Virus record (IMG/VR): IMGVR_UViG_2529293139_000011 | Length of the DNA: 40,519 nucleotides | Reading direction: 5' to 3' (one strand) | DNA from: a virus | Taxonomy: Duplodnaviria; Heunggongvirae; Uroviricota; Caudoviricetes | Part shown: one piece after another, positions 1-40,519 of the stretch | Position numbering within the stretch: position 1 is the stretch's first letter | How the letters are laid out: every line of letters starts with the position of its first letter | Position numbers and translations under genes: made by a program | The notes under the pieces: generated by a model | Told to the model about the DNA's origin: nothing | The model's input: the letters and a program-made list of their open reading frames with translations, nothing else | Database searches by the model: none

Positions 1-933
1 ATGGACAACGACAAAATTGATCAACACAGCGACGAAATTGAAGTTGAGAGCGAAGAAAAAGAGCGCGGCAAAAAAATAGAAATAGATGAAGACCGACTCC
101 CCTCCCGGGCGATGGCAATTCATGAGCATATCCGCCAGGATGGTGAAAAAGAGCTGGAACGCGACGCAATGGCGCTACTGTGGTCAGCCATTGCGGCGGG
201 TCTGTCGATGGGCGCTTCGTTACTGGCAAAAGGGATATTTCAAGTCGAACTGGAAGGTGTGCCGGGCAGCTTCTTGCTGGAGAATCTCGGTTATACCTTT
301 GGTTTTATTATCGTCATTATGGCCCGCCAGCAATTATTTACCGAAAATACCGTGACTGCGGTACTACCCGTCATGCAAAAACCGACAATGAGCAACGTCG
401 GCTTACTTATACGGTTATGGGGCGTCGTGCTGCTGGGTAATATTCTCGGGACAGGTATTGCGGCGTGGGCATTTGAATATATGCCTATCTTCAATGAAGA
501 AACTCGCGATGCATTTGTCAAAATCGGCATGGATGTGATGAAGAACACCCCCAGCGAGATGTTTGCCAACGCGATCATTTCCGGCTGGCTGATCGCCACT
601 ATGGTTTGGATGTTTCCTGCAGCGGGTGCGGCAAAGATTGTGGTGATTATATTGATGACCTGGCTTATTGCCCTGGGTGACACCACCCATATCGTGGTCG
701 GTTCTGTTGAAATCCTCTATCTGGTGTTTAACGGTACGCTGCACTGGAGCGATTTCATCTGGCCCTTCGCACTACCTACTTTAGCGGGGAACATCTGCGG
801 CGGCACCTTTATCTTCGCGTTAATGAGTCATGCACAGATTCGTAACGACATGAGCAATAAGCGTAAAGCAGAAGCACGCCAAAAAGCAGAACGTGCGGAA
901 AACATTAAGAAAAATTATAAAAACCCGGCATAA
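1..933 (+). CDS. yfdC: Inner membrane protein YfdC (formate/nitrite transporter family); host gene flanking the prophage
   Basis: 310-aa ORF starting at ATG at position 1; product recognised as E. coli YfdC with multiple hydrophobic segments; sits immediately upstream of argW as in E. coli K-12. Confidence 0.85.
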   Translation: MDNDKIDQHSDEIEVESEEKERGKKIEIDEDRLPSRAMAIHEHIRQDGEKELERDAMALLWSAIAAGLSMGASLLAKGIFQVELEGVPGSFLLENLGYTFGFIIVIMARQQLFTENTVTAVLPVMQKPTMSNVGLLIRLWGVVLLGNILGTGIAAWAFEYMPIFNEETRDAFVKIGMDVMKNTPSEMFANAIISGWLIATMVWMFPAAGAAKIVVIILMTWLIALGDTTHIVVGSVEILYLVFNGTLHWSDFIWPFALPTLAGNICGGTFIFALMSHAQIRNDMSNKRKAEARQKAERAENIKKNYKNPA

Positions 934-1008
934 ATGGCGAGGGTTTAAGCAATCGAGCGGCAGCGTACTTACCCCGCACTCCATTAGCGGGTATACTCAT
1001 GCCGCATT

Positions 1009-1083
1009 GTCCTCTTAGTTAAATGGATATAACGAGCCCCTCCTAAGGGCTAATTGCAGGTTCGATTCCTGCAGGGGACACCA
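1009..1083 (+). tRNA. argW: tRNA-Arg (anticodon CCU)
   Basis: 75-nt sequence GTCCTCTTAGTTAAATGGATATAACGAGCCCCTCCTAAGGGCTAATTGCAGGTTCGATTCCTGCAGGGGACACCA; acceptor stem GTCCTCT/AGGGGAC, anticodon loop CT-CCT-AA, T-arm GGTTCGATTCC, 3' CCA. Confidence 0.9.
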
Positions 1084-1178
1084 TTTATCAGTTCGCTCCC
1101 ATCCGTACCAGTCCGCAAAATCCCCTGAATATCAAGCCTTCCGTAGATTCGCAGTTCGTCATGGTTCGCGTCAGATCG

Positions 1179-1244
1179 TTGACAGCCGCACTCCATGACG
1201 GGTAAAAAGTGGATAAAATAATTTTACCCACCGGATTTTTACCC
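1179..1244 (+). promoter_or_regulatory. Putative intS promoter and arm-type binding-site cluster (TTGACA at 1179-1184; GGGTAAAAA at 1200-1208; TTTTACCC at 1222-1229; TTTTTACCC at 1236-1244)
   Basis: Three copies of the TTTTACCC motif (one inverted) packed into the 45 bp directly upstream of the intS ATG, with a -35-like hexamer just before them. Confidence 0.4.
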
Positions 1245-2402
1245 ATGCTCACCGTTAAGCAGATTGAAGCAGCAAAGCCGAAAGAAAAACCATACCGCCT
1301 TCTCGATGGTAATGGCCTGTACCTTTATGTCCCTGTGTCAGGGAAAAAGGTATGGCAGCTTCGCTACAAGATTGACGGTAAGGAGAAAATCCTGACCGTC
1401 GGAAAATATCCGCTTATGACTTTGCAAGAGGCAAGGGATAAAGCATGGACTGCGAGGAAAGAGATCTCGGTTGGCATCGATCCGGTAAAGGCGAAAAAGG
1501 CTTCGTCTAACAACAATTCCTTTAGCGCCATTTACAAGGAATGGTACGAGCACAAGAAGCAAGTCTGGTCAGTAGGATATGCAACTGAACTTGCAAAAAT
1601 GTTTGATGACGACATTTTACCTATCATCGGCGGCCTTGAAATTCAGGATATTGAGCCGATGCAACTGCTGGAAGTAATCCGCAGATTTGAAGATCGCGGT
1701 GCAATGGAGCGAGCCAACAAAGCCCGCAGAAGATGCGGCGAGGTTTTCCGTTACGCTATTGTCACTGGTAGGGCTAAATATAACCCGGCACCTGACCTTG
1801 CTGACGCCATGAAGGGATACCGCAAGAAAAACTTCCCGTTTCTTCCTGCAGACCAGATCCCGGCATTTAACAAAGCACTGGCAACATTTTCAGGAAGCAT
1901 CGTATCGCTCATTGCGACCAAAGTTTTACGCTACACAGCCCTCAGAACAAAAGAGCTTCGTTCCATGCTATGGAAGAACGTCGATTTTGAAAACAGGATT
2001 ATCACCATCGACGCCAGTGTGATGAAGGGACGCAAAATTCATGTGGTTCCTATGTCAGACCAGGTAGTTGAACTTCTCACTACGCTAAGCTCAATCACTA
2101 AACCAGTGTCAGAGTTTGTTTTTGCCGGGCGCAACGATAAGAAGAAGCCAATCTGCGAGAACGCGGTATTACTTGTGATCAAACAAATCGGCTATGAGGG
2201 TCTGGAAAGCGGTCACGGATTCAGGCATGAATTCAGCACGATTATGAACGAGAACGAATGGCCTGCTGATGCTATTGAAGTGCAACTGGCACATGCCAAC
2301 GGCGGATCTGTGCGCGGGATTTACAACCACGCTCAGTATCTCGATAAGCGCAGAGAAATGATGCAGTGGTGGGCAGACTGGCTTGATGAAAAGGTGGAGT
2401 GA
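1245..2402 (+). CDS. intS: Tyrosine-type site-specific integrase (prophage integrase IntS)
   Basis: ORF 1209-2402; start moved to the ATG at 1245 (MLTVKQIEAAKPKEK...), which gives the 385-aa length I recall for K-12 IntS; adjacent to the tRNA att site. Confidence 0.85.
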   Translation: MLTVKQIEAAKPKEKPYRLLDGNGLYLYVPVSGKKVWQLRYKIDGKEKILTVGKYPLMTLQEARDKAWTARKEISVGIDPVKAKKASSNNNSFSAIYKEWYEHKKQVWSVGYATELAKMFDDDILPIIGGLEIQDIEPMQLLEVIRRFEDRGAMERANKARRRCGEVFRYAIVTGRAKYNPAPDLADAMKGYRKKNFPFLPADQIPAFNKALATFSGSIVSLIATKVLRYTALRTKELRSMLWKNVDFENRIITIDASVMKGRKIHVVPMSDQVVELLTTLSSITKPVSEFVFAGRNDKKKPICENAVLLVIKQIGYEGLESGHGFRHEFSTIMNENEWPADAIEVQLAHANGGSVRGIYNHAQYLDKRREMMQWWADWLDEKVE

Positions 2403-2555
2403 TCCACCTTAGCCACTATCGAAGAGCACAAAACCTTGCAATCCAGTACAAAGCTTTGTTTGTCTCAGTTTTGTCTCATCAACCACAGCAAGTCATCGAT
2501 CGATTGAGACTTGGATGATAGACTTCATGCCTTTGATTATTAGCTGATAAAAGAA

Positions 2556-2918
2556 ATGTTAAAGCTATTTGCAAAGTACACCTCGATTGGTGTGCTGAAC
2601 ACACTTATACACTGGGTGGTTTTTGGTGTATGTATCTATGCCGCGCATACAAACCAGGCTCTTGCAAACTTCGCAGGTTTCGTTGTGGCTGTGAGCTTTA
2701 GCTTCTTCGCGAATGCAAAATTCACATTCAAGGCATCGACTACAACGATGCGCTACATGTTATATGTCGGGTTCATGGGAACACTGAGTGCTACTGTTGG
2801 ATGGGCTGCTGATAGATGTTCACTTCCTCCAATTGTCACTCTTGTCACCTTCTCCGCCATCAGCCTGGTGTGCGGTTTCGTCTATTCAAAGTTCATTGTC
2901 TTTAGGGATGCGAAATGA
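2556..2918 (+). CDS. gtrA: Bactoprenol-linked glucose translocase (flippase) GtrA
   Basis: 120-aa small membrane protein ([25 protein letters not shown]...), first gene of a gtr operon; its stop overlaps the gtrB start. Confidence 0.85.
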
Positions 2919-3841
2919 AGATATCTCTTGTAGTTCCTGTCTTCAATGAAGAAGAAACGATACCAATTTTCTATAAAGCGGTACGTGAATTCGAAGAGTT
3001 GAAGCCATATGAAGTGGAAATTGTTTTCATAAATGACGGAAGCAAAGACGCTACGGAGTCAATCATTAACGCTCTGGCTGTTTCAGATCCTCTAGTGGTT
3101 CCGCTGTCATTTACACGAAACTTTGGTAAAGAACCAGCATTGTTTGCAGGGTTAGACCATGCAACAGGAGATGCTGTAATTCCAATTGATGTTGACCTGC
3201 AAGATCCGATTGAGGTTATTCCCCATCTGATTGAAAAGTGGCGGGCAGGCGCTGATATGGTGCTTGCTAAGCGATCAGACCGCTCAACCGATGGTCGTCT
3301 GAAGCGAAAAACTGCTGAGTGGTTCTATAAGCTCCACAACAAAATAAGCAATCCAAAGATCGAGGAAAATGTTGGTGATTTCCGGTTAATGAACCGTGAA
3401 GTTGTCGAAAATATTAAGCTCATGCAAGAACGCAACCTATTCATGAAGGGCGTACTGAGTTGGGTTGGAGGAAAGACTGATGTTGTAGAATATGTTCGCG
3501 CCGAACGCGTGGCGGGCAGCACTAAATTCAATGGCTGGAAATTGTGGAATCTAGCGCTTGAAGGGATAACAAGCTTTTCTACTTTCCCACTTCGTATGTG
3601 GACATATATCGGATTTGTTGTTGCAGCAGCTTCATTCTTCTATGGAGCATGGATGATTGCAGATAAAATACTCTGGGGAAATGAAGTGCGTGGTTACCCA
3701 TCGCTACTTGTCTCCGTACTGTTTTTAGGTGGAATTCAATTAATTGGAATAGGCGTGCTCGGGGAGTACATAGGCAGAATTTATATAGAGGTTAAGAATA
3801 GACCTCGTTATATCATAAAGGGCAATAAAAATGATATTTAG
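2915..3841 (+). CDS. gtrB: Bactoprenol glucosyltransferase GtrB (GT2 family)
   Basis: 308-aa [23 protein letters not shown]... with GT2 DXD-type motifs and C-terminal TM helices; overlaps gtrA and the following gene. Confidence 0.85.
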
Positions 3842-5510
3842 GAACAGACATACTCTTTTATCTATATTCGCTATTTTCATGTTGGTATTTCTTGTTGCAT
3901 TAAATACACCAATGCACTCTGATGACTATAGTTATTACTCACGAGGATTGGGGCTTGATGCGCACATTGCAAATTATATGCACTGGAGTGGGAGGATTGT
4001 AGCAGATTACGTATCTACCGGGATGTTGTCGATTGAGGATCATACCCTTAAGGCCCTCGTCAACTCTATAGGTGTAACATCACTTATTGTTCTCATTGCT
4101 GCAATACCTTCTCAATTATGTAAAGTTGAAATCAAACCATTAGTATTAATTGTTGTTTTTGCTTTATATTGGTCATGTAACCCAAATCTAGGACAGAACT
4201 CGTTCTGGGTTGTAGGAAGCGCGAATTACGCCTGGACTACACTATTTGTTTTATGTTTCATCTATTATTTTTTGAAGTGGATTGAAAACCAAAATACGAC
4301 TAAGATAGTTTCGTTATTTATTCTTGGTTTAATAGCAGGCTGCTCAAACGAAAATACCGCTGTAACTATAGCTCCATTGACAGTTGTTGTTGCAATCTCT
4401 TTATTTTACTTTAAAAAAATAAGATGGCAATATGCTTTATTACCAACGATCGGTGTCATTATTGGTTCTGTGACAATTATTCTTTCACCAGGAAACGCAG
4501 CAAGGGCGAAAAATATTGCGTTCGTTGATTGGTATGCAATGCCGTTAGGTGAGAGGCTAATAGAGCACTTTACTCATAGGTTTTGGTTTGCTTTCACATC
4601 CGCATGGCTTGTAATTGGGCTGCTGGTTATCTGTTCAATTGCATCATATGTTTTTTATCGAAGAAAACTACTTTCATTTTCTAATGCTTCATTATTTGCA
4701 TCAATCTCGTTTTTTGGGTGCTTCCTGCTTGCTAATGCCGCATTGGCTGGTGCTCCATACACTCCTCCGCGATCTTTTAGCATAGGGTTCTGTTTCCTTT
4801 TACTTTGCTTCTCCTGCCTTTTCACTTGGATAAATCAACAGGATGGCAAGATAAAAAGCACTTTATCTTACGCTATTTTATTAGTTTCACTAATTAATTT
4901 CATTGGCTCATATTATTTCGTTTATTCCGCTTATAAAAGAACAACGATCCAGCAGACACTTAGGGAGTCGTCGATTAGAGATGGTAGGAGCAATGGTTTG
5001 AAATCTATTTCTATCCCTGATTATTTCTTTACGCATCTTAAGAATTATAACGATAGATATGATAGATTTCATAATGAGGGAAGCTATGGCAGATACTATG
5101 GTATATCCAAAGCGCCATTACAAAAAGCAACCTTTGACTATTCTGGCATAGCATATAAACCAGTTTACAGTAAAGATGTGCCTCTATACGAGCGCGATAA
5201 TATCAAGTCTATTTTCATGTCACCGCAACAACCATTCATCAGTGGGACATTGATACTTGAGATTTCTAACAATATTGATGGGATTTTATCTCGTGATGGT
5301 GGCGTGAAAATCTTCTTACATATTTTAAAATCAGATGGAAGCATCGTTAACAAGGACTTTTTCCCAACTACTATAGAGCTTAATGGTAGATTCTATGCTG
5401 GAGTTGATCTTTCTGGAGTTGATATAAATGACATTAATAGCCTATTGATTGGTACATTCAATATTCATACGCGTCATCGATATACACAAACACAGATAAA
5501 GATTAATTAA
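3831..5510 (+). CDS. Serotype-specific O-antigen glucosyltransferase, GtrC-like (polytopic membrane N-terminal part plus a soluble C-terminal domain)
   Basis: 559-aa ORF in the third position of the gtr operon; strongly hydrophobic N-terminal ~380 aa, AT-rich codon usage typical of acquired gtrC genes; this family is highly variable so exact specificity is unknown. Confidence 0.65.
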
Positions 5511-5513
5511 TAC

Positions 5514-5532
5514 AGGCCCGAAAGGGCCTTTT
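5514..5532. terminator. Hairpin between the convergent gtrC-like and tailspike genes (GGCCCGAAAGGGCC followed by TTTTT on the plus strand)
   Basis: GC stem with GAAA loop plus a T-run directly after the gtrC-like stop; the tailspike stop lies on the other side. Confidence 0.6.
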
Positions 5533-5534
5533 TC

Positions 5535-7409
5535 CTAGCTGTGCAATGAGATATCCGCACTAACGATAGATGCACTTAGATTTACCAGCACCCCTGCCGC
5601 TGTATAGAATCGCAATATAACAGATTTAGCTAAAAACTCAGGTAGAATAATTGGCCCTCCGGTTGAAGCGGGCCTTATAGTACTGCTTCTAATTGCGTTG
5701 ACTGTAACATGACTTTTAAATGCAACAGTAATCTCTCCAGTCCCCGTGATAGTTGCTGATGCTATAAGTTCAGATGAATCAGTGATTGTTATTGCGCTGT
5801 TATTACTAACTATACGTGCAAACCTATCAAAATCTACCAATAAATCGGTGACATTATCCAGGCCCTGGAAGATTGATGCTCTCGGGGTGCTGATGTTATA
5901 TACAGATATTCCTGACGCTGCGGCTGTGAATCTTATAAATGAACTCGTAGAAGCACCGCCATACAATGTTTCTGAAACTCCATCGATAGTTAATTGTGAG
6001 CAACTACCAAGCAAGAAGGCATTGCTGTCACCGCGGCCCAAAATCTTTATATTTGATACTCGCGACCGTTGGCAATTTAAGGCAATTGGCACAAGTCCGC
6101 CAGTTGTAGGAGTAACCCCAGCCTTAACTTCCATTTCAAACGATACGCCATCAATAACCAATCCAGTCAAAAGCGAGCTGTCATCAGGCGTACCAGCTAG
6201 TCCATATACTGCGTTGCCGTCATATTGTATAACTCTAACATGGCCATTTTTTATCTGACATTGATTGATTACACCATCGGCGGTATTAAGTGCTATCCCC
6301 GCATTAGCTCCGTTTATTATGAAATCATCAACAATTACACGGTTACTTTTCCTTATATTAATGCCCCACATGTTCCTGTCATTAATATTGTTATATCTGG
6401 CAATAATATTTTTAACTATGATGTCTTCACAGAAATCGCCGGCTCCCTGTATTACCGATACATAGACAGCATGCCTTCCCAAATCCCCTTTATCTGCATC
6501 TGCTTCAAAATTAACGCCATCAACGATAATTCTCTTACAGCCACCAAGCAGAACTCCATAGCCGCCAGCAACAACATCAGAGTGATAACGATTCCCTCTT
6601 GAATAGGTATCTCTAATAATACTATCTACACATCGTTGCAAGTACACAGATCCCGTATAGCCGTATGTATCCGACCCGACAATCGATATATTGCTGCTGT
6701 CTGTAAAGGTAATTGCATAGGCAACATTGTTTCCCGTAGCTGGCCCATTTGTTATTAAACCGATACAGCGAAAATCTTTTATTTTTACCCCGGTTTTCGT
6801 GTCCGCAAAAAGAGCCTGACCTTTATTGATGTTAGCTACTGAGCCGCCAAACCCTTGTATTACCTGGTAATCATCATTGATAGTTATTCTAGAATCTATC
6901 GTTTGTGCATCTGATATTTGTACATCTTGGCCATTTGAAAGAACTGCTTGAATACTGTTAGCGTAACCATCTGGTCGTCGGTCGATAGCATCTAAATCTA
7001 GCTGCAGTGTCCCGCGGTGGTTTGTGCCTATTAACTGCGAACCGGTTGATGATATTAAATTTTGCTCGAGCTGATCAGGGTCATACTTCAAAACATTAGG
7101 ATAATAAAACTGCTGCGCACCATATGCATCATAAACAGCCATAGAATGGCCTTGCACAGTTACGAACTTGGCAATCTGTCCGTTATATACCGGGTAACCA
7201 GCAGCGTTAATGATGATTGGTTGCGATACAGGAACGTGAGAGCCGTCTTCGTTCTCCACATAAACCTGAATCTGGTTTTCAGGATTTACAGGATCAGTGT
7301 CAATTTTACCGATATAAATTTTGCCATTGGCAACCGCTTTAAAAGAACGAGCCATAGTGAAGAGTTGCGAAGGCATGCTTACCACAACATTTGCGGTGAT
7401 ATCTGACAT
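5535..7409 (-). CDS. Tailspike protein (P22 gp9-like head-binding domain plus a divergent beta-helix receptor-binding domain)
   Basis: ORF 5535-7457; start moved to the ATG at 7409 ([43 protein letters not shown]...), preceded by GGAG; the N-terminal ~110 aa match the conserved P22/Sf6 tailspike head-binding domain. Confidence 0.85.
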
Positions 7410-7433
7410 TTCATTGCTCCAGACGAATGATAT

Positions 7434-7459
7434 GATGCAACCATGATGTGATTGCATAC
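7434..7459. promoter_or_regulatory. Imperfect palindrome (ATGCAACC...TGATTGCAT) in the divergent mnt/tailspike intergenic region; candidate operator
   Basis: TGCAA / TTGCA inverted half-sites ~11 bp apart between two divergent start codons. Confidence 0.25.
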
Positions 7460-7530
7460 CGAAATGGTACTATTGAGTATTTATCCAGTAGGTTACGATG
7501 CCATTCCACCCAACTGGTGAGGCATCAAGG

Positions 7531-7791
7531 ATGTACAGCAAATACGACGAGGCGCAGTTTCACTTGAGACTTCCGCATGAACTCCACGCGAAAATTAAGC
7601 AGCGTGCGAAGATGAATAACAGGTCGCTGAACTCAGAGATAATTGCAGCGATTGAAGAATCATTGGCTAAACAAAGCTCTGCATCAGTTTACATTGACGA
7701 TGCAGAGCGTATGGCAGAACAACAATCTGATATGGTTAAGAAAATTGTCTTTGATACGCTCAAAGAGCTATATAAAAAAGACAGCAGCTAA
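7531..7791 (+). CDS. mnt: Mnt-like ribbon-helix-helix repressor (Arc/MetJ family)
   Basis: ORF 7498-7791; start placed at ATG 7531 after AAGGA; C-terminal part (...DAERMAEQQSDMVKKIVFDTLKELYKK) resembles P22 Mnt. Confidence 0.7.
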   Translation: MYSKYDEAQFHLRLPHELHAKIKQRAKMNNRSLNSEIIAAIEESLAKQSSASVYIDDAERMAEQQSDMVKKIVFDTLKELYKKDSS

Positions 7792-7808
7792 CCATCCGTG
7801 GCTTTCCG

Positions 7809-10544
7809 TTACTTCTGGTTATCATCACTGTTCATCCAGTACATGATGCCTAGCCTTGATATGGTTTTCTTATCTGATTCTGGAAGTGAGTTGTAAAACG
7901 AGCGCCAAGCAGAAGAGCGTCTTACAGTTGTATCAACGATGCTTTCTGGTGCTTGTTTTACTGCCAGCCTTGCTGCTTTCTGGAATTCTGGTGAGCTAAT
8001 TAGCTTTTCTGCAGATTCAATTGATTCAGCGCCGCCCATCGCCCTGATTTTGCTGGCGACTTTTGCCCCAATTTCTGACCCAGCAACAGCACCTACTGCA
8101 CTGAACGGTCCTGACACAGTTGAACCAACCGCAGTGCCAATGCGTTGGGCATGGTTAGCAACAAATTCATTTGCCGCAGTGACGCGATTAAACCGTTTGA
8201 CGAACTCGTTTAGTCTTCCTGTAGTTATCTCGTAAGATTTTGCATCTTTGATAGCCTTTGCGACCTTATATACATCGTTCAGACCTGACATAGTCTCTTT
8301 TGGTAAATGTCGGGCAAGATTGCGCATCTGCCCGTTTGCTAACATGTTTTGATACCAGTCAGCAAACCCCGCAGGATTAAAATCAGCGCCACGTTTTCCG
8401 TTCGAAAGCATATCCCGAAGACCTGTTCCCAGTAGCTCGGTTCTTAGCTTCCTGGACGGCGTGTTTTGCATCAATTCACGAAATCCTTTGGCATCGCCTT
8501 TCGACATTGCCTGTAGTGCTGTAGTTGCTTTGCGAGAAACATCACCGTTCAGCGTTCTGCCAGTTAGATTAATCATTTGCTCTTCCATGCTTTTTCGCAT
8601 CTGAACAAGCCTCTGAGCAACTTCAAAATCACGTAATGCATTTGTCTCTGACAGCGCCGCCTTTTGATCATCGGCGAGCGAACCGTAAAGCCTCGATAAA
8701 GCAGCGCGATCAGCATCTTTATATGGTCCAGAATTCTTATGAAGTGCATCACCAACAAGTCGTCGTTGCTTATTGAGATTTGCATAAGTTAATGCGCCGT
8801 TCTTGCCTGGATTAACTGCCCGAAAGACTCTCTTTTCAATAGGGTCAAGGTTTTTCATCCCGCCAAGATCTTCTGCCACCTGTTTGAGCATTGACCTTGT
8901 TGATGGTGCATCAATTTTTGCACCTGCAGGCATCGCCTTTTCAACATTGCGATAAAGCTGGTCGCTTCGTTTCATCAGCGCAGACATTCTTCCATTGACC
9001 GTATCAATAAACTTGTCGCTCATACCAAGAGCATCTTTTGCACCGGAAACGCGATCAATTATCTCCCCCGCGCCCTGTGCTAGCTGCCTGATTGCTTCAT
9101 TTTCCTGCACCTGTAGAGCAGAACCCGCACGGGACTTGATTGCTTGCTCAACTGCCTTGTATTGCTCGTTCCCGGAAAAGTGTGAAGGGAGTAATGAATC
9201 AACATTAAGCCTTTCAGCAGACTCCAGAACTTCAGCCTGAGGATTGATATCTAGTTCATCAAGCGATGAAGCGAGATTTGGCCTTTTTTGTGCTGCTACT
9301 GTGCGAACGACTTCCTCTGGGTTCCTCGTCGCAGGCGTCATTGGTACACCTTGTGCTACTCTTGCCTCTGCGGCATGAACCGCAGGACTTGTTGCTGCAG
9401 CGGCATCACCGGAGAATGGTGATGCTTCTGTTGCCGCAGTGGTCGCTCTCTGTGCAGATGTTTTATTGCCACTAATTATATTTGATGCACCACGAACACC
9501 ATGGGTAACGCCATTTATCAGGCCATGCGTAGCAATGTTAAGTCCGGCATTAATAGCGGCATTTTCGGCAAAATCACCCCGTTGATTCGCCGCGTCAGCG
9601 AGAGAACCAATGACCATGTTTCCAGCTACTCCTGCTCCAGGAACAAGATAACCGCCTATTGACTCTCCAGCTTGCGCATAAGGGTCTGTCGGTCGATCTA
9701 CTGGACGATAGACATCGTCCAAAACCTTGGGGCCACCAAGCCCCTGGCTGATTGCATTAATCAGACTTGCGCCACCCTGCAATACGTCAAATGGTATGTT
9801 TACCAGACCACGACCAGCCTGCTCTGCAATTTGCCCTGCACTTTGACCACCTGTGAGCCAATCGCCAGCTTGTTGCATCAATGATGGTTCTTCACGTGCT
9901 GGTTCATTATTGGCCTGATTAACTGTTTGTTGCTGAACAGGTTTCGGTGCGACAGAACTTACGGGTTGAGGTGGCTGCTGACTGGCTGCCTGCTGCTCAA
10001 TCTGAGCAAATGGATTATTTGGGTCTGACTGCACACCTGATGCCGATACTTGTTCGGATGACTGTACTTCCAGTTGTGCAAACGGGTTGTTAGGGTCTTG
10101 CTGAGGATGTACCTTTGCAGAGGTGGCGCGCTGTTCGACTGTTGAGTCTGTCACCGGGTCACCCGCCCATTGAGCAAAGCGATCATCAACGTAACCGCGG
10201 CCTTCAGGTCCTGGCGTATATTCACCACGCTTTGCCTTCATAACGTTGCCGGGACCGTCGTGATAAGCCTGAAGAGCGTCACGCCAGTTACCAAACTGCT
10301 GGTACATCTTTGCCAGATAGCGCGCGCCAGCGTCAGCCTGATATTCGGGGTTTTGCATTTGCTCATCGGTATAACCCATATCACGCCATGTCCCAGGCAT
10401 GACCTGAGTCAATCCTACAGCCCCGGCGGAGCTTACTGCGGCAGGGTTGTAAGAAGACTCCTTGGCACCCAGTGCAGTCATCAACCCTTCTGGCACACCG
10501 TAACGTGCGCCAGCCTGCTCTAACAAATCACGGTAATTAGCCAT
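7809..10544 (-). CDS. Ejection (DNA-transfer) protein, gp16-position homolog, with an N-terminal lytic transglycosylase (SLT) domain
   Basis: 911-aa ORF, last gene of the ejection-protein block; N-terminus contains SLT-like motifs ([26 protein letters not shown]); middle part is Gln/Pro/Ala-rich and low in complexity. Confidence 0.65.
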
Positions 10545-11876
10545 TTACTGCCCCAAAGATGGAAGATATCCGTAGCGATTAATGAAGTCGATTGACAGCT
10601 CGGGGTGCTGCTTCAGGTAATCTATAGAAGCCTGAGGCGCTTCCACTCGCTTGATACCGTTTTGCTGAACGTACTTACCAACCGCCTCATTACGCTTCTG
10701 GTTGAGCGTGTTCAGGATGACGCCAGCGTTGCGACGAAAGGACTCCTCGCTCTGCGAGTTCTGCAGCGAACCAACAGCCTGGTCGAGCTTTTTGCCCTCG
10801 GCATCAGAAAGTGCGCCCATGCCTCGCATGGCCTGAACCGCTGTCAGGTATGCTTGGGATTTAAAGGTATCAAGTCGTGCCTGAGTGTCTGCAGCCTGTG
10901 AGCCTGGAACGTTGGGGATTACTCCACGTAAGCCTGTAATGCTCTTAAGTGAAGGAGAACTAACGATATCGTTCAGAGTGAACATGCTGGTTGTGAGGGT
11001 GTTGATGCCGTCTTTGTAGCCATCATTTAGCGCTTGCTGCTTCTGCTGCAACTGCTGGTTGTTGGCTGCTATGCGGCTCTGTATTTCCTGGCGCTTCAGG
11101 TCGTTAGTTTCTGCTGATAGCATCCGGTCAAGGCGCTTATTTTCGTTGTTAATGCGGTTTGTTTCTGCGTCCAGATTAATGCGCTGCTGACCTAAATTCG
11201 CCTGGATATCTTGCCCGCGCATTGTGATTGCCTGATTCCGAGCGGCGGTTTGCGAATCCAGATCCTGACCGCGCATGGTAACCTGGCGACCCTGCATTTT
11301 ATCCTGTAGGTCAAAGTATTTTTCGGGTCCGAGACTGTTCATCCCCAGGTGATCGACAAATTCGCCGAACTGCCGCGGGTTCTGTTGGTACATCTGAGCG
11401 ACGTCCTGAGGATTAACGCCAACACGAGCTAACTCACCGGCGTTGTTTTGCAGCCATGATTGCATTGCTTCTGGAGACGATGACGCAAGGCGTGCGCCAG
11501 CCGCTAAGGTGCCGATAGAATTACGCTGATCTTCATCAATGAATCCCATGCCTTTACGAACGGATTCTATCTGGTCTGGATATTGAGTAGCCAACTGACG
11601 CAAAGCACCGCGATCACCAGACGCATAAGCATTAGCGTACGCCTGCTGAAATTCTTTCTGCCGCTGAGCCTGCTTTTCCTGCTGAAACACCCCTGCAATA
11701 CCTGAAAGGCCTTGCAAAGCAGTCAGCCCAACATTGTTAGCGCCTGAACGCTCAATATCATTGTTCTGCCTGATAAGCTGAAGCGTATTGCCGATGTCAT
11801 TTACGCTCGGAGCGTTTGAGTTGACGCCGCCGATACCAGCCAACAATCCGCCGTTTGTTCCTTGCCAAGTAGCCAT
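10545..11876 (-). CDS. Ejection protein, gp20-position homolog
   Basis: 443-aa ORF in synteny with P22 gene 20 (gp14-gp7-gp20-gp16 order); Gln/Asn-rich, coiled-coil-like. Confidence 0.6.
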   Translation of the reverse strand: MATWQGTNGGLLAGIGGVNSNAPSVNDIGNTLQLIRQNNDIERSGANNVGLTALQGLSGIAGVFQQEKQAQRQKEFQQAYANAYASGDRGALRQLATQYPDQIESVRKGMGFIDEDQRNSIGTLAAGARLASSSPEAMQSWLQNNAGELARVGVNPQDVAQMYQQNPRQFGEFVDHLGMNSLGPEKYFDLQDKMQGRQVTMRGQDLDSQTAARNQAITMRGQDIQANLGQQRINLDAETNRINNENKRLDRMLSAETNDLKRQEIQSRIAANNQQLQQKQQALNDGYKDGINTLTTSMFTLNDIVSSPSLKSITGLRGVIPNVPGSQAADTQARLDTFKSQAYLTAVQAMRGMGALSDAEGKKLDQAVGSLQNSQSEESFRRNAGVILNTLNQKRNEAVGKYVQQNGIKRVEAPQASIDYLKQHPELSIDFINRYGYLPSLGQ

Positions 11877-11885
11877 GATTACCCC

Positions 11886-12578
11886 TTAAAACAACGAGCC
11901 AAGCAATCCGATACCAGCACCAATGCCAGCGCCCCAAGGCGTTGATGTTCCCAAAAGGCTGGCAAGACCTGCACCGGCAATCGCACCGGACGTTCCGCCG
12001 CTAATTGCTGTCTGAAGACTTGATGGTTTGTTGGCATTAGCAGCGGCAAGAGCTGCGCTTTGCTGTGCAATGCTGCTCATGTTGTTGGCGTACGTCTGCC
12101 CGGCGTTTGCCTGACCTTGCAGAGCACCAAGCCCAACGTTTGCCAGATTGTTGTAATTGCTCATCTGGTTTGATAACCAAGACTGACCGAGAGTCGGCGC
12201 GATCGTAGCCAGTTGATTGCTTGTGGCTGTCGAACCAAGTCCTCCCGTAGCCTCCGCAGCAGCAAGACTCTGGTAACGCGCCTGACCTGCAAGGTCTTTA
12301 TACTGCTGAGAGTTGTAATACTGATTAAGTGCCTGCCCCTGACCTTCTAAACTGGAAAGGTTCTGAAGCTGGTTAACATACTGCTCCGCAAGCGGCGTGA
12401 ACGGAGCAAGGTTTTTCATGATCGTCTGCCACTGCTGATTTTGCAGGTCTGCGGCATACTTCTGGGCTTCTGCTGCATACTTTGCGCTTTTATCAGAGCT
12501 ACCACCTTTCCCGCCTTTTTCATGGCACCAAGGTTCCTCGCCGCGCAGTTTTCTGCCCAGCTTAAATGCATATAACAT
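11886..12578 (-). CDS. Ejection protein, gp7-position homolog
   Basis: 230-aa ORF in synteny with P22 gene 7; Gly/Ala-rich hydrophobic C-terminus. Confidence 0.6.
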   Translation of the reverse strand: MLYAFKLGRKLRGEEPWCHEKGGKGGSSDKSAKYAAEAQKYAADLQNQQWQTIMKNLAPFTPLAEQYVNQLQNLSSLEGQGQALNQYYNSQQYKDLAGQARYQSLAAAEATGGLGSTATSNQLATIAPTLGQSWLSNQMSNYNNLANVGLGALQGQANAGQTYANNMSSIAQQSAALAAANANKPSSLQTAISGGTSGAIAGAGLASLLGTSTPWGAGIGAGIGLLGSLF

Positions 12579-12580
12579 GG

Positions 12581-13036
12581 CTATCTCCCGTGATTCAGGA
12601 AGTCGATTAGTTCTTCGCGTGTGGCGCTGTAAAAAGTCACGTCATCCACGCCTTTAAAGTATTTCTTGATGGTTCCGACACGCTTAAGGCCAATCATTGC
12701 GCAGTAAATCTGCCCGTGGCGGAATTTGCGTGCGGCGAACGATGTGACGCACTGAACGGTGGTGTTAGTCAGAATGTATTGCCAGAAAGCCATCCCGATT
12801 TCCTTGCTGAAGCCGCGAATCTCTGGCAGGTACATGGCGTGGCAATCGAATGTAAGCGGCTGAATCTCCTGATAGTAAACAATGCCGCCAAACTGACCGT
12901 GCACGTTAACCTCAAAGTAACGGCATTCAGGCTTGTAGTCGTATCCATCACCGTTGTTGCTACCGGCGATAATGTCAGGGTGATTTCCGACTGCTTCGAT
13001 CAGGTCGATGTTTCGCGTTGGTTTGAACTGAATCAT
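12581..13036 (-). CDS. gp14-position protein (head/ejection-associated)
   Basis: 151-aa ORF between the tail needle and the gp7-like gene; assigned by synteny only. Confidence 0.5.
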   Translation of the reverse strand: MIQFKPTRNIDLIEAVGNHPDIIAGSNNGDGYDYKPECRYFEVNVHGQFGGIVYYQEIQPLTFDCHAMYLPEIRGFSKEIGMAFWQYILTNTTVQCVTSFAARKFRHGQIYCAMIGLKRVGTIKKYFKGVDDVTFYSATREELIDFLNHGR

Positions 13037-13884
13037 TACTGCTCCGCGATTATCTTGATGGTTGTGGCAGTAAACGCCGCACCATTTGACTGAATGGTTA
13101 ACGTGCTGCCATTTGTGGCAAGAAAGCCGTCTTTATCCACGCTGAAGAACGTAGCTAACAGGATGTTGTCGGTTGTTGTCGCCGCATTACGACTGCTGAC
13201 CAACGTGTCAGGAACAGAGCCGGAAAATGTTAGCTGCATTGACCTGTTGGCGGTTCCGCTGGGCCACGTCCCGACAATCGACAGCTTGAAGAACAAGGTT
13301 TTGTTCTCGTTGAACACAACCATCTTGTTGTTAACGGTGTCGAAGAATGGTGCCAACGAGCCGGATGACGGCGTGAGCGTTTTCAGTAGGCTAACAAGGT
13401 TGGTCGGCGCTGTCGGAATGGTTACTGATACGCCAGAGTAAACAACCTCTGACTTCTTGCGCGTGGTTGCATAATCCAGAGCATCAATGCGCGATTCATG
13501 ATCTGAAACCTGCGATTCCAGCGACTGAACTCTGGTATCAAGCGACGCAATATCGCTTTCATTCTGAGCGATTCGCGTTTCATGTTCCTGAAGAGTTGAT
13601 TCTGCCTGGCTGATTCGCTCCTCATGATTAACAAGCGTTGCTTCCGCAGCAGAAATTCGCTGCTCATGGTCAGCGAGAATCACATCCTGCTCATCGTTCC
13701 TGACCTGTGCATCATAAGCGCCCTGTCCGGCCTCGTTGGCCTTGTTAGCCACGTTACCAACATCAGTACCTTGCGCGATAACGTACAGCAGATACGACTG
13801 CGAGAAGATATTGCGTGGAAGGACTGATGTATCGAGCCGCGTAGCCTGGATGATTACCGGCACATTGAGATTCGAATCCGCCAT
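13036..13884 (-). CDS. Tail needle protein (gp26-like N-terminus and coiled coil, with a C-terminal knob domain)
   Basis: 282-aa ORF; N-terminus [43 protein letters not shown] matches P22 gp26; heptad repeats in the middle; extra C-terminal domain as in Sf6-type needles. Confidence 0.8.
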
Positions 13885-15302
13885 TACTCAATCCTTATCT
13901 GGCAGCCAGACAGAGTGACAGGTGACTTCGTGATAATGCGCAATTTGAAGCCGACATTTTTCCTGATGCGCCCTACTCGCTTCCACAAAACACGTTTGTC
14001 GTAAACGAACGGTTCATTCTGCTCAATCATCTGCTCACGCCCGTAATTGATGCCGTCAGTGGTTGCAGAGAGGAACAGGCGGTCGGCGTACTGAGCTACG
14101 CCAGTGGATGATTCCACCTCCAGATCGAAGCATCTGGCGTTATCCGCTTTGAACAGTGGAGTAAACAGCAGGTGTTCCTGTTGCTTGTCGTACTGGCTGC
14201 TGATATCGAACTGCAGTTTCCCGGTAACAGATTCCAGCTTATCGCCGCACGTTATCTGATTGCCTTCGTAAATGAAGTCGATAGCGCGGTACACATCGTC
14301 ATATAAGCCTGTTTTCAGCACACACCATTGCGGACCATTGGCGCTTGAAGATGCGTCGTACACGAGGACGTGGCGCGGAAGGTGGATAATCAGCAGTTCA
14401 TGCGCATCAAATCGCAGCGATTCCATCACACCATCAGCCAGTTCATCAGCAGTGTAGGAGCGGAGGATTTTCTCAATGCTCGCGCTGGCGATTGGTGATA
14501 CCTGACCGGAACCGATGATGTACACAGACGGCGCACCTGTTGCCGGATTGCTGATGAACGCATAAGAATCGGCGAACGGCGTTTTGCAGTAAGTTCCGGC
14601 AATGCCTTTCTGCACCATCAGCGATGGTTGTGCAACATACAAAGCAGCCCCAACAGTGGTTGCACCAGTCAGGGAGAAATATTCAATCGTCGACGAACCA
14701 AAGCAGACTATGAAGTCTCGCCATGTACCGATGCCGATGATTCCGTCAGGCTGAGACTCTGCGCGATATTGTGCGCTGTAGCGGTCAGGATGCGATTCGT
14801 CTTCAAGGTCAGTGATAAACCATGAATCAGTGCCGTCTTTTGACCACGCATAACGCCCACGTAAACGAGTAATGTCGCGAACCGAACCTAACTCATACTG
14901 CGTGAATCCGCTGTCTGTAGGCCAGTTTGAGACGGTTTTAACCGTGCCATCATAGCGGTATTCGACCAGTTGCCCGTTAACACCTACCGCCTGTGATGTC
15001 CGACCATGTGCCATTGATACGCGACCACTTCCGGCAACATCACCGACTTCACTTTCGCCTTTGTACAGCTTGCCACCACACACGCGATAAACAGCATTCT
15101 GCGCCATGTTGTACTCGACGCCACGCGATACGCCGTTCACATCAGAACGTTTGGCAATGCCCGGGAATGAGCGAAGATATCCGCTGCTGTTCAGGATTTC
15201 TTTGGGTGTAGCCAACATATTCACTGGCAGATAGTCGATATAGTCGGCGTTTCTGAAGTCTTTGCCGACACCTTTCATAAGCGGAAGTTGCTGAATAGGC
15301 AT
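13884..15302 (-). CDS. Tail hub protein (gp10-like)
   Basis: 472-aa ORF, same length and position as P22 gp10. Confidence 0.75.
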
Positions 15303-15310
15303 TTATTCAC

Positions 15311-15793
15311 CTATGCGTTTGGGATATCGCCATCAATCAGAGGGAGATCGCCTGGATAATATCGGTCAGATGTGAACACGTCATATTTATTACCCTGTCC
15401 TACAGGAAAATCTCCACGTCGTCGCATTGAAGGAACAACCAGAGTGTCGGTCATCAAGGCATCATATGAGCGTTGGGCGTTACTGAGAACTTGCGGAGTT
15501 GGTTCAAGGCTGTAATCAGATAGCATTCTCAGCAATAACTGATAGCCTACTGCGTGTTTGTATTTTCTTGGAAGACCTGACTCATCATCTGGTAATGGCT
15601 GCTCATCTCCAGTTGAGAAAGCGTAACCAATGTCGCCGGGGTTAATCATCCACTCGGACATCATATCTTCCAGATCATTTACACCATCTTCAATTGATTG
15701 CGGCTCAACATCAGTCAGCGATGCATTAGAAGCAATAGCAAACTTACGAAGCGCAAAAAGGACGATCTCACCCTTTGTCAGTACTGTTGCCAT
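15311..15793 (-). CDS. Tail accessory / head-completion protein (gp4-like)
   Basis: 160-aa ORF downstream of the coat gene; size and position as P22 gp4. Confidence 0.7.
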   Translation of the reverse strand: MATVLTKGEIVLFALRKFAIASNASLTDVEPQSIEDGVNDLEDMMSEWMINPGDIGYAFSTGDEQPLPDDESGLPRKYKHAVGYQLLLRMLSDYSLEPTPQVLSNAQRSYDALMTDTLVVPSMRRRGDFPVGQGNKYDVFTSDRYYPGDLPLIDGDIPNA

Positions 15794-15953
15794 TGTCTGC
15801 CGCCTTACGACCTCGCTTACTGGTCGGTTTCAATTCATCAACTGAGGCAACAAAGCCCAACTTTTCGAAAAACTGGAAGTCTTTTTCTGCGATAACGGCC
15901 TGTACATGCCCGGATTCGTTATCTGCGGCAAGGAATACACTCATGCGATCCAT
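15768..15953 (-). CDS. Small hypothetical protein between the coat and gp4 genes
   Basis: 61-aa ORF in the operon gap; no recognisable motif. Confidence 0.3.
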   Translation of the reverse strand: MDRMSVFLAADNESGHVQAVIAEKDFQFFEKLGFVASVDELKPTSKRGRKAADNGNSTDKG

Positions 15954-15995
15954 ATTTTTTCCTTAAAACATAAAAGGGGCGTAAGCCCCTTGTTA

Positions 15996-17267
15996 TTACG
16001 GATTACCGAAGAACTGACCGCCCATGTGAGGGTTAAAGCACACATATGCAGGCAGTAAGTCAAAGCGCATTTTTTGCACGTTGGCATCGCCATCTGCGTA
16101 TTTATGTACGCGGATGGAGAAACCTTCATATGTTGCAACAGCAGAATCAATACTGTGCAGTTTCGGCAGTGGGATAGAGCCAAGTCCACAGAAGAACTTG
16201 TTATAGAACAGGTTTGGCTTCATTGTCTGGCTAGCAGTGCCTACCACAGATACGGCATCGCCTGCCGCTACCTGACGACTTACAGAGTTGTACTGCGGGT
16301 TTGTAGTGTCATAAATCGGAACACCAGAAAGCGTAACCGTCACATCGCCACTGCTGTCTGAATCAGCATCAGCAGTAACCGTTGCTGTGAAGCTAATTGG
16401 TGTGGCTCCGTTATACAACGCCTGTTTGGTCTGCTGTTGCAGCCAGTAGGTATTGGTGAATTTAACCTGATCACCAGCTTTCAGGAAACCTGTAACGCTG
16501 GCTGTCGCCCCGGTCAATGTTACAGTGAACTGGTATGAGTCTTTAACTGCGTTATAGGTAACAGTTGGCTGTGTTTTGACTGTCAGTGTTCCGCCAAATG
16601 CCCCCTGCGTACGAGAGGCAAGCCCATTAGACATCAGTGCGCGAATGCCGCCAAAATTGGTTGGGATCTGCGCATTCTCCCATGCAGTACGAACCAATTG
16701 ATCTGAAGCGTGCAAACCAGTCTGCGCATCAGCAAGTCGCTGTGCAGACCATGGATCCATTACAGCATAGTTTTCACCTTCATTAACGCCGAGGTCTTTC
16801 AGGAAAGATGCCGTCTGCGCAACATCAGACCATTTGGTGATTGGAGTATTGGGGCTACCAAGTGACAACGCACCGTTATTCATCATGAAGTGAGCAAGCT
16901 CTGTTTCAAGGTCGGTAACGATTCGCTGGCGAACCGGCGCGAGAATTTCCTCCAGTTGGTTAAGCTTGATCGCTTCCTCCAGTTGCTGATATTCAACAGC
17001 AACAGTGATGTAGTTACCTACACGCCCCGTAGCTTTACCTGAGATCAGGTTGTTTTTATTTTGCCCTGAAATATCACCAGTGGGAGTACGGAGGGATGAG
17101 AATTGATGCGGACGTTTAAAGCTAACGCTATCGCCAGTGCTGGAGTTGATTTCACCTGCCAGCAACTGACGGTCTACGGTTTTCGCCAGAACTAAATCTG
17201 ACATAAAACCCGGAAGGAATTTTTTCAGAACGATTTGACTGACGTTACTATCGAGATTGTTAGGCAT
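15996..17267 (-). CDS. Major capsid (coat) protein, P22/Sf6 type
   Basis: 423-aa ORF MPNNLDSNVSQIVLKKFLPGFMSDLVLAKTVDRQ... recognised as an Sf6-type coat protein; follows the scaffold gene. Confidence 0.85.
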   Translation of the reverse strand: MPNNLDSNVSQIVLKKFLPGFMSDLVLAKTVDRQLLAGEINSSTGDSVSFKRPHQFSSLRTPTGDISGQNKNNLISGKATGRVGNYITVAVEYQQLEEAIKLNQLEEILAPVRQRIVTDLETELAHFMMNNGALSLGSPNTPITKWSDVAQTASFLKDLGVNEGENYAVMDPWSAQRLADAQTGLHASDQLVRTAWENAQIPTNFGGIRALMSNGLASRTQGAFGGTLTVKTQPTVTYNAVKDSYQFTVTLTGATASVTGFLKAGDQVKFTNTYWLQQQTKQALYNGATPISFTATVTADADSDSSGDVTVTLSGVPIYDTTNPQYNSVSRQVAAGDAVSVVGTASQTMKPNLFYNKFFCGLGSIPLPKLHSIDSAVATYEGFSIRVHKYADGDANVQKMRFDLLPAYVCFNPHMGGQFFGNP

Positions 17268-17278
17268 TTATCTTTTCC

Positions 17279-18163
17279 TTATTCGATTTTTGCGCCGGGG
17301 CATAATTTGTTGAATTCGTCTTGTTTCGCATCAGCACCGCCACCACGTACTTCCGGCTCTGGCTTGATGGCTTTCTTTGGTTTTGGAGCAAGGCTTACCT
17401 GTTTGCTAATCTGCCCCAAGAGGAATGCTGCGCGAATTGGATCTGTCTCAGCGGCTACACGCTGGCGTAATTGCTGGCTCTTACCTAAGCCATAGGCGAG
17501 TAGTTCAGAGCCTTCGTCTGCACAGTGAATGATGATTTCCTGCTGAATTGGTGGTAGCTCACTAAGAACAATGGCTTCCATTTCCTGATAATCTTTCACA
17601 GGAAGTTTGGCTGCCCGTTGTTTATGCGCTTCTACCCTTTGCTGGAAACGCTGCTGGTATTCCTGTTGCTGACGTAGTTTTTGTTGCTGCTGCTGTTCGA
17701 CACGGCCTTTTTTCTCATGCCAATCAGTCAATGCCTGTTCAAACGCCTGTTCGTCATAATCACACGACTCAAGAGTCGGTTTTGGTGGAATAGCGTCTGG
17801 TTGTGGTTGCTGATGTTCCGCAGGCTTGGCTAATGCTTCCTCAAGCTGGCGGCGCAACTCACGGTTTTCTTTCTGTGTTTCTTTGAAGCCTTTGCGAAGA
17901 TCCTTCACCCATTGCGGTGCAGGTTGCCCGTCAATGTGATCATCATCGTCAGCGTTAAGCTGAATTTCTTCATCACCAATACGCAAGGCGTAATCTTCTG
18001 GTGTCTCTTCGGTTTTTTCAGGCTCAGTTGCCACCTCTTTACCGTTGTCATCCTGGCTTTCATTTTCAGGCTGTGACTCTGTTTGGATGATGGTTTCTTC
18101 TGCATTTTCCTGTGTTTCAGACAGGTCAATAACCTGACCGTCGATGATCAGTTCGTTTTCCAT
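17279..18163 (-). CDS. Scaffolding protein
   Basis: 294-aa acidic, helical, Gln/Glu-rich ORF between the portal and coat genes. Confidence 0.75.
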   Translation of the reverse strand: MENELIIDGQVIDLSETQENAEETIIQTESQPENESQDDNGKEVATEPEKTEETPEDYALRIGDEEIQLNADDDDHIDGQPAPQWVKDLRKGFKETQKENRELRRQLEEALAKPAEHQQPQPDAIPPKPTLESCDYDEQAFEQALTDWHEKKGRVEQQQQQKLRQQQEYQQRFQQRVEAHKQRAAKLPVKDYQEMEAIVLSELPPIQQEIIIHCADEGSELLAYGLGKSQQLRQRVAAETDPIRAAFLLGQISKQVSLAPKPKKAIKPEPEVRGGGADAKQDEFNKLCPGAKIE

Positions 18164-18176
18164 TGATTACTCCTGG

Positions 18177-20303
18177 TTAACTCGGCATTAAGTCTGCCGG
18201 TGACTGTGGTGGTGACTGGAATTGCTGTTGTTGTGACTCGGCGACATCTTTCAGCAGGCGTATTGCCTCCATCACTGCTTTGTCATCGATGTTTCTGGCT
18301 TGAGCCAATTTATAGACAGTGTTTGCCTGACTCTCCATCGCATCCTGCTGGGCAGTAAATGCTTTGATTTGAGTTTGAGCAGTTTCGTTAGTTGCTTTTT
18401 GCGCTTCTGCCTGCGCTGCTACCATTTGCGCCTGAGCGAGAACCATTTCAGGATTTGGCTGGCTTTGTGCTGCCATTTGCGCCTGTTGAACAATCTGCTG
18501 CTCTTTCTCATTGCGTGGTTTTGCAATACCAGATATCAGCAGTTGGTTGCGGTTGTACTCTTTGAAGTCATCAAGGCCTTCGCCATCGATATTGTCCAGA
18601 ATAATACCCTGAATTGCCGGGCGCATTGGGTCTGTTGGAAGCATAGAGCTAAGGACATTTGTCAGTACAGAAACCGTTGCATCACGTCGTGCTGTGTAGC
18701 TTGGTCCAACATCAACCGTCACATCGTATCGACCGACAGAAAGGTCATTTAACGCAACAACAGCCCCTGTTTGCCTGTCAACAACCTGTGCGCTCAGGAC
18801 AGCGATATCATCACTTCCATCTTCGTTAACGATGCGCACTTCACGTTCTGAACCGTACACTTCACGCGCCATTGACAGCCATACTTCACCAGCGCGTTTA
18901 AGACTTTTCGCCATATTGTCCAGATAGATAAACGAAGCCATATCTGCTCTGTTCATCAAGTTGTTAACCGTTTCCTGAGCAATATTACTTGGCATCTGCT
19001 GCATGGCCTGACTGCCGCCTGTAACCTCCTGAATATCAGCACTGGTTTGCTGTAGTAATGCAGCCAATGCCTGATTCATAACCGCAGGCTGTGTATATCC
19101 TGCCGGGGTAGCTCCAGCGATAATGTTGCCAGATTTATCTCTCACTTCGCGCAACGGCAAGAACGCTGGGCGTTTCTTGTTGCGAGCCTCCCAGTGCTTC
19201 TCAAGTCCACGAATTTGCTCCATGCCAACTATAGGGATCTGACCGGGGTCTTGTGCTGCAGTATCAGCCAGCATTGAAACCTGAAGGTTGTACAAACGCT
19301 GTGGATCCATTGCTTTTGCAATGTGCCCTTCGACACGCTCAATGTCATCAATGAACCAGCGTTTTCCATAAACCGGGATGAGGGGGATATGCTCACCAGG
19401 AATACGTCGAGGTTTCTCAAGGAAACCATCACCATCCACTACGGATACATACACACGACGGCGCTTCACTGAGCGCCTTGCCACTTCCTGAAATCCAGCT
19501 ATTGCCAGTTCATCTTCAATATCTTCAACCTGATCACTGTCGTATGTTGCAATCTCTCCAGTGATTGGATGTCGATAACTGATGACGTCAACAGACTCTT
19601 TACGAACTTCGTAATACTTCGCTATGTAAATAACATCTGCATCAAACCAGTCATATTCCCAACTGGTCATAGACGTTACATCCAAAGAAGCAGGAGGTTT
19701 CTTTCCGTATTCAGCCTCATATTTTTCAGGTGACAACGAATACATGCAGAACGCCCACAACGCGTCAGATTTGTCGTACTTCTTAGCGTCAGGGTCAAAC
19801 CACACAGAGCGCGACGGGTCGTATATTGGTTCAATAGCAATGCGCTGACGATCGTCCATGGGGTCGTATTCATTGACCAGCATCGACGTCAAACGGAAGC
19901 AACCGAAACCACCAGTAGCAGCGTCGTCAAATGCATTATCGCAAGCCTCACCGCCATCAGTTTCTTCGTAGTCAGCACGGAACAGACCATTTAATTTATT
20001 GGCTAACTCTTCGCTTGCCTCTCTGTCACCAGGACGAAACTTAACGGTGATTCTGTTATTGCGGTATTCTGCAATGATGCGGTTAAGTTCAGTTGCTACC
20101 TTATTGATTTCAAACTTAGGATACTTCTCGAACTGCTCATCAAGCTTAGTCCCAGCCGCCGTTGCTCCTTCCCATTGACCTCCGGGGACACGAGCAAACC
20201 TCGTAGCTTCAATGCACTTTTCGCGCACTTCCTGCTGTGGAGAATAGGCGCGGTCAAACCTGAGCATGATCCGCTCATGTTTTTTCTCTAATGTCTCTGC
20301 CAT
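18177..20303 (-). CDS. Portal protein
   Basis: ORF 18177-20375; start moved to the ATG at 20303 (MAETLEKKHERIMLRFDRAYSPQ...) just after the terminase stop, giving 708 aa; aligns with P22-type portal proteins (e.g. KRRRVY, GEHIPLIPVYG) and has a long C-terminal helical barrel. Confidence 0.85.
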   Translation of the reverse strand: MAETLEKKHERIMLRFDRAYSPQQEVREKCIEATRFARVPGGQWEGATAAGTKLDEQFEKYPKFEINKVATELNRIIAEYRNNRITVKFRPGDREASEELANKLNGLFRADYEETDGGEACDNAFDDAATGGFGCFRLTSMLVNEYDPMDDRQRIAIEPIYDPSRSVWFDPDAKKYDKSDALWAFCMYSLSPEKYEAEYGKKPPASLDVTSMTSWEYDWFDADVIYIAKYYEVRKESVDVISYRHPITGEIATYDSDQVEDIEDELAIAGFQEVARRSVKRRRVYVSVVDGDGFLEKPRRIPGEHIPLIPVYGKRWFIDDIERVEGHIAKAMDPQRLYNLQVSMLADTAAQDPGQIPIVGMEQIRGLEKHWEARNKKRPAFLPLREVRDKSGNIIAGATPAGYTQPAVMNQALAALLQQTSADIQEVTGGSQAMQQMPSNIAQETVNNLMNRADMASFIYLDNMAKSLKRAGEVWLSMAREVYGSEREVRIVNEDGSDDIAVLSAQVVDRQTGAVVALNDLSVGRYDVTVDVGPSYTARRDATVSVLTNVLSSMLPTDPMRPAIQGIILDNIDGEGLDDFKEYNRNQLLISGIAKPRNEKEQQIVQQAQMAAQSQPNPEMVLAQAQMVAAQAEAQKATNETAQTQIKAFTAQQDAMESQANTVYKLAQARNIDDKAVMEAIRLLKDVAESQQQQFQSPPQSPADLMPS

Positions 20304-20305
20304 GT

Positions 20306-21718
20306 TTACCAACCGGAGGATGAGGGAACGTATATTTCTGTTTCTTCGCGGACCAATGCCGGGCAATGCATACACATCATCAGCGCATCAGCCAGGTTAG
20401 GAGATGGAATACCGAGCTTCTGCTTCATTTCGACCTTAGTCATAAGCTCCAGCTTCCCGTTGTTATTGAATTTGCGCTGAATCTGCGTCAGTTCTGCAAA
20501 CAGCTTCTCCAGCATCTTCTCGTCTATCGCTTCTTTGTCGAAGCTCAGCATGTCGTCGGGGTCTGCATACTCACCGTGGACAACCGCCCGATATGTCAGA
20601 TACAGCCTGTCAGCCAGCGCGTAATAGAATTGCGCTCGCTTATTGCGGAATACATCGCCAATAGTGCGAACGTTGTCGCCCTGTACGACTTCATCAGCCC
20701 ATGCTCCGGCCTGATAAGGCCCATCTTCATCGAATGGCGATTCGCTGCCCTTGAACATCGTGGCGGTGATTTTCTTACCGGAGAATGCTTCCGTTGTCTG
20801 TCTGCGTAGCCCTGCACCGACACCATCACCATCCCACAGGTAGTGGTCAGCGCCGTCTTCAATCGCCAGAGAAGTAGCCCAGTCAGCACCCTCGTTGATG
20901 TCCATCAGCAGGCCTTCGGCAATGCGTTTAACTACCGAACCGTGGCGCGATGCATAACCTTTAGCATCCGGTCCTGTATCTGACGGGTCATGCGCAGAGA
21001 CAACAGCGCCTTTCGCTTTCCATCCGAGTTTCTTGTGCGCATCGGTTGCGGCTTCAAGCCATTCACGTTTGATGATTGCCATATCACTTGCGCTCACTGG
21101 CTCACCAAGCCAGATGTGACGATACAGTGTCGGATTTCTGCGTTTACACTCTTCCATCTCCAGACGGAGAACTTCAGGAAAATGCGGGTTGTCGGTGTAG
21201 TTCACTGTCAGCAGACAAATATCATCGGGAGGATTTACGACGAATCGCTGATAGGTATCGTCGAGTATGTTCTTCGGGTTAAAGCTCACCCATATTTCGG
21301 AAAACGGCTTGCGGATGGTTGGTATCAGGATGTCCCATGATTCCTTCGTTACCGCTTCCGCTTCTTCCACCCAGCAGATATCAATGCCTTCGAGCGATTT
21401 AATCTTCGTCGGGTTGTTTTTTATGCCGTAGAACATGAATTCAGCATTCGTTCCGAGATGACGAATCATGGAACGCTGAATTTCAAACTCAGCCGAATAC
21501 CCTTCCCGCTCTATGGTGTCTTCAAGCAGCCGGATTACCGAATCGCTGATACTGTTTTGCAGTTCACGAGCGCAGAGAATACGCACTGGCTGCCGACGCG
21601 CCGCTTCAACAAGCAGCCTCGCAATTGCCCATGACTTACCGCTACCTCGACCGCCTTTGGCGACTTTGTAGCGATGCGCCTCAATGAACGGTTCAAAGAT
21701 AGGATTAATCGAGGTCAT
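20306..21718 (-). CDS. Terminase large subunit
   Basis: 470-aa ORF with an N-terminal Walker A motif (VAKGGRGSGKS) and a C-terminal nuclease domain; follows the small subunit. Confidence 0.85.
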   Translation of the reverse strand: MTSINPIFEPFIEAHRYKVAKGGRGSGKSWAIARLLVEAARRQPVRILCARELQNSISDSVIRLLEDTIEREGYSAEFEIQRSMIRHLGTNAEFMFYGIKNNPTKIKSLEGIDICWVEEAEAVTKESWDILIPTIRKPFSEIWVSFNPKNILDDTYQRFVVNPPDDICLLTVNYTDNPHFPEVLRLEMEECKRRNPTLYRHIWLGEPVSASDMAIIKREWLEAATDAHKKLGWKAKGAVVSAHDPSDTGPDAKGYASRHGSVVKRIAEGLLMDINEGADWATSLAIEDGADHYLWDGDGVGAGLRRQTTEAFSGKKITATMFKGSESPFDEDGPYQAGAWADEVVQGDNVRTIGDVFRNKRAQFYYALADRLYLTYRAVVHGEYADPDDMLSFDKEAIDEKMLEKLFAELTQIQRKFNNNGKLELMTKVEMKQKLGIPSPNLADALMMCMHCPALVREETEIYVPSSSGW

Positions 21719-22155
21719 TTTCCGAATAGAGTGCTCATCGGTGATGTTTCAATCTGGATTGCGCCGCCGTCTTTGCCTGTTAGCTCGTGATCAACCTTGT
21801 CGCGCCATTTATCCTTCTGTCGGTTCTTAAGCCAGAAGATGGCAGCGGTTGTATCAGGCGGGTAATACTTCTCAAGCGGAGTTTCGACAATTCTGTTTTC
21901 AATAACACGAATATCGATGTCTGGAGCCACGAAGCCCATAGCTCGTTGATAAAGACGATCACTAACTTCTGCATCAGCGACGGCCTTACCCTTTTTTATG
22001 GACTCCGAAAACTCAGGATAATCAAGCTTCCACTTGTTAATAGTTGACTCACTGACTTCGAAGAAATCAGCAAGCTCTGCATCGGTGTAGCCCAGCAAGC
22101 ACAGTTTGCGTGCCTGTTCGGCATACGCCTCTTGATACTTTGTTGGGCGCGCCAT
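21715..22155 (-). CDS. Terminase small subunit
   Basis: 146-aa ORF with an N-terminal HTH-like segment (GYTDAELADFFEVSESTINKW) directly upstream of and overlapping the large subunit gene. Confidence 0.7.
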   Translation of the reverse strand: MARPTKYQEAYAEQARKLCLLGYTDAELADFFEVSESTINKWKLDYPEFSESIKKGKAVADAEVSDRLYQRAMGFVAPDIDIRVIENRIVETPLEKYYPPDTTAAIFWLKNRQKDKWRDKVDHELTGKDGGAIQIETSPMSTLFGK

Positions 22156-22157
22156 GT

Positions 22158-22400
22158 TTATGCTCCTGTGGTGAACAGGTCTAACGCTTCCTTCGATTTA
22201 CGTACCGCTTCGATTGTGCGGGTCGTGATATCTGAATTAGCGCCGCCTGACTGGAAGTGAATTTTGAATAGCTCAAGCTTCAGCTCGTCAGTGCCAATAA
22301 ATTGAAATGCTTCCTCTGCGGCTGCGTTCTGGTTCATGACCAGCTTGTAAATCTCTAACTGGAATTTCTGTTCTTCAGTCATGGGAATAATCTCTGCCAT
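22158..22400 (-). CDS. Hypothetical protein upstream of the terminase genes
   Basis: 80-aa ORF, helical and acidic; no recognised family. Confidence 0.4.
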   Translation of the reverse strand: MAEIIPMTEEQKFQLEIYKLVMNQNAAAEEAFQFIGTDELKLELFKIHFQSGGANSDITTRTIEAVRKSKEALDLFTTGA

Positions 22401-22703
22401 TGTTGGCTCCGTTTATCCGTTAAAAGGGATATCAGTTAAGTTATCCCGTGTAGGGTATAAGCCATTGTCGAGACCACTCATTGAATGGTCTCTGCAATAA
22501 CCGATGTCTTTCCATCAGTCCGCCACCACAAAGAATCTTTTTTGCCATAAGGCAGGAGGTTCATCTTTCAGTGGCTGCCAGTGTTATTTCCCCACTTACT
22601 GGCTTGGGTTGTATCGCTGTACTGCCGTTAATTAGTAACCAGAAATTAACTCCGGTTTCATTATCAAGCCAACCCGTAGATAGGCTTTGTAATGCCTACA
22701 TGG

Positions 22704-23183
22704 TTAAATGATTTGCCAGTCTTCAGCCATCAGGTCGCCAATGGATGGAACCCATGTAGCAAGGAGGTTCTGTGAGTTTTTCAATACAAGCGTGTCATTG
22801 AAAGTTGGCTCGCCAACATATTCGCCAAAGCCATAACCCAACGCAGACGCTAATTTTTCCCCTTTCACGAGATAAACAAACTGGTCTTTCCCATTCCATC
22901 CTGCCCGCTGCAAACTTTTGCCCTGTTTTAACGCTTCCATGGCAAGGCCGAAACTTAGTCCTGATACCGGACGATAAGCCTTTTCGAATACTTCTTTTGG
23001 ACTCCAGCTAACGTAGCCATCAAAGCGATCGGTGTTAGGTTTTCCGCCATCCAGATATTCAACCAGATAGCCTTCGTCCTCGCCGTTTTCTCCGGCAGGA
23101 AGCTGCCAGCCACGAAAATCGTTATATGCCTGTCTCGTCATCGGAAAGGCGTTAATCAGTTTTACGCCAATATGCTGGGTCAT
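22704..23183 (-). CDS. DUF2829-domain protein (C-terminal half resembles the family that includes Thoeris anti-defence Tad2) with an N-terminal extension
   Basis: 159-aa ORF; the C-terminal region EALKQGKSLQRAGWNGK...WVPSIGDLMAEDWQII matches the DUF2829 pattern as I recall it (K.G....R..W, W.PS..DL.AEDW); lies between the lysis cassette and terminase. Confidence 0.5.
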   Translation of the reverse strand: MTQHIGVKLINAFPMTRQAYNDFRGWQLPAGENGEDEGYLVEYLDGGKPNTDRFDGYVSWSPKEVFEKAYRPVSGLSFGLAMEALKQGKSLQRAGWNGKDQFVYLVKGEKLASALGYGFGEYVGEPTFNDTLVLKNSQNLLATWVPSIGDLMAEDWQII

Positions 23184-23204
23184 AAAATTACCTATAGAGT
23201 TGGG

Positions 23205-23227
23205 AATAAAAAGCCCCGCATCGCGAG
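23205..23227 (-). terminator. Putative intrinsic terminator after Rz (minus-strand GC stem followed by CTTTTTATT)
   Basis: Minus-strand sequence CCTCGCGATGCGGGGCTTTTTATT immediately after the Rz stop. Confidence 0.4.
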
Positions 23228-23261
23228 GATCATTAAATTGACTTTGTGATTTGCAAAAAAA

Positions 23262-23699
23262 TTATTTCAGGCATTGCGTCCTGATGTACTCCTGCAGGTA
23301 GTTAACCTGCGCGGTTATCTTGTCGATTCCACTTCGGAGACGGTAATAATTGAGTTCAGCATCTGCTGTAAGTCCTGGGCTTTCTCCATCGCCCATGCTG
23401 CTGGCTCTGGCCGTTGACTTTGCACAGGTGGCGGCGACTTGCAGGCGCTTACGACCAGCAGAAACATCAGCACGGAGACTTTCGATAGTCGCGTTAGCAT
23501 CAGCAAGCTCCTTTGTATATCTGGCATCGAGTTCTGCTACATCACGTTGACGCTTCTGCATATCAGCGATGATGGATGTGGCCTTATCGCGCTGGTCTTT
23601 GTAGGCGATGGCGTTATCACGGTAATGATTAACAGCCCATGACAGGCAGACGATGATGCAGATAACCAGAGCGGAGATAATCGCGGTTACTCTGCTCAT
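23262..23699 (-). CDS. Rz: Inner-membrane spanin Rz
   Basis: 145-aa ORF with an N-terminal TM segment and coiled coil, immediately after the endolysin gene. Confidence 0.8.
23315..23500 (-). CDS. Rz1: Outer-membrane lipoprotein spanin Rz1, embedded in Rz in the +1 frame
   Basis: ORF 23315-23527; start placed at the internal ATG giving [25 protein letters not shown]...; lipobox VVSAC and Pro-rich tail. Confidence 0.65.
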
Positions 23700-24172
23700 A
23701 CCTCAATCTCTCTGACTGTTCCGCCAGCTTCTTTGAATTTTGTAATCAGGCTGTCAGCCTTATGCTCGAACTGGCCATAACCAGCCCCGGGCAACGAAGC
23801 CCAGATATTGCTGCAACGGTCGATTGCCTGACGGATATCACCGCGATCAATCATCGGCAAAGCGCCACGCTCTTTAATCTGTTGCAATGCCACAGCGTCC
23901 TGGCTTTTCGGAGAGAAGTCTTTCAGGCCAAGCTGCTTACGGTATGCATCCCACCAACGTGAAAGAAGCTGGTAACGTCCGGCTGCTGTTGATTTGAGTT
24001 TGGGGTTTAGCGTGACAAGTTTGCGAGGGTGATCGGAGTAATCAGTGAATAGCTCTCCGCCAACAATGACGTCATAACCATGATTTCTGGTTTTCTGCCG
24101 TCCGTTATCAGTTCCCTCTGACCACGCCAGCATATCGAGGAACGCCTTACGTTGATTATTGATTTCCACCAT
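23696..24172 (-). CDS. R: Endolysin R (lambda-type lytic transglycosylase)
   Basis: 158-aa [42 protein letters not shown]... recognised as near-identical to lambda R. Confidence 0.9.
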
Positions 24173-24479
24173 CTTCTACTCCGGCTTTTTTAGCAGCGAA
24201 GCGTTTGATAAGCGAACCAATCGAGTCAGTACCGATGTAGCCGATGAACACGCTCGTTATATAAGCGAGATTGCTACTTAGTCCGGCGAAGTCGAGAAGG
24301 TCACGAATGAACCAGGCGATAATGGCGCACATCGTTGCGTCGATTACTGTTTTTGTAAACGCACCGCCATTATATCTGCCGCGAAGGTACGCCATTGCAA
24401 ACGCAAGAATTGCCCCGATGCCTTGTTCCTTTGCCGCGAGAATGGCGGCTAACAGGTCATGTTTTTCTGGCATCTTCAT
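24156..24479 (-). CDS. S: Holin S (lambda S107/S105 type)
   Basis: 107-aa [37 protein letters not shown]... recognised as near-identical to lambda S, with the dual-start MKM motif. Confidence 0.9.
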
Positions 24480-24599
24480 GTCTTACCCCCAATAAGGGGA
24501 TTTGCTCTATTTAATTAGGAATAAGGTCGATTACTGATAGAACAAATCCAGGCTACTGTGTTTAGTAATCAGATTTGTTCGTGACCGATATGCACGGGC

Positions 24600-24640
24600 A
24601 AAACGGCAGGAGGTTGTTAGCGCAGCCTCTTGCCACCCGC
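24600..24640 (-). terminator. tR'-like terminator (minus-strand GGCAAGAGGCTGCGCTAACAACCTCCTGCCGTTTTGCC)
   Basis: Hairpin plus U-tract matching my recollection of the lambda tR' / 6S RNA 3' end, upstream of S. Confidence 0.55.
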
Positions 24641-24774
24641 TTTCACGAAGCCAGCCATTGCGCTGGTTTTCTTTTATGCAAAGCACACCGCACCGTAGCC
24701 ACAGCGGATAAGGTGATTATTTTTGTCTGTCTGGTATTTGGCTTGATGTGCTTTCAGAAAGGCCGTGCTTAAAA

Positions 24775-24808
24775 CGCAAAAAGCCCCGAGCTATTAACTC
24801 AGGGCTTT
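24775..24808 (-). terminator. Promoter-proximal hairpin with U-tract downstream of pR' (minus-strand AGCCCTGAGTTAATAGCTCGGGGCTTTTTGCGTTTT)
   Basis: 8-bp stem with one G-U pair, 7-nt loop, then TTTTTGCGTTTT, ~30-60 nt downstream of the predicted pR' start. Confidence 0.5.
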
Positions 24809-24841
24809 ATTTAACGAGTGCATTTATCCATCGTTGAGTCA

Positions 24842-24870
24842 AATTTACCCAACTTTATTCAAAAAGTCAA
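24842..24870 (-). promoter_or_regulatory. Late promoter pR' (-35 TTGACT at 24865-24870, -10 TAAATT at 24842-24847) with the Q engagement (qut) region
   Basis: Minus-strand TTGACTTTTTGAATAAAGTTGGGTAAATTTGACTC closely matches lambda pR' as I recall it; located between Q and S. Confidence 0.75.
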
Positions 24871-24912
24871 TATTATGCCGTTAATATGTTGCCATCCGTG
24901 GCAATCATGCTG

Positions 24913-25536
24913 CTAACGTGTGACCGCGTTCAAAATGTTGTCTGCGATTGACTCTTCCTTGTGGCATTGCGCCACCAGAGCGTCATACAGCGGCTTAACA
25001 GTGCGTGACCAGGTGGGTTGGGTAAGGTTTGGGATTAGCATCGTCACAGCGCGATATGCTGCACTTGCTGGCATTCTTGAATAGCCGACACCTTTGCATC
25101 TTCCGCATTCTTTCTCAACAACTCTCCCCCACAGCTCTGTTTTGGCAATATCAACCGCACGGCCTGTACCGTGGCAATCTCTGCATCTTGCGCCCGGCGT
25201 CGCGGCACTACGGCAATAATCCGCATAAGCGAATGTTGCGAGCACTTGCAGTACCTTTGCCTTAGTATTTCCTTCGAGCTTTGCCACACCACGGTATTTC
25301 CCCGATACCTTGTGTGCAAATTGCATCAGATAGTTGATAGCCTTTTGTTTGTCGTTCTGGCTGAGTTCATGCTTACCGCAGAATGCAGCCATTCCGAATC
25401 CGGCTTGTGATTGCGCCATCCCCATAGCAGCCATCACATCAGTACCGGAAAGAGAGTCAGAAGCCGTGGCCCGTGGTGAGTCGCTCATCATCGGGCTTTT
25501 TGGCGAATGAAATTTAGCTACGCTTTCGAGTCTCAT
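24913..25536 (-). CDS. Q: Late gene antiterminator Q (lambda type)
   Basis: 207-aa [34 protein letters not shown]... with a Cys-rich zinc-binding region; recognised as lambda Q-like. Confidence 0.85.
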
Positions 25537-26198
25537 GCGCCTTCTCCCTGTACCTGAATCAATGTGAGGTTTCCGCAGAACACTGCGCCGGTATCGATAT
25601 ACATCTGGTTGGCAAACTTGAGTGGTTTCACTGCTGGCGTATGACCAAAGATGAACGTGTCCGCGCCTTTGATTTCTTTCACGATCCCGTCTTGTGAGTT
25701 GCTGATTCGTTCGCGGTTCCAGATTACCTGCTGATGATCAACTGGCTTTCCAAACTCGTATTCGTCACAAGGATAATCGGCGTGGCAGATGACATATTTT
25801 TTATCTTTGCTCACCAGTTCGATGATTAACGGAAGTTCATCTGCTTTATGGGCAAGAGCTTTAGCCAGAATTTCTTTGTCGTAATCGAGATTAAAGAACC
25901 AGCCACCGCCATTAAGCATCCAGTGATTGACGTTTCCGCGCTCTGATAAGCCATCAATCATCATTTGCTCATGGTTTCCACGTACAGCTCTGAACCAGGG
26001 GAATGTGATTAATTCCAGGCATTCGACGTTCTCTGTACCGCGATCGACCAAATCGCCAACCGAGATAAGCAGGTCTTTTTTGGTGTCGAATCCTATCGTC
26101 TCCAGTTTTTTCATCAGGTTCGTGTAGCATCCGTGCAGATCGCCAACTACCCAAATATTTCGGTATTTGCTGCCATCAATTTTTTCGTAATAGCGCAT
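25533..26198 (-). CDS. Ser/Thr protein phosphatase (lambda PPase / NinI-like)
   Basis: ORF 25533-26273; start placed at the ATG at 26198 ([25 protein letters not shown]...) after GGAG; metallophosphatase motifs GDLHG, GDLVDRG, GNHE. Confidence 0.85.
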
Positions 26199-26382
26199 CT
26201 CTTTCACTCCATCCGCGATGAACCATGAGAACGTCGTTGACGATGGCGTGCATTTTCCCGTCTTTATCATCAACGTATTTTCTGACCGTACCGCGACTAC
26301 ATTTCAGTCTGCGTGCTACTTCTGTCTGGTTTCCGTATGCTTCAACAAGCAGGTCTGGAATGGTTTTTACTGAGAACGTCAT
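26176..26382 (-). CDS. ninH: NinH
   Basis: 68-aa [40 protein letters not shown]... recognised as lambda NinH. Confidence 0.8.
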
Positions 26383-26990
26383 GCGGCCTCACTTCTGCTA
26401 TTTCGCAGGTCTTTGAGTTTCTGTTGGTACTCTGCCTTGATCGCCTTGCACTCTTCGATAGTCCAGCGATGGCGGTTATGGTTTGATTCGATTTCGTCTA
26501 CTGCTTCCTGCCCGATTCGGTTAATCAGTTCGACGCGATACGGAACGAGATTTCCGCTTTTGTGCTGGTTGCACACCACGCATTGCTTGTGAATATTGCG
26601 TTCATCAAATCGGAGTTGAGGTGCCGCAGCAGTTGTCCGGTAATGTCCGGCATCCCACTGAGCAGACGTGAGCGTTCCGCACGAGATACATGGTAAGTCG
26701 CGGTCTCTTTCTCTGATGAAGGCGTTTACAGCTTGTTGGGCTTGTTTAATCCAGTAACTGCGGGGCTTTAAGGCGAGTTTTCGAATCTTAAGTTTATCTT
26801 TCTGTTTCTGCTCCTCTCGTCGTCGTTTCTTCTCTGCTGCTTTTTCCGCTTTTTCGCGTTCTTTACTTCGTCGTTCGAGTGCTATCTTGGTTCCACACTC
26901 TGGAGAGCACCACCACTGATTAGCGAATGCAGGGTGAAACCATTCCCGGCATTCATCGTTTTTACATCGTCTTCGCGCTGGTTTAGCCAT
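26379..26990 (-). CDS. ninG: NinG (Rap-like Holliday junction endonuclease)
   Basis: 203-aa ORF with a Cys-rich N-terminus and a Lys/Glu/Arg-rich segment, in lambda nin order. Confidence 0.8.
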
Positions 26991-27159
26991 CGTCTTCTTC
27001 CTCGTACATTGAGCTATTCGGATCGCTCATCAGTTCTGCGCAGCAGTGCTCACACACGTGAACTTCCAGCACATGCAGCTTCTGACCGCAGTTAGCGCAC
27101 GTTAATGCCCGCTCGACGCTTTCTTTCTGGTATTGAAGGGATTGGGATGGGCTAAGCAT
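26983..27159 (-). CDS. ninF: NinF
   Basis: 58-aa ORF (below the ORF-track size cut-off) [58 protein letters not shown]; its stop overlaps the ninG start. Confidence 0.65.
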
Positions 27160-27514
27160 TATTGGCGTCCTGAATCATGAGAAAGACAATCATGGCGGCA
27201 CGGAGTGGATTGTCATATGCGACACCAACATTCGGTCCGGCATCATCAAACAAGTCCCTTGCGTTGTCTGTAGCGCACGGCATTGAGGGATTGTCTAAAA
27301 TTATGCTGATGTTGTTTTCAGTGATAATCGGCCATGCGTCTGATGGTCTTTTACAGTAATCAACCGTTTTTATTGCATAACCAGTTTCGTCATCCCACTC
27401 AACACCAACGATTGATGTTCCCAACTTTGCGATTTCGCAATCTTCGGGAGCAAATCCACAGCAAATTGCCACTCGCTTGTTAATTTCAAAATCACTTAAC
27501 TGTGAATAATCCAT
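27152..27514 (-). CDS. NinX-position protein (function unknown)
   Basis: ORF 27152-27556; start placed at the internal ATG 27514 (MDYSQLSDFEINKRVA...), directly after the ninE stop; sits between ninE and ninF. Confidence 0.5.
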   Translation of the reverse strand: MDYSQLSDFEINKRVAICCGFAPEDCEIAKLGTSIVGVEWDDETGYAIKTVDYCKRPSDAWPIITENNISIILDNPSMPCATDNARDLFDDAGPNVGVAYDNPLRAAMIVFLMIQDANNA

Positions 27515-27516
27515 TG

Positions 27517-27693
27517 TCATTTCCTCGCACGATGTCTTAGCCACCGGATATCCCACAGGTGAGCCGTGTAGTTGAAGGTTTTTACGTCAGATTCTTTTGG
27601 GATTGGCTTGGGTTTATTTCTGGTGCGTTTCGTTGGAAGGTATTTGCAGTTTTCGCAGATGATGTCGGTGAAACTTCGTCGCTGTCGCCTCAT
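27517..27693 (-). CDS. ninE: NinE
   Basis: ORF 27517-27783; start placed at the internal ATG giving [58 protein letters not shown], recognised as lambda NinE-like. Confidence 0.7.
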
Positions 27694-28217
27694 GCCGCCC
27701 TCCTGACGCCCTGCCCGATCGCCATCAATGCCGCTTTGGATACGGTAGTAAACATCCGTCGAGGACTGATGAACGGTCGCCAAATCAGCAGCATGGAGCC
27801 TTTGCTGTTTCCCTTCTTCTCCAACCCTGTCGATGGTTCGATAAAATTAATCCGTCCATCAGTGATAATGCGAACTTCGTCGACACTCTCCAGAGCCTTG
27901 CTGAACCATCCGACTGACATATCCTCTGGCACAAGCATAACTACCGTCTGTCGCTGTTGTATGCACTGCTCAGCGGCTTTTTCCACCCACGGCCTGATAT
28001 TGCTGTACGGTGGGTTATTCCAGATTGCACCGTGGCTTACCCACTCAGAATTGAGCGCGTCGTCGGCCTCAGTTAGCCAGTGAGCACACAGAGCATTTTT
28101 GTCGCTCGCTGCCGAATCCAGCCAGAATCCAAACTCAATATCCAGTGCATCAAAAAGCCAAAGCGGCGTTTGCCAGCAGTCCTTGTCGTGTGCTGGCGTA
28201 TTTGATTTGATAGTCAT
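27690..28217 (-). CDS. DNA N6-adenine methyltransferase (phage Dam-like orphan methyltransferase)
   Basis: ORF 27690-28277; start placed at ATG 28217 ([22 protein letters not shown]...), directly after the ninB stop; contains the NPPY catalytic motif (IWNNPPYSN). Confidence 0.75.
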
Positions 28218-28654
28218 GCAGCCCGATCTCCCCATCTCGCTTTCCACTCCAGAGCCAGTCTCGCTTCGTCTGACCACTTAACGCCACGCTCTGTACCGAA
28301 TGCCTGTATAAGCTCTAATAGCTCCGCAAATTCGCCTACACGCATCCTGCTGGTTGACTGGCCTATTACCACAAAGCCATTCCCGGCAAGGTTAGGAACA
28401 ACATCCTGCTGCTTTAATGCTGCGGTAAACACACACTTCCAGCTTTCTGCATCCAGCCAGCGACCATGCCATTCAACCTGACGCGAAACGTCACCAAGGC
28501 AAGCCCAAAGCTTTCGATTCTGGTCTAAGCTGCGGTTGCGTTCCTGAATGGTTACTACGATTGGTTTGGTTGGGTCTGGAAGAATTTGCTGTACCGCGTG
28601 AATAGCGTTTTGCTGATGTACTGGGGATCGAATTTCAAAGGTTAGTTTTTTCAT
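28214..28654 (-). CDS. ninB: NinB (Orf family recombination mediator)
   Basis: 146-aa ORF MKKLTFEIRSPVHQQNAIHAVQQILPDPTKPIVVTIQERNRSLDQNRKLWA... recognised as lambda NinB. Confidence 0.85.
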   Translation of the reverse strand: MKKLTFEIRSPVHQQNAIHAVQQILPDPTKPIVVTIQERNRSLDQNRKLWACLGDVSRQVEWHGRWLDAESWKCVFTAALKQQDVVPNLAGNGFVVIGQSTSRMRVGEFAELLELIQAFGTERGVKWSDEARLALEWKARWGDRAA

Positions 28655-28847
28655 GACTTCCCTCTCTAACAGATTTCAGGTTATTCCACTCCGTTACCGC
28701 ACTGCGATAATTCGCGGCCGCCACAGCAGCGTGGTTAGCGCAGTAGATCTGGCACCCGTTCTCCATGTCGAATATTGTCGGTGATTTTCCGCATTTACAT
28801 TTCTTGGCACGCGGTGCGTCTGAACACATTCCGTTAACGGTGTCCAT
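28635..28847 (-). CDS. Small Cys-rich hypothetical protein upstream of ninB
   Basis: 70-aa ORF preceded by GAGGGGA; four Cys (CKCGK...CQIYCANH) suggest a zinc ribbon. Confidence 0.4.
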   Translation of the reverse strand: MDTVNGMCSDAPRAKKCKCGKSPTIFDMENGCQIYCANHAAVAAANYRSAVTEWNNLKSVREGSHEKTNL

Positions 28848-28871
28848 CAGGATTCCCCTCGTTCTTAATCC

Positions 28872-28902
28872 AATAAAAAAGGGCTACTGTGTAAATAGCC
28901 CC
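28872..28902 (-). terminator. tR2-like intrinsic terminator between the replication genes and the nin region
   Basis: Minus-strand AGGGGCTATTTACACAGTAGCCCTTTTTTATTGG: 6-7 bp GC stem plus T-run directly after the helicase stop. Confidence 0.65.
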
Positions 28903-28928
28903 TGTTATTAGCTCAGTGATGTAGATGG

Positions 28929-30305
28929 TCATACGTCAGCCCCTTGTGCATATCGTCTGCCACGCGCAGCAGGTGCATTTGATGCTGTGCAAATCTGTCT
29001 GGCTTCATCCTGGTCACATGCAACAAAGTGTCCGTTACAGAACCGCTGGTAAACCGTACCAAGCGAGCCAAAACGGTTTTTCGTCACGATGATTTCAGCA
29101 AATGGCGCGGCGCTACTGCTCTCGTCATATACCGCTTCCCGATAGAGCATGATGATTGAGTCTGCGTCCTGTTCAATGCTTCCTGAATCACGCAAATCTG
29201 CGTTTGTCGGGCGTTTGTTTGGTCGCTTCTCAACATCGCGTGAAAGCTGACTCAGGGAAATAACCGGTGTTTTCAGGTCTTTCGCCATCGCCTTCAGGCT
29301 TCCGGAGATGTGAGCAATTGCGAGGTCGTTGCGGTCTGCTTTCGGCTTCTCAATCAGGCCAAGATAATCCGCCATGATGAGTGACAGGTTTGGATTTTCC
29401 TGTTTGTGCCGTTCTGCGATTGAGCGTATTTCTTCGACCGATAACCGCGAGGCATCGACTACCCATACATCCAAATCTGCAAGCTGACTCATGCCGTTAG
29501 CAACGCGCGCCCAGCCTTCGTCATCCATCGATGCAGGATTTCGCAGCACGCTAACCGACATCCTCCCGGCGTTGGCAATACTTCGCTCTGCAATCTGCAA
29601 TGCGCTCATTTCCATCGAGAAAATCAACACTCCGCGCCGGACGTCAGAACCAGGAATAACGCGGCTTGCAACACCTTCGGCAATCTTCAGCGCCAGTTCG
29701 GTTTTACCCATACCAGGACGAGCGGCGATAATCACCAGGTCTTCTGCGTTCATCCCTCCGGTGATGGCGTCAAGTTCGTCGATTCCGGTCTTCAGGGTAT
29801 CTGACTCTTCTCCGTTCCTCAGACGCCTGTCAAGCATGTCAGTGTAGTCGGTGATGATTTCCCCTAACCGTACAGGTTTAACCTCGTCACGGGGCTTTCT
29901 GATGGCTGAAAGACGCTTTACAAGTTCATCCATCGCCTGACTCGATGCGTCGATGGTTCCGCTTTGGATTGGTTCACGCATTTCATCCATGATTTCCAGC
30001 ACCAGACGGCGGTGATAGTTATCCGCGACCATTCCGGCATATCCCTTCAGGTTTGCGGCACTCGGGCAGTTTTTGCTGGTCATCAGGATTGACGTGAAAT
30101 GCCCCTCTCCGCATTCCTCAGCAACCATCAGCGCGTCGATTAGGTTTCTGTTTCTCGCCTGCTTGCGGATAACCTCGAAGGCTTTCCTGTAGAGCGGAAT
30201 TGAAAACGCTTCCGGCTCCAGCGTTGCCAGAACGTCGCTGGCGGTTGGTGTTAATCCACCAATCAGCAGTCCACCAATAACGCTCGCTTCGATATCCTGT
30301 TTCAT
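28929..30305 (-). CDS. Replicative DNA helicase (DnaB family; P22 gene 12-like)
   Basis: 458-aa ORF with Walker A ([13 protein letters not shown]) and DnaB-type C-terminal motifs; follows the O-like gene. Confidence 0.85.
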
Positions 30306-31123
30306 GCAATCCCCCTGTCTGCAAACTTCCCTTCACGTACTCCCGTTAACGAATCTTCCCTCAGCAGGTAATCAAAATCTGCCGTCCAGCCCGTGTCGTT
30401 GTCTCCGAAGTAAAACGGCTTGGCCTGATGCACAAACGCCCTGACATACGCTCTGAAACCGTCCACGTTTGGCGTTTTCAGTTGCGGGATGATTTTCTTC
30501 AGGCGACGTTTGCGTTTCTCGTTGACCGCAACAGCGTGCGGCAGTCTGTCACCGACTTCGGTGTTGTAGGCGTTCAGGAAGGATTCGTAGTCGATGCGTT
30601 CTGCCTTGCGACGTCCAGGTTTAACCTGCCCATCGCCGCCCCCGTTAGGGGGTAAGGGGGTATTTGTATTTATTGTCTTTTGTATATTGTCTTTTGTGTT
30701 TAGCTGACTTGGCTTATACCCATTAGCCGACTTGGCTAATGTTTTATTAGCTGTTTTAGCTAATGTTAAGCTGTCCTGGCTAATCCACTGAGAAACCACC
30801 TTGTTCACTCCGATTTTCACGCCATCAGCAATGAGGAATTTACGCTCAATAAGCTGGCGCTTGGCAGCGCAAACATGAGTGTGATGAATACCTGTCATGG
30901 CTGCTATCTGCGTGTTTGTGAGTCGATCCATCGGCTTATTGAATCCGTATGTCTTGCGCATGATAGCGAGCATCACCTTCAACTGCCGGACAGTTAAATC
31001 AGCCATCAGCAGACTGTCGGTAATCTCGTTAGCAACGCGCATGAAACCATCTTCGGTATCTGCCACGCGATGCTCCACGACCTCCAGTTGAGGCCTGTAA
31101 TCAGCTAACTTAACGACGCCCAT
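30302..31123 (-). CDS. Replication initiation protein (lambda O / P22 gene 18-like)
   Basis: 273-aa ORF with an N-terminal DNA-binding domain; gene contains internal iterons and an AT-rich tract, as lambda O contains ori. Confidence 0.75.
30659..30787. repeat. Putative origin of replication inside the O-like gene: four iterons (approx. AGCTGNNTTGGCTAAT) at 30701-30787 plus an AT-rich tract at 30659-30700
   Basis: tagctgacttggcttatacc / ttagccgacttggctaatg / ttagctgttttagctaatg / ttaagctgtcctggctaatcc next to tatttgtatttattgtcttttgtatattgtcttttgtg. Confidence 0.6.
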
Positions 31124-31271
31124 GTTTCACTCCTGCTTTGGCTAGTCTGTAAACACCAACAAGGCGCTCTGCGAACGCCCTGTTATTTGCTGCGGCTACC
31201 ACTAATCCCTCAGGTGAATCAGGGTGTCGAATCTCTTCTTTTTCCTGGTATTTCTTACGACGTTTTGTCAT
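31110..31271 (-). CDS. Small basic hypothetical protein between cII and the O-like gene
   Basis: 53-aa ORF from ATG 31271 (MTKRRKKYQEKEEIRHPDSPEGL...) with AGGAG 5 nt upstream. Confidence 0.35.
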   Translation of the reverse strand: MTKRRKKYQEKEEIRHPDSPEGLVVAAANNRAFAERLVGVYRLAKAGVKHGRR

Positions 31272-31305
31272 AATTACTCCTGTGGATTGATCCAGTCTTT
31301 CTACA

Positions 31306-31584
31306 TCAGGCCTCAAAACTGTTGCAGCAGTCTTGAGGCTTTTCTTTTGTCAGCACCTTGGCTACTTTCTTTGCCAGTTCCGCCAATTCCTCGTCTTCAA
31401 CACCCCACTCCAGCACAGCCAGAAGCATGGCCATCTTTGGGATAAAACTGTCTTTCCATCGCGAAATTTGCGATTCATTAATCCCTAACGCGTCGGCAAC
31501 CTTTCGCTGACCACGTACAGCAATTCGATTTAGGATGTTGCTTGTAATTGCATTCGCTTTCTTGCGAGTACTTGTAAGTTGCAT
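31306..31584 (-). CDS. cII: CII-like transcriptional activator
   Basis: ORF 31306-31671; start placed at ATG 31584 with AAGGAAA upstream; the motif SQISRWK...IPKMAMLLAVLEWGV matches lambda CII. Confidence 0.75.
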   Translation of the reverse strand: MQLTSTRKKANAITSNILNRIAVRGQRKVADALGINESQISRWKDSFIPKMAMLLAVLEWGVEDEELAELAKKVAKVLTKEKPQDCCNSFEA

Positions 31585-31641
31585 ATGTAAGTATTTCCTT
31601 AACAAATAAGAAGTTATGCGCATCAACTTATGCGCGTTGTA

Positions 31642-31686
31642 TTCCCGCATTTCGGCGGGAATGAGGACCATGACTGTTAAAGAGCG
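31642..31686 (-). promoter_or_regulatory. nutR (boxA CGCTCTTTAACA at 31675-31686; boxB hairpin at 31642-31661)
   Basis: Minus-strand boxA consensus followed by the hairpin TCCCGCCGAAATGCGGGA, between cro and cII; the same boxB sequence occurs in nutL. Confidence 0.7.
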
Positions 31687-31692
31687 GTGTTA

Positions 31693-31887
31693 CTATTTGT
31701 TTTTCTTGTTGCTTGGGAAAGGACGAACTTCCTCTCCAATCACACTGCCATCAGGCTTTACCGTAACCATGATGTTACGTCCTGCCAGAATGGCCTTGCT
31801 GATAGCGCACTGGATTACACCAAAGTCACTGGCTGCTTTAGCCTGTCCATGGATTTTGGCGTAATCGGCAAGTGTCATTCGAATCAT
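31693..31887 (-). CDS. cro: Cro repressor
   Basis: ORF 31693-31893; ATG at 31887 with GGAG 7 nt upstream; [62 protein letters not shown] resembles lambda Cro. Confidence 0.85.
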
Positions 31888-31893
31888 ATGCAC

Positions 31894-31993
31894 TCTCCGT
31901 TATTAACCATGAACAAAGAATACTACAGGTATTCAAAGCAATCAATACTCAGGGTATTTTTAGTTTAAGTACCTTAGCTATTAGAATTAAGCT
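31894..31993. promoter_or_regulatory. OR / pR / pRM region with two palindromic operators: aatactacaggtatt (31919-31933) and aatactcagggtatt (31944-31958)
   Basis: AATAC-N5-GTATT palindromes between divergent cro and cI; candidate pR on the minus strand (TTGATT-17-TATTCT); TAGAAT just before the cI ATG suggests a leaderless cI transcript. Confidence 0.7.
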
Positions 31994-32710
31994 ATGGAAA
32001 ATAAAAAATCACTGACGACAGAACAGCTCGAAGACGCTAAGCGGCTTAAGGCTTTGTATGAGTCAAAAAAGAAAGAATTGGGAATAACCCAATACTCAAT
32101 CGCTGATGAACTGGGTATCACCCAAGGAGCGGTAGGGCATTATCTTAATGGCAGAAACGCGCTAAACGTTGAGGTTGCATCTGGTTTTGCACGATTGTTG
32201 CAAGTCTCAATTGCTGATTTTAGCCAGTCAATTGCTGCCAAGGTTGCAGAACAGGCAGAAAGCCTTAAGAGCGATGCCAACGTAAGGTATGCAGGGGAAT
32301 ACAGAGCAGGAAAGAGGTATCCGGTGTTAAGCAGTATCCAGGCTGGCTCGTGGTGTGAAGCATGCGAACCATACACCATTAAAGACATAGATGTTTGGCT
32401 TGAGTCTGACGCGCATATTCAAGGTAATGCGTTCTGGCTTAAAGTGGAAGGTGATTCAATGACGGCACCGGTTGGGTTAAGCATTCCAGAGGGAACATTC
32501 GTTCTTTTCGATACCGGAAGGGAGGCGATCAACGGCAGCTTGGTCATAGCAAAACTTTCTGACTCTAACGAAGCAACATTCAAGAAGCTGATAATCGACG
32601 GCGGAAATAAATACCTCAAGGGACTTAACCCTGCATGGCCTCTCGTGCCAATCAATGGAAACTGCAAGATTATAGGCGTTGCAATTGAGACAAAACTAAG
32701 GCTGGTTTGA
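31994..32710 (+). CDS. cI: CI-type prophage repressor (HTH plus S24 LexA-like autopeptidase domain)
   Basis: 238-aa ORF with an N-terminal HTH (ITQYSIADELGITQGAVGHYLNG) and C-terminal S24 motifs (GDSMTAP ... KKLI); divergent from cro. Confidence 0.85.
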   Translation: MENKKSLTTEQLEDAKRLKALYESKKKELGITQYSIADELGITQGAVGHYLNGRNALNVEVASGFARLLQVSIADFSQSIAAKVAEQAESLKSDANVRYAGEYRAGKRYPVLSSIQAGSWCEACEPYTIKDIDVWLESDAHIQGNAFWLKVEGDSMTAPVGLSIPEGTFVLFDTGREAINGSLVIAKLSDSNEATFKKLIIDGGNKYLKGLNPAWPLVPINGNCKIIGVAIETKLRLV

Positions 32711-32727
32711 TCACGCAAGGGGCGCTT

Positions 32728-33096
32728 ATGGTTGGAACCGCTATAGCAAGCTTTTTTGGGATGTTGGCAATCTCGACAATTTACGGCTTAGCGCATGCTT
32801 TTATTGCGAAATCTCTATCAGAAAAAATAAGCCAGGCTTGGGCGCATAGATCAGCTCGTTTCATGATTCTGGTGATCATGGCAATACAAGGGATATCTGC
32901 ATTTATCCTCTATGGATCAAGCTTATACCTATTGTATCAAGGCGCGACATTTACGCCTTACACCAGTGATTACGGAACTCTATACGATGGTAGTGAAGAC
33001 ATCTCTATGGCTTGGATCGTCTTTGGCTTATCTATGGCCGTGTCTGTTGTAGCAGACATCATTAAGGTAATTCTCGTCTTAACCTTCGCTGACTAA
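32728..33096 (+). CDS. Small polytopic membrane protein co-transcribed downstream of cI (rexB position); candidate exclusion / abortive-infection protein
   Basis: ORF 32707-33096 with a TTG first codon; start placed at ATG 32728 with AAGGGG upstream; ~4 predicted TM helices; no recognisable similarity to lambda RexB. Confidence 0.5.
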   Translation: MVGTAIASFFGMLAISTIYGLAHAFIAKSLSEKISQAWAHRSARFMILVIMAIQGISAFILYGSSLYLLYQGATFTPYTSDYGTLYDGSEDISMAWIVFGLSMAVSVVADIIKVILVLTFAD

Positions 33097-33227
33097 CTCA
33101 TAATCCCGGCAGCAATAGCTATCGGGATCCACTTCACATATCCCGCATAAAAAGCACTGAACAAGCAGACACCGAAAAAAATAAATATCCTTTGTATTCA
33201 TTTGTTTATCATTATTTCATCAAAAAT

Positions 33228-33268
33228 AAATACCTTGGGTATTTACACAATAAAATACCTACAGTATT
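33228..33268. promoter_or_regulatory. OL / pL region with two palindromic operators: aataccttgggtatt (33228-33242) and aatacctacagtatt (33254-33268)
   Basis: Same AATAC-N5-GTATT consensus and spacing as at OR; candidate pL TTTACA-17-TATTCT overlaps the operators; upstream of nutL and N. Confidence 0.65.
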
Positions 33269-33315
33269 CTTTAGCCATCAGCAGGACGCTGGTAGCCAAA
33301 CGGAACAGATTGGCA

Positions 33316-33357
33316 GGCTCTTTAACATTGATGGGATTGTCCCGCCGAAATGCGGGA
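33316..33357 (+). promoter_or_regulatory. nutL (boxA GGCTCTTTAACA at 33316-33327; boxB hairpin TCCCGCCGAAATGCGGGA at 33340-33357)
   Basis: boxA-like sequence followed by a hairpin identical to the nutR boxB, upstream of N. Confidence 0.7.
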
Positions 33358-33464
33358 ACCAAAGAGTAGTTGGCTTTGGGGTGACGTGAAGTGCAGCTGC
33401 ACGACGGCAACCGGAAGATAAGCACCCGGCGCGTCACCGCCAAAGTCAATCATCGGAGGTCAAC

Positions 33465-33770
33465 ATGACAGTAGTCATTACATATCTGGCTGACGATAAC
33501 GCCAGAAATCGCCGCAGAGCACGCAGACAGGCTCAACGTGAACAGGCAATGCAAGAACAGCGACTGGCGCGAAAGATTGCGCTAAAGCTCTCTGGTTGCG
33601 TCAGAGCAGATAAAGCAGCATCACTCGGAAGCCTTCGCTGCAAGAAGGCAGAAGAAATCGAGCGTAAACAGAATCGTATTTACTACAGCAAGCCACGCAG
33701 TGAAATGGGTGTGACTTGCTCAGGCCGCCAGAAGCGACGCGGAAAATCAATTCCAGCTTATTACGATTGA
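33465..33770 (+). CDS. N: N-type antitermination protein
   Basis: 101-aa ORF with an N-terminal arginine-rich motif (NARNRRRARRQAQREQ) and a C-terminus (ERKQNRIYYSKPRSEMGVTCSGRQKRRGKSIP) resembling lambda N; preceded by GGAGG. Confidence 0.8.
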   Translation: MTVVITYLADDNARNRRRARRQAQREQAMQEQRLARKIALKLSGCVRADKAASLGSLRCKKAEEIERKQNRIYYSKPRSEMGVTCSGRQKRRGKSIPAYYD

Positions 33771-33778
33771 GGTGAGCC

Positions 33779-33943
33779 ATGCTCAAGAAAGTCAAACGCC
33801 GACTTTACAAAGAAGGTAGATATTCATGCCAATTGCCAAAATGCGACACAACAAAATGGAGTGTCGATGATTGGTGTAACTGGATAGATAGATACGGAAC
33901 TTGGTGGGAACGTATTTATTTTCGCGGCAAACCACTTATTTGA
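33779..33943 (+). CDS. Small Cys/Trp-rich hypothetical protein downstream of N
   Basis: 54-aa ORF MLKKVKRRLYKEGRYSCQLPKCDTTKWSVDDWCNWIDRYGTWWERIYFRGKPLI, translated by hand (below the ORF-track size cut-off). Confidence 0.3.
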   Translation: MLKKVKRRLYKEGRYSCQLPKCDTTKWSVDDWCNWIDRYGTWWERIYFRGKPLI

Positions 33944-33951
33944 GGTGAGAT

Positions 33952-34038
33952 ATGGAAGAAGAATTTGAAGAGTTCGAAGAGCATCCGCAGGATGTGATGG
34001 AACAATACCAGGACTATCCGTATGACTACGACTATTGA
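33952..34038 (+). CDS. Very small, highly acidic hypothetical peptide
   Basis: 28-aa ORF MEEEFEEFEEHPQDVMEQYQDYPYDYDY with GAGGTGAG upstream. Confidence 0.25.
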   Translation: MEEEFEEFEEHPQDVMEQYQDYPYDYDY

Positions 34039-34222
34039 TAAGAATCAATGGTGTGGACAATTCAAACGATGCAATGGATGCAAGTTGCAATCGGAATGCA
34101 TGGTTAAGCCTGAAGAAATGTTTCCTGTAATGGAAGATGGGAAATATGTCGATAAATGGGCAATACGAACGACGGCAATGATTGCCAGAGAACTTGGTAA
34201 ACTGAACAACAAGGCTGCCTGA
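34022..34222 (+). CDS. Small Cys-rich hypothetical protein
   Basis: 66-aa ORF with CGQFKRCNGCKLQSEC; early-left operon. Confidence 0.4.
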   Translation: MTTTIDKNQWCGQFKRCNGCKLQSECMVKPEEMFPVMEDGKYVDKWAIRTTAMIARELGKLNNKAA

Positions 34223-34261
34223 TGGTGGCCTTTATTTTTGGCATAAACAACAGAGGCTAAC

Positions 34262-34558
34262 ATGGAATTTAAAGGTACTGAAGGTAAGTGGGAAATAATG
34301 ATGGATGGCGATGAGATTAAAATCATCCAGGCAGACTCTCTTGAAAATGGCGCAGGCTGGCGTTCGTATATTGCAATCTGTGAGGAAGTTCAATGCATTG
34401 AAGATGCCAATCTAATAGCGGCAGCACCTGACCTTCTCGAAGCACTTCAGTTATTACTTAAGCAATCCAAAAATAGAACAACGACAACATATCCAGAATG
34501 GTATGGAGCTGTTAATAAAGGTTTTGCAGCAATCATCAAGGCTCTGGGAGGTGAGTAA
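34262..34558 (+). CDS. Hypothetical protein
   Basis: 98-aa ORF in the early-left operon. Confidence 0.45.
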   Translation: MEFKGTEGKWEIMMDGDEIKIIQADSLENGAGWRSYIAICEEVQCIEDANLIAAAPDLLEALQLLLKQSKNRTTTTYPEWYGAVNKGFAAIIKALGGE

Positions 34559-34758
34559 TGTGCGAGTTTTACGAAGCAGATATCAAACGCCCAGAAATGG
34601 CAAGTGATGCGACATTACGTGATTACTTCGCGGCAAAGGCTATGCAAGCAATGATTAGCAATCCATCGATTATCGATAATGATTCTGATGGAGCTGTTAA
34701 TTATGCAGCAAGCGCTGCATATAAGTTTGCAGACGCAATGCTCAAAGCTCGCGAATAA
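34558..34758 (+). CDS. Hypothetical protein
   Basis: 66-aa ORF preceded by GGTGAG; its start overlaps the previous stop. Confidence 0.4.
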   Translation: MCEFYEADIKRPEMASDATLRDYFAAKAMQAMISNPSIIDNDSDGAVNYAASAAYKFADAMLKARE

Positions 34759-34763
34759 GCACT

Positions 34764-34791
34764 GTGTATTCATTCCAACGAGTGAATACAC
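34764..34791. repeat. Perfect 9-bp inverted repeat GTGTATTCA-N10-TGAATACAC
   Basis: Read directly from the sequence; no T-run follows, so it is a candidate protein-binding site or RNA stem-loop. Confidence 0.5.
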
Positions 34792-34852
34792 GGAGCAATG
34801 TCGCTCGTAACTAAACAGGAGCCGACTTGTTCTGGTTATTTGAAATCTTCTT

Positions 34853-34880
34853 TGCCCTCCAGTGTGAGGGCAATTTTTTT
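34853..34880 (+). terminator. Intrinsic terminator in the early-left operon (TGCCCTC-cagtgt-GAGGGCA followed by ATTTTTTT)
   Basis: 7-bp GC stem plus T-run about 12 nt upstream of the next gene's RBS. Confidence 0.6.
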
Positions 34881-34892
34881 GACGGAGGATAT

Positions 34893-35861
34893 ATGAGTGA
34901 AGTAACAGATTTAGTTGTTATTGAAAAAGCAAATGCAATGACTGTATTTCAGTCTGCCGACCAGATTGAAGAAATCCTTCAAAAGGTTGAACGTGAAGTT
35001 ATGTCCTTTGTGCCTGATATCACAACGGCAAAGGGCAGAAAGGAGATCGCTTCTCTGGCGTATAAAGTTGCGCAGACGAAAACATATCTCGATGGTCTTG
35101 GCAAAGACCTTGTTGCTGAACTGAAGGAAATTCCAAAGCTAATTGATGCTAACCGCAAGACAGTGCGTGATCGCCTTGATGAGCTGAAAGCCAAGGCGCG
35201 CCAGCCTCTTACTGATTATGAGGAAGAACAGGCGCGGATTAAAGCCGAAGAAGAAGCTAAGGCAGCAGCTGAAGCTCTCGCAAAGCAAATTGAGTCTGAC
35301 CATGAAATAGCTATTTTGATGGATCGCGAATTTGACCGCCAAAGAGAAGAGGCAAGACTCAAAGCGGAGCAGGAAAAGCGAGAGCATGAAGAACGATTAA
35401 AAAGAGAAGCTGAAGAGAAAGCCAGAGCAGAAGCCGAAGCAAAGGCAAAAGCCGAAATTGAAGCAGCAGCAAGGCGAGAAGCAGAAGCTAAGGCCGCAGC
35501 GGAACGTGCAGAGCGTGAACGCATTGAAGCCGAGCAACGAGCACAGCGCGAAGCAAAAGAGGCAGCAGAACGAGCTGAAAGAGAAAAGCAGGCAGCAATT
35601 GAAGCAGAACGCAGAAAAGCACAGGAGGAGGCTGAACGAATCCGGCGCGAGGCTGAAGCAAAAGAGCAAGCCAGAATAGCAGAAGAAAAAAGAATCAAGG
35701 AAGAAGAAGAGCGTAGAGCAAAGGATAAAGCTCACCGGAAAGAAGTAAATAACAAAATACTTGCTGACCTTATCAAGGTTGGCGCATCAGAAGATGTTGC
35801 TAAAAATATCATAACAGCCATCGTAAAAGGCGAAGTATTCGCAACAAAAATAACCTACTAA
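34893..35861 (+). CDS. Coiled-coil protein with a long low-complexity Ala/Glu/Lys/Arg repeat region; function unknown
   Basis: ORF 34827-35861; start placed at ATG 34893 after GGAGG; central ~180 aa are EAEAKAKAE / RREAEAK-type repeats. Confidence 0.6.
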   Translation: MSEVTDLVVIEKANAMTVFQSADQIEEILQKVEREVMSFVPDITTAKGRKEIASLAYKVAQTKTYLDGLGKDLVAELKEIPKLIDANRKTVRDRLDELKAKARQPLTDYEEEQARIKAEEEAKAAAEALAKQIESDHEIAILMDREFDRQREEARLKAEQEKREHEERLKREAEEKARAEAEAKAKAEIEAAARREAEAKAAAERAERERIEAEQRAQREAKEAAERAEREKQAAIEAERRKAQEEAERIRREAEAKEQARIAEEKRIKEEEERRAKDKAHRKEVNNKILADLIKVGASEDVAKNIITAIVKGEVFATKITY

Positions 35862-35885
35862 TAAAACCAACATAAGGAACCACCC

Positions 35886-36017
35886 ATGATTTACGCAATC
35901 GCGGGAGGCGCTCGCATGGGTGCCTTCCAACTAAATGAATCTTTACTTGAACGAATCACCCGTAAATTACGTGACGGATGGAAAAGAGTTGAGGTCTTAT
36001 TATGCGCAATGAAATAG
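35886..36017 (+). CDS. Small hypothetical protein
   Basis: 43-aa ORF with AAGGAA upstream, translated by hand. Confidence 0.25.
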   Translation: MIYAIAGGARMGAFQLNESLLERITRKLRDGWKRVEVLLCAMK

Positions 36018-36154
36018 CCATCAATCACCAGATGCTTCGTGCAGCACAAAACAAAGCAGTAATAGCCAGATTTATTGGTGATTCAAAAATGTGGCTTGAA
36101 GCAAATAAAGAGATGAAATCAGCTATCAACCTTCCGTGGTATCGCAGGAAATGA
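36002..36154 (+). CDS. Small hypothetical protein
   Basis: 50-aa ORF MRNEIAINHQMLRAAQNKAVIARFIGDSKMWLEANKEMKSAINLPWYRRK, translated by hand. Confidence 0.25.
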   Translation: MRNEIAINHQMLRAAQNKAVIARFIGDSKMWLEANKEMKSAINLPWYRRK

Positions 36155-36309
36155 GTTTTACAGATAACTGGTCAGACGAAGAATTCATTCGTCAGATGAA
36201 AGAATTAATCGGTAACGAAGGAGATATTCATGTCACTTGCAACCACAGTGAAGGAGAGCAAGTTACAGAGACGCATGTACACGCAGAAAGCTCTCTGGTA
36301 TCGCCATAA
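36151..36309 (+). CDS. Small hypothetical protein
   Basis: 52-aa ORF MSFTDNWSDEEFIRQMKELIGNEGDIHVTCNHSEGEQVTETHVHAESSLVSP, translated by hand. Confidence 0.25.
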   Translation: MSFTDNWSDEEFIRQMKELIGNEGDIHVTCNHSEGEQVTETHVHAESSLVSP

Positions 36310-36410
36310 TGGCGACCGCGAAGGAATGCGGGTATGCCTTAATTTGTCCCGAGTCGAAGTATTAAATCAGCGTTATTTTCTTGGGCCGTGTCCATTCTGA
36401 GATCAAACAT

Positions 36411-37016
36411 ATGAGCAAAGAATTTTATGCAAGGCTGGCAGCCATTCAGGAGAATCTGAACGCGCCAAAGAATCAGTACAACTCATTCGGTAAATATAAA
36501 TACAGAAGCTGCGAAGACATTCTTGAAGGCGTTAAGCCGTTACTGAATGGCCTGTTTTTATCAATCAGCGATGAAGTTGTGTTGATTGGAGAACGGTATT
36601 ACGTGAAAGCAACGGCAACTATTACTGATGGCGAAAACAGTCATACGGCAACCGCTCTTGCACGAGAGGAAGAAAGCAAGAAAGGAATGGATTCTGCACA
36701 AGTTACTGGAGCTACAAGCTCTTATGCACGCAAGTATTGCCTCAATGGTTTGTTCGGCATTGATGATGCGAAAGATGCAGATACCGACGAGCATAAACAT
36801 CAGCAGAACGCAGCAGCAAAGCAATCAAAGCCATCACCTACACCTGAACAGGTTCTAAAAGCATTCACTGACGCAGCATTGCAGAAAAACACCGTGGAAG
36901 AGCTTAAACAGGCGTTCGCCAAAGCGTGGAAGATGCTCGAAGGCACACCGGAGCAGCACAAAGCGCAGGACGTTTACAACATCAGACGAGACGAATTAGA
37001 AGGAGCGGCTGCTTAA
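36411..37016 (+). CDS. erf: ERF-family single-strand annealing recombinase (P22 Erf-like)
   Basis: ORF 36381-37016; start placed at ATG 36411 (MSKEFYARLAAIQENLNAPKNQYNSFGKYKYRSCEDILEG...); N-terminal domain recognised as Erf. Confidence 0.8.
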   Translation: MSKEFYARLAAIQENLNAPKNQYNSFGKYKYRSCEDILEGVKPLLNGLFLSISDEVVLIGERYYVKATATITDGENSHTATALAREEESKKGMDSAQVTGATSSYARKYCLNGLFGIDDAKDADTDEHKHQQNAAAKQSKPSPTPEQVLKAFTDAALQKNTVEELKQAFAKAWKMLEGTPEQHKAQDVYNIRRDELEGAAA

Positions 37017-37399
37017 TGGCACATTCGATTACTGTAAGACTAAACAAGCCCGCAAGAGAGTTTCAGGCCGGGGAAAATATCGGATTCAACATCCGTGCTG
37101 GCGTTCAGTATTACGATCGCCAGACAAAAAAGAAAGAATGGACAAACTACAGCGCCGTTGTATTTGCCAAGCCGGGAGCGCAAGCGGATTACTACCGTAG
37201 TGTTCTTGTTGAAGGTTGCATTGTGGAAATTACCGGAGAAAACATCAGGGTTGATGTTTATCATGGGCAAAATGGTCAATCAATCACTCTTGAATTACTG
37301 AATGCAAAGATTGGATTTGCAACTTCAGGAAACAGCCAACAGCAGCAAAGTAGCAATCATCAAAATAATCCTGAATACGACGATTCCATCCCATTCTGA
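37016..37399 (+). CDS. ssb: Single-stranded DNA-binding protein
   Basis: ORF 36926-37399; ATG at 37016 overlaps the erf stop (TAATG); OB-fold-like N-terminus, Gln-rich linker and acidic C-terminal tail ending DDSIPF. Confidence 0.7.
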   Translation: MAHSITVRLNKPAREFQAGENIGFNIRAGVQYYDRQTKKKEWTNYSAVVFAKPGAQADYYRSVLVEGCIVEITGENIRVDVYHGQNGQSITLELLNAKIGFATSGNSQQQQSSNHQNNPEYDDSIPF

Positions 37400-37422
37400 T
37401 TTAGAAAAATAAGGATTTAATT

Positions 37423-37716
37423 ATGCCAGCGCCTCTGTATGGTGCGGACGACGCGCGCCGCTGTTCCGGCAATTCCGTATCGGAGGTGCTGGATAAATTC
37501 AGAAAAAACTACGATCGGATAATGTCGCTACCGCAGGAAACGAAAGAGGAAAAGGAATTTCGCCATTGTATATGGCTTGCAGAGAAAGAAGAACGCGAGC
37601 GAATTTACCAGACATCAATCCGACCATTCCGCAAAGCCACATATACCCACTTCCCTGAAATTGACCCGCGCCTGCGTAATTACCGATCACGCTATGGCGC
37701 TATCAGTAATGACTGA
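37423..37716 (+). CDS. Hypothetical protein
   Basis: 97-aa ORF with AAGGA upstream. Confidence 0.45.
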
Positions 37717-37726
37717 GGAATTTACC

Positions 37727-37894
37727 ATGAGAGGACTTGCATACAATCCCGGCATTCTTCCGGCAGAAATGATTATTCGCCAACGCGTAAAGCCAATGCC
37801 ATCGAGAGAGGAATTGCTTAAGAGAAATTCTTTTCCGTCAGTGAATCAAAACAAATATCTGAATGCGATGTGGCGTAAAGGAGGCAAGCAGTGA
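37727..37894 (+). CDS. Small hypothetical protein
   Basis: 55-aa ORF from the internal ATG at 37727 (within ORF 37577-37894) preceded by GAGGAA. Confidence 0.35.
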
Positions 37895-38145
37895 GTAATT
37901 CAGCACGACTACAGCTTGCTTTTTCACCGCTATCAAAAACTATCATGCTGGCAAAAATGCGCGATGTTGAAGGTGGACGTATGCGCGTTGGCAATGATCC
38001 AGGTCGTGATGTTACCAATGAGGCTGCTCAATTGGTGTGGCAACTGGTCATGGCTGAAGGTGGTGAGATAGTGTGGGAGCTGGATGATGGTTCTCGCATG
38101 GTGTTGAAGGCAGAAAAGCAGGAGGCAACCAGTGAGCAAGATTGA
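37891..38145 (+). CDS. Hypothetical protein
   Basis: 84-aa ORF with GTG start preceded by AAGGAGG. Confidence 0.45.
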
Positions 38146-38824
38146 TTATCAGGCACTGCGTGAAGCGGCAGAGAAAGCCGGTGAAGATAAGTGGCAGGCT
38201 AAAAAAATAAATGGTGATTTTTTCGTTATTCGTCACGGTAGTTATACAAGACAGCATGGCTACACATCGTATCAACCCATTGCGGAGATTGATTGTAAGT
38301 CAGTCCGGGATTTTGTTGCCAAGGCTAATCCGGCTACCGTGCTTGCGCTTCTTGATGAACTGGAAGCTCAAAGCAAACGCATTGCAGAGCTGGAGAAAAA
38401 AGCTGCACCAGATTCGTTTGGCATCATCGGTGAAAATATTCGAACACAGGATAATCGAATAACGTCAGACCCTATGTTTTGTGTGTATCAAAAGCGCGAA
38501 ATCGTTGTTGATGCTGATTATGACTATGACCGGATTGTCTGGGTTGATGAAGATGGTAATGAAGCCAATAAACGCCAAAGTCGTCGTCTCGAACTACTTC
38601 ACGAAAACTTTCGAGAGCCACCAGAAAAATGGCGGCGCGTTGCTGTGAAAGATATTGATGAATTCGTTACCTGCTGTTTCACCGAACAGGGTTGTAAATA
38701 CTACCTAGCAGCCAATGGTCACAATCTTCGCTTGCCATTTATATATGTAAAAAGCGGTTTCAGGAACGCTGAATATATCGGCATAAGAAACTGGCTTGCT
38801 GGCATTCGCATCAAAGGAGAGTGA
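38132..38824 (+). CDS. Ead/Ea22-like protein
   Basis: 230-aa ORF (GTG start after AGGAGG); the N-terminal helical segment NPATVLALLDELEAQSKRIAELEKK is typical of Ea22-like prophage proteins as I recall them. Confidence 0.55.
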   Translation: MSKIDYQALREAAEKAGEDKWQAKKINGDFFVIRHGSYTRQHGYTSYQPIAEIDCKSVRDFVAKANPATVLALLDELEAQSKRIAELEKKAAPDSFGIIGENIRTQDNRITSDPMFCVYQKREIVVDADYDYDRIVWVDEDGNEANKRQSRRLELLHENFREPPEKWRRVAVKDIDEFVTCCFTEQGCKYYLAANGHNLRLPFIYVKSGFRNAEYIGIRNWLAGIRIKGE

Positions 38825-38825
38825 T

Positions 38826-39068
38826 ATGGCAACTTTGACAAAAAAGGAACAGGCATGGTTGAGCGAATTACAGAACGTTCTTGATCGCTGCCCGTCACCG
38901 AAAAAATTGGTTTTTACACCATTGGCGATAAAAGCATTTACCTGTATGACCTGCGCCGCATGGATGAAATCATGGAGGCTCTTGATAATCGTTCGTCGAT
39001 GGATTGGTGTGTTGCTGTTCATGATATGAATGCAGGGTTTGATGAAAAGATTTTGTTCCCCTCATCAG
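38826..39068 (+). pseudogene. Possible frameshifted small gene (frame change at or near the A6 tract at 38901-38906)
   Basis: Frame 0 from ATG 38826 gives MATLTKKEQAWLSELQNVLDRCPSPKK... then an implausible tail; the -1 frame from the A-run gives protein-like ...IGFYTIGDKSIYLYDLRRMDEIMEALDNRSSMDWCVAVHDMNAGFDEKILFPSSVESTAG ending at 39068. Confidence 0.35.
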
Positions 39069-39098
39069 TTGAAAGCACTGCGGGTTAAGGAGTAACAC

Positions 39099-39695
39099 AT
39101 GACCACTATTACCAAAGAACGTATTGAATTGTTCATTAAAAATCCGCTTGAAAACGGACTTACCCGTGGCGAACAAATGGAACTGGCACGAATTGCTCTG
39201 GCATCGCTGCAACGCGAACAGATTCGCCACGAGCATGCCAAATGGTCTGACTCCACATTTGGCTGCGTTGGCCCCATTGGTCCGCTGAAACATCTCTCAA
39301 AAGAGGCACTGGAAGCCGCAGCCGAACCAGACGATCTTAGCGAGTGGGCTGATATGCAGTTTCTGTTGTGGGATGCACAGCGCCGTGCTGGCATCAGCGA
39401 TGCTGAAATTACCGCTGCTATGGAAGATAAATTGAAGATCAACATGGAGCGCCAGTGGCCTGAGCCAAAAGATGGTGAGCCTCGCTTGCACATTAAAGAA
39501 CCCGGCAACTCTCCGGTAATTCCGGATGGTTGGGTTATGGTGCCGAAGGAGTTAACCCCGGAAATGATGAGAGCCGTTCAGATTAGAAGTGAGCTTGGAG
39601 GGTATGCCACTTCCAATCTATCTGGTGCATACAATATGTTTTCTGAGTTCTGGAATGTTGCTGTCTCAGCTGCGCCTAAGGTGGATGATTTATGA
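39099..39695 (+). CDS. DUF550/DUF551-type prophage protein (putative MazG-like nucleotide pyrophosphohydrolase domain)
   Basis: 198-aa ORF; family assignment is from memory of lambdoid prophage annotations and is tentative. Confidence 0.45.
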   Translation: MTTITKERIELFIKNPLENGLTRGEQMELARIALASLQREQIRHEHAKWSDSTFGCVGPIGPLKHLSKEALEAAAEPDDLSEWADMQFLLWDAQRRAGISDAEITAAMEDKLKINMERQWPEPKDGEPRLHIKEPGNSPVIPDGWVMVPKELTPEMMRAVQIRSELGGYATSNLSGAYNMFSEFWNVAVSAAPKVDDL

Positions 39696-39994
39696 ATCTA
39701 TATCGCTGCCCATTCTGTGGTTCCACTGTGCTTAACATCGGATACTCATTCAGTATCAGAGGGAAAATGCGCTATGTGTCATGCAAATGTGGTGCCCAAG
39801 GACCAGAAAAACGAACTAAATCTGAAGCGATTTCTTCATGGAATAGTCGAATGAAAGTATGGGTTTATGATCCAGAAACCATATTAAACGCTGAAGAGCG
39901 CAGGAGAACGGAAGTCTATATTCATAACCTTAATGAAGATGGATTTACACCAGTGCTTGTAAAGGCTACTCCGCAGGAGGTTAACCATGGCTAA
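39692..39994 (+). CDS. lar: Lar-family restriction alleviation protein (zinc ribbon)
   Basis: 100-aa ORF MNLYRCPFCGSTV...CKCGAQGPEKRTKSEAISSWNSR; the CPFCG...C.CGA...EAI..WN.R pattern matches Lar-like proteins. Confidence 0.6.
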   Translation: MNLYRCPFCGSTVLNIGYSFSIRGKMRYVSCKCGAQGPEKRTKSEAISSWNSRMKVWVYDPETILNAEERRRTEVYIHNLNEDGFTPVLVKATPQEVNHG

Positions 39995-40094
39995 CCTGCA
40001 ACTTGCCGTCAAAGGTGAATAACAATCCTCGCACTCGCGGGGATTTCTTTTATCTGAACTCGCTACGGCGAGTTTTGTTTTATGGAGATGATAA

Positions 40095-40262
40095 ATGCAC
40101 TTCCGAGTCACAGGTGAATGGAATGGAGAACCATTCAACAGAGTTATCGAAGCAGAGGACATCAACGACTGCTATAACCACTGGATGATATGGGCGCAGA
40201 TAGCGCATGCAGACGTAACCAATATTCGAATTGAAGAACTGAAAGAACACCAAGCCGCCTGA
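40095..40262 (+). CDS. Small hypothetical protein
   Basis: 55-aa ORF MHFRVTGEWNGEPFNRVIEAEDINDCYNHWMIWAQIAHADVTNIRIEELKEHQAA with GGAG 7 nt upstream, followed by a terminator. Confidence 0.4.
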   Translation: MHFRVTGEWNGEPFNRVIEAEDINDCYNHWMIWAQIAHADVTNIRIEELKEHQAA

Positions 40263-40276
40263 TGGCGGTTTTTATT
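40254..40276 (+). terminator. Intrinsic terminator (GCCGCC-tgat-GGCGG followed by TTTTTATT)
   Basis: GC hairpin plus T-run overlapping the stop of the preceding small ORF, upstream of torI. Confidence 0.6.
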
Positions 40277-40283
40277 GCCTGAT

Positions 40284-40299
40284 TTGCAGGTTCGATTCC
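40284..40299 (+). repeat. 16-nt direct repeat (TTGCAGGTTCGATTCC) identical to the argW T-arm segment at 1054-1069; candidate att core or att-related site
   Basis: Exact 16-mer match to the tRNA found by eye; lies 19 nt upstream of the torI start. Confidence 0.5.
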
Positions 40300-40318
40300 C
40301 TATTCGGAGATAGCACTC

Positions 40319-40519
40319 ATGCAACACGAACTACAGCCTGATTCACTGGTTGATTTGAAATTCATCATGGCCGATACTGGCTTCGGTAAAACCTTCATCT
40401 ACGACCGGATTAAGTCCGGCGACCTGCCAAAAGCCAAAGTTATCCACGGACGAGCAAGATGGTTATATCGTGACCATTGTGAATTCAAAAATAAGCTCTT
40501 AAGCCGCGCTAATGGGTAA
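40319..40519 (+). CDS. torI: TorI-type excisionase / recombination directionality factor
   Basis: 66-aa ORF MQHELQPDSLVDLKFIMADTGFGKTFIYDRIKSGDLPKAKVIHGRARWLYRDHCEFKNKLLSRANG recognised as E. coli TorI (AlpA/Xis-like winged helix); the window ends at its stop codon. Confidence 0.85.
   Translation: MQHELQPDSLVDLKFIMADTGFGKTFIYDRIKSGDLPKAKVIHGRARWLYRDHCEFKNKLLSRANG

Follow-up and report, generated by a model that had tools for sequence, protein, structure and literature searches.

A probably complete P22/Sf6/HK620-group prophage in argW, with gtrABC genes and a tailspike of divergent receptor-binding part

The argW tRNA gene is the integration site of phage Sf6 (NC_005344), of the P22-like prophages CUS-3 (CP000711) and Kapi1 (MT813197), and of the KplE1 (CPS-53) element of E. 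coli K-12. Kapi1 is inducible from argW with mitomycin C, and it both uses and modifies the O-antigen (PMC8787464). The Int-TorI module of KplE1/HK620 has been studied experimentally, and the published KplE1 core is the 16-bp sequence CTGCAGGGGACACCAT (PMC2951348). In K-12 MG1655, the argW-dsdC interval holds only the 10.2-kb CPS-53, a remnant without repressor, replication, lysis or virion genes.

The window, the whole 40,519-nucleotide stretch of DNA analyzed here, contains yfdC, argW and then a single uninterrupted prophage up to the torI stop codon, which is the last window base. This is very probably a complete 39,524-bp prophage of the P22/Sf6/HK620 group, inserted in the 3' end of argW. 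By its gene sequences, it is assigned to the genus Lederbergvirus, as a temperate podovirus genome of the Sf6/HK620 subtype. It is an ordinary fresh mosaic of already known phage modules and not a novel element type. Its size (39.5 kb) is near those of Sf6 (39.0 kb), HK620 (38.3 kb) and CUS-3 (40.2 kb). A preliminary description had taken the locus for an apparently intact prophage of P22/Sf6-like type, at an argW site that in K-12 carries only a cryptic remnant; all sequence tests run agree with the former, and the MG1655 interval bears out the latter. The description had also placed the element within the window, which holds from the attL core to torI only. The attR core lies outside, 74 bp past torI in the source contig (L008, 11495-11510), followed by dsdC-dsdX-dsdA, and the size of 39,524 bp follows from the position of this second core. 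The source contig GL871772.1 (GCA_000190815.1) is 100% identical to window positions 29099-40519 (11.4 kb compared), and the whole window is placed on that one scaffold at 2356020-2396538 (coordinates from two look-ups). The integration site and recombination genes are as follows.

1009-1083, plus strand: argW, tRNA-Arg(CCU), the integration target (ARAGORN; Rfam tRNA, 63 bits)
1069-1084: attL core, 16 bp, identical to the attP core annotated in HK620/Sf6 and overlapping the 3' end of argW
1179-1245: attL arm with the pX excision/int promoter region and IntS arm-type repeats (HK620 pX and attP repeats 1 and 2, 0 mismatches)
1245-2402, plus strand: IntS-type tyrosine integrase, 385 aa, 98.2-99.5% identical over its full length to the Sf6, HK620, HF4s and CUS-3 integrases
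40274-40312, plus strand: pI promoter with a predicted cII-binding site (HK620 pI, 0 mismatches)
40319-40519, plus strand: torI/xis recombination directionality factor, 100% identical to Sf6 gp18 and HK620 HkaC

The features of the KplE1/HK620-type argW recombination module are present: int beside attL, the core, attR by dsdC, TorI and the arm repeats. The window contains exact copies of attP repeats 0, 1 and 2; repeat 3 was read in L008 only. The pairing of Int and TorI with the att sites is the same as in HK620 and Sf6, and the best integrase match is that of CUS-3 (99.5%). Recombination by IntS would take place between attP and the 16-bp core in argW, and the copy of the core that the prophage brings would restore the tRNA 3' end; TorI together with IntS would excise the element. 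CPS-53 occupies the same site between the same 16-bp core repeats. Its intS, yfdG/yfdH (gtrA/gtrB) and torI are homologous (about 95-97% nucleotide identity), and these are all that it shares with the prophage (2,956 bp, about 95% identity); unlike the K-12 remnant, the prophage has repressor, replication, lysis and virion genes.

The complete module set named in the preliminary description is present, uninterrupted and in the order given. The virion genes had been called P22/Sf6-like, and they form an Sf6-type module at 97-100% protein identity.

7531-7791, plus strand: Mnt/Arc-family repressor (Pfam Arc, Repressor_Mnt; 98.8% to Sf101 gp14)
7809-10544, minus strand: gp16-like ejection protein, 911 aa, with an N-terminal SLT lytic transglycosylase (Pfam SLT; 99.5% to Sf101, full-length)
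10545-11876, minus strand: gp20-like ejection protein (98.0% to Sf101, full-length)
11886-12578, minus strand: gp7-like ejection protein (98.3% to Sf101, full-length)
12581-13036, minus strand: gp14 (this and the next four, full-length Sf6 matches, 97-100%)
13036-13884, minus strand: gp26, tail needle with knob, 282 aa
13884-15302, minus strand: gp10
15311-15793, minus strand: gp4
15768-15953, minus strand: hkbT
15996-17267, minus strand: coat (99.5% to HK620, full-length; 99.3-99.5% to Sf6/HK620)
17279-18163, minus strand: scaffold (100% to Sf6, full-length)
18177-20303, minus strand: portal (99.7% to HK620, full-length; 99.3-99.7% to Sf6/HK620)
20306-21718, minus strand: terL (99.6% to Sf6, full-length)
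21715-22155, minus strand: terS (100% to CUS-3, full-length)
22158-22400, minus strand: hkbM
22704-23183, minus strand: accessory (moron) gene, 159 aa, with a C-terminal Tad2-like/DUF2829 domain (PF11195, E 2e-21)

In gene order, and with full-length homologues in Sf6, HK620 and Sf101, the late operon is collinear with those of P22-like phages (terS-terL-portal-scaffold-coat-gp4-gp10-gp26-gp14-gp7-gp20-gp16 ... tailspike). The best matches of gp4, gp10, gp26, gp14 and gp7 are to Sf6 or HK620 (97-99%). The Mnt/Arc-family repressor gene is a remnant of the immI region without the ant gene. The terminase homology and the 39.5-kb size fit a predicted short-tailed virion with headful (pac) packaging; DNA would be packaged by a CUS-3-type TerS and an Sf6-type TerL into Sf6-type capsids. 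After packaging, S, R, Rz and Rz1 would lyse the cell.

23262-23699, minus strand: Rz (95% to Sf6, 57% to lambda)
23315-23500, minus strand: Rz1, embedded in Rz (98% to Sf6, 40% to lambda)
23696-24172, minus strand: R endolysin (98.7% to Sf6, 99.4% to HK620/HF4s/Sf101, 98.1% to lambda)
24156-24479, minus strand: S holin (100% to Sf6, 99.1% to lambda)
24778-24820, minus strand: qut site with terminator hairpin (HK620 qut, 0 mismatches)
24835-24870, minus strand: late promoter pR' (HK620 pR', 1 mismatch)
24913-25536, minus strand: lambda-type late antiterminator Q, 207 aa (99.5% to lambda Q, 98.6% to HK620 Q)
25533-28847, minus strand: nin region (ninI, ninH, ninG, ninF, ninX, ninE, Dam-like methyltransferase, ninB, orf70), full-length, 96-100% to lambda, Sf101 and HF4s

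These genes had been described as lambda-identical. This holds closely for Q, S, R and NinB/G/H/I/E (96-99%), but not for Rz and Rz1, nor for lambda ninC/ninD, which are replaced by the Dam-like methylase and NinX. The Q-pR' stretch is 94.7% identical to lambda. NinX is the weakest match of the nin region (65%, to HF4s), and PADLOC calls the Dam-like methyltransferase an orphan MTase. The ninG gene is uninterrupted, whereas that of Sf6 is split by IS911.

28929-30305, minus strand: DnaB-type helicase P (98.5% to CUS-3)
30302-31123, minus strand: initiator O (99.3% to HK97 O, full-length)
30699-30784: four iterons inside O
31306-31584, minus strand: cII
31561-31600: pRE (HK620, 0 mismatches)
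31641-31686: nutR (HK620, 0 mismatches)
31693-31887, minus strand: cro (100% to HK620)
31918-31983: OR1-3 (HK620, 0 mismatches)
31994-32710, plus strand: cI (99.6% to HK620)
32728-33096, plus strand: hkaS
33206-33269: OL1-3 (HK620, 0 mismatches)
33316-33357: nutL (HK620, 0 mismatches)
33465-33770, plus strand: N (96% to HF4s; N-terminal 64 aa 98% to HK620)
33779-40262, plus strand: early-left accessory and recombination genes (ral, gene-33-like, cIII, kil, erf, orf127 and abc2 anti-RecBCD; also DUF2737, DUF7446, ead/Ea22-like, lar and orf55)
36411-37016, plus strand: erf
38826-39089, plus strand: 87-aa accessory gene, the sole disrupted ORF found, with a 1-bp deletion in an A-run at about 38895-38900
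39099-39695, plus strand: dATP/dGTP pyrophosphohydrolase

The immunity operators had been taken to be distinct. Instead, OL1-3, OR1-3, pL, pR, nutL, nutR and pRE are all those of HK620, with 0 mismatches. The circuit is lambdoid with HK620 immunity, and cI/cro with OL/OR, N with nut, cII with pRE/pI, and Q with pR'-qut are all paired (sites with 0-1 mismatch, proteins 90-100%). Gene activities and inducibility are predicted by homology with HK620, Sf6, P22, lambda and KplE1. In the lysogen, the HK620-type CI repressor (S24 peptidase family, LexA-like) would keep pL and pR shut. SOS induction would lead to CI self-cleavage, then to antitermination by N at nutL/nutR, and then by the lambda-type Q at pR'-qut. 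Replication would start from the iterons inside O through HK97-type O/P.

Sf6 shares with the prophage Int (98.7%) and TorI, the terL-to-gp7 stretch of head and tail genes (97-100%, with the knobbed needle of 282 aa), the lysis genes S/R/Rz/Rz1, nin genes, gene 33, cIII/kil and lar. In total, 21.3 kb of the prophage aligns with it (mean 96.5%). However, Sf6 has oac (O-acetylase) in place of gtrABC, a phage-21-type Q and two tRNAs, 434-like immunity and other O/P, as well as other types of gp16/gp20, TerS and tailspike receptor domain. HK620 (NC_002730) shares the immunity region, the lambda-type Q and its qut, the int/attP/torI module and the Sf6-type head genes (99-100%), but its tailspike, needle, gp16/gp20, TerS, replication genes, nin region (with roi and rusA) and Rz differ, and an O-antigen polymerase-like gene stands where the prophage has gtrABC. 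Sf101 (NC_027398) has the gp16-SLT, gp20 and mnt genes, the lambda-type Q with the same 433-bp Q-S spacer, nin genes including dam, erf, abc2 and orf66 in common with the prophage. In contrast, its portal, scaffold and coat are CUS-3-type, it has oac instead of gtr, its immunity and replication genes differ, and its integrase is only 21% identical, so Sf101 uses another att site. CUS-3 shares Int, TerS, P and erf, but has an endosialidase tailspike, neuO, and other coat/portal and immunity types. Kapi1 encodes a 65% homologue of the Tad2-like protein, yet only about 31-39% of each window half aligns with it.

The genes next to int and the tailspike gene are as follows.

2556-2918, plus strand: gtrA (98% to HF4s GtrA; PF04138; homologue of K-12 yfdG)
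2915-3841, plus strand: gtrB (92% to HF4s GtrB; PF00535; homologue of K-12 yfdH)
3831-5510, plus strand: gtrC-type glucosyltransferase, 559 aa (PF19528, DUF6056/GT_STM0557_N, E 1.5e-61; phrog_20513, full-length)
5514-5529: GC-rich hairpin between the convergent gtrC and tailspike genes (terminator scan match, both strands)
5535-7409, minus strand: tailspike, 624 aa, with a P22-type head-binding N-terminus and a divergent receptor-binding part (PF09008, E 4e-67)

By sequence, gtrA/gtrB/gtrC (2556-5510) is an O-antigen modification cluster of the serotype-conversion type, encoding a predicted GtrA flippase, GtrB bactoprenol glucosyltransferase and serotype-specific GtrC beside int. The host O-antigen would presumably be glucosylated by gtrABC, which would weaken superinfection by phages that depend on this receptor. 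The hairpin is likely a bidirectional terminator. PDB matches of the tailspike are confined to its N-terminal part (residues 17-219 for Sf6 and 17-130 for P22, in the numbering of the 640-aa ORF), and no solved structure matches the receptor-binding part by sequence. None of the named P22-like phages has a close homologue of this part (about residues 130-624), for which identity reaches 61% at best among phage records and 40% in IMG/VR. Two phages of 150-160 kb encode proteins with 61% and 51% identity to it. The O-antigen host range would be set by a P22-type head-binding domain joined to an exchanged receptor-binding domain. The tailspike is predicted to be functional from its open full-length frame and from an identical copy in E. 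coli PK5074 (100% DNA identity).

Intact starts and plausible ribosome-binding sites had been noted earlier, with one candidate frameshift. Among the 63 curated ORFs, none has an internal stop, start codons are ATG (61) or GTG (2), and a Shine-Dalgarno match is detectable in 51. The only frameshift is that of the 87-aa accessory gene. In three near-identical contigs (L007, L009 and L010), the run is one A longer and the ORF intact, and the deletion may be a sequencing error. No IS elements or transposases were seen in the prophage by Pfam, PHROG or reference comparisons. Portal, coat and terminase, searched for truncations, have none, and their homologues are full-length. All essential genes but the tailspike have a full-length homologue at 95-100% in the named phages Sf6, Sf101, HK620, CUS-3, HF4s, HK97 or lambda, which the tailspike matches in its head-binding N-terminus only. 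Gene content, gene integrity, the matching cis sites, the integration site and both att cores are direct observations, and from them we infer an intact, inducible prophage.

A recently inactivated (cryptic) prophage is an unlikely alternative, in which a missense change, faulty regulation or an ill-matched junction between modules blocks induction or infectious particles. Such missense or regulatory changes could hide behind intact-looking ORFs, and one accessory ORF is already frameshifted; against this, leaving the tailspike aside, each essential protein has a counterpart of 95-100% identity in a named phage genome, the tested cis sites are exact but for the 1 mismatch in pR', and, in contrast to CPS-53, there are no IS insertions or deletions. 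Misfits might lie between TerS and TerL, or where the new tailspike domain meets an Sf6-type tail. The set of CUS-3-type TerS with Sf6-type TerL and portal recurs unchanged in an independent prophage of strain JB2, and the gp16/gp20/mnt block is that of Sf101. The receptor-binding part is without validation from any named P22-like phage, and this exact mosaic was not found in the phage collection, where no single record covers more than 56-62% of each half.

It is far less probable still that the mosaic is an assembly artefact, with several lambdoid prophages collapsed into one chimeric locus. The source is a draft scaffold, it is common for an E. coli genome to hold several lambdoid prophages that resemble one another (a median of 3 matching places in each genome), and homopolymer indels relative to an independent assembly of related reads (L011) suggest an error-prone sequencing chemistry. 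Yet L011 matches from 34232 to the end and the dsdC flank at 99.95%, PK5074 matches 3800-9441 at 100%, and JB2 holds the genes from 10545 to 22400 in the same order (98-100% protein identity). The module junctions fall at usual lambdoid boundaries, each supported by other genomes, both att cores lie in the expected chromosomal context (yfdC-argW ... dsdC), and the total length is normal for a P22-like genome.

A further reading is put forward tentatively, and we rate it as rather doubtful: int-gtrABC-tailspike could form a self-consistent host-range/seroconversion cassette for an uncharacterized E. coli O-antigen, its receptor-binding domain apparently taken over from large phages (genomes of about 150-160 kb), and the late-operon two-domain Tad2-like protein could be an active sponge for immune-signaling nucleotides. 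Residues 75-159 of this protein align with the whole of SPO1 Tad2 (PDB 8sme, E 1e-25), and it is 99.4% identical to a protein of phage HZ41 and about 65% to those of Kapi1/IME10. If both parts were true, the locus would be a live, transducing, seroconverting phage armed against host defense, and not merely an annotated island. An identical GtrC occurs on 22 contigs; it lies beside a 624-aa tailspike in all four of the other places shown, where the ejection-protein module is variable.

The left end of the prophage lies at the 3' end of argW, where three features were placed.

1-933, yfdC, whose product is 99% identical to the E. coli JB2 copy of YfdC
1009-1083, argW, tRNA-Arg(CCT), called by ARAGORN and Rfam
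1069-1084, attL core CTGCAGGGGACACCAT (16 bp), overlapping the argW 3' end

From this core onward the window is phage DNA, up to and including the torI stop codon with which it ends. CTGCAGGGGACACCAT is identical to the attP cores annotated in Sf6 and HK620 and to the published KplE1 core (PMC2951348). The right end lies on scaffold GL871772.1 (assembly GCA_000190815.1), found by looking up the exact sequence of the 198-aa dATP/dGTP pyrophosphohydrolase and 100% identical to window positions 29099-40519 (11,421 bp). This scaffold carries a second 16-bp core 74 bp past torI, with the last HK620-type arm repeat just before it. Beyond this core are dsdC, dsdX, dsdA, emrYK, and evgAS, the normal argW-dsdC neighbourhood. 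Core to core, the prophage is 39,524 bp, near the lengths of Sf6 (39,043 bp), HK620 (38,297 bp), and CUS-3 (40,207 bp).

Sf6, HK620, and CUS-3 are named P22-like integrators at argW with this Int/TorI module (PMC2951348), and Kapi1 is an argW-integrated, mitomycin-C inducible phage that both uses and modifies O-antigen (PMC8787464). The prophage has the sequence features of this group in every sequence-level membership test. The preliminary description was right that K-12 carries a cryptic remnant at the same site: in MG1655, the annotated CPS-53 (10.2 kb) lies between argW and dsdC, in agreement with PMC2951348. CPS-53 is composed of intS, yfdGHI, tail-fibre fragments, a few yfd genes, and torI, and aligns to the prophage over no more than 2,956 bp at ~95%. 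The site illustrates clearly how much its occupants vary, with complete P22-like phages at one extreme and the K-12 KplE1 remnant at the other. Phages of this class (Sf6, HK620, CUS-3, Kapi1) are already well documented, as are the site where they integrate and their recombination module, and the prophage raises no new question.

The 63 curated ORFs were run through tblastn against the genomes of six named phages, and gp16 and O were searched separately. None has an internal stop; two start with GTG and the remainder with ATG, and a Shine-Dalgarno sequence is recognisable in 51. A full-length homologue is present for all essential proteins except the tailspike.

Best full-length matches of prophage proteins
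TerS, 100%, CUS-3
TerL, 99.6%, Sf6
Portal, 99.7%, HK620
Scaffold, 100%, Sf6
Coat, 99.5%, HK620
gp4, 99.4%, Sf6
gp10, 99.4%, HK620
Needle (282 aa, knobbed), 97.2%, Sf6
gp14, 98%
gp7, 98.3%
gp20, 98.0%, Sf101
gp16 (911 aa, N-terminal SLT transglycosylase), 99.5%, Sf101
S / R / Rz / Rz1, 100 / 99.4 / 95.2 / 98.4%
Q, 99.5%, lambda
P, 98.5%, CUS-3
O, 99.3%, HK97
cI / cro, 99.6-100%, HK620 and HF4s
N, 96%, HF4s
Int, 99.5%, CUS-3
TorI, 100%, Sf6 and HK620

A search for truncated essential genes returned none, and portal, coat, and terminase are full-length at 99.5-100%. Split or truncated genes were also rejected when all ORFs were compared with those of the six references; the partial matches are mosaic joints. 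The apparent oddity of ninI, ninX, ninE, and erf disappeared with corrected start codons, and the NinE frameshift annotated in a related prophage of strain DETEC-P61 does not occur here, where ninE is intact. Sf6 has IS911 inside ninG, whereas ninG is uninterrupted in the window. Comparisons with Pfam, PHROG, and the references showed no IS or transposase in the prophage. A tRNA is the sole Rfam match in the window; the tRNAs of the Sf6 Q-S spacer have no counterpart in the prophage by ARAGORN or Rfam.

Matched regulator and site pairs are a requirement of a working phage and tend to be lost in decaying prophages. The annotated cis features of HK620 were searched for in the window. Exact matches were found for pL, pR, tIMM, the coat terminator, and the following sites, except for one mismatch in pR'.

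1179-1245, pX and arm repeats
24778-24820, qut with hairpin
24835-24870, pR' (one mismatch)
31561-31600, pRE
31641-31686, nutR
31918-31983, OR1-3
33206-33269, OL1-3
33316-33357, nutL
40274-40312, pI with cII-binding site

A predicted cognate site accompanies each regulator tested: CI/Cro and the operators, N and nut, cII and pRE/pI, Q and qut, and Int/TorI and att. The lambda-type pR'/qut directly follows the lambda-type Q, and the Q-S spacer is 433 bp, the same as in Sf101. Four iterons (16-22 nt, spaced 20-24 bp) lie within O at 30699-30784, and their position is the one expected of a lambdoid origin. The immunity operators had been described as distinct, but they are not novel and belong to the HK620 immunity region.

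The mosaic was mapped by blastn against six references. The int end is Sf6- and CUS-3-like, and gtrA/B resemble HF4s and K-12 yfdG/H. The ~3.8-11 kb stretch (gtrC, the tailspike receptor domain, mnt, gp16, and part of gp20) is nearly wholly missing from these references, apart from the head-binding part of the tailspike and a short piece of gp16. The 11-21.7 kb region is Sf6-type (~97%), terS is CUS-3-type, and P/O are of the CUS-3/HF4s/HK97 type. The immunity region is 98-99% identical to HK620 and HF4s, and the early-left region is a patchwork of sources. S and R are ~97% identical to Sf6, HF4s, and CUS-3 and 93% to lambda; Q and ninI-ninG are ~98% identical to lambda, which aligns to the prophage over just 4.9 kb in total. 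Q, S, R, and NinB/E/G/H/I bear out the description of lysis, Q, and nin genes as lambda-identical; the description fails for Rz (57%), for Rz1 (40%), and where a Dam-like methylase and NinX replace lambda ninC/ninD.

The gtr and tailspike region includes four features.

3831-5510, GtrC-type protein (559 aa) after gtrB; PF19528 (DUF6056/GT_STM0557_N), phrog_20513 end to end
5535-7022, tailspike receptor-binding part, residues ~130-624 (500 or so)
7531-7791, orphan Mnt/Arc-family repressor between gp16 and tailspike, with no adjoining antirepressor gene
7809-10544, gp16-type ejection protein (911 aa), SLT lytic transglycosylase domain at residues 7-110

The tailspike N-terminus is a P22 head-binding domain. 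Its receptor-binding part has no close match among the named P22-like phages and none in a PDB sequence search; its best matches are at 61% in a record of 150 kb labelled Campylobacter phage B15 and at 51% in Enterobacter phage EspM4VN (160 kb). An IMG/VR scan gave 471 relatives, nearly all through the head-binding domain alone, the best full-length match being 40%. This is the usual swap of receptor-binding modules. The gtrC-tailspike DNA has a 100% identical copy in E. coli PK5074, with IS1 nearby. The identical GtrC occurs on 22 contigs, and at the four other places shown (loci L096-L100) a 624-aa head-binding-domain tailspike comes next. Because this pair meets different gp16 modules (612, 613, 665, or 911 aa), the comparison suggests that int, gtr, and tailspike travel together as one block among argW prophages. 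At 665 and 722 aa, the gp16 proteins of Sf6 and HK620 are shorter; they match that of the window at best at 32% over 72% of its length, or not at all, whereas Sf101 and APC_JM3.2 carry the same 911-aa variant (99%). The Mnt-only locus is a reduced immI region, laid out as in Sf101.

The sole defect identified in the prophage is in an 87-aa ORF of unknown function (38826-39089), which is frameshifted after residue 27. This ORF belongs to the dispensable early-left region and is flanked by the ead-like gene and the pyrophosphohydrolase. Its A-run at ~38895-38900 is 1 bp shorter than in L007, L009, and L010, near-identical contigs that encode the intact protein. The assembly L011, made independently from related reads, differs from the window at just three positions (35686, 38840, 38911), all of them other homopolymer indels, and the shift may therefore be sequencing error or noise instead of a real mutation. 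By sequence comparison, the tailspike is the least well-validated essential gene. These two points are set against full-length homologues for the other essential genes and cognate cis sites, and recent inactivation of the prophage is unlikely.

Of the 50,697 phage records searched, and of 5,426 complete E. coli genomes, none covers at least 80% of either window half; the best coverage per half is 56-62% and 74%, respectively. Because it is absent from both collections, the exact combination of modules is new, each module being already known. A look-up with the GtrC-like protein led to GL871772.1 again, and because both look-ups give the same window origin (2356020), the window is one contiguous piece of this scaffold. 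An assembly chimera is highly improbable. The earlier claim of an apparently intact P22/Sf6-like prophage at argW is supported by the sequence, and the element is very likely a complete and probably inducible prophage. In practice the finding is of modest use: it points to a probably inducible prophage of the generalized-transducing type in a sequenced strain of E. coli, with a putative gtr cluster for O-antigen modification and a tailspike of uncharacterised specificity.

The accessory genes include candidates for anti-defence and DNA modification.

22704-23183, minus strand, Tad2-like gene (159 aa) between Rz/Rz1 and hkbM/terS
23228-23214, terminator-like hairpin preceding the Tad2-like gene
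27690-28217, Dam-like orphan methyltransferase, nin region
34022-34222, ral
37423-37716, abc2, anti-RecBCD
39099-39695, dATP/dGTP pyrophosphohydrolase (198 aa, PF04447)
39692-39994, lar

The C-terminal 85 residues of the Tad2-like protein cover the entire SPO1 Tad2 (PDB 8sme, E 1e-25; PF11195), an anti-Thoeris protein of a Bacillus phage, and follow an extra 74-aa N-terminal domain. The gene is missing from Sf6, Sf101, HK620, HF4s, CUS-3, and lambda. It is no novelty: homologues are found in HZ41 (99.4%) and in Kapi1, IME10, Huey, and Louie (~65%), those of Huey and Louie being annotated as anti-CRISPR, and 32 complete E. coli genomes hold the stretch at a coverage of at least 80%. PADLOC, run on ten accessory proteins, returned nothing beyond one orphan methyltransferase. 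The Dam-like methyltransferase, Ral, the pyrophosphohydrolase, Lar, and Abc2 are a set of proteins with likely roles in anti-restriction or DNA modification.

The early-left set of DUF7446, ead, the 87-aa ORF, and the pyrophosphohydrolase also occurs at 99.75% identity in the metagenome contigs L007/L010 (around 8775-12471). These contigs carry a different lambdoid prophage, which occupies another chromosomal site and has a lambda-type integrase (356 aa, Arm-DNA-bind_1) at its end, an illustration of module exchange across integration types.

Follow-up and report, generated by a model that had tools for sequence, protein, structure and literature searches.

A probable IntS arm-type P' arm over the intS promoter in the left attachment site of an argW prophage related to KplE1, HK620 and Sf6

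The window analysed here, i.e. the whole 40,519-nt stretch of the IMG/VR record IMGVR_UViG_2529293139_000011, carries the tRNA gene argW and the integrase gene intS towards its left end and torI at its right end. The element between them is apparently a complete relative of the KplE1 remnant of Escherichia coli K-12, an Sf6/HK620-like (Lederbergvirus) prophage: tailspike, DNA-transfer, portal, terminase, coat, replication, repressor and nin genes lie in the intS-torI interval, and the structural genes match those of HK620/Sf6/CUS-3-type phages at 95-97% identity across roughly half of the left 24 kb. KplE1 is a remnant of 10.2 kb, whereas the element in the window measures about 39.4 kb and has its virion, lysis, replication and immunity regions in full. 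The intergenic space between torI and intS is taken up exactly by the attachment site. The features of the left arm and of the prophage ends are as follows:

1009-1083, plus strand: argW, tRNA-Arg(CCT), the integration target (the one tRNA found by ARAGORN; position as in the MG1655 annotation)
1069-1084, plus strand: 16-nt core/overlap CTGCAGGGGACACCAT, the IntS core-type region and left-hand member of the duplication that flanks the prophage (one exact copy in the window; KplE1 core in PMC2951348)
1091-1095, plus strand: TorI (RDF) site I1, GTTCG (mapping of the I1;2 block; 5/5 invariant in Klebsiella and Erwinia phages)
1111-1115, plus strand: TorI site I2, GTCCG (mapping of the I1;2 block, phage alignment, pentamer scan)
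1154-1158, plus strand: TorI site I3, GTTCG (mapping of the I3;4;5 block; 5/5 invariant in Klebsiella and Erwinia phages)
1164-1168, plus strand: TorI site I4, GTTCG, needed in K-12 for TorI repression of PintS (PMC2951348 and conservation)
1174-1178, plus strand: TorI site I5, GATCG, adjoining the -35 and needed in K-12 for TorI repression (PMC2951348 and conservation)
1179-1184, plus strand: -35 of PintS, TTGACA (K-12 identity; named in PMC2951348; invariant in 8/9 aligned relatives)
1200-1208, plus strand: probable IntS arm-type site P'1, GGGTAAAAA, including the PintS -10 TAAAAA at 1203-1208 (P'1 over the -10 and TAAA rule, PMC2951348; 8/8 invariant in Klebsiella and Erwinia phages)
1211-1219, plus strand: probable IntS arm-type site P'2, GGATAAAAT, spanning the transcription start (four P' constructs in the plasmid table; GnnTAAA at +141 from the core in all relatives)
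1214-1215, plus strand: intS transcription starts, T and A (K-12 primer extension 2464536/7, i.e. ATG-31/-30, mapped to identical window sequence)
1222-1229, minus strand: probable IntS arm-type site P'3, TTTTACCC (minus strand GGGTAAAA), in the 5' leader (TAAA rule and conservation)
1233-1235, plus strand: GGA, presumed ribosome-binding site (RBS in the Sf6 record X59553; CGGA invariant in alignments)
1236-1244, minus strand: probable IntS arm-type site P'4, TTTTTACCC, adjoining the ATG and reading CATGGGTAAAAA on the minus strand together with the start codon (TAAA rule and conservation)
1245-2402, plus strand: intS, 385-aa tyrosine integrase with an N-terminal arm-DNA-binding domain (two substitutions relative to K-12 IntS)
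40319-40519, plus strand: torI (RDF), far end of the prophage (100% identical to K-12 TorI)
40514-40519, plus strand: first 6 nt (GGGTAA) of the attR arm-type site P1 (the window end cuts P1; the rest of attR lies outside the window)

The exact boundaries of the P' sites result from mapping, which combined the TAAA rule, the pentamers, the published coordinates and conservation. The -35 and -10 hexamers, TTGACA and TAAAAA, are separated by 18 nt, and IntS comprises the Pfam domains Arm-DNA-bind_3 (residues 2-86), Phage_int_M and Phage_integrase.

Read out from the sequence, TTGACA at 1179-1184, GGGTAAAAA at 1200-1208, TTTTACCC at 1222-1229 and TTTTTACCC at 1236-1244 all lie where a previous sequence-only reading had placed them, with the intS ATG at 1245, and the overlap of the repeats with promoter and start codon that it had described holds for -10, leader and start codon alike. 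The word TTTTACCC occurs five times on both strands of the 40.5-kb window as compared with 0.85 expected (none of 100 shuffles reached five), and three of these five copies are clustered within 45 bp; the relaxed word TTTA[CT]CC has four matches within 45 bp, the maximum in 300 first-order Markov simulations being two. Exactly four TAAA/TTTA words are found in 1185-1244, one per repeat, and a repeat finder returned a degenerate fourth copy, GGATAAAAT at 1211-1219, which makes an 11-nt near-palindrome with 1221-1231. The repeats are real, non-random and correctly located. Several details had to be revised: the distance from the tRNA end to the ATG, given as 175 bp, is a gap of 161 nt (1084-1244), and about 176 nt separate the ATG from the beginning of the core; the core, given as 1054-1084, is the 16-nt CTGCAGGGGACACCAT at 1069-1084; and of the four P' sites only three had been recognised, P'2 (GGATAAAAT, 1211-1219; plasmid table of PMC2951348 and conservation) having been overlooked together with all five TorI sites between 1091 and 1178.

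Alignment of window positions 1000-1300 with MG1655 revealed only four differences, all between 1139 and 1170, and the stretch 1172-1300 is base-for-base identical to attL/PintS of KplE1 (CPS-53), including the -35, all repeats and the intS start. This comparison with K-12, which had been proposed as a check, bears out the assignment to the attL of a KplE1-type argW prophage. The window shares with KplE1 the argW target, the 16-nt core, the -35, the -10, the start region, the four P' sites, the start codon and all five TorI pentamers; its IntS differs at 2/385 residues and its TorI is identical. The base differences at 1139, 1151-1152 and 1170 fall into the spacer and TorI-flanking region, where the window has the base of HK620 and Sf6 at 1139 and 1170, the base of HK620 at 1151 and, at 1152, a G as in HK620, the base being A in K-12 and Sf6.

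For the K-12 element a detailed experimental description is available (Panis et al. 2010; PMC2951348). PintS consists of the -35 TTGACA and the -10 TAaAAa, and primer extension placed the intS starts at T and A, 2464536/7. The cloned fragment 2464344-2464630 was described as -223 to +64, so that the ATG at 2464567 corresponds to window position 1245 and the mapped starts fall on T1214 and A1215, a T and an A as published. Five TorI sites with the words GTTCG, GATCG or GTCCG are arranged in two blocks, I1;2 (2464409-2464436) and I3;4;5 (2464472-2464499), which map to 1087-1114 and 1150-1177; in the window, the pentamers start at 1091, 1111, 1154, 1164 and 1174, all on the plus strand, with 0.23 expected. 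Four IntS arm-type sites, P'1-P'4, were defined, each containing TAAA and P'1 lying over the -10, and four P' constructs are listed in the plasmid table. IntS and TorI each repress PintS about 5-fold, the intS promoter is 5-fold derepressed in a delta-intS strain, and repression by TorI requires I4 and I5, the sites beside the -35 (PMC2951348). Changing TAAA to ATTT in P'2, P'3 or P'4 one at a time left repression by IntS in place, and P'1 was inseparable from the -10 by mutation (PMC2951348), so that a share of P'2-P'4 in repression, as opposed to recombination, is putative. The proposal that the intS promoter lies within attL and is repressed by IntS and TorI has thus been demonstrated experimentally for an identical sequence, and the checks suggested for it (binding, reporter fusions with mutated repeats, comparison with K-12) are already in print for that sequence.

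The consensus scan as well as the old Sf6 record X59553 favour a different -35/-10 pair, at 1195-1200 and 1217-1222. The scan demands a T at position 6 of the -10 and therefore skips TTGACA/TAAAAA, reporting ATGACG/AATAAT instead. As the main promoter this pair is unlikely, the mapped start T1214/A1215 lying upstream of its -10; the pair in the Sf6 record thus misfits the K-12-mapped start. In the HK620 GenBank record a 'prophage excision' promoter starts at TTGACA. That record also marks the window equivalents of 1199-1220 and 1220-1245, and two copies in the P arm, as attP repeats.

The arm word is found on both sides of the core. The P arm of K-12, HK620 and PK5074 contains ATGGGTAAAATAGCGGGTAAAAT at the 3' end of torI, with arm words 80 and 68 nt before the core, and since the P arm is devoid of an int promoter, the word there cannot be put down to a promoter role. 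The six arm sites of HK620 and of two Klebsiella phages are positioned at -80, -68, +130, +141, +153 and +168 from the core; two Erwinia phages have the final pair at +152 and +167 instead. Conservation was evaluated by comparing the window with these four diverged phages (two from Klebsiella, two from Erwinia), found by similarity search, whose int regions are 76-78% (Klebsiella) and about 76% (Erwinia) identical to the window at the DNA level. Named sites are invariant at 56/63 columns versus 33/97 for the other non-coding positions (Fisher p = 2e-12), and within 1185-1244 the P' words are invariant at 28/32 columns versus 12/28 in the spacers (p = 3e-4).

Other relatives, with int 61-74% identical, carry another word. 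In Erwinia phage phiEt88 and the Salmonella phages Emek and S.Inf5-2, GGGCATA replaces GGGTAAA at all six positions (the P'1 word being GGGCATAT), and the layout of 2 + 2 + 2 sites is retained. The arm-binding domains of the GGGCATA phages are about 55% identical to that of the window as compared with 81-92% in the GGGTAAA group, and ten differences are fixed between the groups in this domain: L20A, N23G, Y26F, Q38R, K42R, T51V, V52I, M58I, D65A and A67Q. These comparisons, drawn from few independent lineages, suggest that the arm word co-varies with the arm-binding domain of the integrase. The Salmonella phages retain GTTC(G/T) repeats, and their RDF retains a TorI-like helix; phiEt88 has exchanged the GTTCG type for GTAAC/GTTAC-type repeats, and its RDF, at 36% identity to TorI, is more diverged. 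Arm-word and RDF-repeat families vary independently, since the Salmonella phages combine GGGCATA with GTTC(G/T). A scan of IMG/VR with IntS returned only relatives of about 99% identity, which are useless for covariation.

A pattern scan for the exact 47-48-nt P' block gave 21 species-representative genomes, from Citrobacter, Erwinia, Pantoea, Rahnella, Rouxiella, Tatumella, Dryocola, Symbiopectobacterium, Escherichia and Shigella. Such a scan selects the P' block by construction and hence informs on taxonomic spread and on unselected upstream features: in 20/21 genomes, where the contig reaches, the block is preceded by the core and by all or the greater part of the argW 3' sequence, and the -35 and the proximal GTTCG repeats, both outside the search pattern, are conserved as well. 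The exact block with upstream GTTCG repeats is also present in CAWCSS010000004.1, a 245-kb contig labelled as an 'uncultured Solirubrobacteraceae' MAG, where 118 nt separate it from the point at which the examined 8-kb stretch ends; this contig probably is mis-binned or chimeric.

Taken together, we consider it highly probable (about 0.93) that the three repeats and GGATAAAAT at 1211-1219 represent P'1-P'4 of a P' arm of the KplE1/HK620/Sf6 type. The locus has the composition of the IntS-TorI module of these elements, i.e. the argW 3' end with the core, a co-oriented intS directly downstream, PintS with four P' sites and five TorI sites, and it shows what is seen with the arm sites of heterobivalent integrases: a word unlike the core in both arms, fixed distances from the core and covariation with the N-terminal domain of the integrase. 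The sequence-only reading had treated the repeats as candidate arm-type or RDF sites. Its first half stands; the second does not, as the TorI word is GTTCG/GATCG/GTCCG and lies upstream. It is true that TorI binds attL and represses intS, and that the repeats are located within attL, but the sites defined and mutated as TorI sites map to 1087-1114 and 1150-1177, and repression was lost on mutation of I4/I5 and not of the P' sites (PMC2951348), which refutes for K-12 the idea that TorI binds the TTTTACCC-type repeats. Moreover, these repeats lack the pentamer, two of them are inverted relative to the other two, and the arm word has changed to GGGCATA in the Salmonella phages, yet their GTTC(G/T) repeats persist; binding of TorI to the repeats is therefore exceedingly improbable.

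Only slightly less remote is an explanation of the conservation by promoter and translation-initiation elements (an A/T-rich -10, discriminator, leader and start-codon region) in place of words recognised by a protein. The -10 does lie inside GGGTAAAAA, P'4 does adjoin the ATG, and P'1 mutations that changed IntS binding also hit the promoter (PMC2951348). Such elements would, however, hardly account for the words of the P arm, i.e. the same 10-mer ATGGGTAAAA plus another GGGTAAAA at the torI 3' end, away from any int promoter, for the joint switch of six copies to GGGCATA in three phages, or for the 5-fold derepression of intS in the delta-intS strain (PMC2951348); in the leader RNA (1214-1275) no significant structure was detected (z = +0.9). 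The near-palindrome GTGGATAAAAT-A-ATTTTACCCAC at 1209-1231, an 11-nt inverted repeat of 91% complementarity with a 1-nt spacer over the start site, has the look of an operator, and a dimeric repressor of phage or host other than IntS might be imagined to bind there. KplE1, however, has no repressor gene and still shows repression, which is intS-dependent (PMC2951348); the P-arm copies are direct repeats, not palindromes; and in relatives the spacer bases between the half-sites vary while the words are fixed. We regard such an operator as very nearly excluded.

With the repeats taken as arm-type sites, the N-terminal domain of IntS (residues 2-86) would read RYGGGTAAAA at P'1-P'4 and at P1/P2, the catalytic domain would occupy the core at 1069-1084, and bridges between arm and core would form the integrative and excisive intasomes. 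As intS is read outward from attL, its sigma-70 promoter is embedded in the arm: IntS on P'1 would occlude the -10 (1203-1208) and IntS on P'2-P'4 would cover the start site and the 30-nt leader, and because bound IntS would thus cover all of these, occupancy of the P' arm is expected to repress the integrase gene about 5-fold. TorI on the five GTTCG-type direct repeats (1091-1178), with I4/I5 adjoining the -35, would add a second, independent repression of about 5-fold. For the identical K-12 sequence the promoter, the start, its repression by either protein and the dependence of TorI on I4/I5 are established; the same regulation is to be expected in this apparently intact prophage, and the arm-binding domain presumably contacts each of the four P' words.

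For an identical sequence, the layout of the sites, the promoter and its repression by both IntS and TorI are already known, having been published between 2007 and 2010, and the repeats were annotated as early as 2001 in the HK620 genome record; overall, the interpretation offered by the sequence-only reading is partly supported. What is added here is modest, namely the mapping onto an apparently intact prophage, P'2 and the TorI sites, and the covariation of GGGTAAA/GGGCATA. Discovery value is small and the practical value lies in annotation. There is some chance, though we would not count on it, that the two arm-site specificity classes, GGGTAAA and GGGCATA, with their near base-exact six-site layout, and the tRNA-derived box upstream of torI (see below) are unpublished. 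If the classes are real, the switch would amount to a swap experiment, carried out by nature, on the code by which P4-type Arm-DNA-bind_3 domains recognise their sites and could be used for engineering orthogonal arm-site specificities.

Besides KplE1, the known systems close to the window include HK620, Sf6 and CUS-3 (Lederbergvirus, P22-like), whose attP agrees with the window at 97.8-99.1% identity over the 316 nt that run from the core into int; there the site is the attP of a free phage, whereas the window holds an integrated attL. With lambda the module shares a heterobivalent integrase and a repeated arm word which is unlike the core and present in both arms, and the TorI sites resemble lambda Xis sites in being closely spaced direct repeats between core and arm sites. 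Number, orientation and distribution of the sites differ from lambda (P1, P2, P'1-P'3), the module having 2 + 4 arm sites and its RDF sites on the P' side. Furthermore, int in the window is read outward through its own arm from an autoregulated promoter in attL, whereas lambda int is read from PI/PL, and the arm-binding domain belongs to the P4-type Arm-DNA-bind_3 fold family, unlike that of lambda. In the satellite phage P4, Int represses its own promoter near the start site and the RDF Vis also lowers integrase synthesis, as here (PMC2951348); the authors of that study contrasted the two RDFs, the proposed target of Vis being the mRNA and that of TorI the DNA at the -35.

The argW site up to about 1083-1084 was matched in all 5426 complete E. 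coli genomes by similarity search. In 1867/5426 of them the match runs on into intS, and where the site is empty the match to the window stops at about 1083-1084; 1893 complete E. coli genomes contain the 72-nt promoter/arm block 1179-1250, and about 35% carry this attL. The window contains the core CTGCAGGGGACACCAT as a single exact copy and ends 6 nt into P1. The right attachment site was read from E. coli PK5074, whose right end is 99.9% identical to that of the window and in which P1, P2 and the second core are intact; NZ_OY754416 is 100% identical at attL, and its right end is not collinear. The left recombination arm and the integrase promoter of this approximately 39-kb prophage are indistinguishable from functional ones, and for this reason the prophage should be competent for excision if attR is intact.

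Some further observations concern the surroundings of the attachment site. Directly after intS, three co-oriented ORFs (2556-5510) occupy the position of yfdG/yfdH/yfdI in K-12, which encode a bactoprenol-linked glucose translocase, a glucosyl transferase and a serotype-specific glucosyl transferase; the third ORF has 559 aa as compared with 443 aa in K-12 YfdI, and a tailspike-type gene follows on the opposite strand. Both genes flanking the attachment site touch its arm words: the stop codon of torI lies within P1 (AAT GGG TAA, 40511-40519), and the intS start codon adjoins P'4 (1236-1247). The outermost arm sites of attP are the identical 10-mer ATGGGTAAAA in inverted orientation, and the TorI-like RDFs of the GGGTAAA group all end in ...NG* or ...DG*, i.e. 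GGG TAA.

Upstream of torI, 20 nt before its ATG, an exact 16-nt copy of the argW T-arm, TTGCAGGTTCGATTCC, is located at 40284-40299 (compare 1054-1069) and includes GTTCG, the pentamer of TorI; an auto-operator for TorI and a remnant of the tRNA are both conceivable. This box is also found in K-12 and HK620 and at least once in phiEt88; Erwinia phage Midgardsormr38 carries CAGGTTCGATTCCC twice in tandem at this position. The Klebsiella phages are devoid of the box, as is Erwinia phage 49. The sequence TTGCCTGATTTGC at 40275-40287 corresponds to the cII-binding site of the 'phage integration' promoter in the HK620 record, annotated there as reading into hkaC/torI and then, in the circular phage, into int; K-12 has TTAC in place of the first TTGC of TTGCCTGATTTGC. 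Ahead of it lies a terminator-like hairpin, GCCGCCTGATGGCGG (40255-40274), followed by a T-run. Within intS, CATTTTACCTA at 1613-1623 deviates from the arm word by one mismatch and is a further attP-type repeat in the HK620 record.

Follow-up and report, generated by a model that had tools for sequence, protein, structure and literature searches.

What does the three-gene operon beside the tailspike gene of a P22-like Escherichia coli prophage do to the surface of its lysogen? The window analysed here, the whole 40,519-nucleotide viral sequence IMGVR_UViG_2529293139_000011, holds a P22-like prophage that is intact and sits at the argW tRNA gene of E. coli, with a complete gtrA–gtrB–gtrC operon next to the tailspike gene (Table 1). 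By analogy with characterized phages, this HK620/Sf6-like prophage (Lederbergvirus-type, integrated at argW) would, with high confidence, carry a lysogenic-conversion cassette whose best explanation is periplasmic glucosylation of the O-antigen from undecaprenyl-phosphate (Und-P)-glucose, blocking re-adsorption. A preliminary description, made from the sequence alone, had seen here a serotype-conversion operon, gtrABC, next to a tailspike of the O-antigen type, and gene content and layout are as it described. Its interval, 2403–7530, has the features at or near the right places but ends inside mnt. The order yfdC–argW–int–gtrA is the same in E. coli PK5074 and in two Logan contigs (L066 and L067). 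The gtr genes are tightly coupled in one operon, with an 11-nt overlap between gtrB and gtrC. The gtrC and tailspike genes converge on a hairpin that a terminator scan called on both strands, with a T-run after the plus-strand copy.

Table 1. Features of the prophage locus, in positions of the window
Feature	Position	Strand	Basis
yfdC, upstream of argW	1-933		
tRNA-Arg(CCT), argW; prophage integration site, attL side	1009..1083	+	ARAGORN, Rfam
IntS-type tyrosine integrase (int)	1209..2402	+	Pfam Arm-DNA-bind_3, Phage_int_M, Phage_integrase; PK5074 annotation intS
int–gtrA spacer, presumed gtr regulatory region, Shigella-phage type	2403..2555	+	sequence, GATC list
gtrA, 120 aa	2556..2918	+	PF04138, phrog_2224
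gtrB, 308 aa, GT2 bactoprenol (Und-P) glucosyltransferase	2915..3841	+	PF00535, phrog_841
gtrC, 559 aa, predicted GT-C-fold serotype-specific glucosyltransferase, PF19528 family	3831..5510	+	
gtrC membrane core, aa 1-387	3831..4991	+	invariant columns, model helices, hydropathy and charge distribution
gtrC C-terminal region, aa 388-559, probably periplasmic (inferred topology)	4992..5507	+	
Bidirectional intrinsic-terminator hairpin AGGCCCGAAAGGGCCT	5514..5529	.	terminator scan
Tailspike receptor-binding domain, aa ~113-624, predicted right-handed beta-helix	5535..7073	-	
Tailspike head-binding (particle-attachment) domain, P22 gp9 type	7074..7409	-	
mnt	7498-7791		

The product of the third gene matches Pfam PF19528 over profile positions 4–435 of 442 (E=1.5e-61; 209 bits, cut-off 27), as do GtrC of the Salmonella phage epsilon34 and GtrC of the coliphage Hf4s. 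GtrC is an ordinary member of this family, and its gene a new, rare allele within a system that is well understood. PF19528 (DUF6056) has been renamed GT_STM0557_N, and it is this precomputed label, together with a published identity of 30–40% between epsilon34 gp20 and STM0557 (PMC2629481), that links GtrC to STM0557. The preliminary description had called the protein unusually long, which does not hold: 35 aligned family members span 513–601 aa, mostly 539–557. The AT-rich composition that it stressed is real (36.2% GC; gtrB, gtrA and int have 42–47%, the remainder of the prophage 48%) but nothing special, as all six characterized gtrC genes measured have 32–38% GC and those of Shigella flexneri phages 32–33%. 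NCBI annotation of the identical PK5074 gene starts at a later ATG (position 3879), giving 543 aa. Two observations favour the 559-aa start: it has an AAGGG Shine-Dalgarno sequence 8 nt upstream, and without it the first transmembrane helix would be incomplete.

The comparison set proposed earlier, of the GtrII/GtrV type, found no support. S. flexneri phages share the three-gene logic, a spacer of the same type and GtrA and GtrB proteins 88–92% identical to those of the prophage, but their GtrI, GtrII, GtrIV and GtrV proteins are shorter (417–506 aa). BLASTP of the 559-aa GtrC against these four gave no significant match, the sole hit being GtrI at E=1.0. Pfam places GtrII in PF14264 and GtrV in no family; for GtrI and GtrIV there are only sub-threshold PMT_2 and DUF2142 matches. 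GtrC does not match PF14264, and none of the four matches PF19528. Sequence similarity of GtrC to GtrI, GtrII, GtrIV or GtrV is thus not detectable.

As anticipated, the third gene is instead related to GtrC proteins of demonstrated function: epsilon34 gp20, Hf4s GtrC and the STM0557 family. One of the closest layouts is that of epsilon34 (genes 22-21-20 and tailspike gene 19), which shares, in this order, int, gtrA, gtrB, a ~550-aa PF19528 GtrC, a terminator and a convergent P22-type tailspike gene. Its 551-aa GtrC aligns end to end with ours at 31% identity over 559 aa, C-terminal domain included (tblastn E=5e-60); its GtrA is 58% and its head-binding domain 87% identical. In contrast, the receptor domains of the two tailspikes are unrelated, and host and O-antigen differ. 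The epsilon34 record places a putative attP with an argU-like sequence between int and gtrA, whereas int of the prophage adjoins argW. Epsilon34 genes 20–22 have been assigned to the 3,15 to 3,15,34 conversion (PMC2629481). Hf4s, a Lederbergvirus of E. coli 4s, has the same int–gtrA–gtrB–gtrC–tailspike layout, with GtrA 98% and GtrB 85% identical. However, its GtrC has only 410 aa and no C-terminal beta-sandwich, so that the alignment (31% identity over 412 aa) covers the membrane core only, and its tailspike differs. The Hf4s gtr cluster adds one lateral Glc at O-4 of GalNAc, as determined by NMR, and abolishes Hf4s adsorption (10.1101/2021.06.09.447823). STM0557-0559 of Salmonella Typhimurium (GtrC family III, O12 to O12-2) adds 1-4-linked glucose (PMC13505456). 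Because the nearest characterized GtrC is only 31% identical, specificity is not transferable to the prophage enzyme.

The AlphaFold model of GtrC (pLDDT 92.8) has helices up to residue 387 and a beta-rich domain at 450–557, in agreement with the C-terminal soluble domain described earlier. Model helices, hydropathy and charge distribution point to a membrane core of about 11 transmembrane helices. Nine residues are invariant in 35 homologues of 22–48% identity: D31, D32, R55, D59, N173, E174, N175, R225 and R314. D31-D32 directly follow the first transmembrane helix (residues 6–24) and would belong to the first periplasmic loop, as would R55 and D59; a periplasmic position is likewise predicted for N173-E174-N175, R225 and R314. 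GtrC combines a predicted GT-C membrane fold with conserved acidic residues in what would be the first extracytoplasmic loop, D31-D32 being putatively catalytic. Identity to GT-C enzymes acting on polyprenyl-phosphate sugars (PMT1/2/4, ALG12, AftB, ArnT and PglB/STT3) is 6–12%, and a search of the PDB with the family profile found no sequence match. Unlike in those enzymes, the soluble domain of GtrC is a small beta-sandwich specific to the family. The variable sandwich (aa 450–557) is preceded by a conserved linker (P396, F435-D436-Y437), and a beta domain occupies the equivalent position in about 30 representative clusters of the family. GtrC belongs with the long form of the family, which has about 545–557 aa and ends in such a domain. 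The sugar donor of GtrC is probably also polyprenyl-phosphate-linked, judging from its operon coupling to gtrAB and from the gene neighbourhoods of its homologues. In 31 of 57 species-level homologue loci gtrB ends directly upstream on the same strand, and 28 of these 31 also have gtrA. No gtrB lies within 5 kb in 17 of the 57, so the PF19528 family is not strictly tied to gtrAB.

The tailspike open reading frame occupies 5535 to 7457 of the minus strand, but its real start, judged from homologues and from how other assemblies call the gene, is the ATG at 7409 (MSDITANVV..., 624 aa, 5535–7409). The protein is of the P22 gp9 type, a head-binding N-terminus followed by a beta-helix receptor-binding domain, which bears out the conserved N-terminus and divergent remainder reported before. 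Residues 1 to ~115 match Head_binding (PF09008, E=3.9e-67) and are 91–94% identical to the corresponding domain of CUS-3 and other coliphage spikes. PDB sequence matches were to the P22 and Sf6 tailspikes, over residues 1–114, or 1–203 for Sf6. The ~510 residues that follow have no relative among P22-like spikes of known structure, and they model as a right-handed beta-helix (AF2 pLDDT 91.6) whose best Foldseek matches are the Sf6, Det7 and HK620 tailspikes (prob 1.00, 10–12% identity). In sequence, the receptor domain shares 61.5% identity with an ORF from a 150-kb phage that bears the label Campylobacter phage B15, and 49–51% with Enterobacter phage ORFs; its homologues carry PF09008, PF18668, PF03906 or no recognized N-terminal domain. 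One PHROG match in the N-terminal region is labelled 'colanic acid degradation'.

Together, gtrC and the receptor domain make up ~3.3 kb flanked by conserved gtrAB and by the conserved head-binding domain, and this low-GC stretch travels as a unit, a specificity cassette. Eleven independent assemblies carry gtrABC at 99.6% identity or more, in every case next to the same receptor-domain type, of which there are two alleles (99.3–100% and about 90% nucleotide identity). The chromosomal sites are three: argW, beside bioA–ybhB and beside torT. GtrC and the receptor domain diverge in step in three of four lineage comparisons (49% against 37%, 46% against about 40%, and 66% against 52%); a close GtrC relative (L076, 46% identity) beside an unrelated receptor domain counts against linkage. 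Only one of 5,426 complete E. coli genomes, PK5074, carries the cassette. Its Wzx/Wzy-type O-antigen cluster, with rfbBDAC and gne, is of a rare rhamnose type found in only 3 of the 5,426, a rarity that matches that of the cassette.

These distributions bear on whether the acceptor is the O-antigen at all. The enzyme might instead glucosylate enterobacterial common antigen, capsule or the lipid A-core, the tailspike being a neighbour by coincidence. PF19528 genes do occur in various phyla and, in 17 of 57 loci, apart from gtrAB; for two of the Salmonella GtrC families, Davies et al. could detect no modified O-antigen (PMC3688519); and the colanic acid label of the tailspike match also speaks for this reading. 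However, STM0557-0559, epsilon34 genes 20–22 and the Hf4s cluster, the three PF19528 systems whose function has been assigned, all act on O-antigen; at all three insertion sites the cassette comes, without exception, with the one receptor-domain type; and PK5074, the sole complete genome with the cassette, has an O-antigen cluster that is itself rare. We consider a different acceptor improbable.

A second question is whether the operon is expressed in the lysogen. Salmonella gtr promoters that are phase-variable through Dam and OxyR carry four GATC sites arranged as two pairs, each with a spacing of 13 nt, inside OxyR half-sites, within ~115 bp upstream of gtrA (PMC2909390). STM0557-0559 is phase-variable through four such GATC sites and OxyR sites, whereas the paired signature was not found in the int–gtrA spacer. 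These 153 nt contain one complete GATC (2498–2501); a second, at 2401–2404, overlaps the int stop codon 97 nt away. The earlier remark that a Salmonella-type switch is not evident was therefore correct. From position 2430 onward the spacer has ~84% nucleotide identity to those of SfII, SfV and SfI. A scan of 2403–2555 for sigma-70-like promoters found none reaching 9 of 12 consensus matches, and expression in the lysogen is for this reason an assumption. The operon could accordingly be silent or non-functional, as a hitch-hiking remnant or as one needing unknown conditions or a phase switch other than Dam/OxyR, and some Salmonella gtr operons do alter LPS only under constitutive expression (PMC3688519). 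Yet the three reading frames are intact, with coupled starts and a good Shine-Dalgarno sequence, the operon is conserved across the 11 assemblies, and the spacer resembles those of active Shigella converting phages. In PK5074, moreover, gtrABC is intact although IS1 has split the tailspike gene and the prophage has decayed, which suggests selection. A silent operon is thus quite unlikely.

GtrA (PF04138, E=1.8e-13; phrog_2224, E=1.5e-70) and GtrB (PF00535, E=1.2e-31; phrog_841, E=5e-167) are conserved, as first described: GtrA is 91% identical to its SfII and SfV counterparts, and GtrB 85–88% identical to those of epsilon34, SfII, SfV and Hf4s. Transfer of another sugar through a changed nucleotide-sugar specificity of GtrB is very unlikely indeed, since, although GT2 polyprenyl-phosphate glycosyltransferases of similar architecture use other sugars and ArnC and PgfS appear as weaker NCBIfam matches, these matches fall far under their cut-offs and the close GtrB relatives belong to glucose-adding phages.

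O-antigen glucosylation remains the favoured reading. Gene content, family membership, predicted folds, linkage and rarity are what the analysis establishes, while glucose, acceptor, exclusion phenotype and topology are inferred. GtrB would synthesize Und-P-glucose at the inner membrane's cytoplasmic face, and GtrA, by its assigned role, would flip it to the periplasmic face. GtrC would then attach this glucose to one particular sugar within the O-antigen repeat, at an active site formed from periplasmic loops in which D31-D32 are likely a catalytic or donor-binding acidic pair; the fast-evolving beta-sandwich most likely aids acceptor choice. The beta-helix domain of the tailspike would recognize, and probably cleave, the unmodified form of the same O-antigen. 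If so, we propose that a glucosylated lysogen stops re-adsorption of its own phage and of others using the same receptor.

The PF19528 enzymes may even share one regiochemistry, glucose at O-4 of a galacto-configured sugar, a conjecture that we regard as rather doubtful. Epsilon34 adds Glc alpha-1,4 to Gal. STM0557-0559, with its 1-4 linkage, acts on galactose according to its family III assignment (PMC3688519), and the Hf4s cluster uses O-4 of GalNAc. Were the conjecture true, the hypervariable beta-sandwich would be an exchangeable module reading the surrounding O-unit, gtrC and the receptor domain would form a co-evolving two-gene specificity cassette, and the present allele would mark a glucosylated subtype, not recorded before, of a rare E. 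coli O-antigen that contains rhamnose and GalNAc.

This cassette represents a known type of phage serotype-conversion module in a new and rare allele, and it adds one entry to the catalogue of phage-borne O-antigen modifiers without overturning current understanding. The preliminary description had placed gtrA, gtrB, a 559-aa third gene and a tailspike gene here, and all four are present as open reading frames, forming the first cargo block past the integrase of a P22-like prophage at argW. The structural and replication genes of this prophage share 95–97% identity with those of HK620, Sf6 and related P22-like coliphages. GtrA and GtrB are indeed conserved, with 91–98% and 85–88% identity, respectively, to the SfII, SfV and Hf4s proteins. 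The Salmonella phage epsilon34 has the same architecture: int, gtrA, gtrB, gtrC, terminator and convergent tailspike. A search for attR found no second copy of the argW 3' end in the window; either the right end of the prophage lies beyond position 40,519 or the core is short. An Rfam scan returned the tRNA only, and repeat scans of 2300–7900 gave nothing relevant.

Coordinates of the cassette, its surroundings and other loci discussed (window positions unless a locus is named)
Feature	Position	Strand	Remark
yfdC	1–933		left end of window
tRNA-Arg(CCT) argW	1009–1083
IntS-type integrase	1209–2402
gtrA	2556–2918		PF04138
gtrB	2915–3841		GT2
gtrC	3831–5510		559-aa ORF; 11-nt overlap with gtrB
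Perfect hairpin	5514–5529		between gtrC and tailspike stop codons; terminator score on both strands
Tailspike	5535–7409		convergent to gtrC
SLT-domain protein	7809–10544	-	911 aa; P22 gene 16 ejection-protein position
Tad2-like ORF	22704–23183	-	159 aa; between lysis and packaging regions
cI-like repressor gene	31994–32710
ORF overlapping end of cI-like gene	32707–33096	+	129 aa
Early-region ORF	34827–35861	+	344 aa
Orphan PF19528 gene, Salmonella enterica strain s1 (L014, CP191473.1)	4962–6500		512 aa
PK5074 locus containing the cassette (L001, NZ_CP072802.1)	4471799–4485703
PK5074 O-antigen cluster (L085, 75001–103000)	7712–20411 of locus		gne, galF, rfbBDAC, wzx, DUF6337 protein (putative Wzy), then others

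The gtrC product matched PF19528 (DUF6056) with 209 bits (E = 1.5e-61), a family labelled GT_STM0557_N in precomputed Pfam annotations of public contigs. In a tblastn search of 50,697 phage records, epsilon34 gene 20 (551 aa), annotated as GtrC in one record and as a DUF6056 family protein in the RefSeq copy, matched over its full length (31% identity, E = 5e-60), while the GtrC of coliphage Hf4s matched over the core only. BLASTP gave no significant match to Shigella GtrI, GtrII, GtrIV or GtrV; GtrII is a PF14264 member, GtrV drew no Pfam hit, and GtrI and GtrIV show sub-threshold matches to other families. The proposed kinship with GtrC proteins thus holds for epsilon34 and Hf4s but not for these Shigella proteins. 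Because the latter fall outside its family, 'GtrC' is a positional and functional label spanning unrelated sequence families, and the window gtrC is a member of the epsilon34/STM0557 family.

Compared with this true family, the features that had set gtrC apart, namely length, divergence and AT-richness, cease to be peculiar. The 35 aligned homologues range from 513 to 601 aa, mostly 539–557, so that 559 aa is normal, and 'unusually long' is true only in relation to the Shigella proteins (417–506 aa). GC content falls from 47% in int to 45.5% in gtrA, 42.3% in gtrB and 36.2% in gtrC (tailspike receptor domain, 41.7%; rest of the prophage, 48%). The gene is therefore AT-rich relative to its neighbours, as described, but this is generic, since six characterised gtrC genes measured 31.8–38.0%. 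Scanning one genome per species yielded 57 loci with PF19528 homologues; in 31 of these the gene is immediately preceded, on its own strand, by a gtrB homologue, with gtrA too in 28, a GtrB-like gene lies elsewhere within 5 kb in nine, and none was found in 17. Separately, the orphan PF19528 gene of L014, a Salmonella enterica locus, lacks both gtrA and gtrB within 5 kb and adjoins a hexapeptide-repeat acetyltransferase gene and a tail-fibre gene; its product may rely on gtrAB encoded elsewhere.

The GtrC family profile matched no PDB sequence, and the fold was therefore taken from an AlphaFold2 model built with the 35 homologues (pLDDT 92.8, pTM 0.92). In the model, helices extend as far as residue 387, and residues 450–557 form a beta-rich domain. 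Foldseek against the BFVD viral models returned a single useful match, to a protein of an Oenococcus phage; GtrCs from known phages were not among the matches. We infer 11 transmembrane helices, with the N-terminus in and the C-terminus out, by combining the helices of the model with hydropathy and the positive-inside rule (N-terminal R4 and R6, KKIR at 195–200, RRK at 272–282). With this topology, the C-terminal domain and every invariant polar residue would lie on the periplasmic side. Residues D31, D32, Y35, R55, D59, N173, E174, N175, R225 and R314 are invariant in an alignment with overall identity of 22–48%. GT-C enzymes such as ArnT, PglB and PMT are typified by a pair of acidic residues in their first extracytoplasmic loop. 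Mean identity to the gtrC protein drops from 57% in the first periplasmic loop to 34% over the membrane core, 29% over the linker with its invariant P396 and Y437, and 19% over the beta-sandwich. The C-terminal 172 aa have no Pfam match at E up to 5 and match phrog_2009. Among 1.84 billion representative proteins, searched exhaustively, this domain turned up in only 39 clusters, nearly all of them of ~530–590-aa proteins that carry it in the same C-terminal location. Given this small number, the fixed position and the low identity, the domain is family-specific and fast-evolving, and it may serve in acceptor selection. We conclude that the long GtrC is the usual long version of epsilon34/STM0557-family proteins, in which a GT-C enzyme bears a beta-sandwich that is specific to the family and predicted to be periplasmic.

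Epsilon34 attaches glucose alpha-1,4 to galactose. The S. Typhimurium operon STM0557–0559 converts O12 to O12-2 through addition of a 1-4-linked glucose (PMC13505456), and deletion of the family III gtrC of S. Pullorum leads to loss of the terminal glucose (PMC13505456, PMC3688519). Conversion of 3,15 to 3,15,34 has been assigned to epsilon34 genes 20–22 (PMC2629481). In Hf4s lysogens, NMR revealed one extra lateral Glc at O-4 of GalNAc, and Hf4s adsorption was lost (10.1101/2021.06.09.447823). By analogy with two documented cases, STM0557–0559 and Hf4s, and one from general background, epsilon34, PF19528 GtrCs may share a family-wide regiochemistry at O-4 of a galacto-sugar, with the beta-sandwich as acceptor reader. 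Overall, homology, predicted fold and context lend good support to the predicted role of the cassette in serotype conversion.

The Salmonella phase-variation switch requires four GATC sites, in two pairs, inside OxyR half-sites within ~115 bp (PMC2909390). The int–gtrA spacer, which is ~84% identical to the SfII, SfV and SfI spacers, holds a single GATC, a second one overlapping the int stop codon. The Salmonella-type Dam/OxyR signature is therefore absent, in agreement with the preliminary description. A promoter scan upstream of gtrA found no site with at least 9/12 consensus matches; lacking a strong consensus promoter, gtr expression in the lysogen is assumed. Across the whole window (40,519 bases) GATC is strongly depleted: the 95 sites present compare with an expectation of 167 +/- 12 derived from dinucleotide-preserving shuffles, 100/100 of which exceeded the window count.

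The tailspike was correctly described as joining a conserved head-binding N-terminus to a differing beta-helix. Residues 1 to ~115 form a P22-type head-binding domain (PF09008), which shares 91–94% identity with the spikes of CUS-3 and other coliphages, and 87% with that of epsilon34. The model of the tailspike (AF2, pLDDT 91.6) is a beta-helix that most closely resembles, in structure, the tailspikes of Sf6, Det7 and HK620, at 10–12% identity; against Pfam (E up to 5), the receptor domain gave only a sub-threshold NosD match. Residues 113–624 share 61.5% identity with an ORF of a 150-kb phage labelled Campylobacter phage B15 and 49–51% with ORFs from a 160-kb and a 58.5-kb Enterobacter phage. 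Such module shuffling is a well-known feature of tailspikes. In a search of 5.8 billion proteins, this receptor domain occurred behind four N-terminal arrangements: PF09008, PF18668 (TSP1/gp66 type, including a 96%-identical E. coli protein), PF03906 (T7 tail-fibre type) and none recognised. Its best phage matches are in MG065650.1 ('Campylobacter phage B15', 150 kb) and OR786095.1 ('Staphylococcus phage MBBL139', 40 kb); because these carry an enterobacterial-type tailspike domain at 41–62% identity, the comparison suggests that both host labels are doubtful.

An identical GtrC protein was found in 11 contigs from independent samples, 10 of which were retrieved as loci. Across these and the PK5074 locus, gtrA, gtrB and gtrC show at least 99.6% nucleotide identity and are always followed by the same type of receptor domain, in two alleles (99.3–100% and ~90% nucleotide identity). 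The cassette occupies three chromosomal contexts: argW, and, in the P22-like prophages of L065 (SRR18610096_76) and L068 (ERR1622139_47), positions beside bioA–ybhB and torT. The L065 and L068 versions also contain an HNH_3 endonuclease gene between tailspike and mnt that the window lacks. The closest GtrC relatives (45–49% identity) keep the layout of gtrAB, gtrC and convergent tailspike. GtrC and receptor domain diverge in step in three of four lineage comparisons (49% versus 37%, 46% versus ~40%, 66% versus 52%); the fourth has an unrelated receptor domain. Relative to phages and prophages with other cassettes, nucleotide similarity extends through gtrB, fades in the first third of gtrC and returns at ~7070, where the head-binding domain starts. 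A recombination breakpoint inside gtrC was considered, as blastn alignments to two other loci, L076 and L080, ran from upstream into the gene to ~4370. Protein identity over aa 1–180, however, is only 47–72% versus 31–55% downstream, a conservation gradient with no sharp junction, and the mosaic was dropped. Strictly co-inherited over three integration sites, gtrC, the presumed receptor eraser, and the tailspike domain that would read the receptor offer a clean example of a phage with both functions in one exchangeable unit.

Among 5,426 complete E. coli genomes, the cassette occurs only in PK5074, also by sensitive blastn. That copy is 100% identical, with gtrABC intact, the tailspike split by IS1 and the prophage decayed and holding an IS3 element. 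Its integrase is only 98.7% identical against 100% for gtrABC, which places a recombination boundary near the int–gtrA junction. The PK5074 O-antigen cluster is of the Wzx/Wzy type, the putative Wzy gene being followed by three annotated glycosyltransferase genes, one hypothetical gene and gnd. Neither annotation nor matching genomes supplied an O number. The cluster occurs in 3/5,426 genomes, the other two at 89.5% identity. Since distant blastn with gtrC and the receptor domain over all complete E. coli genomes found PK5074 alone, these two have no recognisable cassette relative. We read the cassette as rare because its receptor is rare; it is probably tied to a rare O-antigen type, and it could bear on serotyping and phage host-range prediction in the carrier lineage.

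Elsewhere in the prophage, the ORF at the end of the cI-like gene, a position typical of repressor-linked exclusion morons, and the 344-aa early-region ORF have no Pfam match and hit phrog_6534 and phrog_1376, respectively, both of unknown function. In the 159-aa ORF, Pfam identified a Tad2-like (Thoeris anti-defence 2) domain (PF11195, E = 1.8e-21); the top PHROG match, phrog_872, is without assigned function. At its N-terminus, the 911-aa protein bears an SLT lytic transglycosylase domain (E = 3.3e-25), and homologous loci vary, encoding a 797-aa SLT+gp16 form or a 1088-aa form with Inj_translocase, SLT and gp16 matches.

Follow-up and report, generated by a model that had tools for sequence, protein, structure and literature searches.

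Positions 7410-7808 of the window, by which we mean the whole 40.5-kb stretch of DNA analyzed, are best explained as a complete, functional and self-regulating orphan Mnt cassette of new operator specificity, a reading to which we give a probability of roughly 55%. The cassette would represent the variant with mnt alone of the "ant moron", the variable segment found in P22-like phages from the last ejection gene to the tailspike gene. In the proposed mechanism, Mnt would be made from the prophage via a rightward promoter, antisense to the late operon, and would form an Mnt-type tetramer that binds a single operator, CATACCGAAATGGTACT (7455-7471), read by strand residues Q9, H11, and R13 (H6, N8, and R10 in P22 Mnt). 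This operator would abut the -35 element of the mnt promoter, downstream of a possible second rightward promoter, and the likeliest direct effect of binding would be control of mnt's own transcription. Pant, the strong divergent promoter silenced by Mnt in P22, has degenerated here, its cargo genes arc and ant are missing, and the late transcript would have to cross a site occupied by Mnt, located 46-62 bp ahead of the tailspike ATG.

In the window, which is a prophage of the P22-like type (Lederbergvirus), mnt lies between two genes of the opposite strand:

5535-7409, minus strand: tailspike gene, ATG at 7407-7409, with a P22-type head-binding N-terminal domain (Pfam Head_binding, 3.8e-67)
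7531-7791, plus strand: mnt homologue, 86 aa, matching Pfam Arc and Repressor_Mnt and PDB 1mnt and 1qey
7809-10544, minus strand: gene for a gene-16-like ejection protein with an N-terminal lytic transglycosylase domain (Pfam SLT, 3.3e-25), convergent with mnt

The ejection gene shows synteny with Sf101, P22, and ST64T, and mnt, which runs antisense to the late operon and is flanked by genes 16 and 9, has the genomic position of P22 immI (mnt - Omnt/Pmnt/Pant/Oarc - arc - sar - ant). The preliminary description had placed an Mnt homologue about 120 bp from the divergent tailspike start and had noted the absence of arc, ant, and sieA, all of which was borne out. The intergenic region spans 121 bp (7410-7530), and on the other side only 17 bp separate the mnt stop codon from that of the ejection gene, which leaves no room for sieA. 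Searches of the whole 40.5-kb window by tblastn (E<=0.01) gave no match to P22 Arc, Ant, SieA, or orf59a, nor to the Ant proteins of CUS-3, GF-2, and ST899, KilA and Rha of JEP4, or Rha and Pid of BTP1. An antirepressor encoded elsewhere in the window was ruled out by this panel, for which nothing was found at E<=0.01. Other hallmarks of immI were missing as well. With only 121 bp between mnt and the tailspike start, there is no divergent arc-ant pair; no strong Pant overlaps Omnt/Pmnt (no minus-strand promoter of at least 9/12 in 7000-8200); and the arc-ant junction that encodes the sar antisense RNA is absent. An Rfam search of 7200-8100 (E<=1) returned no known RNA family. The layout is that of the mnt-only ant moron of the ST64T/L type, in which mnt alone of the immI genes is found in the interval from gene 16 to the tailspike gene and adjoins the latter in divergent orientation. 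The cassette thus lacks arc, ant, sar, sieA, and orf59a and has a degenerate Pant, unlike P22 immI, and either derives from the mnt-Omnt-Pmnt part of that region or has a common origin with it.

This arrangement is common and already described. Over 7300-7900, the window shows 98% DNA identity to Shigella phage Sf101 and to IME10 (97-98% for the latter), both of which carry an essentially identical cassette (gp14 in Sf101). In their records mnt is mis-annotated, as a long ORF, as a "chromosome segregation ATPase" or a "partition protein ATPase", and mnt is mentioned in neither the Sf101 paper nor the Anderson typing-phage paper. Sf101 has oac where the window prophage carries gtrA, gtrB, and DUF6056. 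The gene also abuts the tailspike gene in VSe13, Gally, ST160, ST64T, and Proteus phage Brookers, and JEP4 has the same layout with a longer gap. The cassette of the window was found in 295 of 5,426 complete E. coli genomes (~5%) and in more than 200 IMG/VR contigs, with three loci only, in Escherichia and Citrobacter, among species-representative genomes. Mnt-only ant morons were reported in ST64T, ST104, and Para1, with the moron wholly absent from Sf6 (Villafane et al. 2008, PMC2629481), and phage L has the same mnt-only layout (Zaworski et al. 2021, PMC8022706). The comparison with Sf6, CUS-3, and HK620 that had been proposed at the outset was run: Sf6 is without the moron, HK620 has annotated mnt and ant remnants, and CUS-3 has ant and two mnt genes but no arc. 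In the morons of ST64T, ST104, Para1, L, ST160, and SE1, as in the window, mnt is divergent from and abuts the tailspike gene without arc or ant. The ST64T-type morons also keep the operator, up to a few bases from the junction, and hold mnt under purifying selection. They differ in operator class (see below) and in that they usually contain an extra small ORF and, at the 3' end of mnt, a late-strand terminator, whereas mnt is the only gene of the window moron.

The product of mnt is, as judged from its sequence matches, a true member of the Mnt family, with an N-terminal ribbon-helix-helix (RHH) domain and a C-terminal Mnt-type tetramerization helix. It matches Pfam Arc (1e-14, residues 18-60 of a 97-aa ORF) and Repressor_Mnt (3.3e-14), as well as PDB entries 1mnt (3.4e-19 over residues 6-79) and 1qey (1.7e-8 over residues 56-84). 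These entries are the two solved pieces of P22 Mnt, 1qey being the Mnt tetramerization domain. Both domains that define the family (PF03869 and PF11423) are therefore represented, the Arc-like RHH domain and, by sequence match, the C-terminal coiled-coil tetramerization domain, and the two-domain protein is 49% identical to P22 Mnt. Weak matches to Pfam HicB and FitA-like_RHH span the shared RHH fold only. The alternative that the product is the RHH antitoxin of a toxin-antitoxin pair was rejected, as no co-transcribed toxin gene is adjacent; the stop codon of the ejection gene, 17 bp away, leaves no place for a plus-strand toxin gene after mnt.

By comparison with its relatives, the true start of mnt is ATG 7531 and not the upstream ATG 7498. 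The former aligns with the N-terminus of P22 Mnt, has GAGG (7519-7522) 8 nt upstream, and is the start called by PGAP. The longer, 97-aa ORF from 7498 is the annotation of the Sf101 record; its extension is not open in ST160 or P22, and its ATG falls within a -10 element. In the recognition beta-strand the window Mnt reads QFHLR where P22 Mnt reads HFNFR, with the P22-numbered changes R2>Y, H6>Q, and N8>H and an unchanged R10 (1mnt alignment). In P22 Mnt, strand residues R2, H6, N8, and R10 contact the operator, and the corresponding residues in the window are Y5, Q9, H11, and R13. A differing DNA-reading strand implies a separate specificity class.

The intergenic region was aligned with those of relatives on the annotated P22 record, in which Omnt, Pmnt, Pant, and Oarc are marked, and the following elements were assigned in and around it:

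7403-7436, plus strand: candidate extra rightward promoter, either CTGACA-17-AATGAT (7403-7431) or an extended -10 element, TGaTATGAT (7428-7436)
7435-7457, minus strand: predicted stem-loop AUGCAAUCA / UGGUUGCAU (tailspike-sense RNA), arms at 7435-7443 and 7449-7457
7455-7471, no strand: candidate Mnt operator CATACCGAAATGGTACT, core TACC-N5-GGTA at 7457-7469, positional homologue of the 17-bp P22 Omnt
7473-7499, plus strand: putative Pmnt-equivalent promoter, -35 TTGAGT (7473-7478), 15-nt spacer, -10 TACGAT (7494-7499)
7497-7526, plus strand: inverted repeat GATGCC / GGCATC, 6-nt arms with 100% complementarity, flanking the mnt leader

The inverted repeat overlaps the mnt Shine-Dalgarno sequence GAGG and is also present in ST160, ST64T, Gally, and VSe13.

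We infer that 7455-7471 is the Mnt binding site, mainly from the way in which protein and site covary. In P22, Omnt (AGGTCCACCGTGGACCT) is followed by the ATTG of the Pmnt -35 region, and 7455-7471 lies in the same register relative to this ATTG, ending 1 bp before the -35 hexamer. The corresponding site is AAGACCACGGTGGTCTT in ST160 and ST64T, GAGACCACTGTGGTCTT in Gally, CATACCGAAACGGTACG in JEP4, and CATACCTAAATGGTACG in VSe13. Among the roughly 250 loci gathered, operator class tracks the Mnt beta-strand without exception. HFNFR goes with GGTCCAC-N-GTGGACC (~30 distinct loci, with arc adjacent in nearly all), QFNLR with GACCAC-N-GTGGTC (~80 loci, arc in none, the center taking all four bases), and QFHLR with TACCGAAAYGGTA (~100 haplotypes, arc in none). 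The window, with its QFHLR strand and TACCGAAATGGTA in place of the P22 sequence GGTCCACGGTGGACC, thus belongs to a sister class of the QFNLR group, which is that of the ST64T-type morons. In the literature searched, the pairing of QFHLR with TACCGAAAYGGTA has not been described before. An Mnt operator of about 17 bp with two-fold symmetry, adjoining the -35 element of its own promoter, is accordingly recognizable here by position and covariation; its palindrome is weaker than that of P22, with symmetry limited to 4+4 positions in the window and reaching 6/8 in JEP4-type copies. The motif TACC-N5-GGTA occurs once in the window, against 0.11 copies expected by chance. A second operator elsewhere in the prophage was considered and rejected, the sole other match, at 18440, having three mismatches and being within chance expectation. 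Two damaged copies offer a further view of the pair, as protein and site decay together in both: in one (L212), an IS element adjoins the operator and the strand carries R13I, and in the other (L217), codon 5 is a stop codon and the operator is altered by GG>AG.

The sequence data also indicate that mnt is functional and under strong purifying selection. The gene was intact in about 190 of the 193 copies retrieved, and 55 distinct 86-aa alleles gave a pN/pS of 0.145 overall and of 0.035 for codons 1-45, the DNA-binding half; the value for mnt of the sister QFNLR class is 0.14. Over codons 1-31, the window (Sf101) and VSe13/JEP4 subtypes are 97% identical at codon positions 1 and 2 and 68-77% identical at position 3. 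A recombination break between these two subtypes lies near mnt codon 32, beyond which the C-terminal helix differs. Among 84 haplotypes, nucleotide diversity (pi) is 0.014 in the intergenic region and 0.098 at mnt third positions, a difference of about 7-fold. The -10 element is invariant in this set, as are 11 of the 13 positions of the operator core, the other two segregating. The low intergenic diversity could stem partly from frequent recombination at the module boundary and not from constraint alone; the CUS-3 record labels this stretch "boundary sequence".

These values bear on the suggestion that mnt is a decaying relic, left without function after loss of arc and ant and drifting toward loss, which we regard as highly improbable. 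The absence of arc, ant, and sieA and the degenerate Pant hexamers would fit such a history, as would the annotated mnt and ant remnants of HK620, and the possibility was left open for phage L (PMC8022706). A gene adrift would nonetheless not be expected to show a pN/pS of 0.035-0.145 (0.14 in the sister class), more than 98% intact copies, an operator and -10 element that are near-invariant beside third codon positions about 7-fold more variable, or a protein-operator covariation held across three classes. In the sense of a non-functional remnant, the relic proposed in the preliminary description is therefore contradicted by the selection on mnt, the ~190/193 intact copies, and the conserved operator. 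Since a repressor that acts only on itself would have no selectable function of its own, selection of this strength implies that the Mnt cassette has some further output.

On the rightward strand, the Pmnt-equivalent was assigned by alignment to the annotated P22 Pmnt and is probably the mnt promoter. A consensus promoter scan that recovered Pant at 11/12 and Pmnt at 10/12 in P22 left it below threshold in the window because of its spacer length. A 15-nt spacer usually makes for a poor promoter. Both hexamers hold the same positions in the JEP4/VSe13 subtype, where the spacer is 17 nt. The extra rightward promoter upstream of the operator is speculative: CTGACA-17-AATGAT scores 9/12, and 2.3 such matches are expected by chance in the 1.2-kb region. 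The TATGAT of this candidate is invariant in the 84 haplotypes, and the element is confined to leaders of the type with a 15-nt Pmnt spacer. Were it in use, the operator would lie at about +12 to +28 after the start, a geometry that would give direct negative autoregulation. From the place of the operator beside these elements, mnt probably regulates its own transcription.

On the leftward strand, the idea that Mnt regulates a tailspike promoter found no counterpart in the sequence. The same consensus scan detected no leftward promoter in the window, in ST64T, or in VSe13, and no minus-strand promoter or terminator was predicted in 7410-7808. The old Pant hexamers read ATGGCA-15-TAAATA in the window and TCGGCA-17-TATATC in ST64T. 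Given this degeneration and the negative scan, there is no strong tailspike promoter for Mnt to repress, and the tailspike gene, as far as predictions go, lacks a dedicated promoter and comes last in the late transcript. A weak leftward promoter may persist at the old Pant position. Mnt could then be kept to repress this descendant of Pant, from which, if left unrepressed, the prophage would express the tailspike gene and transcription would continue into the convergent O-antigen modification genes. Mnt would thereby gain a function open to selection; its operator occupies the place at which Omnt overlaps the start of Pant in P22, and the old -10 position still shows A/T-rich remnants with a TG upstream (TGGATAAAT in the window, TGGTTATATC in ST64T). 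However, a scan able to find P22 Pant at 11/12 saw nothing on the minus strand of the three phages, the critical -11A or -7T is lost, and the hexamers are spaced by 15 nt in the window, making this explanation rather unlikely.

The intergenic region was also noted to contain an imperfect palindrome, which is real, with arms lying within 7435-7457 (7434-7459 in the preliminary description), but is better assigned to RNA than to Mnt. The two 9-nt arms are 89% complementary, with one mismatch, and the element lies 14 nt upstream of the tailspike Shine-Dalgarno sequence GGAG (7417-7420), overlapping the candidate operator by 3 bp. Taken alone, the single sequence does not fold beyond chance (z = -1.05, 37 of 200 shuffles folding at least as well). 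Variation among relatives is more telling. Of the 84 haplotypes, six carry 7441 C>T and four carry 7451 A>G, each of which mends the single mismatch, and a divergent Escherichia sp. prophage (L216) has both arms changed, to ATTCAAT/ATTGAAT. A hairpin occupies the equivalent place in at least five unrelated sequence families of P22-like phages. The JEP4/VSe13 type, which shares the same Mnt strand, has the P22-type hairpin CCGUAGC..GCUGCGG instead, and Sf6, BTP1, and the type B family have other hairpins at equal distance from the tailspike Shine-Dalgarno sequence. In the alignable set of P22-type and type B sequences, 96.6% of cells pair, and all changes are one-sided, to or from G-U. A G-U pair of this kind can form in tailspike-sense RNA alone, the opposite strand having a C-A mismatch at that position, a pattern that fits an RNA on the tailspike strand. 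In our reading, 7435-7457 is an RNA stem-loop of the tailspike mRNA leader, apparently conserved in structure and not in sequence across nearly all P22-like phages. The palindrome was accordingly rejected as an Mnt operator: it is not at the Omnt position, phages with the same Mnt strand have unrelated hairpins in its place, and its wobble pattern fits RNA. The site homologous to Omnt, and covarying with the strand, is 7455-7471 instead.

Transcription across the locus offers Mnt a further possible target. No late-strand terminator was predicted between the ejection gene and the tailspike gene, and late transcription would hence pass antisense through mnt and over the operator before it reaches the latter. 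Mnt bound at 7455-7471 might act as a roadblock or modulator of late RNA polymerase entering the tailspike gene, setting its amount or timing, or might exclude superinfecting phages with this operator. In every case the operator separates the tailspike gene from the rest of the late operon; in the window, where no terminator intervenes after gene 16, nothing else gates read-through; and immunity systems typically diversify into specificity classes. An effect of the ant moron and its repressors on gene 9 read-through has been suggested (Villafane et al., PMC2629481). The adjacency of operator and tailspike gene is equally explained by common descent, however, and P22 has the same geometry, with no such effect of Mnt established there. 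Late polymerase of P22-like phages is moreover antiterminated, and a repressor present in few copies would be titrated by the genomes as they replicate. We therefore consider an action of Mnt on late transcription to be rather unlikely.

In the rightward direction, no plus-strand terminator was predicted within 400 nt downstream of mnt, and the mnt transcript would thus run antisense into the ejection gene. The key product could then be the RNA itself, reaching into the 3' end of the ejection gene and acting in exclusion, with Mnt only tuning its level. A precedent is STnc6030 of BTP1, a highly expressed lysogenic antisense RNA that excludes BTP1 (Owen et al. 2020, PMC7067206). It is expressed from the same place, the gap between ejection and tailspike genes, and in the same rightward orientation, antisense to the late operon. 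BTP1 is without mnt, however, the product of its locus is described as a non-coding RNA, and there is no sequence similarity between the two. An RNA-based function would also leave unexplained the strong amino-acid selection on Mnt, above all on its DNA-reading strand, and many relatives have a terminator or more genes after mnt. We judge it very unlikely.

A role in trans would be another way to account for the selection on mnt. Mnt may be kept to silence the ant promoter of superinfecting relatives with the same operator, guarding the lysogen from antirepressor-mediated induction, as resident Mnt is established to do to superinfecting P22. A prophage of E. coli PK5074 in which IS elements interrupt both the tailspike and the ejection genes retains an mnt gene that is 100% identical, which is consistent with such a function. 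The targets that it supposes did not appear, however. Arc is adjacent in none of the ~200 copies of the QFHLR and QFNLR operator classes. An IMG/VR search that depended on the P22 arc leader sequence found either orphan operator next to a P22-like arc leader in 0 cases among the matches listed, with 88 for the P22-type control. Also among the matches listed, 44 operator copies outside the Pmnt context belonged to unrelated phages of high GC content and had neither RHH nor Ant genes close by. On these grounds (no arc-leader matches, and off-context copies only in unrelated phages among the matches listed), QFHLR-class operators beside arc or ant in other phages were rejected, and protection in trans is distinctly unlikely to be what maintains mnt.

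A broader and more speculative view, which we hold to be rather unlikely, is that orphan Mnt cassettes form a self-standing regulatory or immunity module of P22-like phages and are not leftovers of immI. Mnt made by the prophage would bind the operator in the tailspike leader and so gate the passage of late transcription to the tailspike gene, in the resident genome as well as in incoming phages that share the operator. Pressure to escape would have split the module into at least three non-cross-reacting protein/operator classes, two of which never occur with arc-ant, and the arc-ant genes of P22 would have been added later as cargo of an older switch.

Taken together, these results favor the reading of 7410-7808 as a functional orphan Mnt cassette. 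The novelty is modest, namely, a functional Mnt member in an already-described mnt-only arrangement, which sharpens the question of what orphan Mnt does. The analysis corrects the start codon and product name in the Sf101 and RefSeq phage records, and sets the candidate Mnt site apart from the conserved stem-loop of the tailspike leader. To our knowledge, the only job of Mnt, a textbook repressor, is to silence the P22 antirepressor. Two whole Mnt specificity classes nevertheless occur only without an antirepressor and yet are strongly selected along with their operators, pointing to a second role for Mnt. With its operator, promoter region, and one-gene cassette defined, this second role would be directly testable.

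Recombination has acted inside mnt itself, the gene of the 86-aa Mnt repressor homologue between the ejection and tailspike genes. One DNA-binding half of Mnt was found with at least three different C-terminal helices, namely, a P22-like helix, a JEP4-like helix, and a third that ends in ...TMYSNNKKET. The following features of the window concern this gene and its flanks.

~7625 (codon ~32), recombination break within mnt
7497-7502 and 7521-7526, perfect 6-nt inverted repeat GATGCC...GGCATC flanking the mnt leader
7435-7457, minus strand, tailspike-leader stem-loop, with equivalents in P22 (L004), ST64T (L090), Sf6 (L219), BTP1 (L215), CUS-3 (L221), L216, and L220

In the E. coli PK5074 prophage (L354), IS1 interrupts the tailspike gene, and an IS3-family element lies beside a truncated ejection gene. 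Despite these IS-damaged neighbours, the mnt cassette of this prophage is still 100% identical to that of the window. Two other cassettes are themselves damaged, protein and site being lost together: in L212, an IS3-family element lies directly beside the candidate operator and the Mnt beta-strand carries R13I, and in L217 (Citrobacter), mnt has a stop at codon 5 and the operator is altered by GG>AG. Mnt homologues are also labelled "partition protein ATPase" or "chromosome segregation ATPase" in Sf101 (NC_027398 gp14) and in the RefSeq records of P22, ST160, SE1, and epsilon34, and the Sf101 gp14 CDS begins at an upstream ATG, giving 97 aa; both this naming and this start are annotation errors.

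The inverted repeat of the mnt leader overlaps the mnt ribosome-binding site and is also kept in ST160, ST64T, Gally, and VSe13, and it could form an mRNA hairpin or serve as a second protein site. On the other side of the intergenic region, the palindrome noted in the preliminary description corresponds to the tailspike-leader stem-loop, which is distinct from the operator. In nearly all P22-like phages examined, a stem-loop precedes the tailspike Shine-Dalgarno by ~15-25 nt. At least five unrelated sequence families of this structure are represented among the P22-like phages compared, and its G-U pairs hold on the tailspike-sense RNA only. The stem-loop could serve as a site of processing or stability; alternatively, it could be connected with what the CUS-3 record annotates as a "boundary sequence".

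The tailspike boundary also harbors an insertion in several of the compared loci.

~500-600 bp left of the operator, mnt strand, HNH-type endonuclease ORF of 166-179 aa (L106, L121, L140, L170, and L218)

This ORF, also found in E. coli SZQ1 and EC06, is inserted so that it separates a replacement tailspike gene from a kept tailspike-start stub, which retains its leader and operator. The arrangement resembles insertion of a homing endonuclease at the boundary of the tailspike module.

The prophage end carries a further module.

1009-1080, 1209-2402, and 2556-5510, prophage end adjoining a tRNA gene, with an integrase followed by two ORFs, one gtrA-like and one family-2 glycosyltransferase-like, and by a DUF6056 membrane protein

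The latter three form an O-antigen modification cassette, assigned from a domain scan for the DUF6056 protein only and, for the gtrA-like and glycosyltransferase-like ORFs, from ORF size and neighbouring annotation in E. coli PK5074. In contrast, Sf101 has an O-acetyltransferase at this place.

Two phages differ in what they carry at the mnt position.

L221 (CUS-3) 5144-5673, two tandem mnt genes
L215 (BTP1, LT714109) 14022-14178, intergenic gap at the mnt position, with TATAAT, GGAGG, and a 23-codon ORF in the mnt orientation

One of the two CUS-3 genes encodes the P22-type HFNFR strand, and a P22-type operator is absent from the 7-kb CUS-3 locus. The BTP1 ORF encodes a hydrophobic peptide, MERDLLNFVFLIFGLVVGKLLFA. 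STnc6030, the antisense RNA for superinfection exclusion of the BTP1 lysogen, is described as spanning this gap, an overlap that follows the description rather than transcript coordinates (PMC7067206). The 23-codon peptide might be involved in the published exclusion phenotype.

Follow-up and report, generated by a model that had tools for sequence, protein, structure and literature searches.

As far as we know, reviews of podovirus DNA ejection treat a peptidoglycan-cutting domain as a trait of T7-like gp16 which is missing in P22-like phages, and the sole muralytic protein that we know to be reported for the P22 virion is gp4. P22, Sf6, HK620 and CUS-3 have no lytic transglycosylase (SLT) domain and infect well. 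The report on P22 gp4 as a virion muralytic protein is that of Moak & Molineux (2004), as cited in PMC5380687. P22 gp16 is described as the part of the channel in the cytoplasmic membrane, probably ejected before gp20 and diffusing in the periplasm, and the gp20 barrel spans the peptidoglycan (bioRxiv 10.64898/2026.09.03.749273). In T7 the N-terminal transglycosylase of gp16 is required for genome entry only with highly cross-linked peptidoglycan, and P22-like phages form no core stack of the T7 type (PMC8954989).

The gene described here encodes a 911 amino acid protein and is located in the window, the whole stretch of 40,519 nucleotides that was analysed. Over its full length it shares 99.5% amino-acid and 99.7% nucleotide identity with gp13 of phage Sf101 (YP_009153087), which is encoded at the same place within the ejection block. 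The sequence was known before, since Sf101 gene 13, at this identity, is already called "transglycosylase" in GenBank; the RefSeq label is "lytic tail fiber protein", and the paper on Sf101 makes no mention of the SLT domain. Phage APC_JM3.2 has the same gene, and so do E. coli prophages, where PGAP annotates a "lytic transglycosylase domain-containing protein". In the searchable P22 literature no paper on this protein was found, and the SLT-bearing type of gp16 may have been mentioned elsewhere. The element carrying the gene is a P22-like prophage with tRNA-Arg as integration site, and it is a different mosaic from Sf101, in which the virion module is Sf6/HK620-like, the needle knob is of Sf6 type, the tailspike differs and gtrABC is present instead of oac.

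The open reading frame runs uninterrupted from ATG to stop, on the minus strand. It comes third in a block of the gene 7/20/16 type, which in the P22-like virion module is flanked by gene 14 and the tailspike region. Its start, preceded by GGGG, adjoins the stop codon of the gp20-like gene, and downstream are found an Mnt-like gene and the tailspike. The order of gp14-like, P22_gp7 and gp20 genes upstream bears out the earlier note, which had taken this gene for the last of the ejection block; the note had also called the product much larger than P22 gp16, given there as about 600 residues, and P22 gp16 indeed has 609. The strand was not given in that note.

Features of the 911 amino acid protein gene and of the neighbouring ejection genes (positions in the window; residues are those of the 911 amino acid protein)
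Feature	Position	Strand	Evidence or remark
gp16-type ejection ("DNA transfer") protein gene with N-terminal SLT	7809..10544	-	complete ORF, 911 aa + stop
Lytic transglycosylase (SLT / GH23-like) domain, residues 1-125	10170..10544	-	Pfam PF01464, PDB matches, AF2, Foldseek
Glu29 codon, predicted catalytic acid in GAKESSYNP	10458..10460	-	alignment to Slt70 E478, T7 gp16 E37
Q/P/A/S/V-rich low-complexity linker, residues 126-220	9885..10169	-	composition, AF2
Gly/Ala-rich gp16 core, residues 221-345	9510..9884	-	86% identity to P22 gp16 residues 53-177 (125 aa)
Second low-complexity linker, Ala/Thr-rich, residues 346-410	9315..9509	-	composition, AF2, homologues
All-alpha C-terminal body, residues 411-911	7812..9314	-	AF2, PHROG 770, PHROG 6704
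Gly/Ala-rich, mildly hydrophobic stretch breaking the body, residues 791-835	8040-8174	-	
gp20-type ejection protein, 443 aa	10545..11876	-	Pfam Inj_translocase/gp20 E=8e-68
gp7-type ejection protein, 230 aa	11886..12578	-	Pfam P22_gp7 E=1e-132
DUF2824/gp14-like	12581-13036		first gene of ejection block

The start of the protein, which the earlier note had read as a clear SLT-type domain with the catalytic Glu in the motif GAKESSYNP, matches Pfam PF01464 at residues 7-110 with 88.4 bits (cut-off 21.3) and E=3.3e-25. The Glu is E29; the pair E29-S30 is aligned with E478-S479 of E. coli Slt70 and with E37-S38 of T7 gp16. Of the other active-site motifs, GLTQ is found at residues 44-47 and AYHDG at residues 93-97, and the positions E-S, G-L-x-Q and Y-x-x-G are unchanged in all 28 SLT-bearing homologues, down to an identity of 44%. 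In a sequence search of the PDB, residues 1-105 matched lytic transglycosylases only, including Slt70, MltC and MltE, and the search gave no match for the protein beyond these residues. The AF2 model has a confident lysozyme-like N-terminal domain, with a pLDDT of about 90 over residues 1-125. The structural comparison with SLT folds that the earlier note had asked for yielded a Foldseek probability of 1.00 to MltE, MltF, Slt and MltC, with TM values of about 0.45-0.49 on MltE length; the E-values to these transglycosylases are modest (0.04-0.3) because the query was the entire 911-residue model. Judged by the conservation of its motifs, the domain looks like an intact and active lytic transglycosylase, and we infer that the 911 amino acid protein would leave the virion and cleave MurNAc-GlcNAc bonds, giving 1,6-anhydro-MurNAc.

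Directly behind the SLT domain lies a linker composed of 18% Q, 14% P, 12% A, 11% V and 11% S. This is the Gln/Pro/Ala-rich segment of the earlier note; the segment exists, though elsewhere than in the middle, where the note had placed it. The motif DPNNPFAQ occurs twice in the linker, at residues 150 and 174. A DNA tandem repeat was considered as the source of the two copies and rejected, TRF reporting only an unrelated 12-nt repeat of 2.2 copies at 9820-9845. Residues 131-231 and 336-408 have an AF2 pLDDT below 50, and the linker behind the SLT domain is predicted to be disordered; the range 336-408 includes most of the second linker, which varies in length among near-identical homologues through short duplications. 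As a rough polymer estimate, the 95-residue tether behind the SLT domain would measure about 34 nm along its contour, with its two ends expected about 8 nm apart, long enough for contact with the wall from a membrane-proximal body.

The segment between the two linkers is the junction at which N-terminal and C-terminal modules are exchanged. It contains mildly hydrophobic stretches, and PF26808 (Phage_P22_gp16) is precomputed on near-identical homologues having this segment. The C-terminal body is confidently modelled at residues 425-775 and about 820-905 of the full-length AF2 model. PHROG 770 ("DNA transfer protein") is matched by residues 108-864 with E=8e-162 and by the C-terminal 501 residues alone with E=3e-64; the same family is matched by P22 gp16 (E=2e-266) and by Sf6 gp13 (E=1e-237), the products of the same gene position. 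The body also matches PHROG 6704 and is similar to the bodies of many phage proteins. BLASTP detected no similarity between the C-terminal body and that of P22 gp16; residues 411-911 belong with the P22/Sf6 gp16 family at profile level only. Transmembrane helices were looked for in the body and none is predicted, the highest 19-residue Kyte-Doolittle mean being 1.2; the lack of a strongly predicted transmembrane helix in the 911 amino acid protein is shared with P22 gp16, for which the same is reported. Position in the block, the 86% core identity, the PHROG 770 match and the SLT match together support the protein being a predicted fusion of a gp16-type ejection protein with an SLT-domain protein, as the earlier note had suggested in proposing a fused peptidoglycan-degrading ejection protein.

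The likeness to T7 gp16, which the note had drawn in concept, holds for the N-terminus and not for the body. In T7 gp16 the SLT domain is likewise at the extreme N-terminus of the largest ejection protein and followed by an extended segment, and the two domains share 28% identity (pairwise E=4e-11). T7 gp16 has 1318 residues, its body has no detectable relationship to the one described here, and no BLAST similarity is found outside the SLT domain. The top Foldseek match of the full-length model is T7 core gp16 (7eyb_I, E=4.7e-4). Homology over the whole protein was rejected as an explanation of this match, since the separate model of residues 411-911 matches nothing in the PDB (best E=0.32, with the gp16 of 7EYB outside the top 50) and the full-length match is thus due to the SLT domain. 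The 911 amino acid protein resembles T7 gp16 in the N-terminal SLT only and is not a member of the T7 gp16 family.

Whereas the leader in front of the core has 52 residues in P22 gp16 and about 77 in the Sf6 protein (665 aa), it is made up here of the 220 residues of SLT and linker. SLT and linker are found at least 98% identical before gp16 forms of 569, 797, 813, 875, 911 and 935 aa, which represent at least four different gp16 bodies, and the sequence common to them stops at about residue 206 (nt 9927). Conversely, the identical body (99-100%) is also present behind three leaders without SLT, of 53, 64 and 77 aa. These sequence comparisons indicate that SLT and linker are an exchangeable N-terminal cassette of about 206-220 residues. 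Among 5,426 complete genomes of E. coli the cassette was detected in 70 (about 1.3%), or in roughly 5-9% if only genomes having a gp7-type gene are counted; the full-length 911 amino acid architecture was detected in 14. The cassette is compatible with infectivity, as it occurs in phages that form plaques or can be induced (Sf101, APC_JM3.2, Huey, Dewey and IME10), and its distribution as a movable unit speaks for an accessory function.

We consider it likely that the gene encodes the gp16-type ejection protein of a P22-like temperate phage, in which the short leader has been replaced by an SLT domain on a tether of about 95 residues, and that it serves local peptidoglycan cleavage during DNA delivery. 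By analogy with P22 and T7 the protein would be packaged in the head, leave through the tail at infection together with gp7 and gp20 and reach the periplasm. There the gp16 body would settle on or within the cytoplasmic membrane, where the periplasmic tube of gp20 has its foot, and the tethered SLT domain might cut nearby glycan strands, for an easier passage or a wider conduit for the DNA. Packaging, ejection, topology, catalysis and benefit are all proposed here on the model of these two phages. The enzyme probably helps under certain conditions without being essential, as it does in T7; the natural variants having the same body without SLT suggest that it can be dispensed with. It may also be redundant, because P22-like phages lacking the domain infect well and gp4 is reported as muralytic in P22. 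Compensation by the SLT for a divergent gp4 was considered and rejected, since Sf6 gp4 is 99% identical to the gp4 of the window and yet the gp16 of Sf6 has no SLT.

The cassette nearly always adjoins one type of gp20 C-terminal half, with counts of 69 and 70 in the 5,426 E. coli genomes and abutting coordinates. The gp20 of the window has this type, which was seen beside the cassette at all loci that were inspected. A general rule by which the type of gp16 leader co-varies with the type of gp20 C-terminus fails for the leaders without SLT: Sf6 and L014 have an identical gp16 leader and unrelated gp20 C-termini, and L010 combines an Sf6-like gp16 leader with a P22-like gp20 C-terminus. As the other leaders assort freely in this way, the near-perfect co-occurrence could be taken to mean that SLT and linker form, together with the C-terminal ("club-foot") domain of gp20, a co-adapted two-gene unit moving as a block between P22-like phages, in which tether and SLT dock on the gp20 foot like the "wings" and "molecular tape" of T7 gp16-N on the gp15 tunnel. 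This is a tentative idea that we think rather unlikely, mere physical linkage of a young cassette being the alternative; if true, some P22-like phages would own a T7-style periplasmic tube that cuts peptidoglycan. Less probable still is that the SLT serves mainly for structure or docking in the trans-periplasmic channel, comparable to these wings, with its catalysis irrelevant to infection. In T7 the N-terminal domain of gp16 belongs to the structure of the gp15:gp16-N tunnel, and the catalysis by this domain matters under special conditions only (PMC8954989), and the near-constant pairing with one gp20 type would fit a docking role, but the invariance of Glu-Ser and the other active-site motifs is not expected of a purely structural domain, and the two roles are compatible with each other.

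Returning to cleavage during DNA delivery, the time of action has to be considered as well, SLT domains being known also from proteins of lysis and wall remodelling. An SLT acting late or from the prophage, as auxiliary lysin or in wall remodelling, could draw on the PHROG matches of the protein, which include families annotated "endolysin". We regard this as very improbable, given that the SLT and a gp16-type virion protein form one continuous reading frame within the late virion-assembly operon, that the protein has no signal sequence and no strongly hydrophobic segment, and that the prophage has a separate lysis cassette with an ORF in holin position, an endolysin-family ORF (23696-24172) and Rz. 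Shigella flexneri assemblies often contain truncated copies of 567-576 aa, and the corresponding region of IME10 is unannotated, as might be seen if the long frame were an artefact, either a fusion by sequencing or assembly or a decaying prophage gene. With the same full-length architecture in the independently sequenced Sf101, APC_JM3.2 and the 14 E. coli genomes, and the cassette in 70 genomes, on other gp16 bodies and also in phages Huey and Dewey, the chance of such an artefact is negligible.

What is added here to the known sequence is the exchangeability of the cassette, the occurrence of SLT-less leaders on the same body, the frequency in E. coli, the pairing with gp20 and the restriction of the T7 likeness to the SLT. 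The advance is incremental and not conceptual: in a sizeable minority of P22-like phages, gp16 bears a T7-style transglycosylase in the form of an interchangeable cassette. As the same gp16 body is available in nature with and without it, there is a natural and genetically tractable way to ask what a virion-borne wall hydrolase adds to DNA entry, and experiments are practical since E. coli K-12 with restored O16 antigen is a host of Huey and Dewey.

The same architecture is present in "DNA transfer proteins" with SLT of podophages of the Skarprettervirus/Sortsne type (Skarpretter gp17, IME_EC2, Lumpael, C130_2 and Kosakonia Kc259). These have the same order gp14-gp7-gp20-gp16-tailspike and SLT domains which are 53-63% identical to the one described here, but belong to other genera, are mostly isolated lytic phages and have other linkers and gp20 types. 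The overall identity of the Sortsne protein to the 911 amino acid protein is much lower, about 31%, and C130_2 provides the best structural match for the C-terminal body (TM 0.67).

On sequence grounds the product of the target gene is of the gp16 type, because of its position in the ejection block, the core that it has in common with P22 gp16 and its match to PHROG 770 ('DNA transfer protein'; residues 108-864, E=8e-162). The C-terminal 501 residues alone match this profile at E=3e-64, and P22 gp16 (E=2e-266) and Sf6 gp13 (E=1e-237) match it as well. The newer Pfam family PF26808 (Phage_P22_gp16) is found on near-identical homologues of the target. The gene is a single open reading frame from ATG to stop and, as the earlier note had it, ends the ejection block; its ATG, preceded by GGGG, comes directly after the stop codon of the gp20 gene with a spacer of 0.

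Features of the window and segments of the target protein
Feature	Position	Strand	Remarks
tRNA-Arg(CCT)	1009-1083		left end
Integrase	1209-2402		left end, after tRNA-Arg(CCT)
Tailspike with P22 head-binding domain	5535-7457		downstream of target
Mnt/Arc-type repressor	7498-7791	+	downstream of target
Target gene	7809-10544	-	911 codons
SLT domain	residues 1-125		PF01464, E=3.3e-25 (residues 7-110); top PDB sequence match E. coli Slt70, E=5e-10
Low-complexity linker	residues 126-220		Q 18, P 14, A 12, V 11, S 11%; DPNNPFAQ at 150 and 174
Gly/Ala-rich core	residues 221-345		86% identical to P22 gp16 residues 53-177
Second linker, Ala/Thr-rich	residues 346-410 (9315-9509)		length varies among near-identical homologues; short duplications
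All-alpha body	residues 411-911
gp20 C-terminal half	10545-11144		adjoins SLT cassette (9927-10544)
Inj_translocase/gp20	10545-11876	-	E=8e-68; immediately upstream of target
P22_gp7	11886-12578	-	Pfam E=1e-132; upstream
DUF2824/gp14-type	12581-13036	-	upstream
Sf6-type tail needle	13036-13884	-	upstream
P22 gp10-type	13884-15302	-	upstream in transcription order
Tad2-like ORF, 159 aa	22704-23183	-	Pfam E=1.8e-21
Endolysin-position ORF, 158 aa	23696-24172	-	PHROG 90 'endolysin', E=1e-63

The left junction (1-5510) carries, in this order, a host gene of the formate/nitrite transporter family, the tRNA-Arg(CCT), the integrase and the O-antigen conversion genes gtrA-like, gtrB-like and DUF6056 (in the gtrC position), from which it follows that the window is a P22-like prophage with a tRNA-Arg gene as its integration site. 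This is the type of attachment site (argW) described for Sf6, HK620 and Kapi1. The virion module resembles that of Sf6 and HK620 (95-97% nucleotide identity) with the exception of the target gene; of the first 25 kb, 57% is the most that any phage in the collection covers.

The N-terminal SLT domain has the features of an active enzyme. The glutamate of the GAKESSYNP motif, proposed earlier as catalytic, is E29, which aligns with the catalytic E478 of Slt70 and with E37 of T7 gp16 (28% identity over 130 residues, pairwise E=4e-11). Across 28 aligned homologues with an SLT domain, 44-100% identical within it, K28-E29-S30, G44-L45, Q47, P50, Y76-L77, Y94, G97, G99 and N100 are invariant, which, as far as sequence goes, is the pattern expected of a working family-1 lytic transglycosylase. 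Foldseek with the full model retrieves the T7 core protein gp16 (7eyb_I, E=4.7e-4) and after it, at probability 1.00, MltE, MltF, Slt and MltC. The earlier note's observation is confirmed, and its interpretation as a peptidoglycan-degrading ejection protein is supported at the computational level. The proposed analogy to T7 gp16 is borne out for the N-terminal domain, which is homologous, lies in both at the extreme N-terminus of the largest ejection protein and is in each followed by an extended segment, but not for the body, which has no detectable relation to that of T7 gp16. At its N-terminus the target would act as T7 gp16 does, yet it is outside the T7 gp16 family.

The Gln/Pro/Ala-rich segment is indeed present, although right after the SLT domain and not in the middle of the protein as first described. 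The core is the sole part of P22 gp16 detected by BLASTP. In the second linker in-frame short duplications, such as TETSPFSG twice in the database homologue P0002 and AAATNPAVHA twice in P0008, set apart homologues otherwise 97-99% identical, which suggests replication slippage in a region tolerant of length change. An AlphaFold2 model built with a 41-sequence alignment has pLDDT values of about 90 for residues 1-125 and 425-775, below 50 for 131-231 and 336-408, about 45-54 across the conserved core, low at 775-819 and 66-88 at about 820-905. No segment reaches transmembrane level in a hydropathy scan (maximum 1.2); P22 gp16 is also reported to be without a strongly predicted transmembrane helix (bioRxiv 10.64898/2026.09.03.749273). 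A structure search with the body model found no PDB relative (best E=0.32), while in BFVD it matches many predicted phage proteins of 600-1000 aa (best C130_2, TM 0.67, E=6e-20). As these include uncultured-phage proteins of which several are annotated SLT or LT_GEWL and one Peptidase M15B, a wall hydrolase with a helical body looks like a broader theme, and gp16-like bodies may have acquired different wall hydrolases repeatedly.

Among the best 120 database homologues, residues 1-206, which take in SLT and the greater part of the linker, recur at 98% identity or more ahead of differing downstream sequences: the Sf101-type body (911 aa), a combination of Sf6-type middle and Sf101-type body (935 aa), the complete Sf6 gp13 body (797 aa, with 1,295 member sequences in one cluster), 569-aa and 813-aa forms, a Dewey-type body (875 aa) and Cronobacter forms (927-934 aa). 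Three SLT-less leaders, a P22-type of 53 aa, a 64-aa type and an Sf6-type of 77 aa, in turn also precede the Sf101-type body at 99-100% identity. By these comparisons SLT domain and linker behave as a cassette, and the DNA breakpoints agree. IME10 and phiKp_30 have only nt 1-618 of the target gene in common with it, Huey and Dewey nt 1-899, and HK620, CUS-3 and epsilon34 only nt about 605-899, the conserved core. In IME10 (NC_019501) the cassette lies at 4001-4618, 99.5% identical and directly after gene 20, in a stretch without CDS annotation. Prophages of Serratia, Klebsiella, Pluralibacter, Cronobacter and Shimwellia have more divergent gp16 proteins with SLT (44-56% identity in that domain), as do Skarpretter/Sortsne-type podophages, whose gene order gp4-gp10-needle-gp7-gp20-gp16-tailspike is that of the target's block. 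Of 5,426 complete E. coli genomes, 70 have the cassette, always at 99% identity or more, 14 the full Sf101-type gene and 1,251 a gp7-related gene (819 at 80% coverage or more).

The cassette and one C-terminal type of the neighbouring gp20 are found together almost without exception. Six cassette loci were examined: the window, Sf101, Dewey, IME10 and E. coli strains 1190 and 7/2. In every one gp20 ends in 200 residues that match the window's at 97-100% identity, regardless of the gp16 body; at loci with the same body but without SLT the gp20 C-termini are only 20-38% identical. Of the E. coli genomes, 69 contain the last 600 nt of the window's gp20 type and 70 the cassette; among the matches listed with coordinates the two abut, and of the 12 cassette genomes listed at least 11 are also in the gp20 list. 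SLT-less leaders assort freely with gp20 C-terminal types. The linkage could be physical, the cassette being young and its separation from gp20 yet to happen, or it could reflect co-adaptation, with a functional match between the 'club foot' of gp20 and the N-terminal cassette of gp16. The functional reading fits the joint transfer of Sf6 genes 16 and 20 needed for them to work in P22 (PMC10883804) and the proposal of the gp20 foot as template for gp16 assembly (bioRxiv 10.64898/2026.09.03.749273).

Sf101 gene 13 matches the target gene at 99.7% identity, and a gene of phage APC_JM3.2 does so at 99.2%. The Sf101 product is named 'transglycosylase' in GenBank and 'lytic tail fiber protein' in RefSeq, and PGAP names E. 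coli copies 'lytic transglycosylase domain-containing protein', so the SLT domain is already annotated. The RefSeq name is a misnomer inherited from PHROG 21143. In many S. flexneri assemblies the gene is truncated near residue 572 (homologues P0016-P0020, 567-576 aa; one cluster has 227 members), and PHROG 21143, with 576 positions, appears to be built on such copies (~576 aa), which explains the misleading name of Sf101 gp13. The searchable literature, whose scope does not take in Casjens & Thuman-Commike 2011, holds no discussion of the target's SLT domain: for ORF11-13 the Sf101 paper remarks just on low identity to CUS-3 (PMC4159516), and the papers on Kapi1, E212 and Huey/Dewey/Louie contain no analysis of it. 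The target is a near-identical copy of an annotated protein of a known kind, a virion ejection protein with lytic transglycosylase; modest interest is added by the cassette behaviour, the gp20 linkage and the counter-example to the statement of reviews that P22-like phages have no wall-cutting domain.

In P22, the channel outside the cell and in the outer membrane consists of gp7, the gp20 dodecamer is the periplasmic tube whose barrel spans the peptidoglycan, and gp16, which makes up the stump through the cytoplasmic membrane (about six copies modelled), probably leaves before gp20 and diffuses in the periplasm as a monomer (bioRxiv 10.64898/2026.09.03.749273). The T7 gp16-N transglycosylase aids genome entry through highly cross-linked walls (PMC8954989). 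The target protein would enter the periplasm early, the tethered SLT domain would locally open the glycan mesh where the gp20 tube has to pass (a rough polymer estimate gives the tether a contour length of ~34 nm and an expected end-to-end distance of ~8 nm), and core and body would come together at the cytoplasmic membrane. SLT is probably of benefit only under some conditions, since natural SLT-less variants share the body and P22 and Sf6 infect without SLT. Compensation by the SLT domain for a different gp4 is ruled out, the Sf6 gp4 being 99% identical to that of the window.

The ORF in the endolysin position also has a weak match to a metallo-endopeptidase PHROG and none in Pfam or NCBIfam; it is not a P22 gp19-type lysozyme. 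The ORF with the Tad2-like (Thoeris anti-defence 2) domain has the lysis genes on one side and the small terminase region on the other.

Follow-up and report, generated by a model that had tools for sequence, protein, structure and literature searches.

Analysis of the window, that is, the whole stretch of 40,519 nt under study, led to a gene that quite probably encodes a two-module phage counter-defense protein, in which a Tad2 sponge is preceded by a conserved N-terminal domain (hereafter N-domain). This reading draws on homology, the predicted fold, the conserved pocket residues, the genomic setting and the fusion pattern, each of which the analysis shows. Judging from its sequence, the C-terminal domain can with good confidence be expected to sequester 1''-3' gcADPR as a Tad2 tetramer and in this way to neutralize type I Thoeris. 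The Tad2 half adds one more ordinary member to a well-known family; the N-domain + Tad2 architecture is a variant whose function has not been previously studied in the Tad2 context.

Position of the Fusion Gene in the Prophage

The window represents a P22-like prophage of E. coli, in which Pfam domains of an integrase, a GtrA / GT2 / DUF6056 cassette, a Q antiterminator, Rz and DUF2560 were detected, along with a tailspike bearing the P22 head-binding domain (Pfam). The minus-strand gene order is Q, holin, endolysin, Rz, fusion gene, 303-nt spacer, DUF2560, small terminase and large terminase (Table 1). An earlier note on this DNA had located the gene between the lysis cassette and the terminase genes, which agrees with our annotation, and the ORF sequence that it quoted was recovered exactly at the same position. 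A weak Shine-Dalgarno sequence (AGG) is located at 23191-23193, 7 nt 5' of the ATG. PHROG 872 covers the fusion protein over its full length (E-value = 5.6e-69). The gene is 99.4% identical in phage HZ41, and E. coli prophages harbor 99% identical copies annotated as 'DUF2829 domain-containing protein'. A query of 751 nt, comprising the gene and its flanks, was covered by at least 80% in 32 of the 5,426 complete E. coli genomes.

Table 1. Positions of the fusion gene, its domains and the other located features of the window.
Feature	Position	Strand	Remarks
tRNA	1009-1080		
DUF2560	22158-22400		Pfam
Non-coding spacer, 303 nt, conserved	22401-22703	minus	Downstream of fusion gene
N-domain-Tad2 fusion gene, complete CDS	22704-23183	minus	159 aa + stop codon, ATG start; ORF list
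Tad2 domain, residues 75-159	22707-22961	minus	Short SPO1-type insertion at ~residues 107-130
N-domain, residues 1-74	22962-23183	minus	Small α/β domain, conserved
Terminator-like hairpin + T-run	23204-23228	minus	Consensus scan; between Rz stop codon and fusion-gene start
Rz (PF03245)	23262-23699		Pfam
Rz1-like ORF embedded in Rz	23315-23527		Minus-strand gene order

The C-Terminal Tad2 Domain

Residues 77-159 match the Pfam family PF11195 (Thoeris anti-defense 2-like) along profile positions 2-73 of 73 (E-value = 1.8e-21), with a score of 76.9 bits against a curated gathering cut-off of 25 bits. The DUF2829/Tad2 assignment of the C-terminal half in the earlier note is therefore upheld by the HMM, and the predicted fold matches ModTad2 and HgmTad2. 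Additional support comes from strong matches to three crystallised Tad2 proteins and from four conserved ligand-contact residues. Specifically, SPO1 Tad2 (8wje, 8sme) aligned without gaps to residues 75-159, with 41 of 85 positions identical (phmmer, E-value = 1.2e-25), and among the other PDB sequences ModTad2 (9eib) and Tad2 8v3e were matched with E-values of 3.1e-18 and 3.6e-18, respectively; SptTad2 and AcrIIA7/HgmTad2 gave weaker matches to this domain. Residues W25, N26, W73 and D79 of SPO1 Tad2 contact 1''-3' gcADPR (Yirmiya et al., 10.1101/2023.05.01.538930). They align to W96, N97, W144 and D150 of the fusion protein, and none of the four varies among 58 unique fusion proteins from IMG/VR.

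Generally, Tad2 specificity varies widely, and some homologues inhibited none of the systems tried (Hadary et al.). SPO1 Tad2, which has a short insertion, binds gcADPR but no tested cyclic di- or trinucleotide, and the cyclic-dinucleotide binding of HgmTad2 derives from a much longer insertion between β2 and β5 (Li et al., 10.1101/2023.11.15.567273). The insertion of the fusion protein (LASALGYGFGEYVGEPTF) is of the same length and type as the one of SPO1 (LASDFGFGFGEYINEPVF). Since SPO1 Tad2, with this kind of insertion, binds gcADPR only, the fusion allele is predicted to be a gcADPR-specific sponge against type I Thoeris. By homology, residues 75-159 would form a homotetramer with two pockets between non-dimeric protomers, which would enclose the TIR-made 1''-3' gcADPR (3'cADPR), so that ThsA would never be activated and, without ThsA activation, the abortive infection of type I Thoeris would fail. 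The N-domain, an autonomous and highly conserved module met on many unrelated sponges, may aid assembly or hit a second target. What we infer is the formation of the tetramer, the binding of the ligand and the inhibition of Thoeris, as well as the expression timing and any role of the N-domain discussed below. The Tad2 annotation thus predicts that the window prophage, as well as phages HZ41, Kapi1, Huey and N4, would resist TIR/Thoeris signalling.

Conservation and Allelic Mosaicism

Conservation along the protein was calculated in two sets. For the 58 unique N-domain-Tad2 proteins, which were picked by N-domain similarity so that the value of the N-domain is inflated, mean pairwise identity was 0.76 in the N-domain, 0.71 in Tad2 from α1 to GWNGK, 0.28 in the insertion and 0.58 in the C-terminal strand. 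A set made up of the query and 66 further proteins picked by full-length score (67 in total) avoids this bias; the respective values were 0.68, 0.71, 0.44 and 0.63, with 0.56 for Tad2 overall, the N-domain being more conserved than the Tad2 domain attached to it (0.68 vs 0.56).

Three alleles of P22-like coliphages, with lengths of 159 aa (window and HZ41), 166 aa (Huey) and 173 aa (Kapi1), are nearly or fully identical in the N-domain, in helix α1 and in the C-terminal ...AEDWQII, and their insertions are unrelated. Shared flanks around unrelated insertions point to intragenic recombination, which would diversify the part of Tad2 that sets secondary specificity. Kapi1_043 and Huey CDS0064 are established in the same slot as the window gene, and their longer insertions could, in analogy to HgmTad2, form a second, cyclic-dinucleotide pocket.

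The N-Domain

As the PF11195 match starts at residue 77, residues 1-74 lie outside it and constitute an extra N-terminal domain. The earlier note had called the first ~75 residues additional, and they indeed correspond to a real and separate mobile module. Searches of the N-domain against Pfam (E-values up to 10), NCBIfam and PADLOC gave no match, PDB sequences were matched at chance level only (best E-value = 0.57), and the N-domain profile matched nothing in the PDB. Its AF2 model has a pLDDT of 94.7, and Foldseek found nothing below an E-value of 1 for it in the PDB. PHROGs 9467 and 32732 match the N-domain part alone. About 25-30 positions are nearly or fully invariant, namely K8, M15, R17, Y20, N21, R24, W26, P29, E32, D36, G38-Y-L-V-E-Y43, D45-G-G, N50, G56-Y, S59-W-S-P62, F66 and Y70. 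These positions are largely polar or aromatic, are found in phages of Proteobacteria, Bacteroidota (crAss-like) and Clostridium, and stay unchanged whatever the partner domain. Known sponges are homo-oligomers with positively charged interface pockets that bind the immune signal (Tal et al., 2025). The N-domain is net acidic (11 acidic vs 8 basic residues), unlike those pockets; it is also short, phage-borne and fused to known sponges, which are the features used by Tal et al. (2025) for recognizing sponges.

The N-domain is homologous to the N-terminal domain of RyR Tad (hhalign 96.9%, E-value = 2e-10; BLASTP 34% over 67 aa, E-value = 8e-6). RyR Tad is gp68 of Pectobacterium phage vB_PatP_CB1, and its C-terminal RyR-like domain sponges 1''-3' gcADPR (Fedorova et al., June 2026, 10.64898/2026.06.04.730250). 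According to the same report, residues 65-183 are active without the N-terminal domain, the latter is a domain-swapped dimer in the crystal, and residues 1-86 alone show no apparent activity against Thoeris I. The one homologue of the N-domain that has been put to an experiment thus gave a negative result. Concerning other candidates for kinship, DUF1653 was rejected because hhalign gave a probability of 0.08% against the DUF1653-like protein of crAssphage, and TadIV-1 (T4 vs.3) was rejected as an unrelated helical dimer. Identity with Lockin, Sequestin or Acb5 was also rejected; Lockin and Sequestin are instead fusion partners of the N-domain.

Fusion Partners of the N-Domain

A search of the N-domain profile against 1.84 billion cluster representatives retrieved 2,960 proteins at E ≤ 1e-3, of which 1,404 reached E ≤ 1e-10, and corresponds to a family of ~3,000 clusters at 50% identity. 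Among the best 147 of the 2,960 representatives, the Pfam partners were Tad2 (50), Sequestin (41; PF21825, Tal et al., 10.1101/2025.07.12.664507), Acb4 (15; PF13876, Chang et al.) and the Acb2/Tad1 hairpin (1). When our own HMMs were used, 43 had the architecture ndom+tad2, 29 ndom+sequestin and 6 ndom+acb4; several were three-domain arrays, including acb4+ndom+sequestin, and 49 had no recognised partner. The two-domain N-domain + Tad2 architecture is common, being present in N4 gp49 and in thousands of metagenomic proteins. Apart from the window gene and N4 gp49, it is borne by Kapi1_043 and Huey CDS0064, and individual examples with other partners include a crAssphage protein (Acb4), Achromobacter phage Axy13_069 (Acb4 and Sequestin), P0171, P0196, P0204 and P0236 (Sequestin) and a protein of Yersinia phage TG1 (RyR domain). 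For Lockin, the fusion was detected in P0354, whose residues 131-211 match PDB 9p8l 'Lockin' (E-value = 6.8e-17), and in two proteins of Table S4 of Tal et al. (hhalign 97.6%, E-value = 3e-12). Taken together, the partners comprise at least five or six sponge families (Tad2, Sequestin, Acb4, Lockin, RyR Tad and Acb2/Tad1). Table S1 of Tal et al., which we take to be their list of Sequestin homologues, contains 85 occurrences of the GYLVEY motif of the N-domain, and all the passages returned from that table show an N-domain followed by a helical C-terminal domain.

The N-domain is also encoded by stand-alone genes of ~73 aa, which neighbor either an HTH gene or genes for RNR and glutaredoxin, or else lie between the terminase subunits; in the N4-like phage phiEaP8, the stand-alone gp22 adjoins the virion RNA polymerase. 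Ten of the proteins without a recognised partner bear C-terminal extensions that had no Pfam match, and such unannotated partners (e.g., those of P0254, P0326 and P0366) are candidate new sponges. In one of the ten, P0313, the region N-terminal to the N-domain resembles an NTP pyrophosphohydrolase (3nl9, E-value = 4e-5).

No published description of this fusion pattern was found and it appears to be unreported. Tal et al. screened the Pfam families fused to Tad2 or Acb4 (10.1101/2025.07.12.664507); as the N-domain has no Pfam model, searches for fusion partners based on Pfam could not have caught it. The N-domain is missing from all 18 Tad2 homologues that Hadary et al. tested. The characterised Tad2 proteins lack it, and its presence could alter tetramer assembly or the pockets.

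Alternative Readings

Concerning the Tad2 domain, it is rather unlikely that it binds, mainly or additionally, another signal (His-ADPR, N7-cADPR, cUMP/cCMP or cyclic dinucleotides) and is thereby directed against type II/IV Thoeris, Pycsar or CBASS and not only against type I Thoeris. Tad2 homologues can also inhibit type II/IV Thoeris and Pycsar (Hadary et al.), so that further targets are possible, and homologues are known that bind cyclic dinucleotides, sometimes via a second pocket; the strong match to ModTad2, a His-ADPR binder (E-value = 3e-18), and the hypervariability of the insertion among alleles (0.28 mean identity) lean the same way. However, the closest characterised relative, SPO1 Tad2, did not bind the other cyclic nucleotides tested, the insertion aligns to it without gaps and is of the same type, and the gcADPR pocket residues are intact. 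Far less probable is an AcrIIA7-type anti-CRISPR function, as suggested by the automated annotation of the homologue in phage Huey as 'anti-CRISPR protein'. AcrIIA7 is indeed a DUF2829 protein and is matched in the PDB, although weakly (8kbi, E-value = 2.9e-6; 9kzr, E-value = 1e-5). E. coli carries CRISPR systems of type I and is not known to carry those of the Cas9 type (type II), which counts against this function. Moreover, HgmTad2, which is AcrIIA7, failed to inhibit SpyCas9 in vitro and in vivo on retest (10.1101/2023.11.15.567273), and DUF2829 proteins are held to be anti-Thoeris by Yirmiya et al. A gcADPR sponge against type I Thoeris thus remains the preferred reading of the C-terminal half.

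For the N-domain, a reading of somewhat less than even probability, which is compatible with the sponge function of the C-terminal half, is that it is itself an anti-signalling module, which either sponges another signal or inhibits an immune protein involved in signalling or in sponge sensing, and that the whole unites two inhibitors in one protein, as the Acb4-Tad2 and Acb4-Sequestin fusions do. The stand-alone genes, the partner counts in the best 147 representatives, the fusions to Lockin and RyR Tad, the position between two sponges in acb4+ndom+sequestin, the partner-independent conserved residues and the higher identity than that of Tad2 all argue for it, and the same fusion logic led to Sequestin (10.1101/2025.07.12.664507). 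On the other hand, gp68 1-86 showed no apparent effect on type I Thoeris, the domain has a net acidic composition, stand-alone copies are found outside sponge islands (in the RNR/glutaredoxin, HTH and terminase contexts described above), and no solved ligand-bound structure resembles it. In a broader form, we tentatively propose that the N-domain is a widespread immune-evasion module with its own target. Candidate targets are a further immune signal, a cationic or NAD-derived metabolite, an effector or signalling enzyme, and a sponge-sensing guard such as Panoptes. A target of its own would explain why no other partner is shared as commonly as the N-domain by Tad2, Sequestin, Acb4, Lockin, RyR Tad and Acb2/Tad1, why it exists as stand-alone genes and why it is more conserved than the sponges attached to it. 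It is possible, if somewhat doubtful, that the domain is a structural accessory only, i.e., a scaffold for dimerisation or domain swapping by which sponges are stabilised, made soluble or cross-linked, and which has no target itself. The RyR Tad homologue, a domain-swapped dimer that adds to dimerisation and is inactive alone, fits a scaffold well, and so do the usual position N-terminal to oligomeric sponge domains and the AF2 model, in which the N-domain is confidently put beside helix α1, the one that interlocks the Tad2 tetramer. Yet frequent stand-alone genes in unrelated contexts, as well as near-invariant polar and aromatic positions across distant phages, would be unexpected for a scaffold, and RyR Tad 65-183 works without the N-terminal domain.

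The N-domain is absent from the curated family libraries, yet at least five or six sponge families have it among their commonest fusion partners. Should it have its own target, it would add a large and new family to the immune antagonists; should it be no more than a scaffold, it would show how phages build multivalent sponge proteins. The breadth of its association with sponges provides a concrete and testable lead.

Relation to Known Systems

SPO1 Tad2 (Gp34.65; PDB 8SME/8SMF/8SMG, 8WJE), the founding Thoeris anti-defence 2 sponge, shares with the window protein the short insertion type and the four gcADPR contacts, but it is a single domain of 89 aa from a Bacillus myovirus, whereas the window protein has a 74-aa N-domain in addition and is encoded in the late operon of a temperate P22-like coliphage. 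The same N-domain + Tad2 architecture is found in coliphage N4 gp49 (YP_950527.1; 160 aa, PHROG 872), with an N-domain 54% identical to residues 2-73 of the fusion protein. It differs in having another Tad2 insertion and in its location in the N4-like anti-signalling hotspot beside the virion RNA polymerase, where an Acb4 gene immediately precedes it; no publication characterising gp49 was found. RyR Tad likewise consists of an N-domain followed by a gcADPR sponge domain, but the latter is all-helical and RyR Repeat12-like and the protein is a dimer; the window protein has no such C-terminal domain, as its C-terminal half is Tad2. The N-terminal domain of RyR Tad is also divergent: its DGGKPN loop is missing, and so are several residues invariant in the subfamily of the fusion protein. 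Sponge-sponge fusions (Acb4-Tad2 of Pasteurella phage Pm86, Tad2-Sequestin, and Acb4-Sequestin of Ab09 gp59) are similarly modular combinations of small oligomeric domains in phage hotspots, with the difference that a ligand has been shown for both of their modules and none for the N-domain. Kapi1_043 and Huey CDS0064, described above for their near-identical N-domain, α1 and ...AEDWQII, are allelic variants in P22-like coliphages.

The Rz-DUF2560 Slot and Expression

This region was recovered by megablast in 366 phage records, mostly of Escherichia/Salmonella P22-like or lambdoid phages. In P22-like relatives the slot between Rz and DUF2560 is variable and harbors Rha, GIY-YIG, HNH or other genes. 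The earlier note was right in describing the position as moron-like, and the terminator-like hairpin that it placed after Rz is also present. The stem of the latter (23228-23214) comprises 6 pairs, 5 of which are G-C, and is followed by the T-run; the hairpin is a consensus match, and such sites are not statistically exceptional, as there are 4 in the region vs 1.8 ± 1.3 in shuffled sequence. In a consensus scan, the stretch from Rz to the ATG of the fusion gene lacked promoter-like sites on the minus strand, which makes read-through from the late operon likelier than autonomous moron expression. The gene probably shares the transcript of the Q-antiterminated late operon, read-through being the simplest model of its expression. 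Late-operon timing, as proposed here, is unusual for an anti-defense gene and counts against the two-module counter-defense reading.

In Huey, an Acb4 gene is established in the same slot, 3' of the N-domain-Tad2 gene. A separate Acb4 gene was detected within 3 kb in 27 of 80 related IMG/VR loci and a Sequestin gene in 4 of the 80; in the window itself, our own HMMs found no other sponge-like ORFs. The slot between Rz and the terminase genes of P22-like phages thus appears to be an anti-signalling locus, able to hold both Tad2 alleles and Acb4.

The spacer downstream of the fusion gene is conserved in 207 phage records, including P22, where it is located between ORF201 and ORF80. Its origin as a remnant of rha/ORF201 was considered and dropped, because the P22 counterpart lies almost wholly downstream of ORF201 and is non-coding. 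No Rfam match to the spacer was obtained, and the z-scores of its predicted RNA folding were -5.6 on the minus strand and -4.6 on the plus strand. In the closest relatives (L013-L015, L020, L022 and L025), an Acb4 ORF is inserted within the spacer, at the equivalent of window positions 22480-22503.

Acb4 and N-dom-Tad2 genes in the slot and in related phages

In the closest relatives (loci L013-L015, L020, L022 and L025, with an N-dom 99-100% identical to that of the window), an Acb4 (PF13876-type) ORF is located at about position 3669-4090. It lies inside an insertion of ~410 nt in the middle of the spacer downstream of the N-dom-Tad2 gene, corresponding to about 22480-22503 of the window. 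This mid-spacer ORF is absent from the window, and therefore the slot gains and loses sponge genes. In coliphage N4, gp49 (N-dom-Tad2) directly follows the Acb4 gene, which is gp48 in the RefSeq numbering; as the Pfam family PF13876 (Acb4) carries the name 'N4 Gp49', the numbering of the N4 genes evidently differs between sources.

Two allelic forms of the N-dom-Tad2 gene were found in phages Kapi1 and Huey. Compared with the window gene, their N-dom, helix alpha1 and C-terminus are identical or nearly so, whereas their Tad2 insertions are longer and unrelated in sequence, a pattern that suggests intragenic recombination. The ligand ranges of these alleles are possibly different from that of the window gene. 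Both the Tad2-type CDS0064 and the Acb4-type CDS0066 of Huey bear the automated annotation 'anti-CRISPR protein', which is overtaken by later work showing both families to be signal sponges.

Location of the features discussed
Feature	Position	Remark
Coliphage N4 gp48 (Acb4), then gp49 (N-dom-Tad2)	L004:3109-3962	Beside virion RNA polymerase
Kapi1_043	L005:1501-2022	Allelic form of N-dom-Tad2 gene
Huey CDS0064	L002:997-1497	Allelic form of N-dom-Tad2 gene
Rhodoferax phage P26218 gp06	L008:2501-3046	N-dom + C-terminal domain of 70-130 aa
Non-coding spacer, 303 nt	window 22401-22703	Between N-dom-Tad2 gene and DUF2560
tRNA gene	window 1009-1080	Adjoins integrase
Integrase	window 1209-2402	Next to tRNA gene
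GtrA / GT2 / DUF6056 cassette	window 2556-5510	Between integrase and tailspike

Other partners of the N-dom

The N-dom is also joined to C-terminal domains of 70-130 aa in the proteins P0254, P0290, P0253, P0326, P0366, P0321, P0318 and P0353. A Pfam scan of nine N-dom proteins with unrecognised C-terminal domains (Rhodoferax phage gp06 included, P0290 not) returned no match. By the logic of fusion, these partners are candidates for further sponge families. Among three proteins searched against the PDB, P0254 and P0366 had no match and only P0313 (230 aa) did: its N-dom is at the C-terminus, and the preceding region is similar to PDB 3nl9, a putative NTP pyrophosphohydrolase (E-value = 4e-5). 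The N-dom is therefore not always N-terminal, nor are its partners only sponges.

Spacer, tRNA gene and GtrA / GT2 / DUF6056 cassette

The spacer is shared by 207 phage records at 80-99% conservation, including P22, where it is placed between ORF201 and ORF80. Its predicted RNA folding is much better than that of shuffled sequence (minus strand, z = -5.6; plus strand, z = -4.6), and a comparison with Rfam found nothing. Possible readings are a structured RNA or a group of recombination/terminator boundary hairpins. The tRNA gene is probably the attachment site, and the GtrA / GT2 / DUF6056 cassette looks like an O-antigen-modifying serotype-conversion module.

Follow-up and report, generated by a model that had tools for sequence, protein, structure and literature searches.

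The 433-bp non-coding stretch between the late-gene antiterminator gene Q and the holin gene S (minus strand) of IMG/VR record IMGVR_UViG_2529293139_000011 raises the question of which of its hairpins is the terminator that Q has to override. The window is the whole stretch of DNA that was analysed, 40,519 nucleotides in length. In the initial annotation, a strong hairpin with a U-tract 30-60 nt after the predicted start of the late transcript was described as an extra terminator in front of a tR'-like hairpin at 24600-24640. From its sequence, the promoter-proximal hairpin is identified here as the tR' of a P22-type leader, which is already annotated, and the feature is an ordinary and known one. 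The observation was partly confirmed; the interpretation given to it was partly supported and mostly wrong. The features of the locus are collected in Table 1.

Table 1. Features of the Q-S region, in the order of late transcription (positions in the window)
Feature	Position	Strand	Basis
Gene Q, late-gene antiterminator, 207 aa	24913..25536	-	ORF and identity to lambda Q
Late promoter pR' (P late), TTGACT-17-TAAATT	24842..24870	-	Consensus scan; promoter annotated in HK140 and P22 records
qut site (-17 to +14)	24822..24852	-	P22-pbi delimitation mapped onto identical sequence
5' stem-loop of leader RNA, +1 to +23, AACGAUG...C.UCGUU	24813..24835	-	Predicted fold
P22-type late terminator (tR' / t late), hairpin and U-tract	24778..24808	-	Fold, scan, P22 annotation
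Leader segment without lambda counterpart, +59 to +186	24650..24777	-	Common to HK140, HK022, HK97, mEp phages and Emek
Imperfect leader stem-loop, conserved (the 'tR'-like hairpin')	24590..24646	-	Fold, lambda alignment
Remaining S leader, common to lambda	24480..24589	-	Near-100% identity to lambda, HK140 and Emek; fold
Holin gene S, 107 aa, dual start MKM, first late gene	24156..24479	-	ORF; counterpart annotated as holin in lambda and HK140

Gene Q lies directly upstream of pR', with a gap of 42 bp between its end and the -35 element, and the encoded protein is identical to lambda Q in 206 of 207 residues. Q is the lambda allele, and the lysis genes of the window are lambda S/R alleles. 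As a whole, the window represents a Sf6/HK620-like (P22-like) prophage with a late-control and lysis module of the lambda type (Q-S-R); Sf6 covers 60% of positions 15600-40519 at 97.7% identity. A tRNA scan of 24000-25600 identified no tRNA genes, and some relatives have tRNA genes in that slot. Inside Q, the sequence TTGCGAGCACTTGC on the plus strand (25236-25249, antisense to the gene) matches the CII/C1 site pattern TTGC-N6-TTGC. This site is probably the equivalent of lambda paQ and of 'P a23' annotated in P22-pbi, that is, a promoter for a Q-repressing antisense RNA.

A sigma-70 consensus scan of 24100-25100 returned one promoter, against 1.6 expected by chance. Since a consensus match is not above chance here, pR' was identified instead by its identity to lambda pR' and to P22 P late. 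The -35 element (TTGACT, 24870-24865) and the -10 element (TAAATT, 24847-24842) form the lambda-identical motif that had been recognized at the outset. The Q-binding element is located in the 17-bp spacer, which differs from lambda at two of its 17 positions and is identical to that of P22 P late. According to the phage L genome paper, the antiterminators of lambda and P22 are interchangeable; the two substitutions, which are common to P22, are therefore expected to be tolerated.

The start of the RNA (+1) is the A at 24835, the same base as the 5' nucleotide of P late RNA in P22-pbi and the first A of the -10-like motif AACGAT (24835-24830, +1 to +6). The motif is identical in lambda and P22. 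It is taken here to be the sigma-70 pause element and, from what we know of lambda pR', a pause is presumably to be expected at +16/+17 (24820/24819). The stem-loop predicted at the 5' end of the leader RNA has an equivalent predicted in the lambda leader, and in a few relatives one of its pairs is broken by a change. As far as sequence can tell, the locus contains the elements of a lambda-Q-type late switch, namely a Q homologue, a promoter with a Q-binding element, a pause element and an intrinsic terminator; on this point the initial annotation was right.

The terminator hairpin (24808-24780) comprises 13 pairs, and a UUUUU stretch is located at 24782-24778, the first three U of which close the stem. 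Its predicted energy lies between -18.6 and -19.1 kcal/mol (z -4.7), which was not reached by any of 200 shuffled sequences. Counting from +1, hairpin and U-tract extend from +28 to +58, in good agreement with the distance that had been reported. In the record of P22-pbi (AF527608) the annotation at this place consists of 'P late or P R'', the qut site, the '5'-nucleotide of P late RNA' and a terminator, 't late or t R'', which is antiterminated by the gene 23 protein. The same inverted repeat is named 'terminator tR'' in X78401 and 'rho-independent terminator' in Emek. By analogy with gene 23 antitermination, the hairpin would indeed be a terminator for Q to override, as had been proposed. 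It is not an extra one, since according to these three records it is the tR' of this leader type.

The comparison with P22 is close over the whole switch. No difference between the two sequences occurs from the -35 element as far as the hairpin's 5' arm. The annotated P22 terminator has the same stems, GCCCUGAG/CUCGGGGC, and the same U-tract, and the loop alone differs (UUAAUAG here, UUUAACCG in P22). The terminator is found at +28 to +58 in the window and at +28 to +59 in P22, and the holin start codon at +357 in both. After about +86 the divergence of the P22 leader is greater, yet the leader can be aligned over its whole length; at megablast level, the segment of the leader that has no lambda counterpart is similar in P22 only up to this point. 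A further difference is that the lysis genes and Q are lambda alleles here. Almost no covariation was detected in the terminator hairpin among the relatives compared, and the near-invariance of the hairpin makes the test uninformative. One relative displays a U-A pair in place of a U-G wobble, and single contigs have stem mismatches or 1-nt deletions. The structural support is therefore thermodynamic and by annotation, and not evolutionary.

The relation to lambda was investigated by aligning the window with lambda (NC_001416), HK140 and the P22-like phage Emek using MAFFT. Starting at the end of Q, the window is identical to lambda across pR' and up to about +16, except for three substitutions upstream of +1. 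Identity to lambda is back at CTTCGTGAAAGCGGGTGG, about 205 bp before S, in line with the lambda match that had been noted in this region. After about +16 the sequences are unrelated over about 170 nt in the window versus about 410 nt in lambda. No similarity was found between positions +17 to +189 of the window and +17 to +432 of lambda, the local alignment score being 16 against a shuffle mean of 17.4. A score below the shuffle mean indicates that the replacement of the segment is non-homologous and that the juxtaposition of the hairpin with tR' in the MAFFT alignment is no evidence of homology. Homology of the short hairpin to lambda tR', as suggested by MAFFT, was rejected on the same ground. 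The statement that lambda has no such hairpin at this position was consequently correct, and the hairpin is not the ordinary lambda 6S terminator, to which no significant similarity was obtained, but is of the P22 type instead.

In lambda, the RNA starts at 44587, the tR' hairpin and its U-tract are located at +135 to +193 (44721-44779), and the start of S is at +600. The 194 nt of lambda 6S RNA on Northern blots (preprint 10.1101/2024.10.31.621285) are in agreement with this layout. No homology to the lambda 6S RNA body and tR' (44587-44780) was found in the window, from which the targets of the 6S and LPR2 probes are absent. Both loci share Q, the promoter, the spacer (apart from its two substitutions), the pause element, the regulatory logic and the last 205 bp or so of the S leader. 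In contrast, the leader bodies display no detectable sequence similarity, and the terminated RNA of 194 nt in lambda would be replaced by one of about 58 nt here. On this comparison, the promoter-proximal hairpin is assigned as the tR' of this phage, a shorter and non-homologous alternative to the 6S body and tR' of lambda. The minimum-energy fold of lambda 6S RNA contains a 9-bp hairpin at +26 to +59 (L001 813-846), near the distance of the P22-type terminator and lacking a U-tract; it is absent from the centroid fold and has no detectable similarity in sequence to the P22-type hairpin.

The following sequence of events can be proposed by analogy with lambda and P22. The promoter pR' would fire constitutively, and rebinding of sigma-70 to AACGAT would cause the polymerase to pause at +16/+17. 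In the absence of Q, the polymerase would stop at the intrinsic terminator and release an RNA of about 58 nt. If Q occupies its site between the -35 and -10 elements, it would be loaded onto the paused polymerase and, together with NusA, would render the polymerase terminator-resistant. Q-dependent read-through and a short RNA are asserted for P22 by the GenBank annotation and by PMC7547250; the work on NusA and nascent RNA length (PMC4914094) is about the pause position and not about terminator proximity. The locus thus very probably represents a standard late switch of the lambda-Q / P22-gp23 kind with a P22-type leader, in which pausing, termination and read-through would follow lambda and P22 biochemistry. 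Beyond a correct annotation its significance is small, as this is the textbook Q-controlled late terminator in the form of P22, HK022 and HK97.

A different arrangement had been proposed initially, in which a promoter-proximal terminator is added to a lambda-like tR' at 24600-24640 and the tandem pair renders late expression strictly dependent on Q. A hairpin is clearly present there at +202 to +236 (24634-24600), its inner stem occupying 24634-24605 and the GUUUU that comes after it 24604-24600; it is a conserved feature of lambda-like leaders and may have some backup terminator activity. It is, however, not lambda tR', which sits in the segment replaced here; it aligns to lambda 45030-45066 (+444 to +480), about 250 nt downstream of lambda tR'. 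In the window it falls at +196 to +236, near the distance of lambda tR' from the start, and this resemblance in position probably caused the misassignment; the reading of an extra terminator goes back to a mistaken placement of lambda tR'. The stem contains an A-C mismatch, its energy is -13.5 kcal/mol (-20.2 in lambda), it is followed by four U, and it was not called by the terminator scan. Across contigs, its central pair varies (G/A/T against C/A) without compensation. In the P22-lineage phages P22, SI8, NM-3 and SE16 the stem-loop is kept and the U-run is replaced by UGAUCU or UGAUUU, and in the best fold of the window the U-run forms an internal loop of a longer stem. None of the records for lambda, HK140 and P22 annotates this hairpin as a terminator. 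Two tandem terminators as a designed feature are thus very unlikely, and in this phage the hairpin could serve as a weak backup terminator at most.

The promoter-proximal hairpin might also be viewed as a mainly generic and possibly bidirectional insulator, whose role would be to terminate the early-right operon downstream of Q or to stop antisense transcripts. An A-run before the stem and a T-run after it could allow the hairpin to work in both directions, and the same hairpin of 30-33 nt follows an endolysin gene in phage AH01 and a different antiterminator gene in phage ES2. Against this, it stands at +28 just after qut in each lambda-type pR' locus examined, and the P22 annotation describes a terminator that is antiterminated by Q/gp23. 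An insulator role would add to the role as target of Q rather than replace it, and as the main function it is extremely improbable.

The extended stem-loop at 24590-24646, into which the second hairpin is embedded, is best described, from its fold and conservation, as a structured and conserved part of the S leader and not as the principal terminator. Its outer helix is paired in nine of nine sequences, including P22, SI8, NM-3 and SE16, with one CG<->UA exchange and UG intermediates. The covariation analysis gave one compensatory pair with 96% of cells paired, which is not significant (72 of 500 shuffles were as good). A role in processing or stability is possible. Identity with LPR2 was considered for the hairpin at 24600-24640 and rejected, as the LPR2 probe maps to lambda +230 to +264, in the lambda-only segment that is absent from the window.

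A short terminated transcript had also been anticipated in the initial annotation, together with the idea that it could be an abundant small RNA. By analogy with P22, for whose late promoter a short RNA has long been known (PMC7547250), an RNA of about 58 nt is indeed expected. The idea of a small RNA is not new: lambda lysogens contain abundant 6S RNA, similar short antitermination-regulated RNAs from the late promoters of phages 21, phi80, 82 and P22 are described, and so is StxS, an Hfq-dependent small RNA of Stx phages (PMC7547250). StxS resembles the RNA considered here in being a short constitutive RNA from an antiterminated late promoter, ended by tR'. It differs in that it comes from Stx phages, and the likeness is one of description.

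It was therefore weighed whether the RNA of about 58 nt acts in trans as an Hfq-binding regulator in lysogens, as StxS does in Stx phages. In lambda lysogens pR' is constitutive and 6S RNA is detected, and Hfq binds both 6S RNA and LPR2 (preprint 10.1101/2024.10.31.621285); StxS illustrates that such by-products can acquire regulatory roles (PMC7547250). The predicted fold consists of the 5' stem-loop, about four unpaired nucleotides and the terminator hairpin, and the layout with a terminator hairpin, a U-tail and an A/U-rich linker before it is usual for Hfq binding. The short cassette is moreover nearly invariant across many phages. However, the cassette is no more conserved than the DNA around it, and an RNA made almost entirely of two hairpins, with about four unpaired nucleotides in between, leaves little room for a seed. 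The Rfam scan of 23500-26000 (E<=1) gave a chance match to snoU85 only and no known RNA family, and the E. coli matches described below carry no ncRNA annotation. A trans-acting regulatory function is accordingly considered unlikely. The broader proposal, that the nearly invariant P22-type leader RNA of about 58 nt, which would be constitutive in lysogens of a large group of E. coli, Shigella and Salmonella prophages, would be a functional Hfq-associated regulator of the StxS kind rather than an inert by-product, is regarded as quite unlikely.

The distribution of the leader was analysed in phages and in bacterial genomes. HK140, HK544, HK022, HK97, the mEp phages and Sf101 contain the whole 601-bp region at 95-98% identity, and the leader is also found in Emek. 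At least 80% of a 236-base query containing pR', the hairpin and the next segment was recovered in 265 of 5426 complete E. coli genomes, under whose matches nothing is annotated. Should the short RNA turn out to be regulatory, it would be relevant to these 265 genomes. BTP1 was considered as a source of published transcriptome data and found unsuitable, because its Q gene is a different one and its leader contains tRNA genes.

IMG/VR was scanned for the lambda-type pR'/qut core, which yielded at least 120 contigs. Among the matches listed, all leaders belong either to the lambda 6S type (about 57) or to the P22 type (about 68). In three contigs (L015, L097 and L105) the short cassette (+17 to +58) is followed directly by TGCACAACAGGTAAGAGCATT, a sequence that comes after tR' in lambda. 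In such recombinant leaders, lambda sequence is present on either side of the short cassette. This arrangement indicates that the short cassette and the lambda 6S body with tR' are alternative fillings of one slot. A lambda-type pR'/qut can therefore be followed by either of two unrelated cassettes, the 194-nt 6S or the one of about 58 nt, with recombination joints on both sides. Short-cassette prophages, this one included, have neither 6S RNA nor LPR2, so that roles assigned to those RNAs cannot be transferred to them. A long hairpin predicted in lambda (-40 kcal/mol) has TGCACAACAGGTAAGAGCATT as its 5' arm and includes the target of the LPR2 probe.

Several minor elements were found in the S leader. 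A hairpin with a stem of about 10 bp, GAACAAATC...GGATTTGTTC, is located at 24580-24540 on the minus strand; no variation was seen in its 3' arm among lambda, Emek and P22, and two changes are found in the 5' arm of P22. A CCCC/GGGG stem at the ribosome site of S (24499-24486) is presumably the sdi structure of lambda S. On the plus strand, 24647-24680 contains a terminator-like hairpin, GAAGCCAGCCATTGCGCTGGTTTTCTTTTAT (-11.5 kcal/mol), which is oriented against late transcription. Among the matches listed, 38 of the 64 leaders of the P22 type contain its sequence, as against none of the 55 of the lambda type, and the consensus scan detected no promoter feeding this antisense hairpin (24647-24670). 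A GTG-initiated ORF of 51 aa at 24531-24686 on the minus strand is annotated as 'hypothetical protein' in HK140 and probably also in ECP1 and Sf101. As it overlies the conserved structured leader common to lambda, it is probably not a gene.

The terminator hairpin was also detected, over 30-33 nt and at 97-100% identity, in phages of other genera, namely Cronobacter phage ES2 (L007 1201-1233) and Pantoea phage AH01 (L008 1201-1230). In ES2 it is located about 45 nt after a promoter-like TTTACT-17-TATGAT, and the antiterminator gene upstream of it encodes 254 aa. In AH01 the gene that precedes it encodes the endolysin. Apparently, the hairpin travels as a small module.

Follow-up and report, generated by a model that had tools for sequence, protein, structure and literature searches.

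The locus described here raises the question of why so many lambdoid phages carry what appears to be a GATC methylase although their host already has Dam. Whether the answer lies in restriction evasion, in escape from MutH or in independence of host Dam status is something that phage biologists should find moderately interesting. The present analysis concerns a prophage gene encoding a predicted N6-adenine methyltransferase, which a first-pass annotation had combined with a Lar-like gene into a probable anti-restriction pair. Both genes are contained in a 40,519-nucleotide stretch of DNA assigned to a virus of the Caudoviricetes (IMG/VR record IMGVR_UViG_2529293139_000011), which in the following is referred to as the window.

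The window consists of host DNA followed by a Sf6/P22-like prophage that is integrated at argW (Table 1). Past the integrase, it contains ORFs that are placed like the O-antigen modification genes gtrABC, a large ORF where a tailspike gene would be located, and genes for structural proteins and lysis. Further along, the Q and nin regions and the genes for replication are found on the minus strand and then the pL operon on the plus strand. In Sf6, attP is located between int and xis, which explains why the integrase gene and the ORF in the xis position reside at opposite ends of the prophage, whose nearest relatives are the phages 611R6, 683R2, HF4s, Sf6, N7 and HK620. The strands of the two genes of interest, minus for the methyltransferase and plus for the Lar-like gene, had been missing from the first-pass annotation.

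Table 1. Positions of features in the window that are referred to in the text.
Feature	Position	Strand	Remarks
Formate/nitrite-transporter gene, yfdC type	1-933		
tRNA-Arg(CCT)	1009-1083		
Integrase	1209-2402		
ninE	27517-27693	-	PF05322, E 9.6e-43, residues 31-88 of a longer ORF
Phage N6-adenine DNA methyltransferase, predicted	27690-28217	-	175 aa; identical to VT2-Sakai orf32 (probably M.EcoVT2Dam)
Catalytic motif IV NPPY	28005-28016	-	methyltransferase residues 68-71, read directly from the sequence; invariant in 34 homologues
Motif I-like LDSAAS	28104-28121	-	methyltransferase residues 33-38; putative S-adenosylmethionine-binding loop
ninB (orf recombination mediator)	28214-28654	-	PF05772, E 7e-54; its stop overlaps the methyltransferase start as ATGA, GCATGACT
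Cys-containing ORF, 70 aa	28635-28847	-	first gene past the terminator; phrog_6308 (unknown function)
tR2-like intrinsic terminator hairpin	28879-28903	-	10-bp stem with a T run behind it; separates the nin genes from the DnaB-like helicase gene
ral, lambda restriction-alleviation gene	34022-34222	+	PF11058, 162 bits (cutoff 25); phrog_1055
Abc2 anti-RecBCD gene	37423-37716		
dATP/dGTP pyrophosphohydrolase-domain (DUF550) gene	39099-39695	+	PF04447, E 3.3e-42; its stop overlaps the Lar-like start as ATGA, TTATGAAT
Lar-family protein	39692-39994	+	100 aa; N-terminal four-cysteine zinc ribbon and helix (predicted), C-terminal extension of about 47 aa
Small ORF at the end of the pL operon	40319-40519	+	position of the excisionase/TorI gene in relatives; no match in Pfam

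The ORF of the methyltransferase in its longest form opens at a GTG (27690-28277), and an in-frame ATG at 28217, located in the overlap with the stop codon of ninB, defines the protein of 175 residues. This protein matches the Pfam family PF05869, termed 'Dam', over profile positions 1-167 of 169 (E 6.4e-65; 218 bits at a cutoff of 28.1) and the NCBIfam equivalog TIGR01712, termed 'phage N-6-adenine-methyltransferase' (266 bits at a cutoff of 97), and it is also part of phrog_111. Conversely, it does not match the Pfam profile PF02086, to which both E. coli Dam and T4 Dam belong. The label 'Dam-like' that was given to the protein in the first-pass annotation is thus appropriate with respect to the target site GATC discussed below, but not with respect to its family. 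In an alignment of 34 homologues, a LD(A/S)AA sequence at residues 33-37, upstream of NPPY, is invariant, and the order of motif I before motif IV suggests a gamma-like arrangement. No restriction endonuclease is found among the neighbouring genes ninB, ninE, ninX, ninF and ninG, which identifies the enzyme as an orphan. Family matches and neighbourhood hence bear out the earlier description of an orphan N6-adenine methyltransferase with an NPPY motif in the nin region.

A model of the methyltransferase obtained with AlphaFold, which is of moderate confidence (pLDDT 74, pTM 0.76) with weak zones at residues 1-14 and 37-46, displays a single Rossmann-type domain. It has the class I methyltransferase fold, with the cofactor-binding loop preceding motif IV. 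Foldseek searches with this model retrieved weak matches, and a search of PDB sequences with phmmer provided nothing meaningful and thus no sequence relative among proteins of solved structure. In a structure comparison, M.TaqI and HsdM resemble the model more closely than E. coli Dam does, with E. coli Dam and T4 Dam reaching scores of 5.9 and 5.2, and the fold of the model is predicted to bear the best likeness to gamma-type N6-adenine methyltransferases. As judged from the model, the protein looks like what is essentially a bare catalytic domain, with no space for a separate target-recognition domain.

The target of the enzyme is suggested by its close relatives. The protein is identical in 175 of 175 residues to the product of orf32 of phage VT2-Sakai (BAA84315), whose gene occupies the same position between ninB and ninE. 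In the VT2-Sakai record AP000363, orf32 is the only gene annotated as methylase-like, and in the whole genome it is the only ORF of at least 80 residues with a [DNS]PP[YFWH] motif. Being the sole methylase candidate of this phage, orf32 would by elimination correspond to M.EcoVT2Dam. The cloning of the latter is credited to a 2001 study by Radlinska and Bujnicki, and its specificity for GATC was reportedly assigned in restriction-digest assays, by which off-target activity is not excludable. One later study gives GATC as the target of M.EcoVT2Dam (PMC6602927), and VT-2 is listed in another among the phages with Dam-like enzymes (PMC7556043). For a relative of T1 Dam, methylation of GATC was found experimentally, although with marked off-target activity (PMC4996451). 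The complete identity to orf32 and this second-hand literature together point to a GATC specificity of the methyltransferase in the window. In an E. coli host, such an enzyme adds no new motif since host Dam already methylates GATC. As a separate matter, it was considered whether the enzyme could be one of the prophage methylases without specificity, M.EcoGI or M.EcoGII, and this was ruled out, these being beta-class enzymes of 349 residues.

It is conceivable that the specificity of the enzyme is relaxed, such that at lytic levels it would act on GATC and on related or even many other adenine contexts, and that it would in this way offer a broad protection from restriction akin to M.EcoGII and Hia5. 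With GATC being reported as target of an identical protein, and with the known non-specific enzymes belonging to other families (the beta class in case of M.EcoGII, the alpha class in case of Hia5), we regard such relaxed specificity as rather improbable and a methylation directed to GATC as the preferred assignment.

Among 5426 complete E. coli genomes, 1566 (about 29%) carry the gene, at 2193 places, and in all E. coli rows among the matches listed it is annotated between NinB and NinE. Phage records with the protein amount to 201 at an identity of at least 99% and 43 at 95-99%, and the carriers include HK97, HK544, IME10, Sf6, Sf101, Phi24B and many Stx phages. On the DNA level, the gene is 97-99% identical to its phage relatives, and homologues at 60-87% identity are spread across Enterobacterales. 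The methyltransferase and the Lar-like gene, the latter of which carries this annotation in Sf6 and in RefSeq, are thus both known, and they are an ordinary feature of lambda-like prophages.

The surroundings of the gene allow predictions on its expression. Its stop codon overlaps with the start codon of ninE as ATGA (junction GCATGAGG), as is the case at its junction with ninB (Table 1), and the methyltransferase is therefore probably translationally coupled to ninB upstream and to ninE downstream. A further ATGA overlap connects ninB to the preceding ORF of 70 residues, and a tight packing of genes is typical of nin regions (PMC8022706). The 70-residue ORF has no match in Pfam or NCBIfam, and its classification as a second Lar-like gene, considered in view of its 'TEWNN' end, was rejected based on a BLASTP comparison with RalR (E = 8) and a profile-profile comparison with a Lar alignment in hhalign (probability 8%). 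Upstream of this ORF, the hairpin listed in Table 1 is found in a position equivalent to that of a terminator annotated in Sf6 as homologous to lambda tR2, and between the hairpin and the methyltransferase gene we have identified no promoter-like site. With a tR2-like terminator in front and no promoter-like site of its own, the gene would only be transcribed from pR after antitermination by N, and it should thus be a delayed-early lytic gene within the N-dependent pR transcript. Such timing is in line with results on Phi24B, whose dam gene encodes a protein that is 100% identical to that of VT2-Sakai and was one of four tested genes with an expression that follows the lytic cycle after induction (PMC3342100). 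As host Dam covers GATC and the gene is lytic, a comparison of the methylomes of a lysogen and a cured strain, as proposed in the first-pass annotation, would be uninformative. The absence of a new motif, which was there taken to speak against the assignment, would wrongly reject a real methyltransferase activity.

We consider it probable that the gene encodes M.EcoVT2Dam in its nin-region context, that this enzyme completes the GATC methylation of progeny DNA and that the Lar-family gene is an independent module that does not form a pair with it. Following this explanation, N-antiterminated transcription from pR after induction or infection would yield an S-adenosylmethionine-dependent methyltransferase that modifies the adenine of GATC. 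The enzyme would complete methylation on fast-replicating phage DNA, which host Dam would leave partly unmethylated. In this respect, virion DNA of lambda, P22 and L was described to be undermethylated by host Dam (PMC8022706). On leaving the cell, progeny DNA would consequently carry full methylation at each of the 95 GATC sites that remain, independent of the level of host Dam, with likely benefits being a shielding from restriction enzymes of the MboI/DpnII type and from MutH, which attack unmethylated or hemimethylated GATC.

The number of 95 GATC sites in the window has to be compared to 167 +/- 12 sites in dinucleotide shuffles and to 205 sites expected from trinucleotide frequencies, and among the four-base palindromes in the window only CTAG is more depleted. 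This depletion indicates that GATC is a liability for the phage, and its persistence despite the enzyme suggests that methylation does not fully remove the selection against the site. In enterobacterial phages, avoidance of GATC is a well-known trait, which is attributed to mismatch repair. With respect to restriction, any protection by the methyltransferase would be limited to enzymes that GATC methylation blocks, and anti-restriction is only one candidate among its possible benefits. Assigning a counter-restriction role to each of the two proteins, as had been proposed, is reasonable and follows convention. More generally, what phage Dam enzymes do is described as poorly understood (PMC7556043).

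Instead of serving in the evasion of restriction, the methyltransferase might mainly act in the housekeeping of phage DNA, by preventing nicking of replicating or recombining DNA by MutH through complete GATC methylation, or in Dam-dependent regulation, by affecting the stability of lysogeny or the phase variation of gtrABC. The depletion of GATC in the window would fit the former role, as would the presence of the recombination genes ninB and ninG around the gene. The latter receives credit from the requirement of host Dam for stable lysogeny of 933W, as cited in PMC3342100, and from the control of the gtr genes of P22 by Dam and OxyR (PMC8022706), and the window contains ORFs in the gtrABC position. 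Conversely, expression in the lytic phase speaks against the gene having a part in maintaining lysogeny or, within lysogens, in the phase variation of gtr. On balance, we view a role mainly in housekeeping or regulation as a genuine, though minor, possibility. It overlaps with the explanation given above, which allows for more than one selected benefit of complete GATC methylation.

The second gene of interest, at the distal end of the pL operon, encodes a protein that scores above the cutoffs of both the Pfam family PF14354 Lar_restr_allev (36.1 bits, cutoff 28.6) and the NCBIfam family TIGR03655 anti_R_Lar (59.5 bits, cutoff 39.6) and that also matches phrog_599 (E 1.6e-18), in line with its earlier designation as a Lar-like zinc-ribbon gene. 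For both this protein and the methyltransferase, the E-values of the family matches are far beyond chance. With gp20 of Sf6, which is annotated as 'Lar-like restriction alleviation protein', the Lar-like protein shares 99% identity, whereas its identity to RalR/Lar of the Rac prophage is about 34% over 53 residues. Within its subfamily, the residues C6, C9, C31, C33, E45, A46, W50, N51 and R53 are invariant. The AlphaFold model (pLDDT 75) contains two beta hairpins, a helix at residues 43-53 and a beta-alpha-beta arrangement in the C-terminal extension. Sequence and model together describe a predicted four-cysteine zinc ribbon that precedes a helix with the pattern EAxxxWNxR. No match to the model was found with Foldseek (E > 0.1). 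The C-terminal extension is conserved and confined to a small subfamily, whose members come from E. coli, from Shigella phage Sf6 and from Enterobacter, and an exhaustive phmmer search for its origin in 1.84 billion representatives has only returned the same subfamily besides weak and probably spurious matches. Of the 5426 complete E. coli genomes, 154 contain the gene, which is also present in six phage records.

A function of the Lar-like protein is suggested by its prototype. The activity ascribed to the family is to alleviate restriction, and to enhance modification, by type IA systems such as EcoKI. Lar of the Rac prophage was described to alleviate restriction by EcoKI and is the only tested member of the family (King and Murray 1995, cited in PMC4041452), and by homology the Lar-family gene in the window may alleviate type IA restriction. 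It constitutes a separate and rarer module of the pL operon, which is translationally coupled to the DUF550 gene, and an activity against type IA restriction would be redundant with that of Ral. The same prototype has, however, a second description, as RalR is reported to act as a DNase toxin within the RalR/RalA system (PMC4041452) and annotated in MG1655 as endodeoxyribonuclease toxin. Hence, the Lar-like protein might not alleviate restriction at all and instead act as a DNase toxin or, via a C-terminal region that is absent from RalR, serve an unrelated role, both of which would be compatible with its low identity to RalR. In the window, a Blastn-short search for ralA has only yielded chance matches of 10-11 nucleotides, no homologue of RcbA is found, and a scan with Rfam has detected one tRNA and nothing else. 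With neither a ralA-like sequence nor RcbA in the window, the interpretation as a RalR/RalA-type toxin-antitoxin system is unsupported. Moreover, a phage early function better fits a coupled gene in the early pL operon of an apparently intact prophage. We consider it improbable that the protein is a toxin or fulfills an unrelated role.

This brings us back to the relationship between the two genes. As a coordinated pair, the methyltransferase would protect phage DNA by methylation while the Lar-like protein switches off type I restriction. It is true that both families have members tied to restriction evasion (PMC12707154 and the names of the Lar families) and that both genes occur together in the window and in Sf6. 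Yet, they are separated by 11.5 kb on opposite strands, with one belonging to the pR operon and the other to the pL operon, and methylation of GATC offers no protection to type I target sites, such that the targets of the two proteins do not overlap. Their frequencies among E. coli genomes differ tenfold (1566 against 154 of 5426), and each gene occurs alone in related prophages. The window and Sf6 carry the methyltransferase, the Lar-like gene and Ral, whereas the methyltransferase is found without the Lar-like gene and without Ral in VT2-Sakai and in the DETEC-P61 prophage. In the prophages X14-3 and E2865, NinB is directly followed by NinE, so that the methyltransferase is lacking while the Lar-like gene is present. 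Ral is absent from E2865 and was not detected in X14-3, which contains a 72-nucleotide CDS termed 'Ral family'. A coordinated pair as proposed in the first-pass annotation is in our view highly improbable. As judged from these sampled loci, the methyltransferase and the Lar-like gene are independent mosaic modules and not a functional pair.

The prophage encodes another protein directed against type I restriction, which was absent from the first-pass annotation. The product of ral is identical to Ral of lambda in 65 of 66 residues and matches PF11058 in its full length. As Ral is an experimentally characterized alleviator of type IA restriction (PMC12707154), this gene appears to be the best-supported anti-type-I gene in the window. 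The prophage does not contain a single EcoKI site, compared to 6.0 +/- 2.3 sites in shuffles, whereas it contains 11 EcoBI sites. A plating of the phage itself on hosts with EcoKI would thus be uninformative, since there is no EcoKI site. Taken together, the anti-restriction content of the prophage comprises Ral, the Lar-like gene and a Dam-type methylase as independent modules. A more far-reaching proposal strikes us as very doubtful, namely that a methyltransferase devoid of a target-recognition domain would methylate broadly at lytic levels, so that the prophage could oppose restriction-modification in three layers, with Ral and a Lar-like protein of two parts as the other two. If true, the protection by the methylase would be broad rather than redundant with Dam.

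Compared to M.EcoVT2Dam, the methyltransferase shows no difference on the protein level, although its carrier is a Sf6/P22-like prophage in argW and not a Stx phage. T1 Dam (M.EcoT1Dam) and HP1 Dam are likewise GATC-specific orphan phage enzymes of the family PF05869. The enzymes of T1-like phages are about 32-41% identical to the methyltransferase in the window and, unlike the latter, the genes of T1 Dam and HP1 Dam are located outside of a nin region, in virulent or P2-like phages. E. coli Dam and T4 Dam have the GATC target and the m6A chemistry in common with the predicted enzyme, whereas they are alpha-class proteins of the family PF02086. Lar of Rac, the prototype of PF14354 and TIGR03655, has the CPFCG motif, a second cysteine pair and the EA(I/L)xxWNxR helix in common with the Lar-like protein, and both genes reside in the distal part of the early-left region near xis and int. 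They differ in the second cysteine pair, which is CxC instead of CxxC in the Lar-like protein, and in the additional 47 residues that have no counterpart in RalR. Finally, ral immediately follows N in the pL operon, as it does in lambda and Sf6, and its product bears no sequence relation to the Lar-like protein.

Judged from its sequence, ral, which directly follows N on the 3' side, is the best-supported candidate among the restriction-alleviation genes of the window. The first-pass annotation, which had claimed the methyltransferase and the Lar-like gene as a probable anti-restriction pair, left ral out. Within the pL operon, the predicted anti-RecBCD gene Abc2, adjoining genes for Erf-like and SSB proteins, is a further putative counter-defence or host-takeover function. 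With respect to the restriction sites themselves, the EcoKI sequence AACN6GTGC does not occur in the whole 40.5-kb window, compared with 6.0 ± 2.3 occurrences in dinucleotide shuffles, and EcoBI sites number 11. The absence of EcoKI sites may reflect either site avoidance or chance, with a Poisson P of about 0.003 that is uncorrected for the many systems that could be tested, of which EcoKI is one.

Features of the window and of phage Sf6 (coordinates refer to the window unless stated otherwise)
Feature	Position	Strand	Family or match	Remarks
yfdC-type transporter gene	window start			host DNA, before argW
tRNA-Arg(CCT), argW	1009-1083
Integrase (int)	1209-2402			after argW
GATC sites	2305, 2401, 2498			within or just past int end, upstream of gtrA-like gene (region 2300-2560)
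70-aa Cys-containing ORF	28635-28847	-	phrog_6308	conserved
ral	34022-34222	+	PF11058, 162 bits	65/66 identical to lambda Ral
Abc2 anti-RecBCD gene	37423-37716	+	PF11043, 210 bits
dATP/dGTP pyrophosphohydrolase-domain protein (DUF550 type)	39099-39695	+	PF04447
Small ORF	40319-40519			excisionase/TorI position, far end of window
Sf6 methyltransferase copy, intact	14913-15437 of L005 (Sf6, NC_005344)			98.9% identical to the window's; between ninB and ninE

The start of the Lar-like gene is overlapped by the stop of the PF04447 gene immediately upstream. The Lar-like ORF is inconsistently annotated in RefSeq, as seen in two further loci that carry it (L006, 16001-16303; L008, 15001-15303). In EC7518, where the DNA of the ORF is 100% identical to that of the window, RefSeq splits it into a 'partial' Lar protein and a separate 47-aa hypothetical protein starting at Met54, which is the exact first residue of the C-terminal extension. 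The 70-aa ORF, the first gene past the tR2-like terminator and coupled to ninB through an ATGA overlap, was also considered as Lar-like, a likeness that is superficial and unsupported by profile comparison (8%).

In the RefSeq feature table of Sf6, no CDS is listed at the position of the methyltransferase copy, and the numbering skips from Sf6p50 to Sf6p52. GATC is strongly depleted in the whole window, with 95 sites compared to 167 ± 12 in shuffles and an observed/expected ratio of 0.46 in a trinucleotide model, CTAG being the sole 4-base palindrome with a lower ratio. The phage shows this depletion despite encoding its own GATC methylase. Dam and OxyR mediate phase variation of the gtr operon in P22 (PMC8022706).

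The small ORF in the excisionase position yielded no Pfam match. With int at one end of the window and this ORF at the other, the prophage displays the arrangement of Sf6 and HK620, where attP is located between int and xis, thus placing attR just past the window end.
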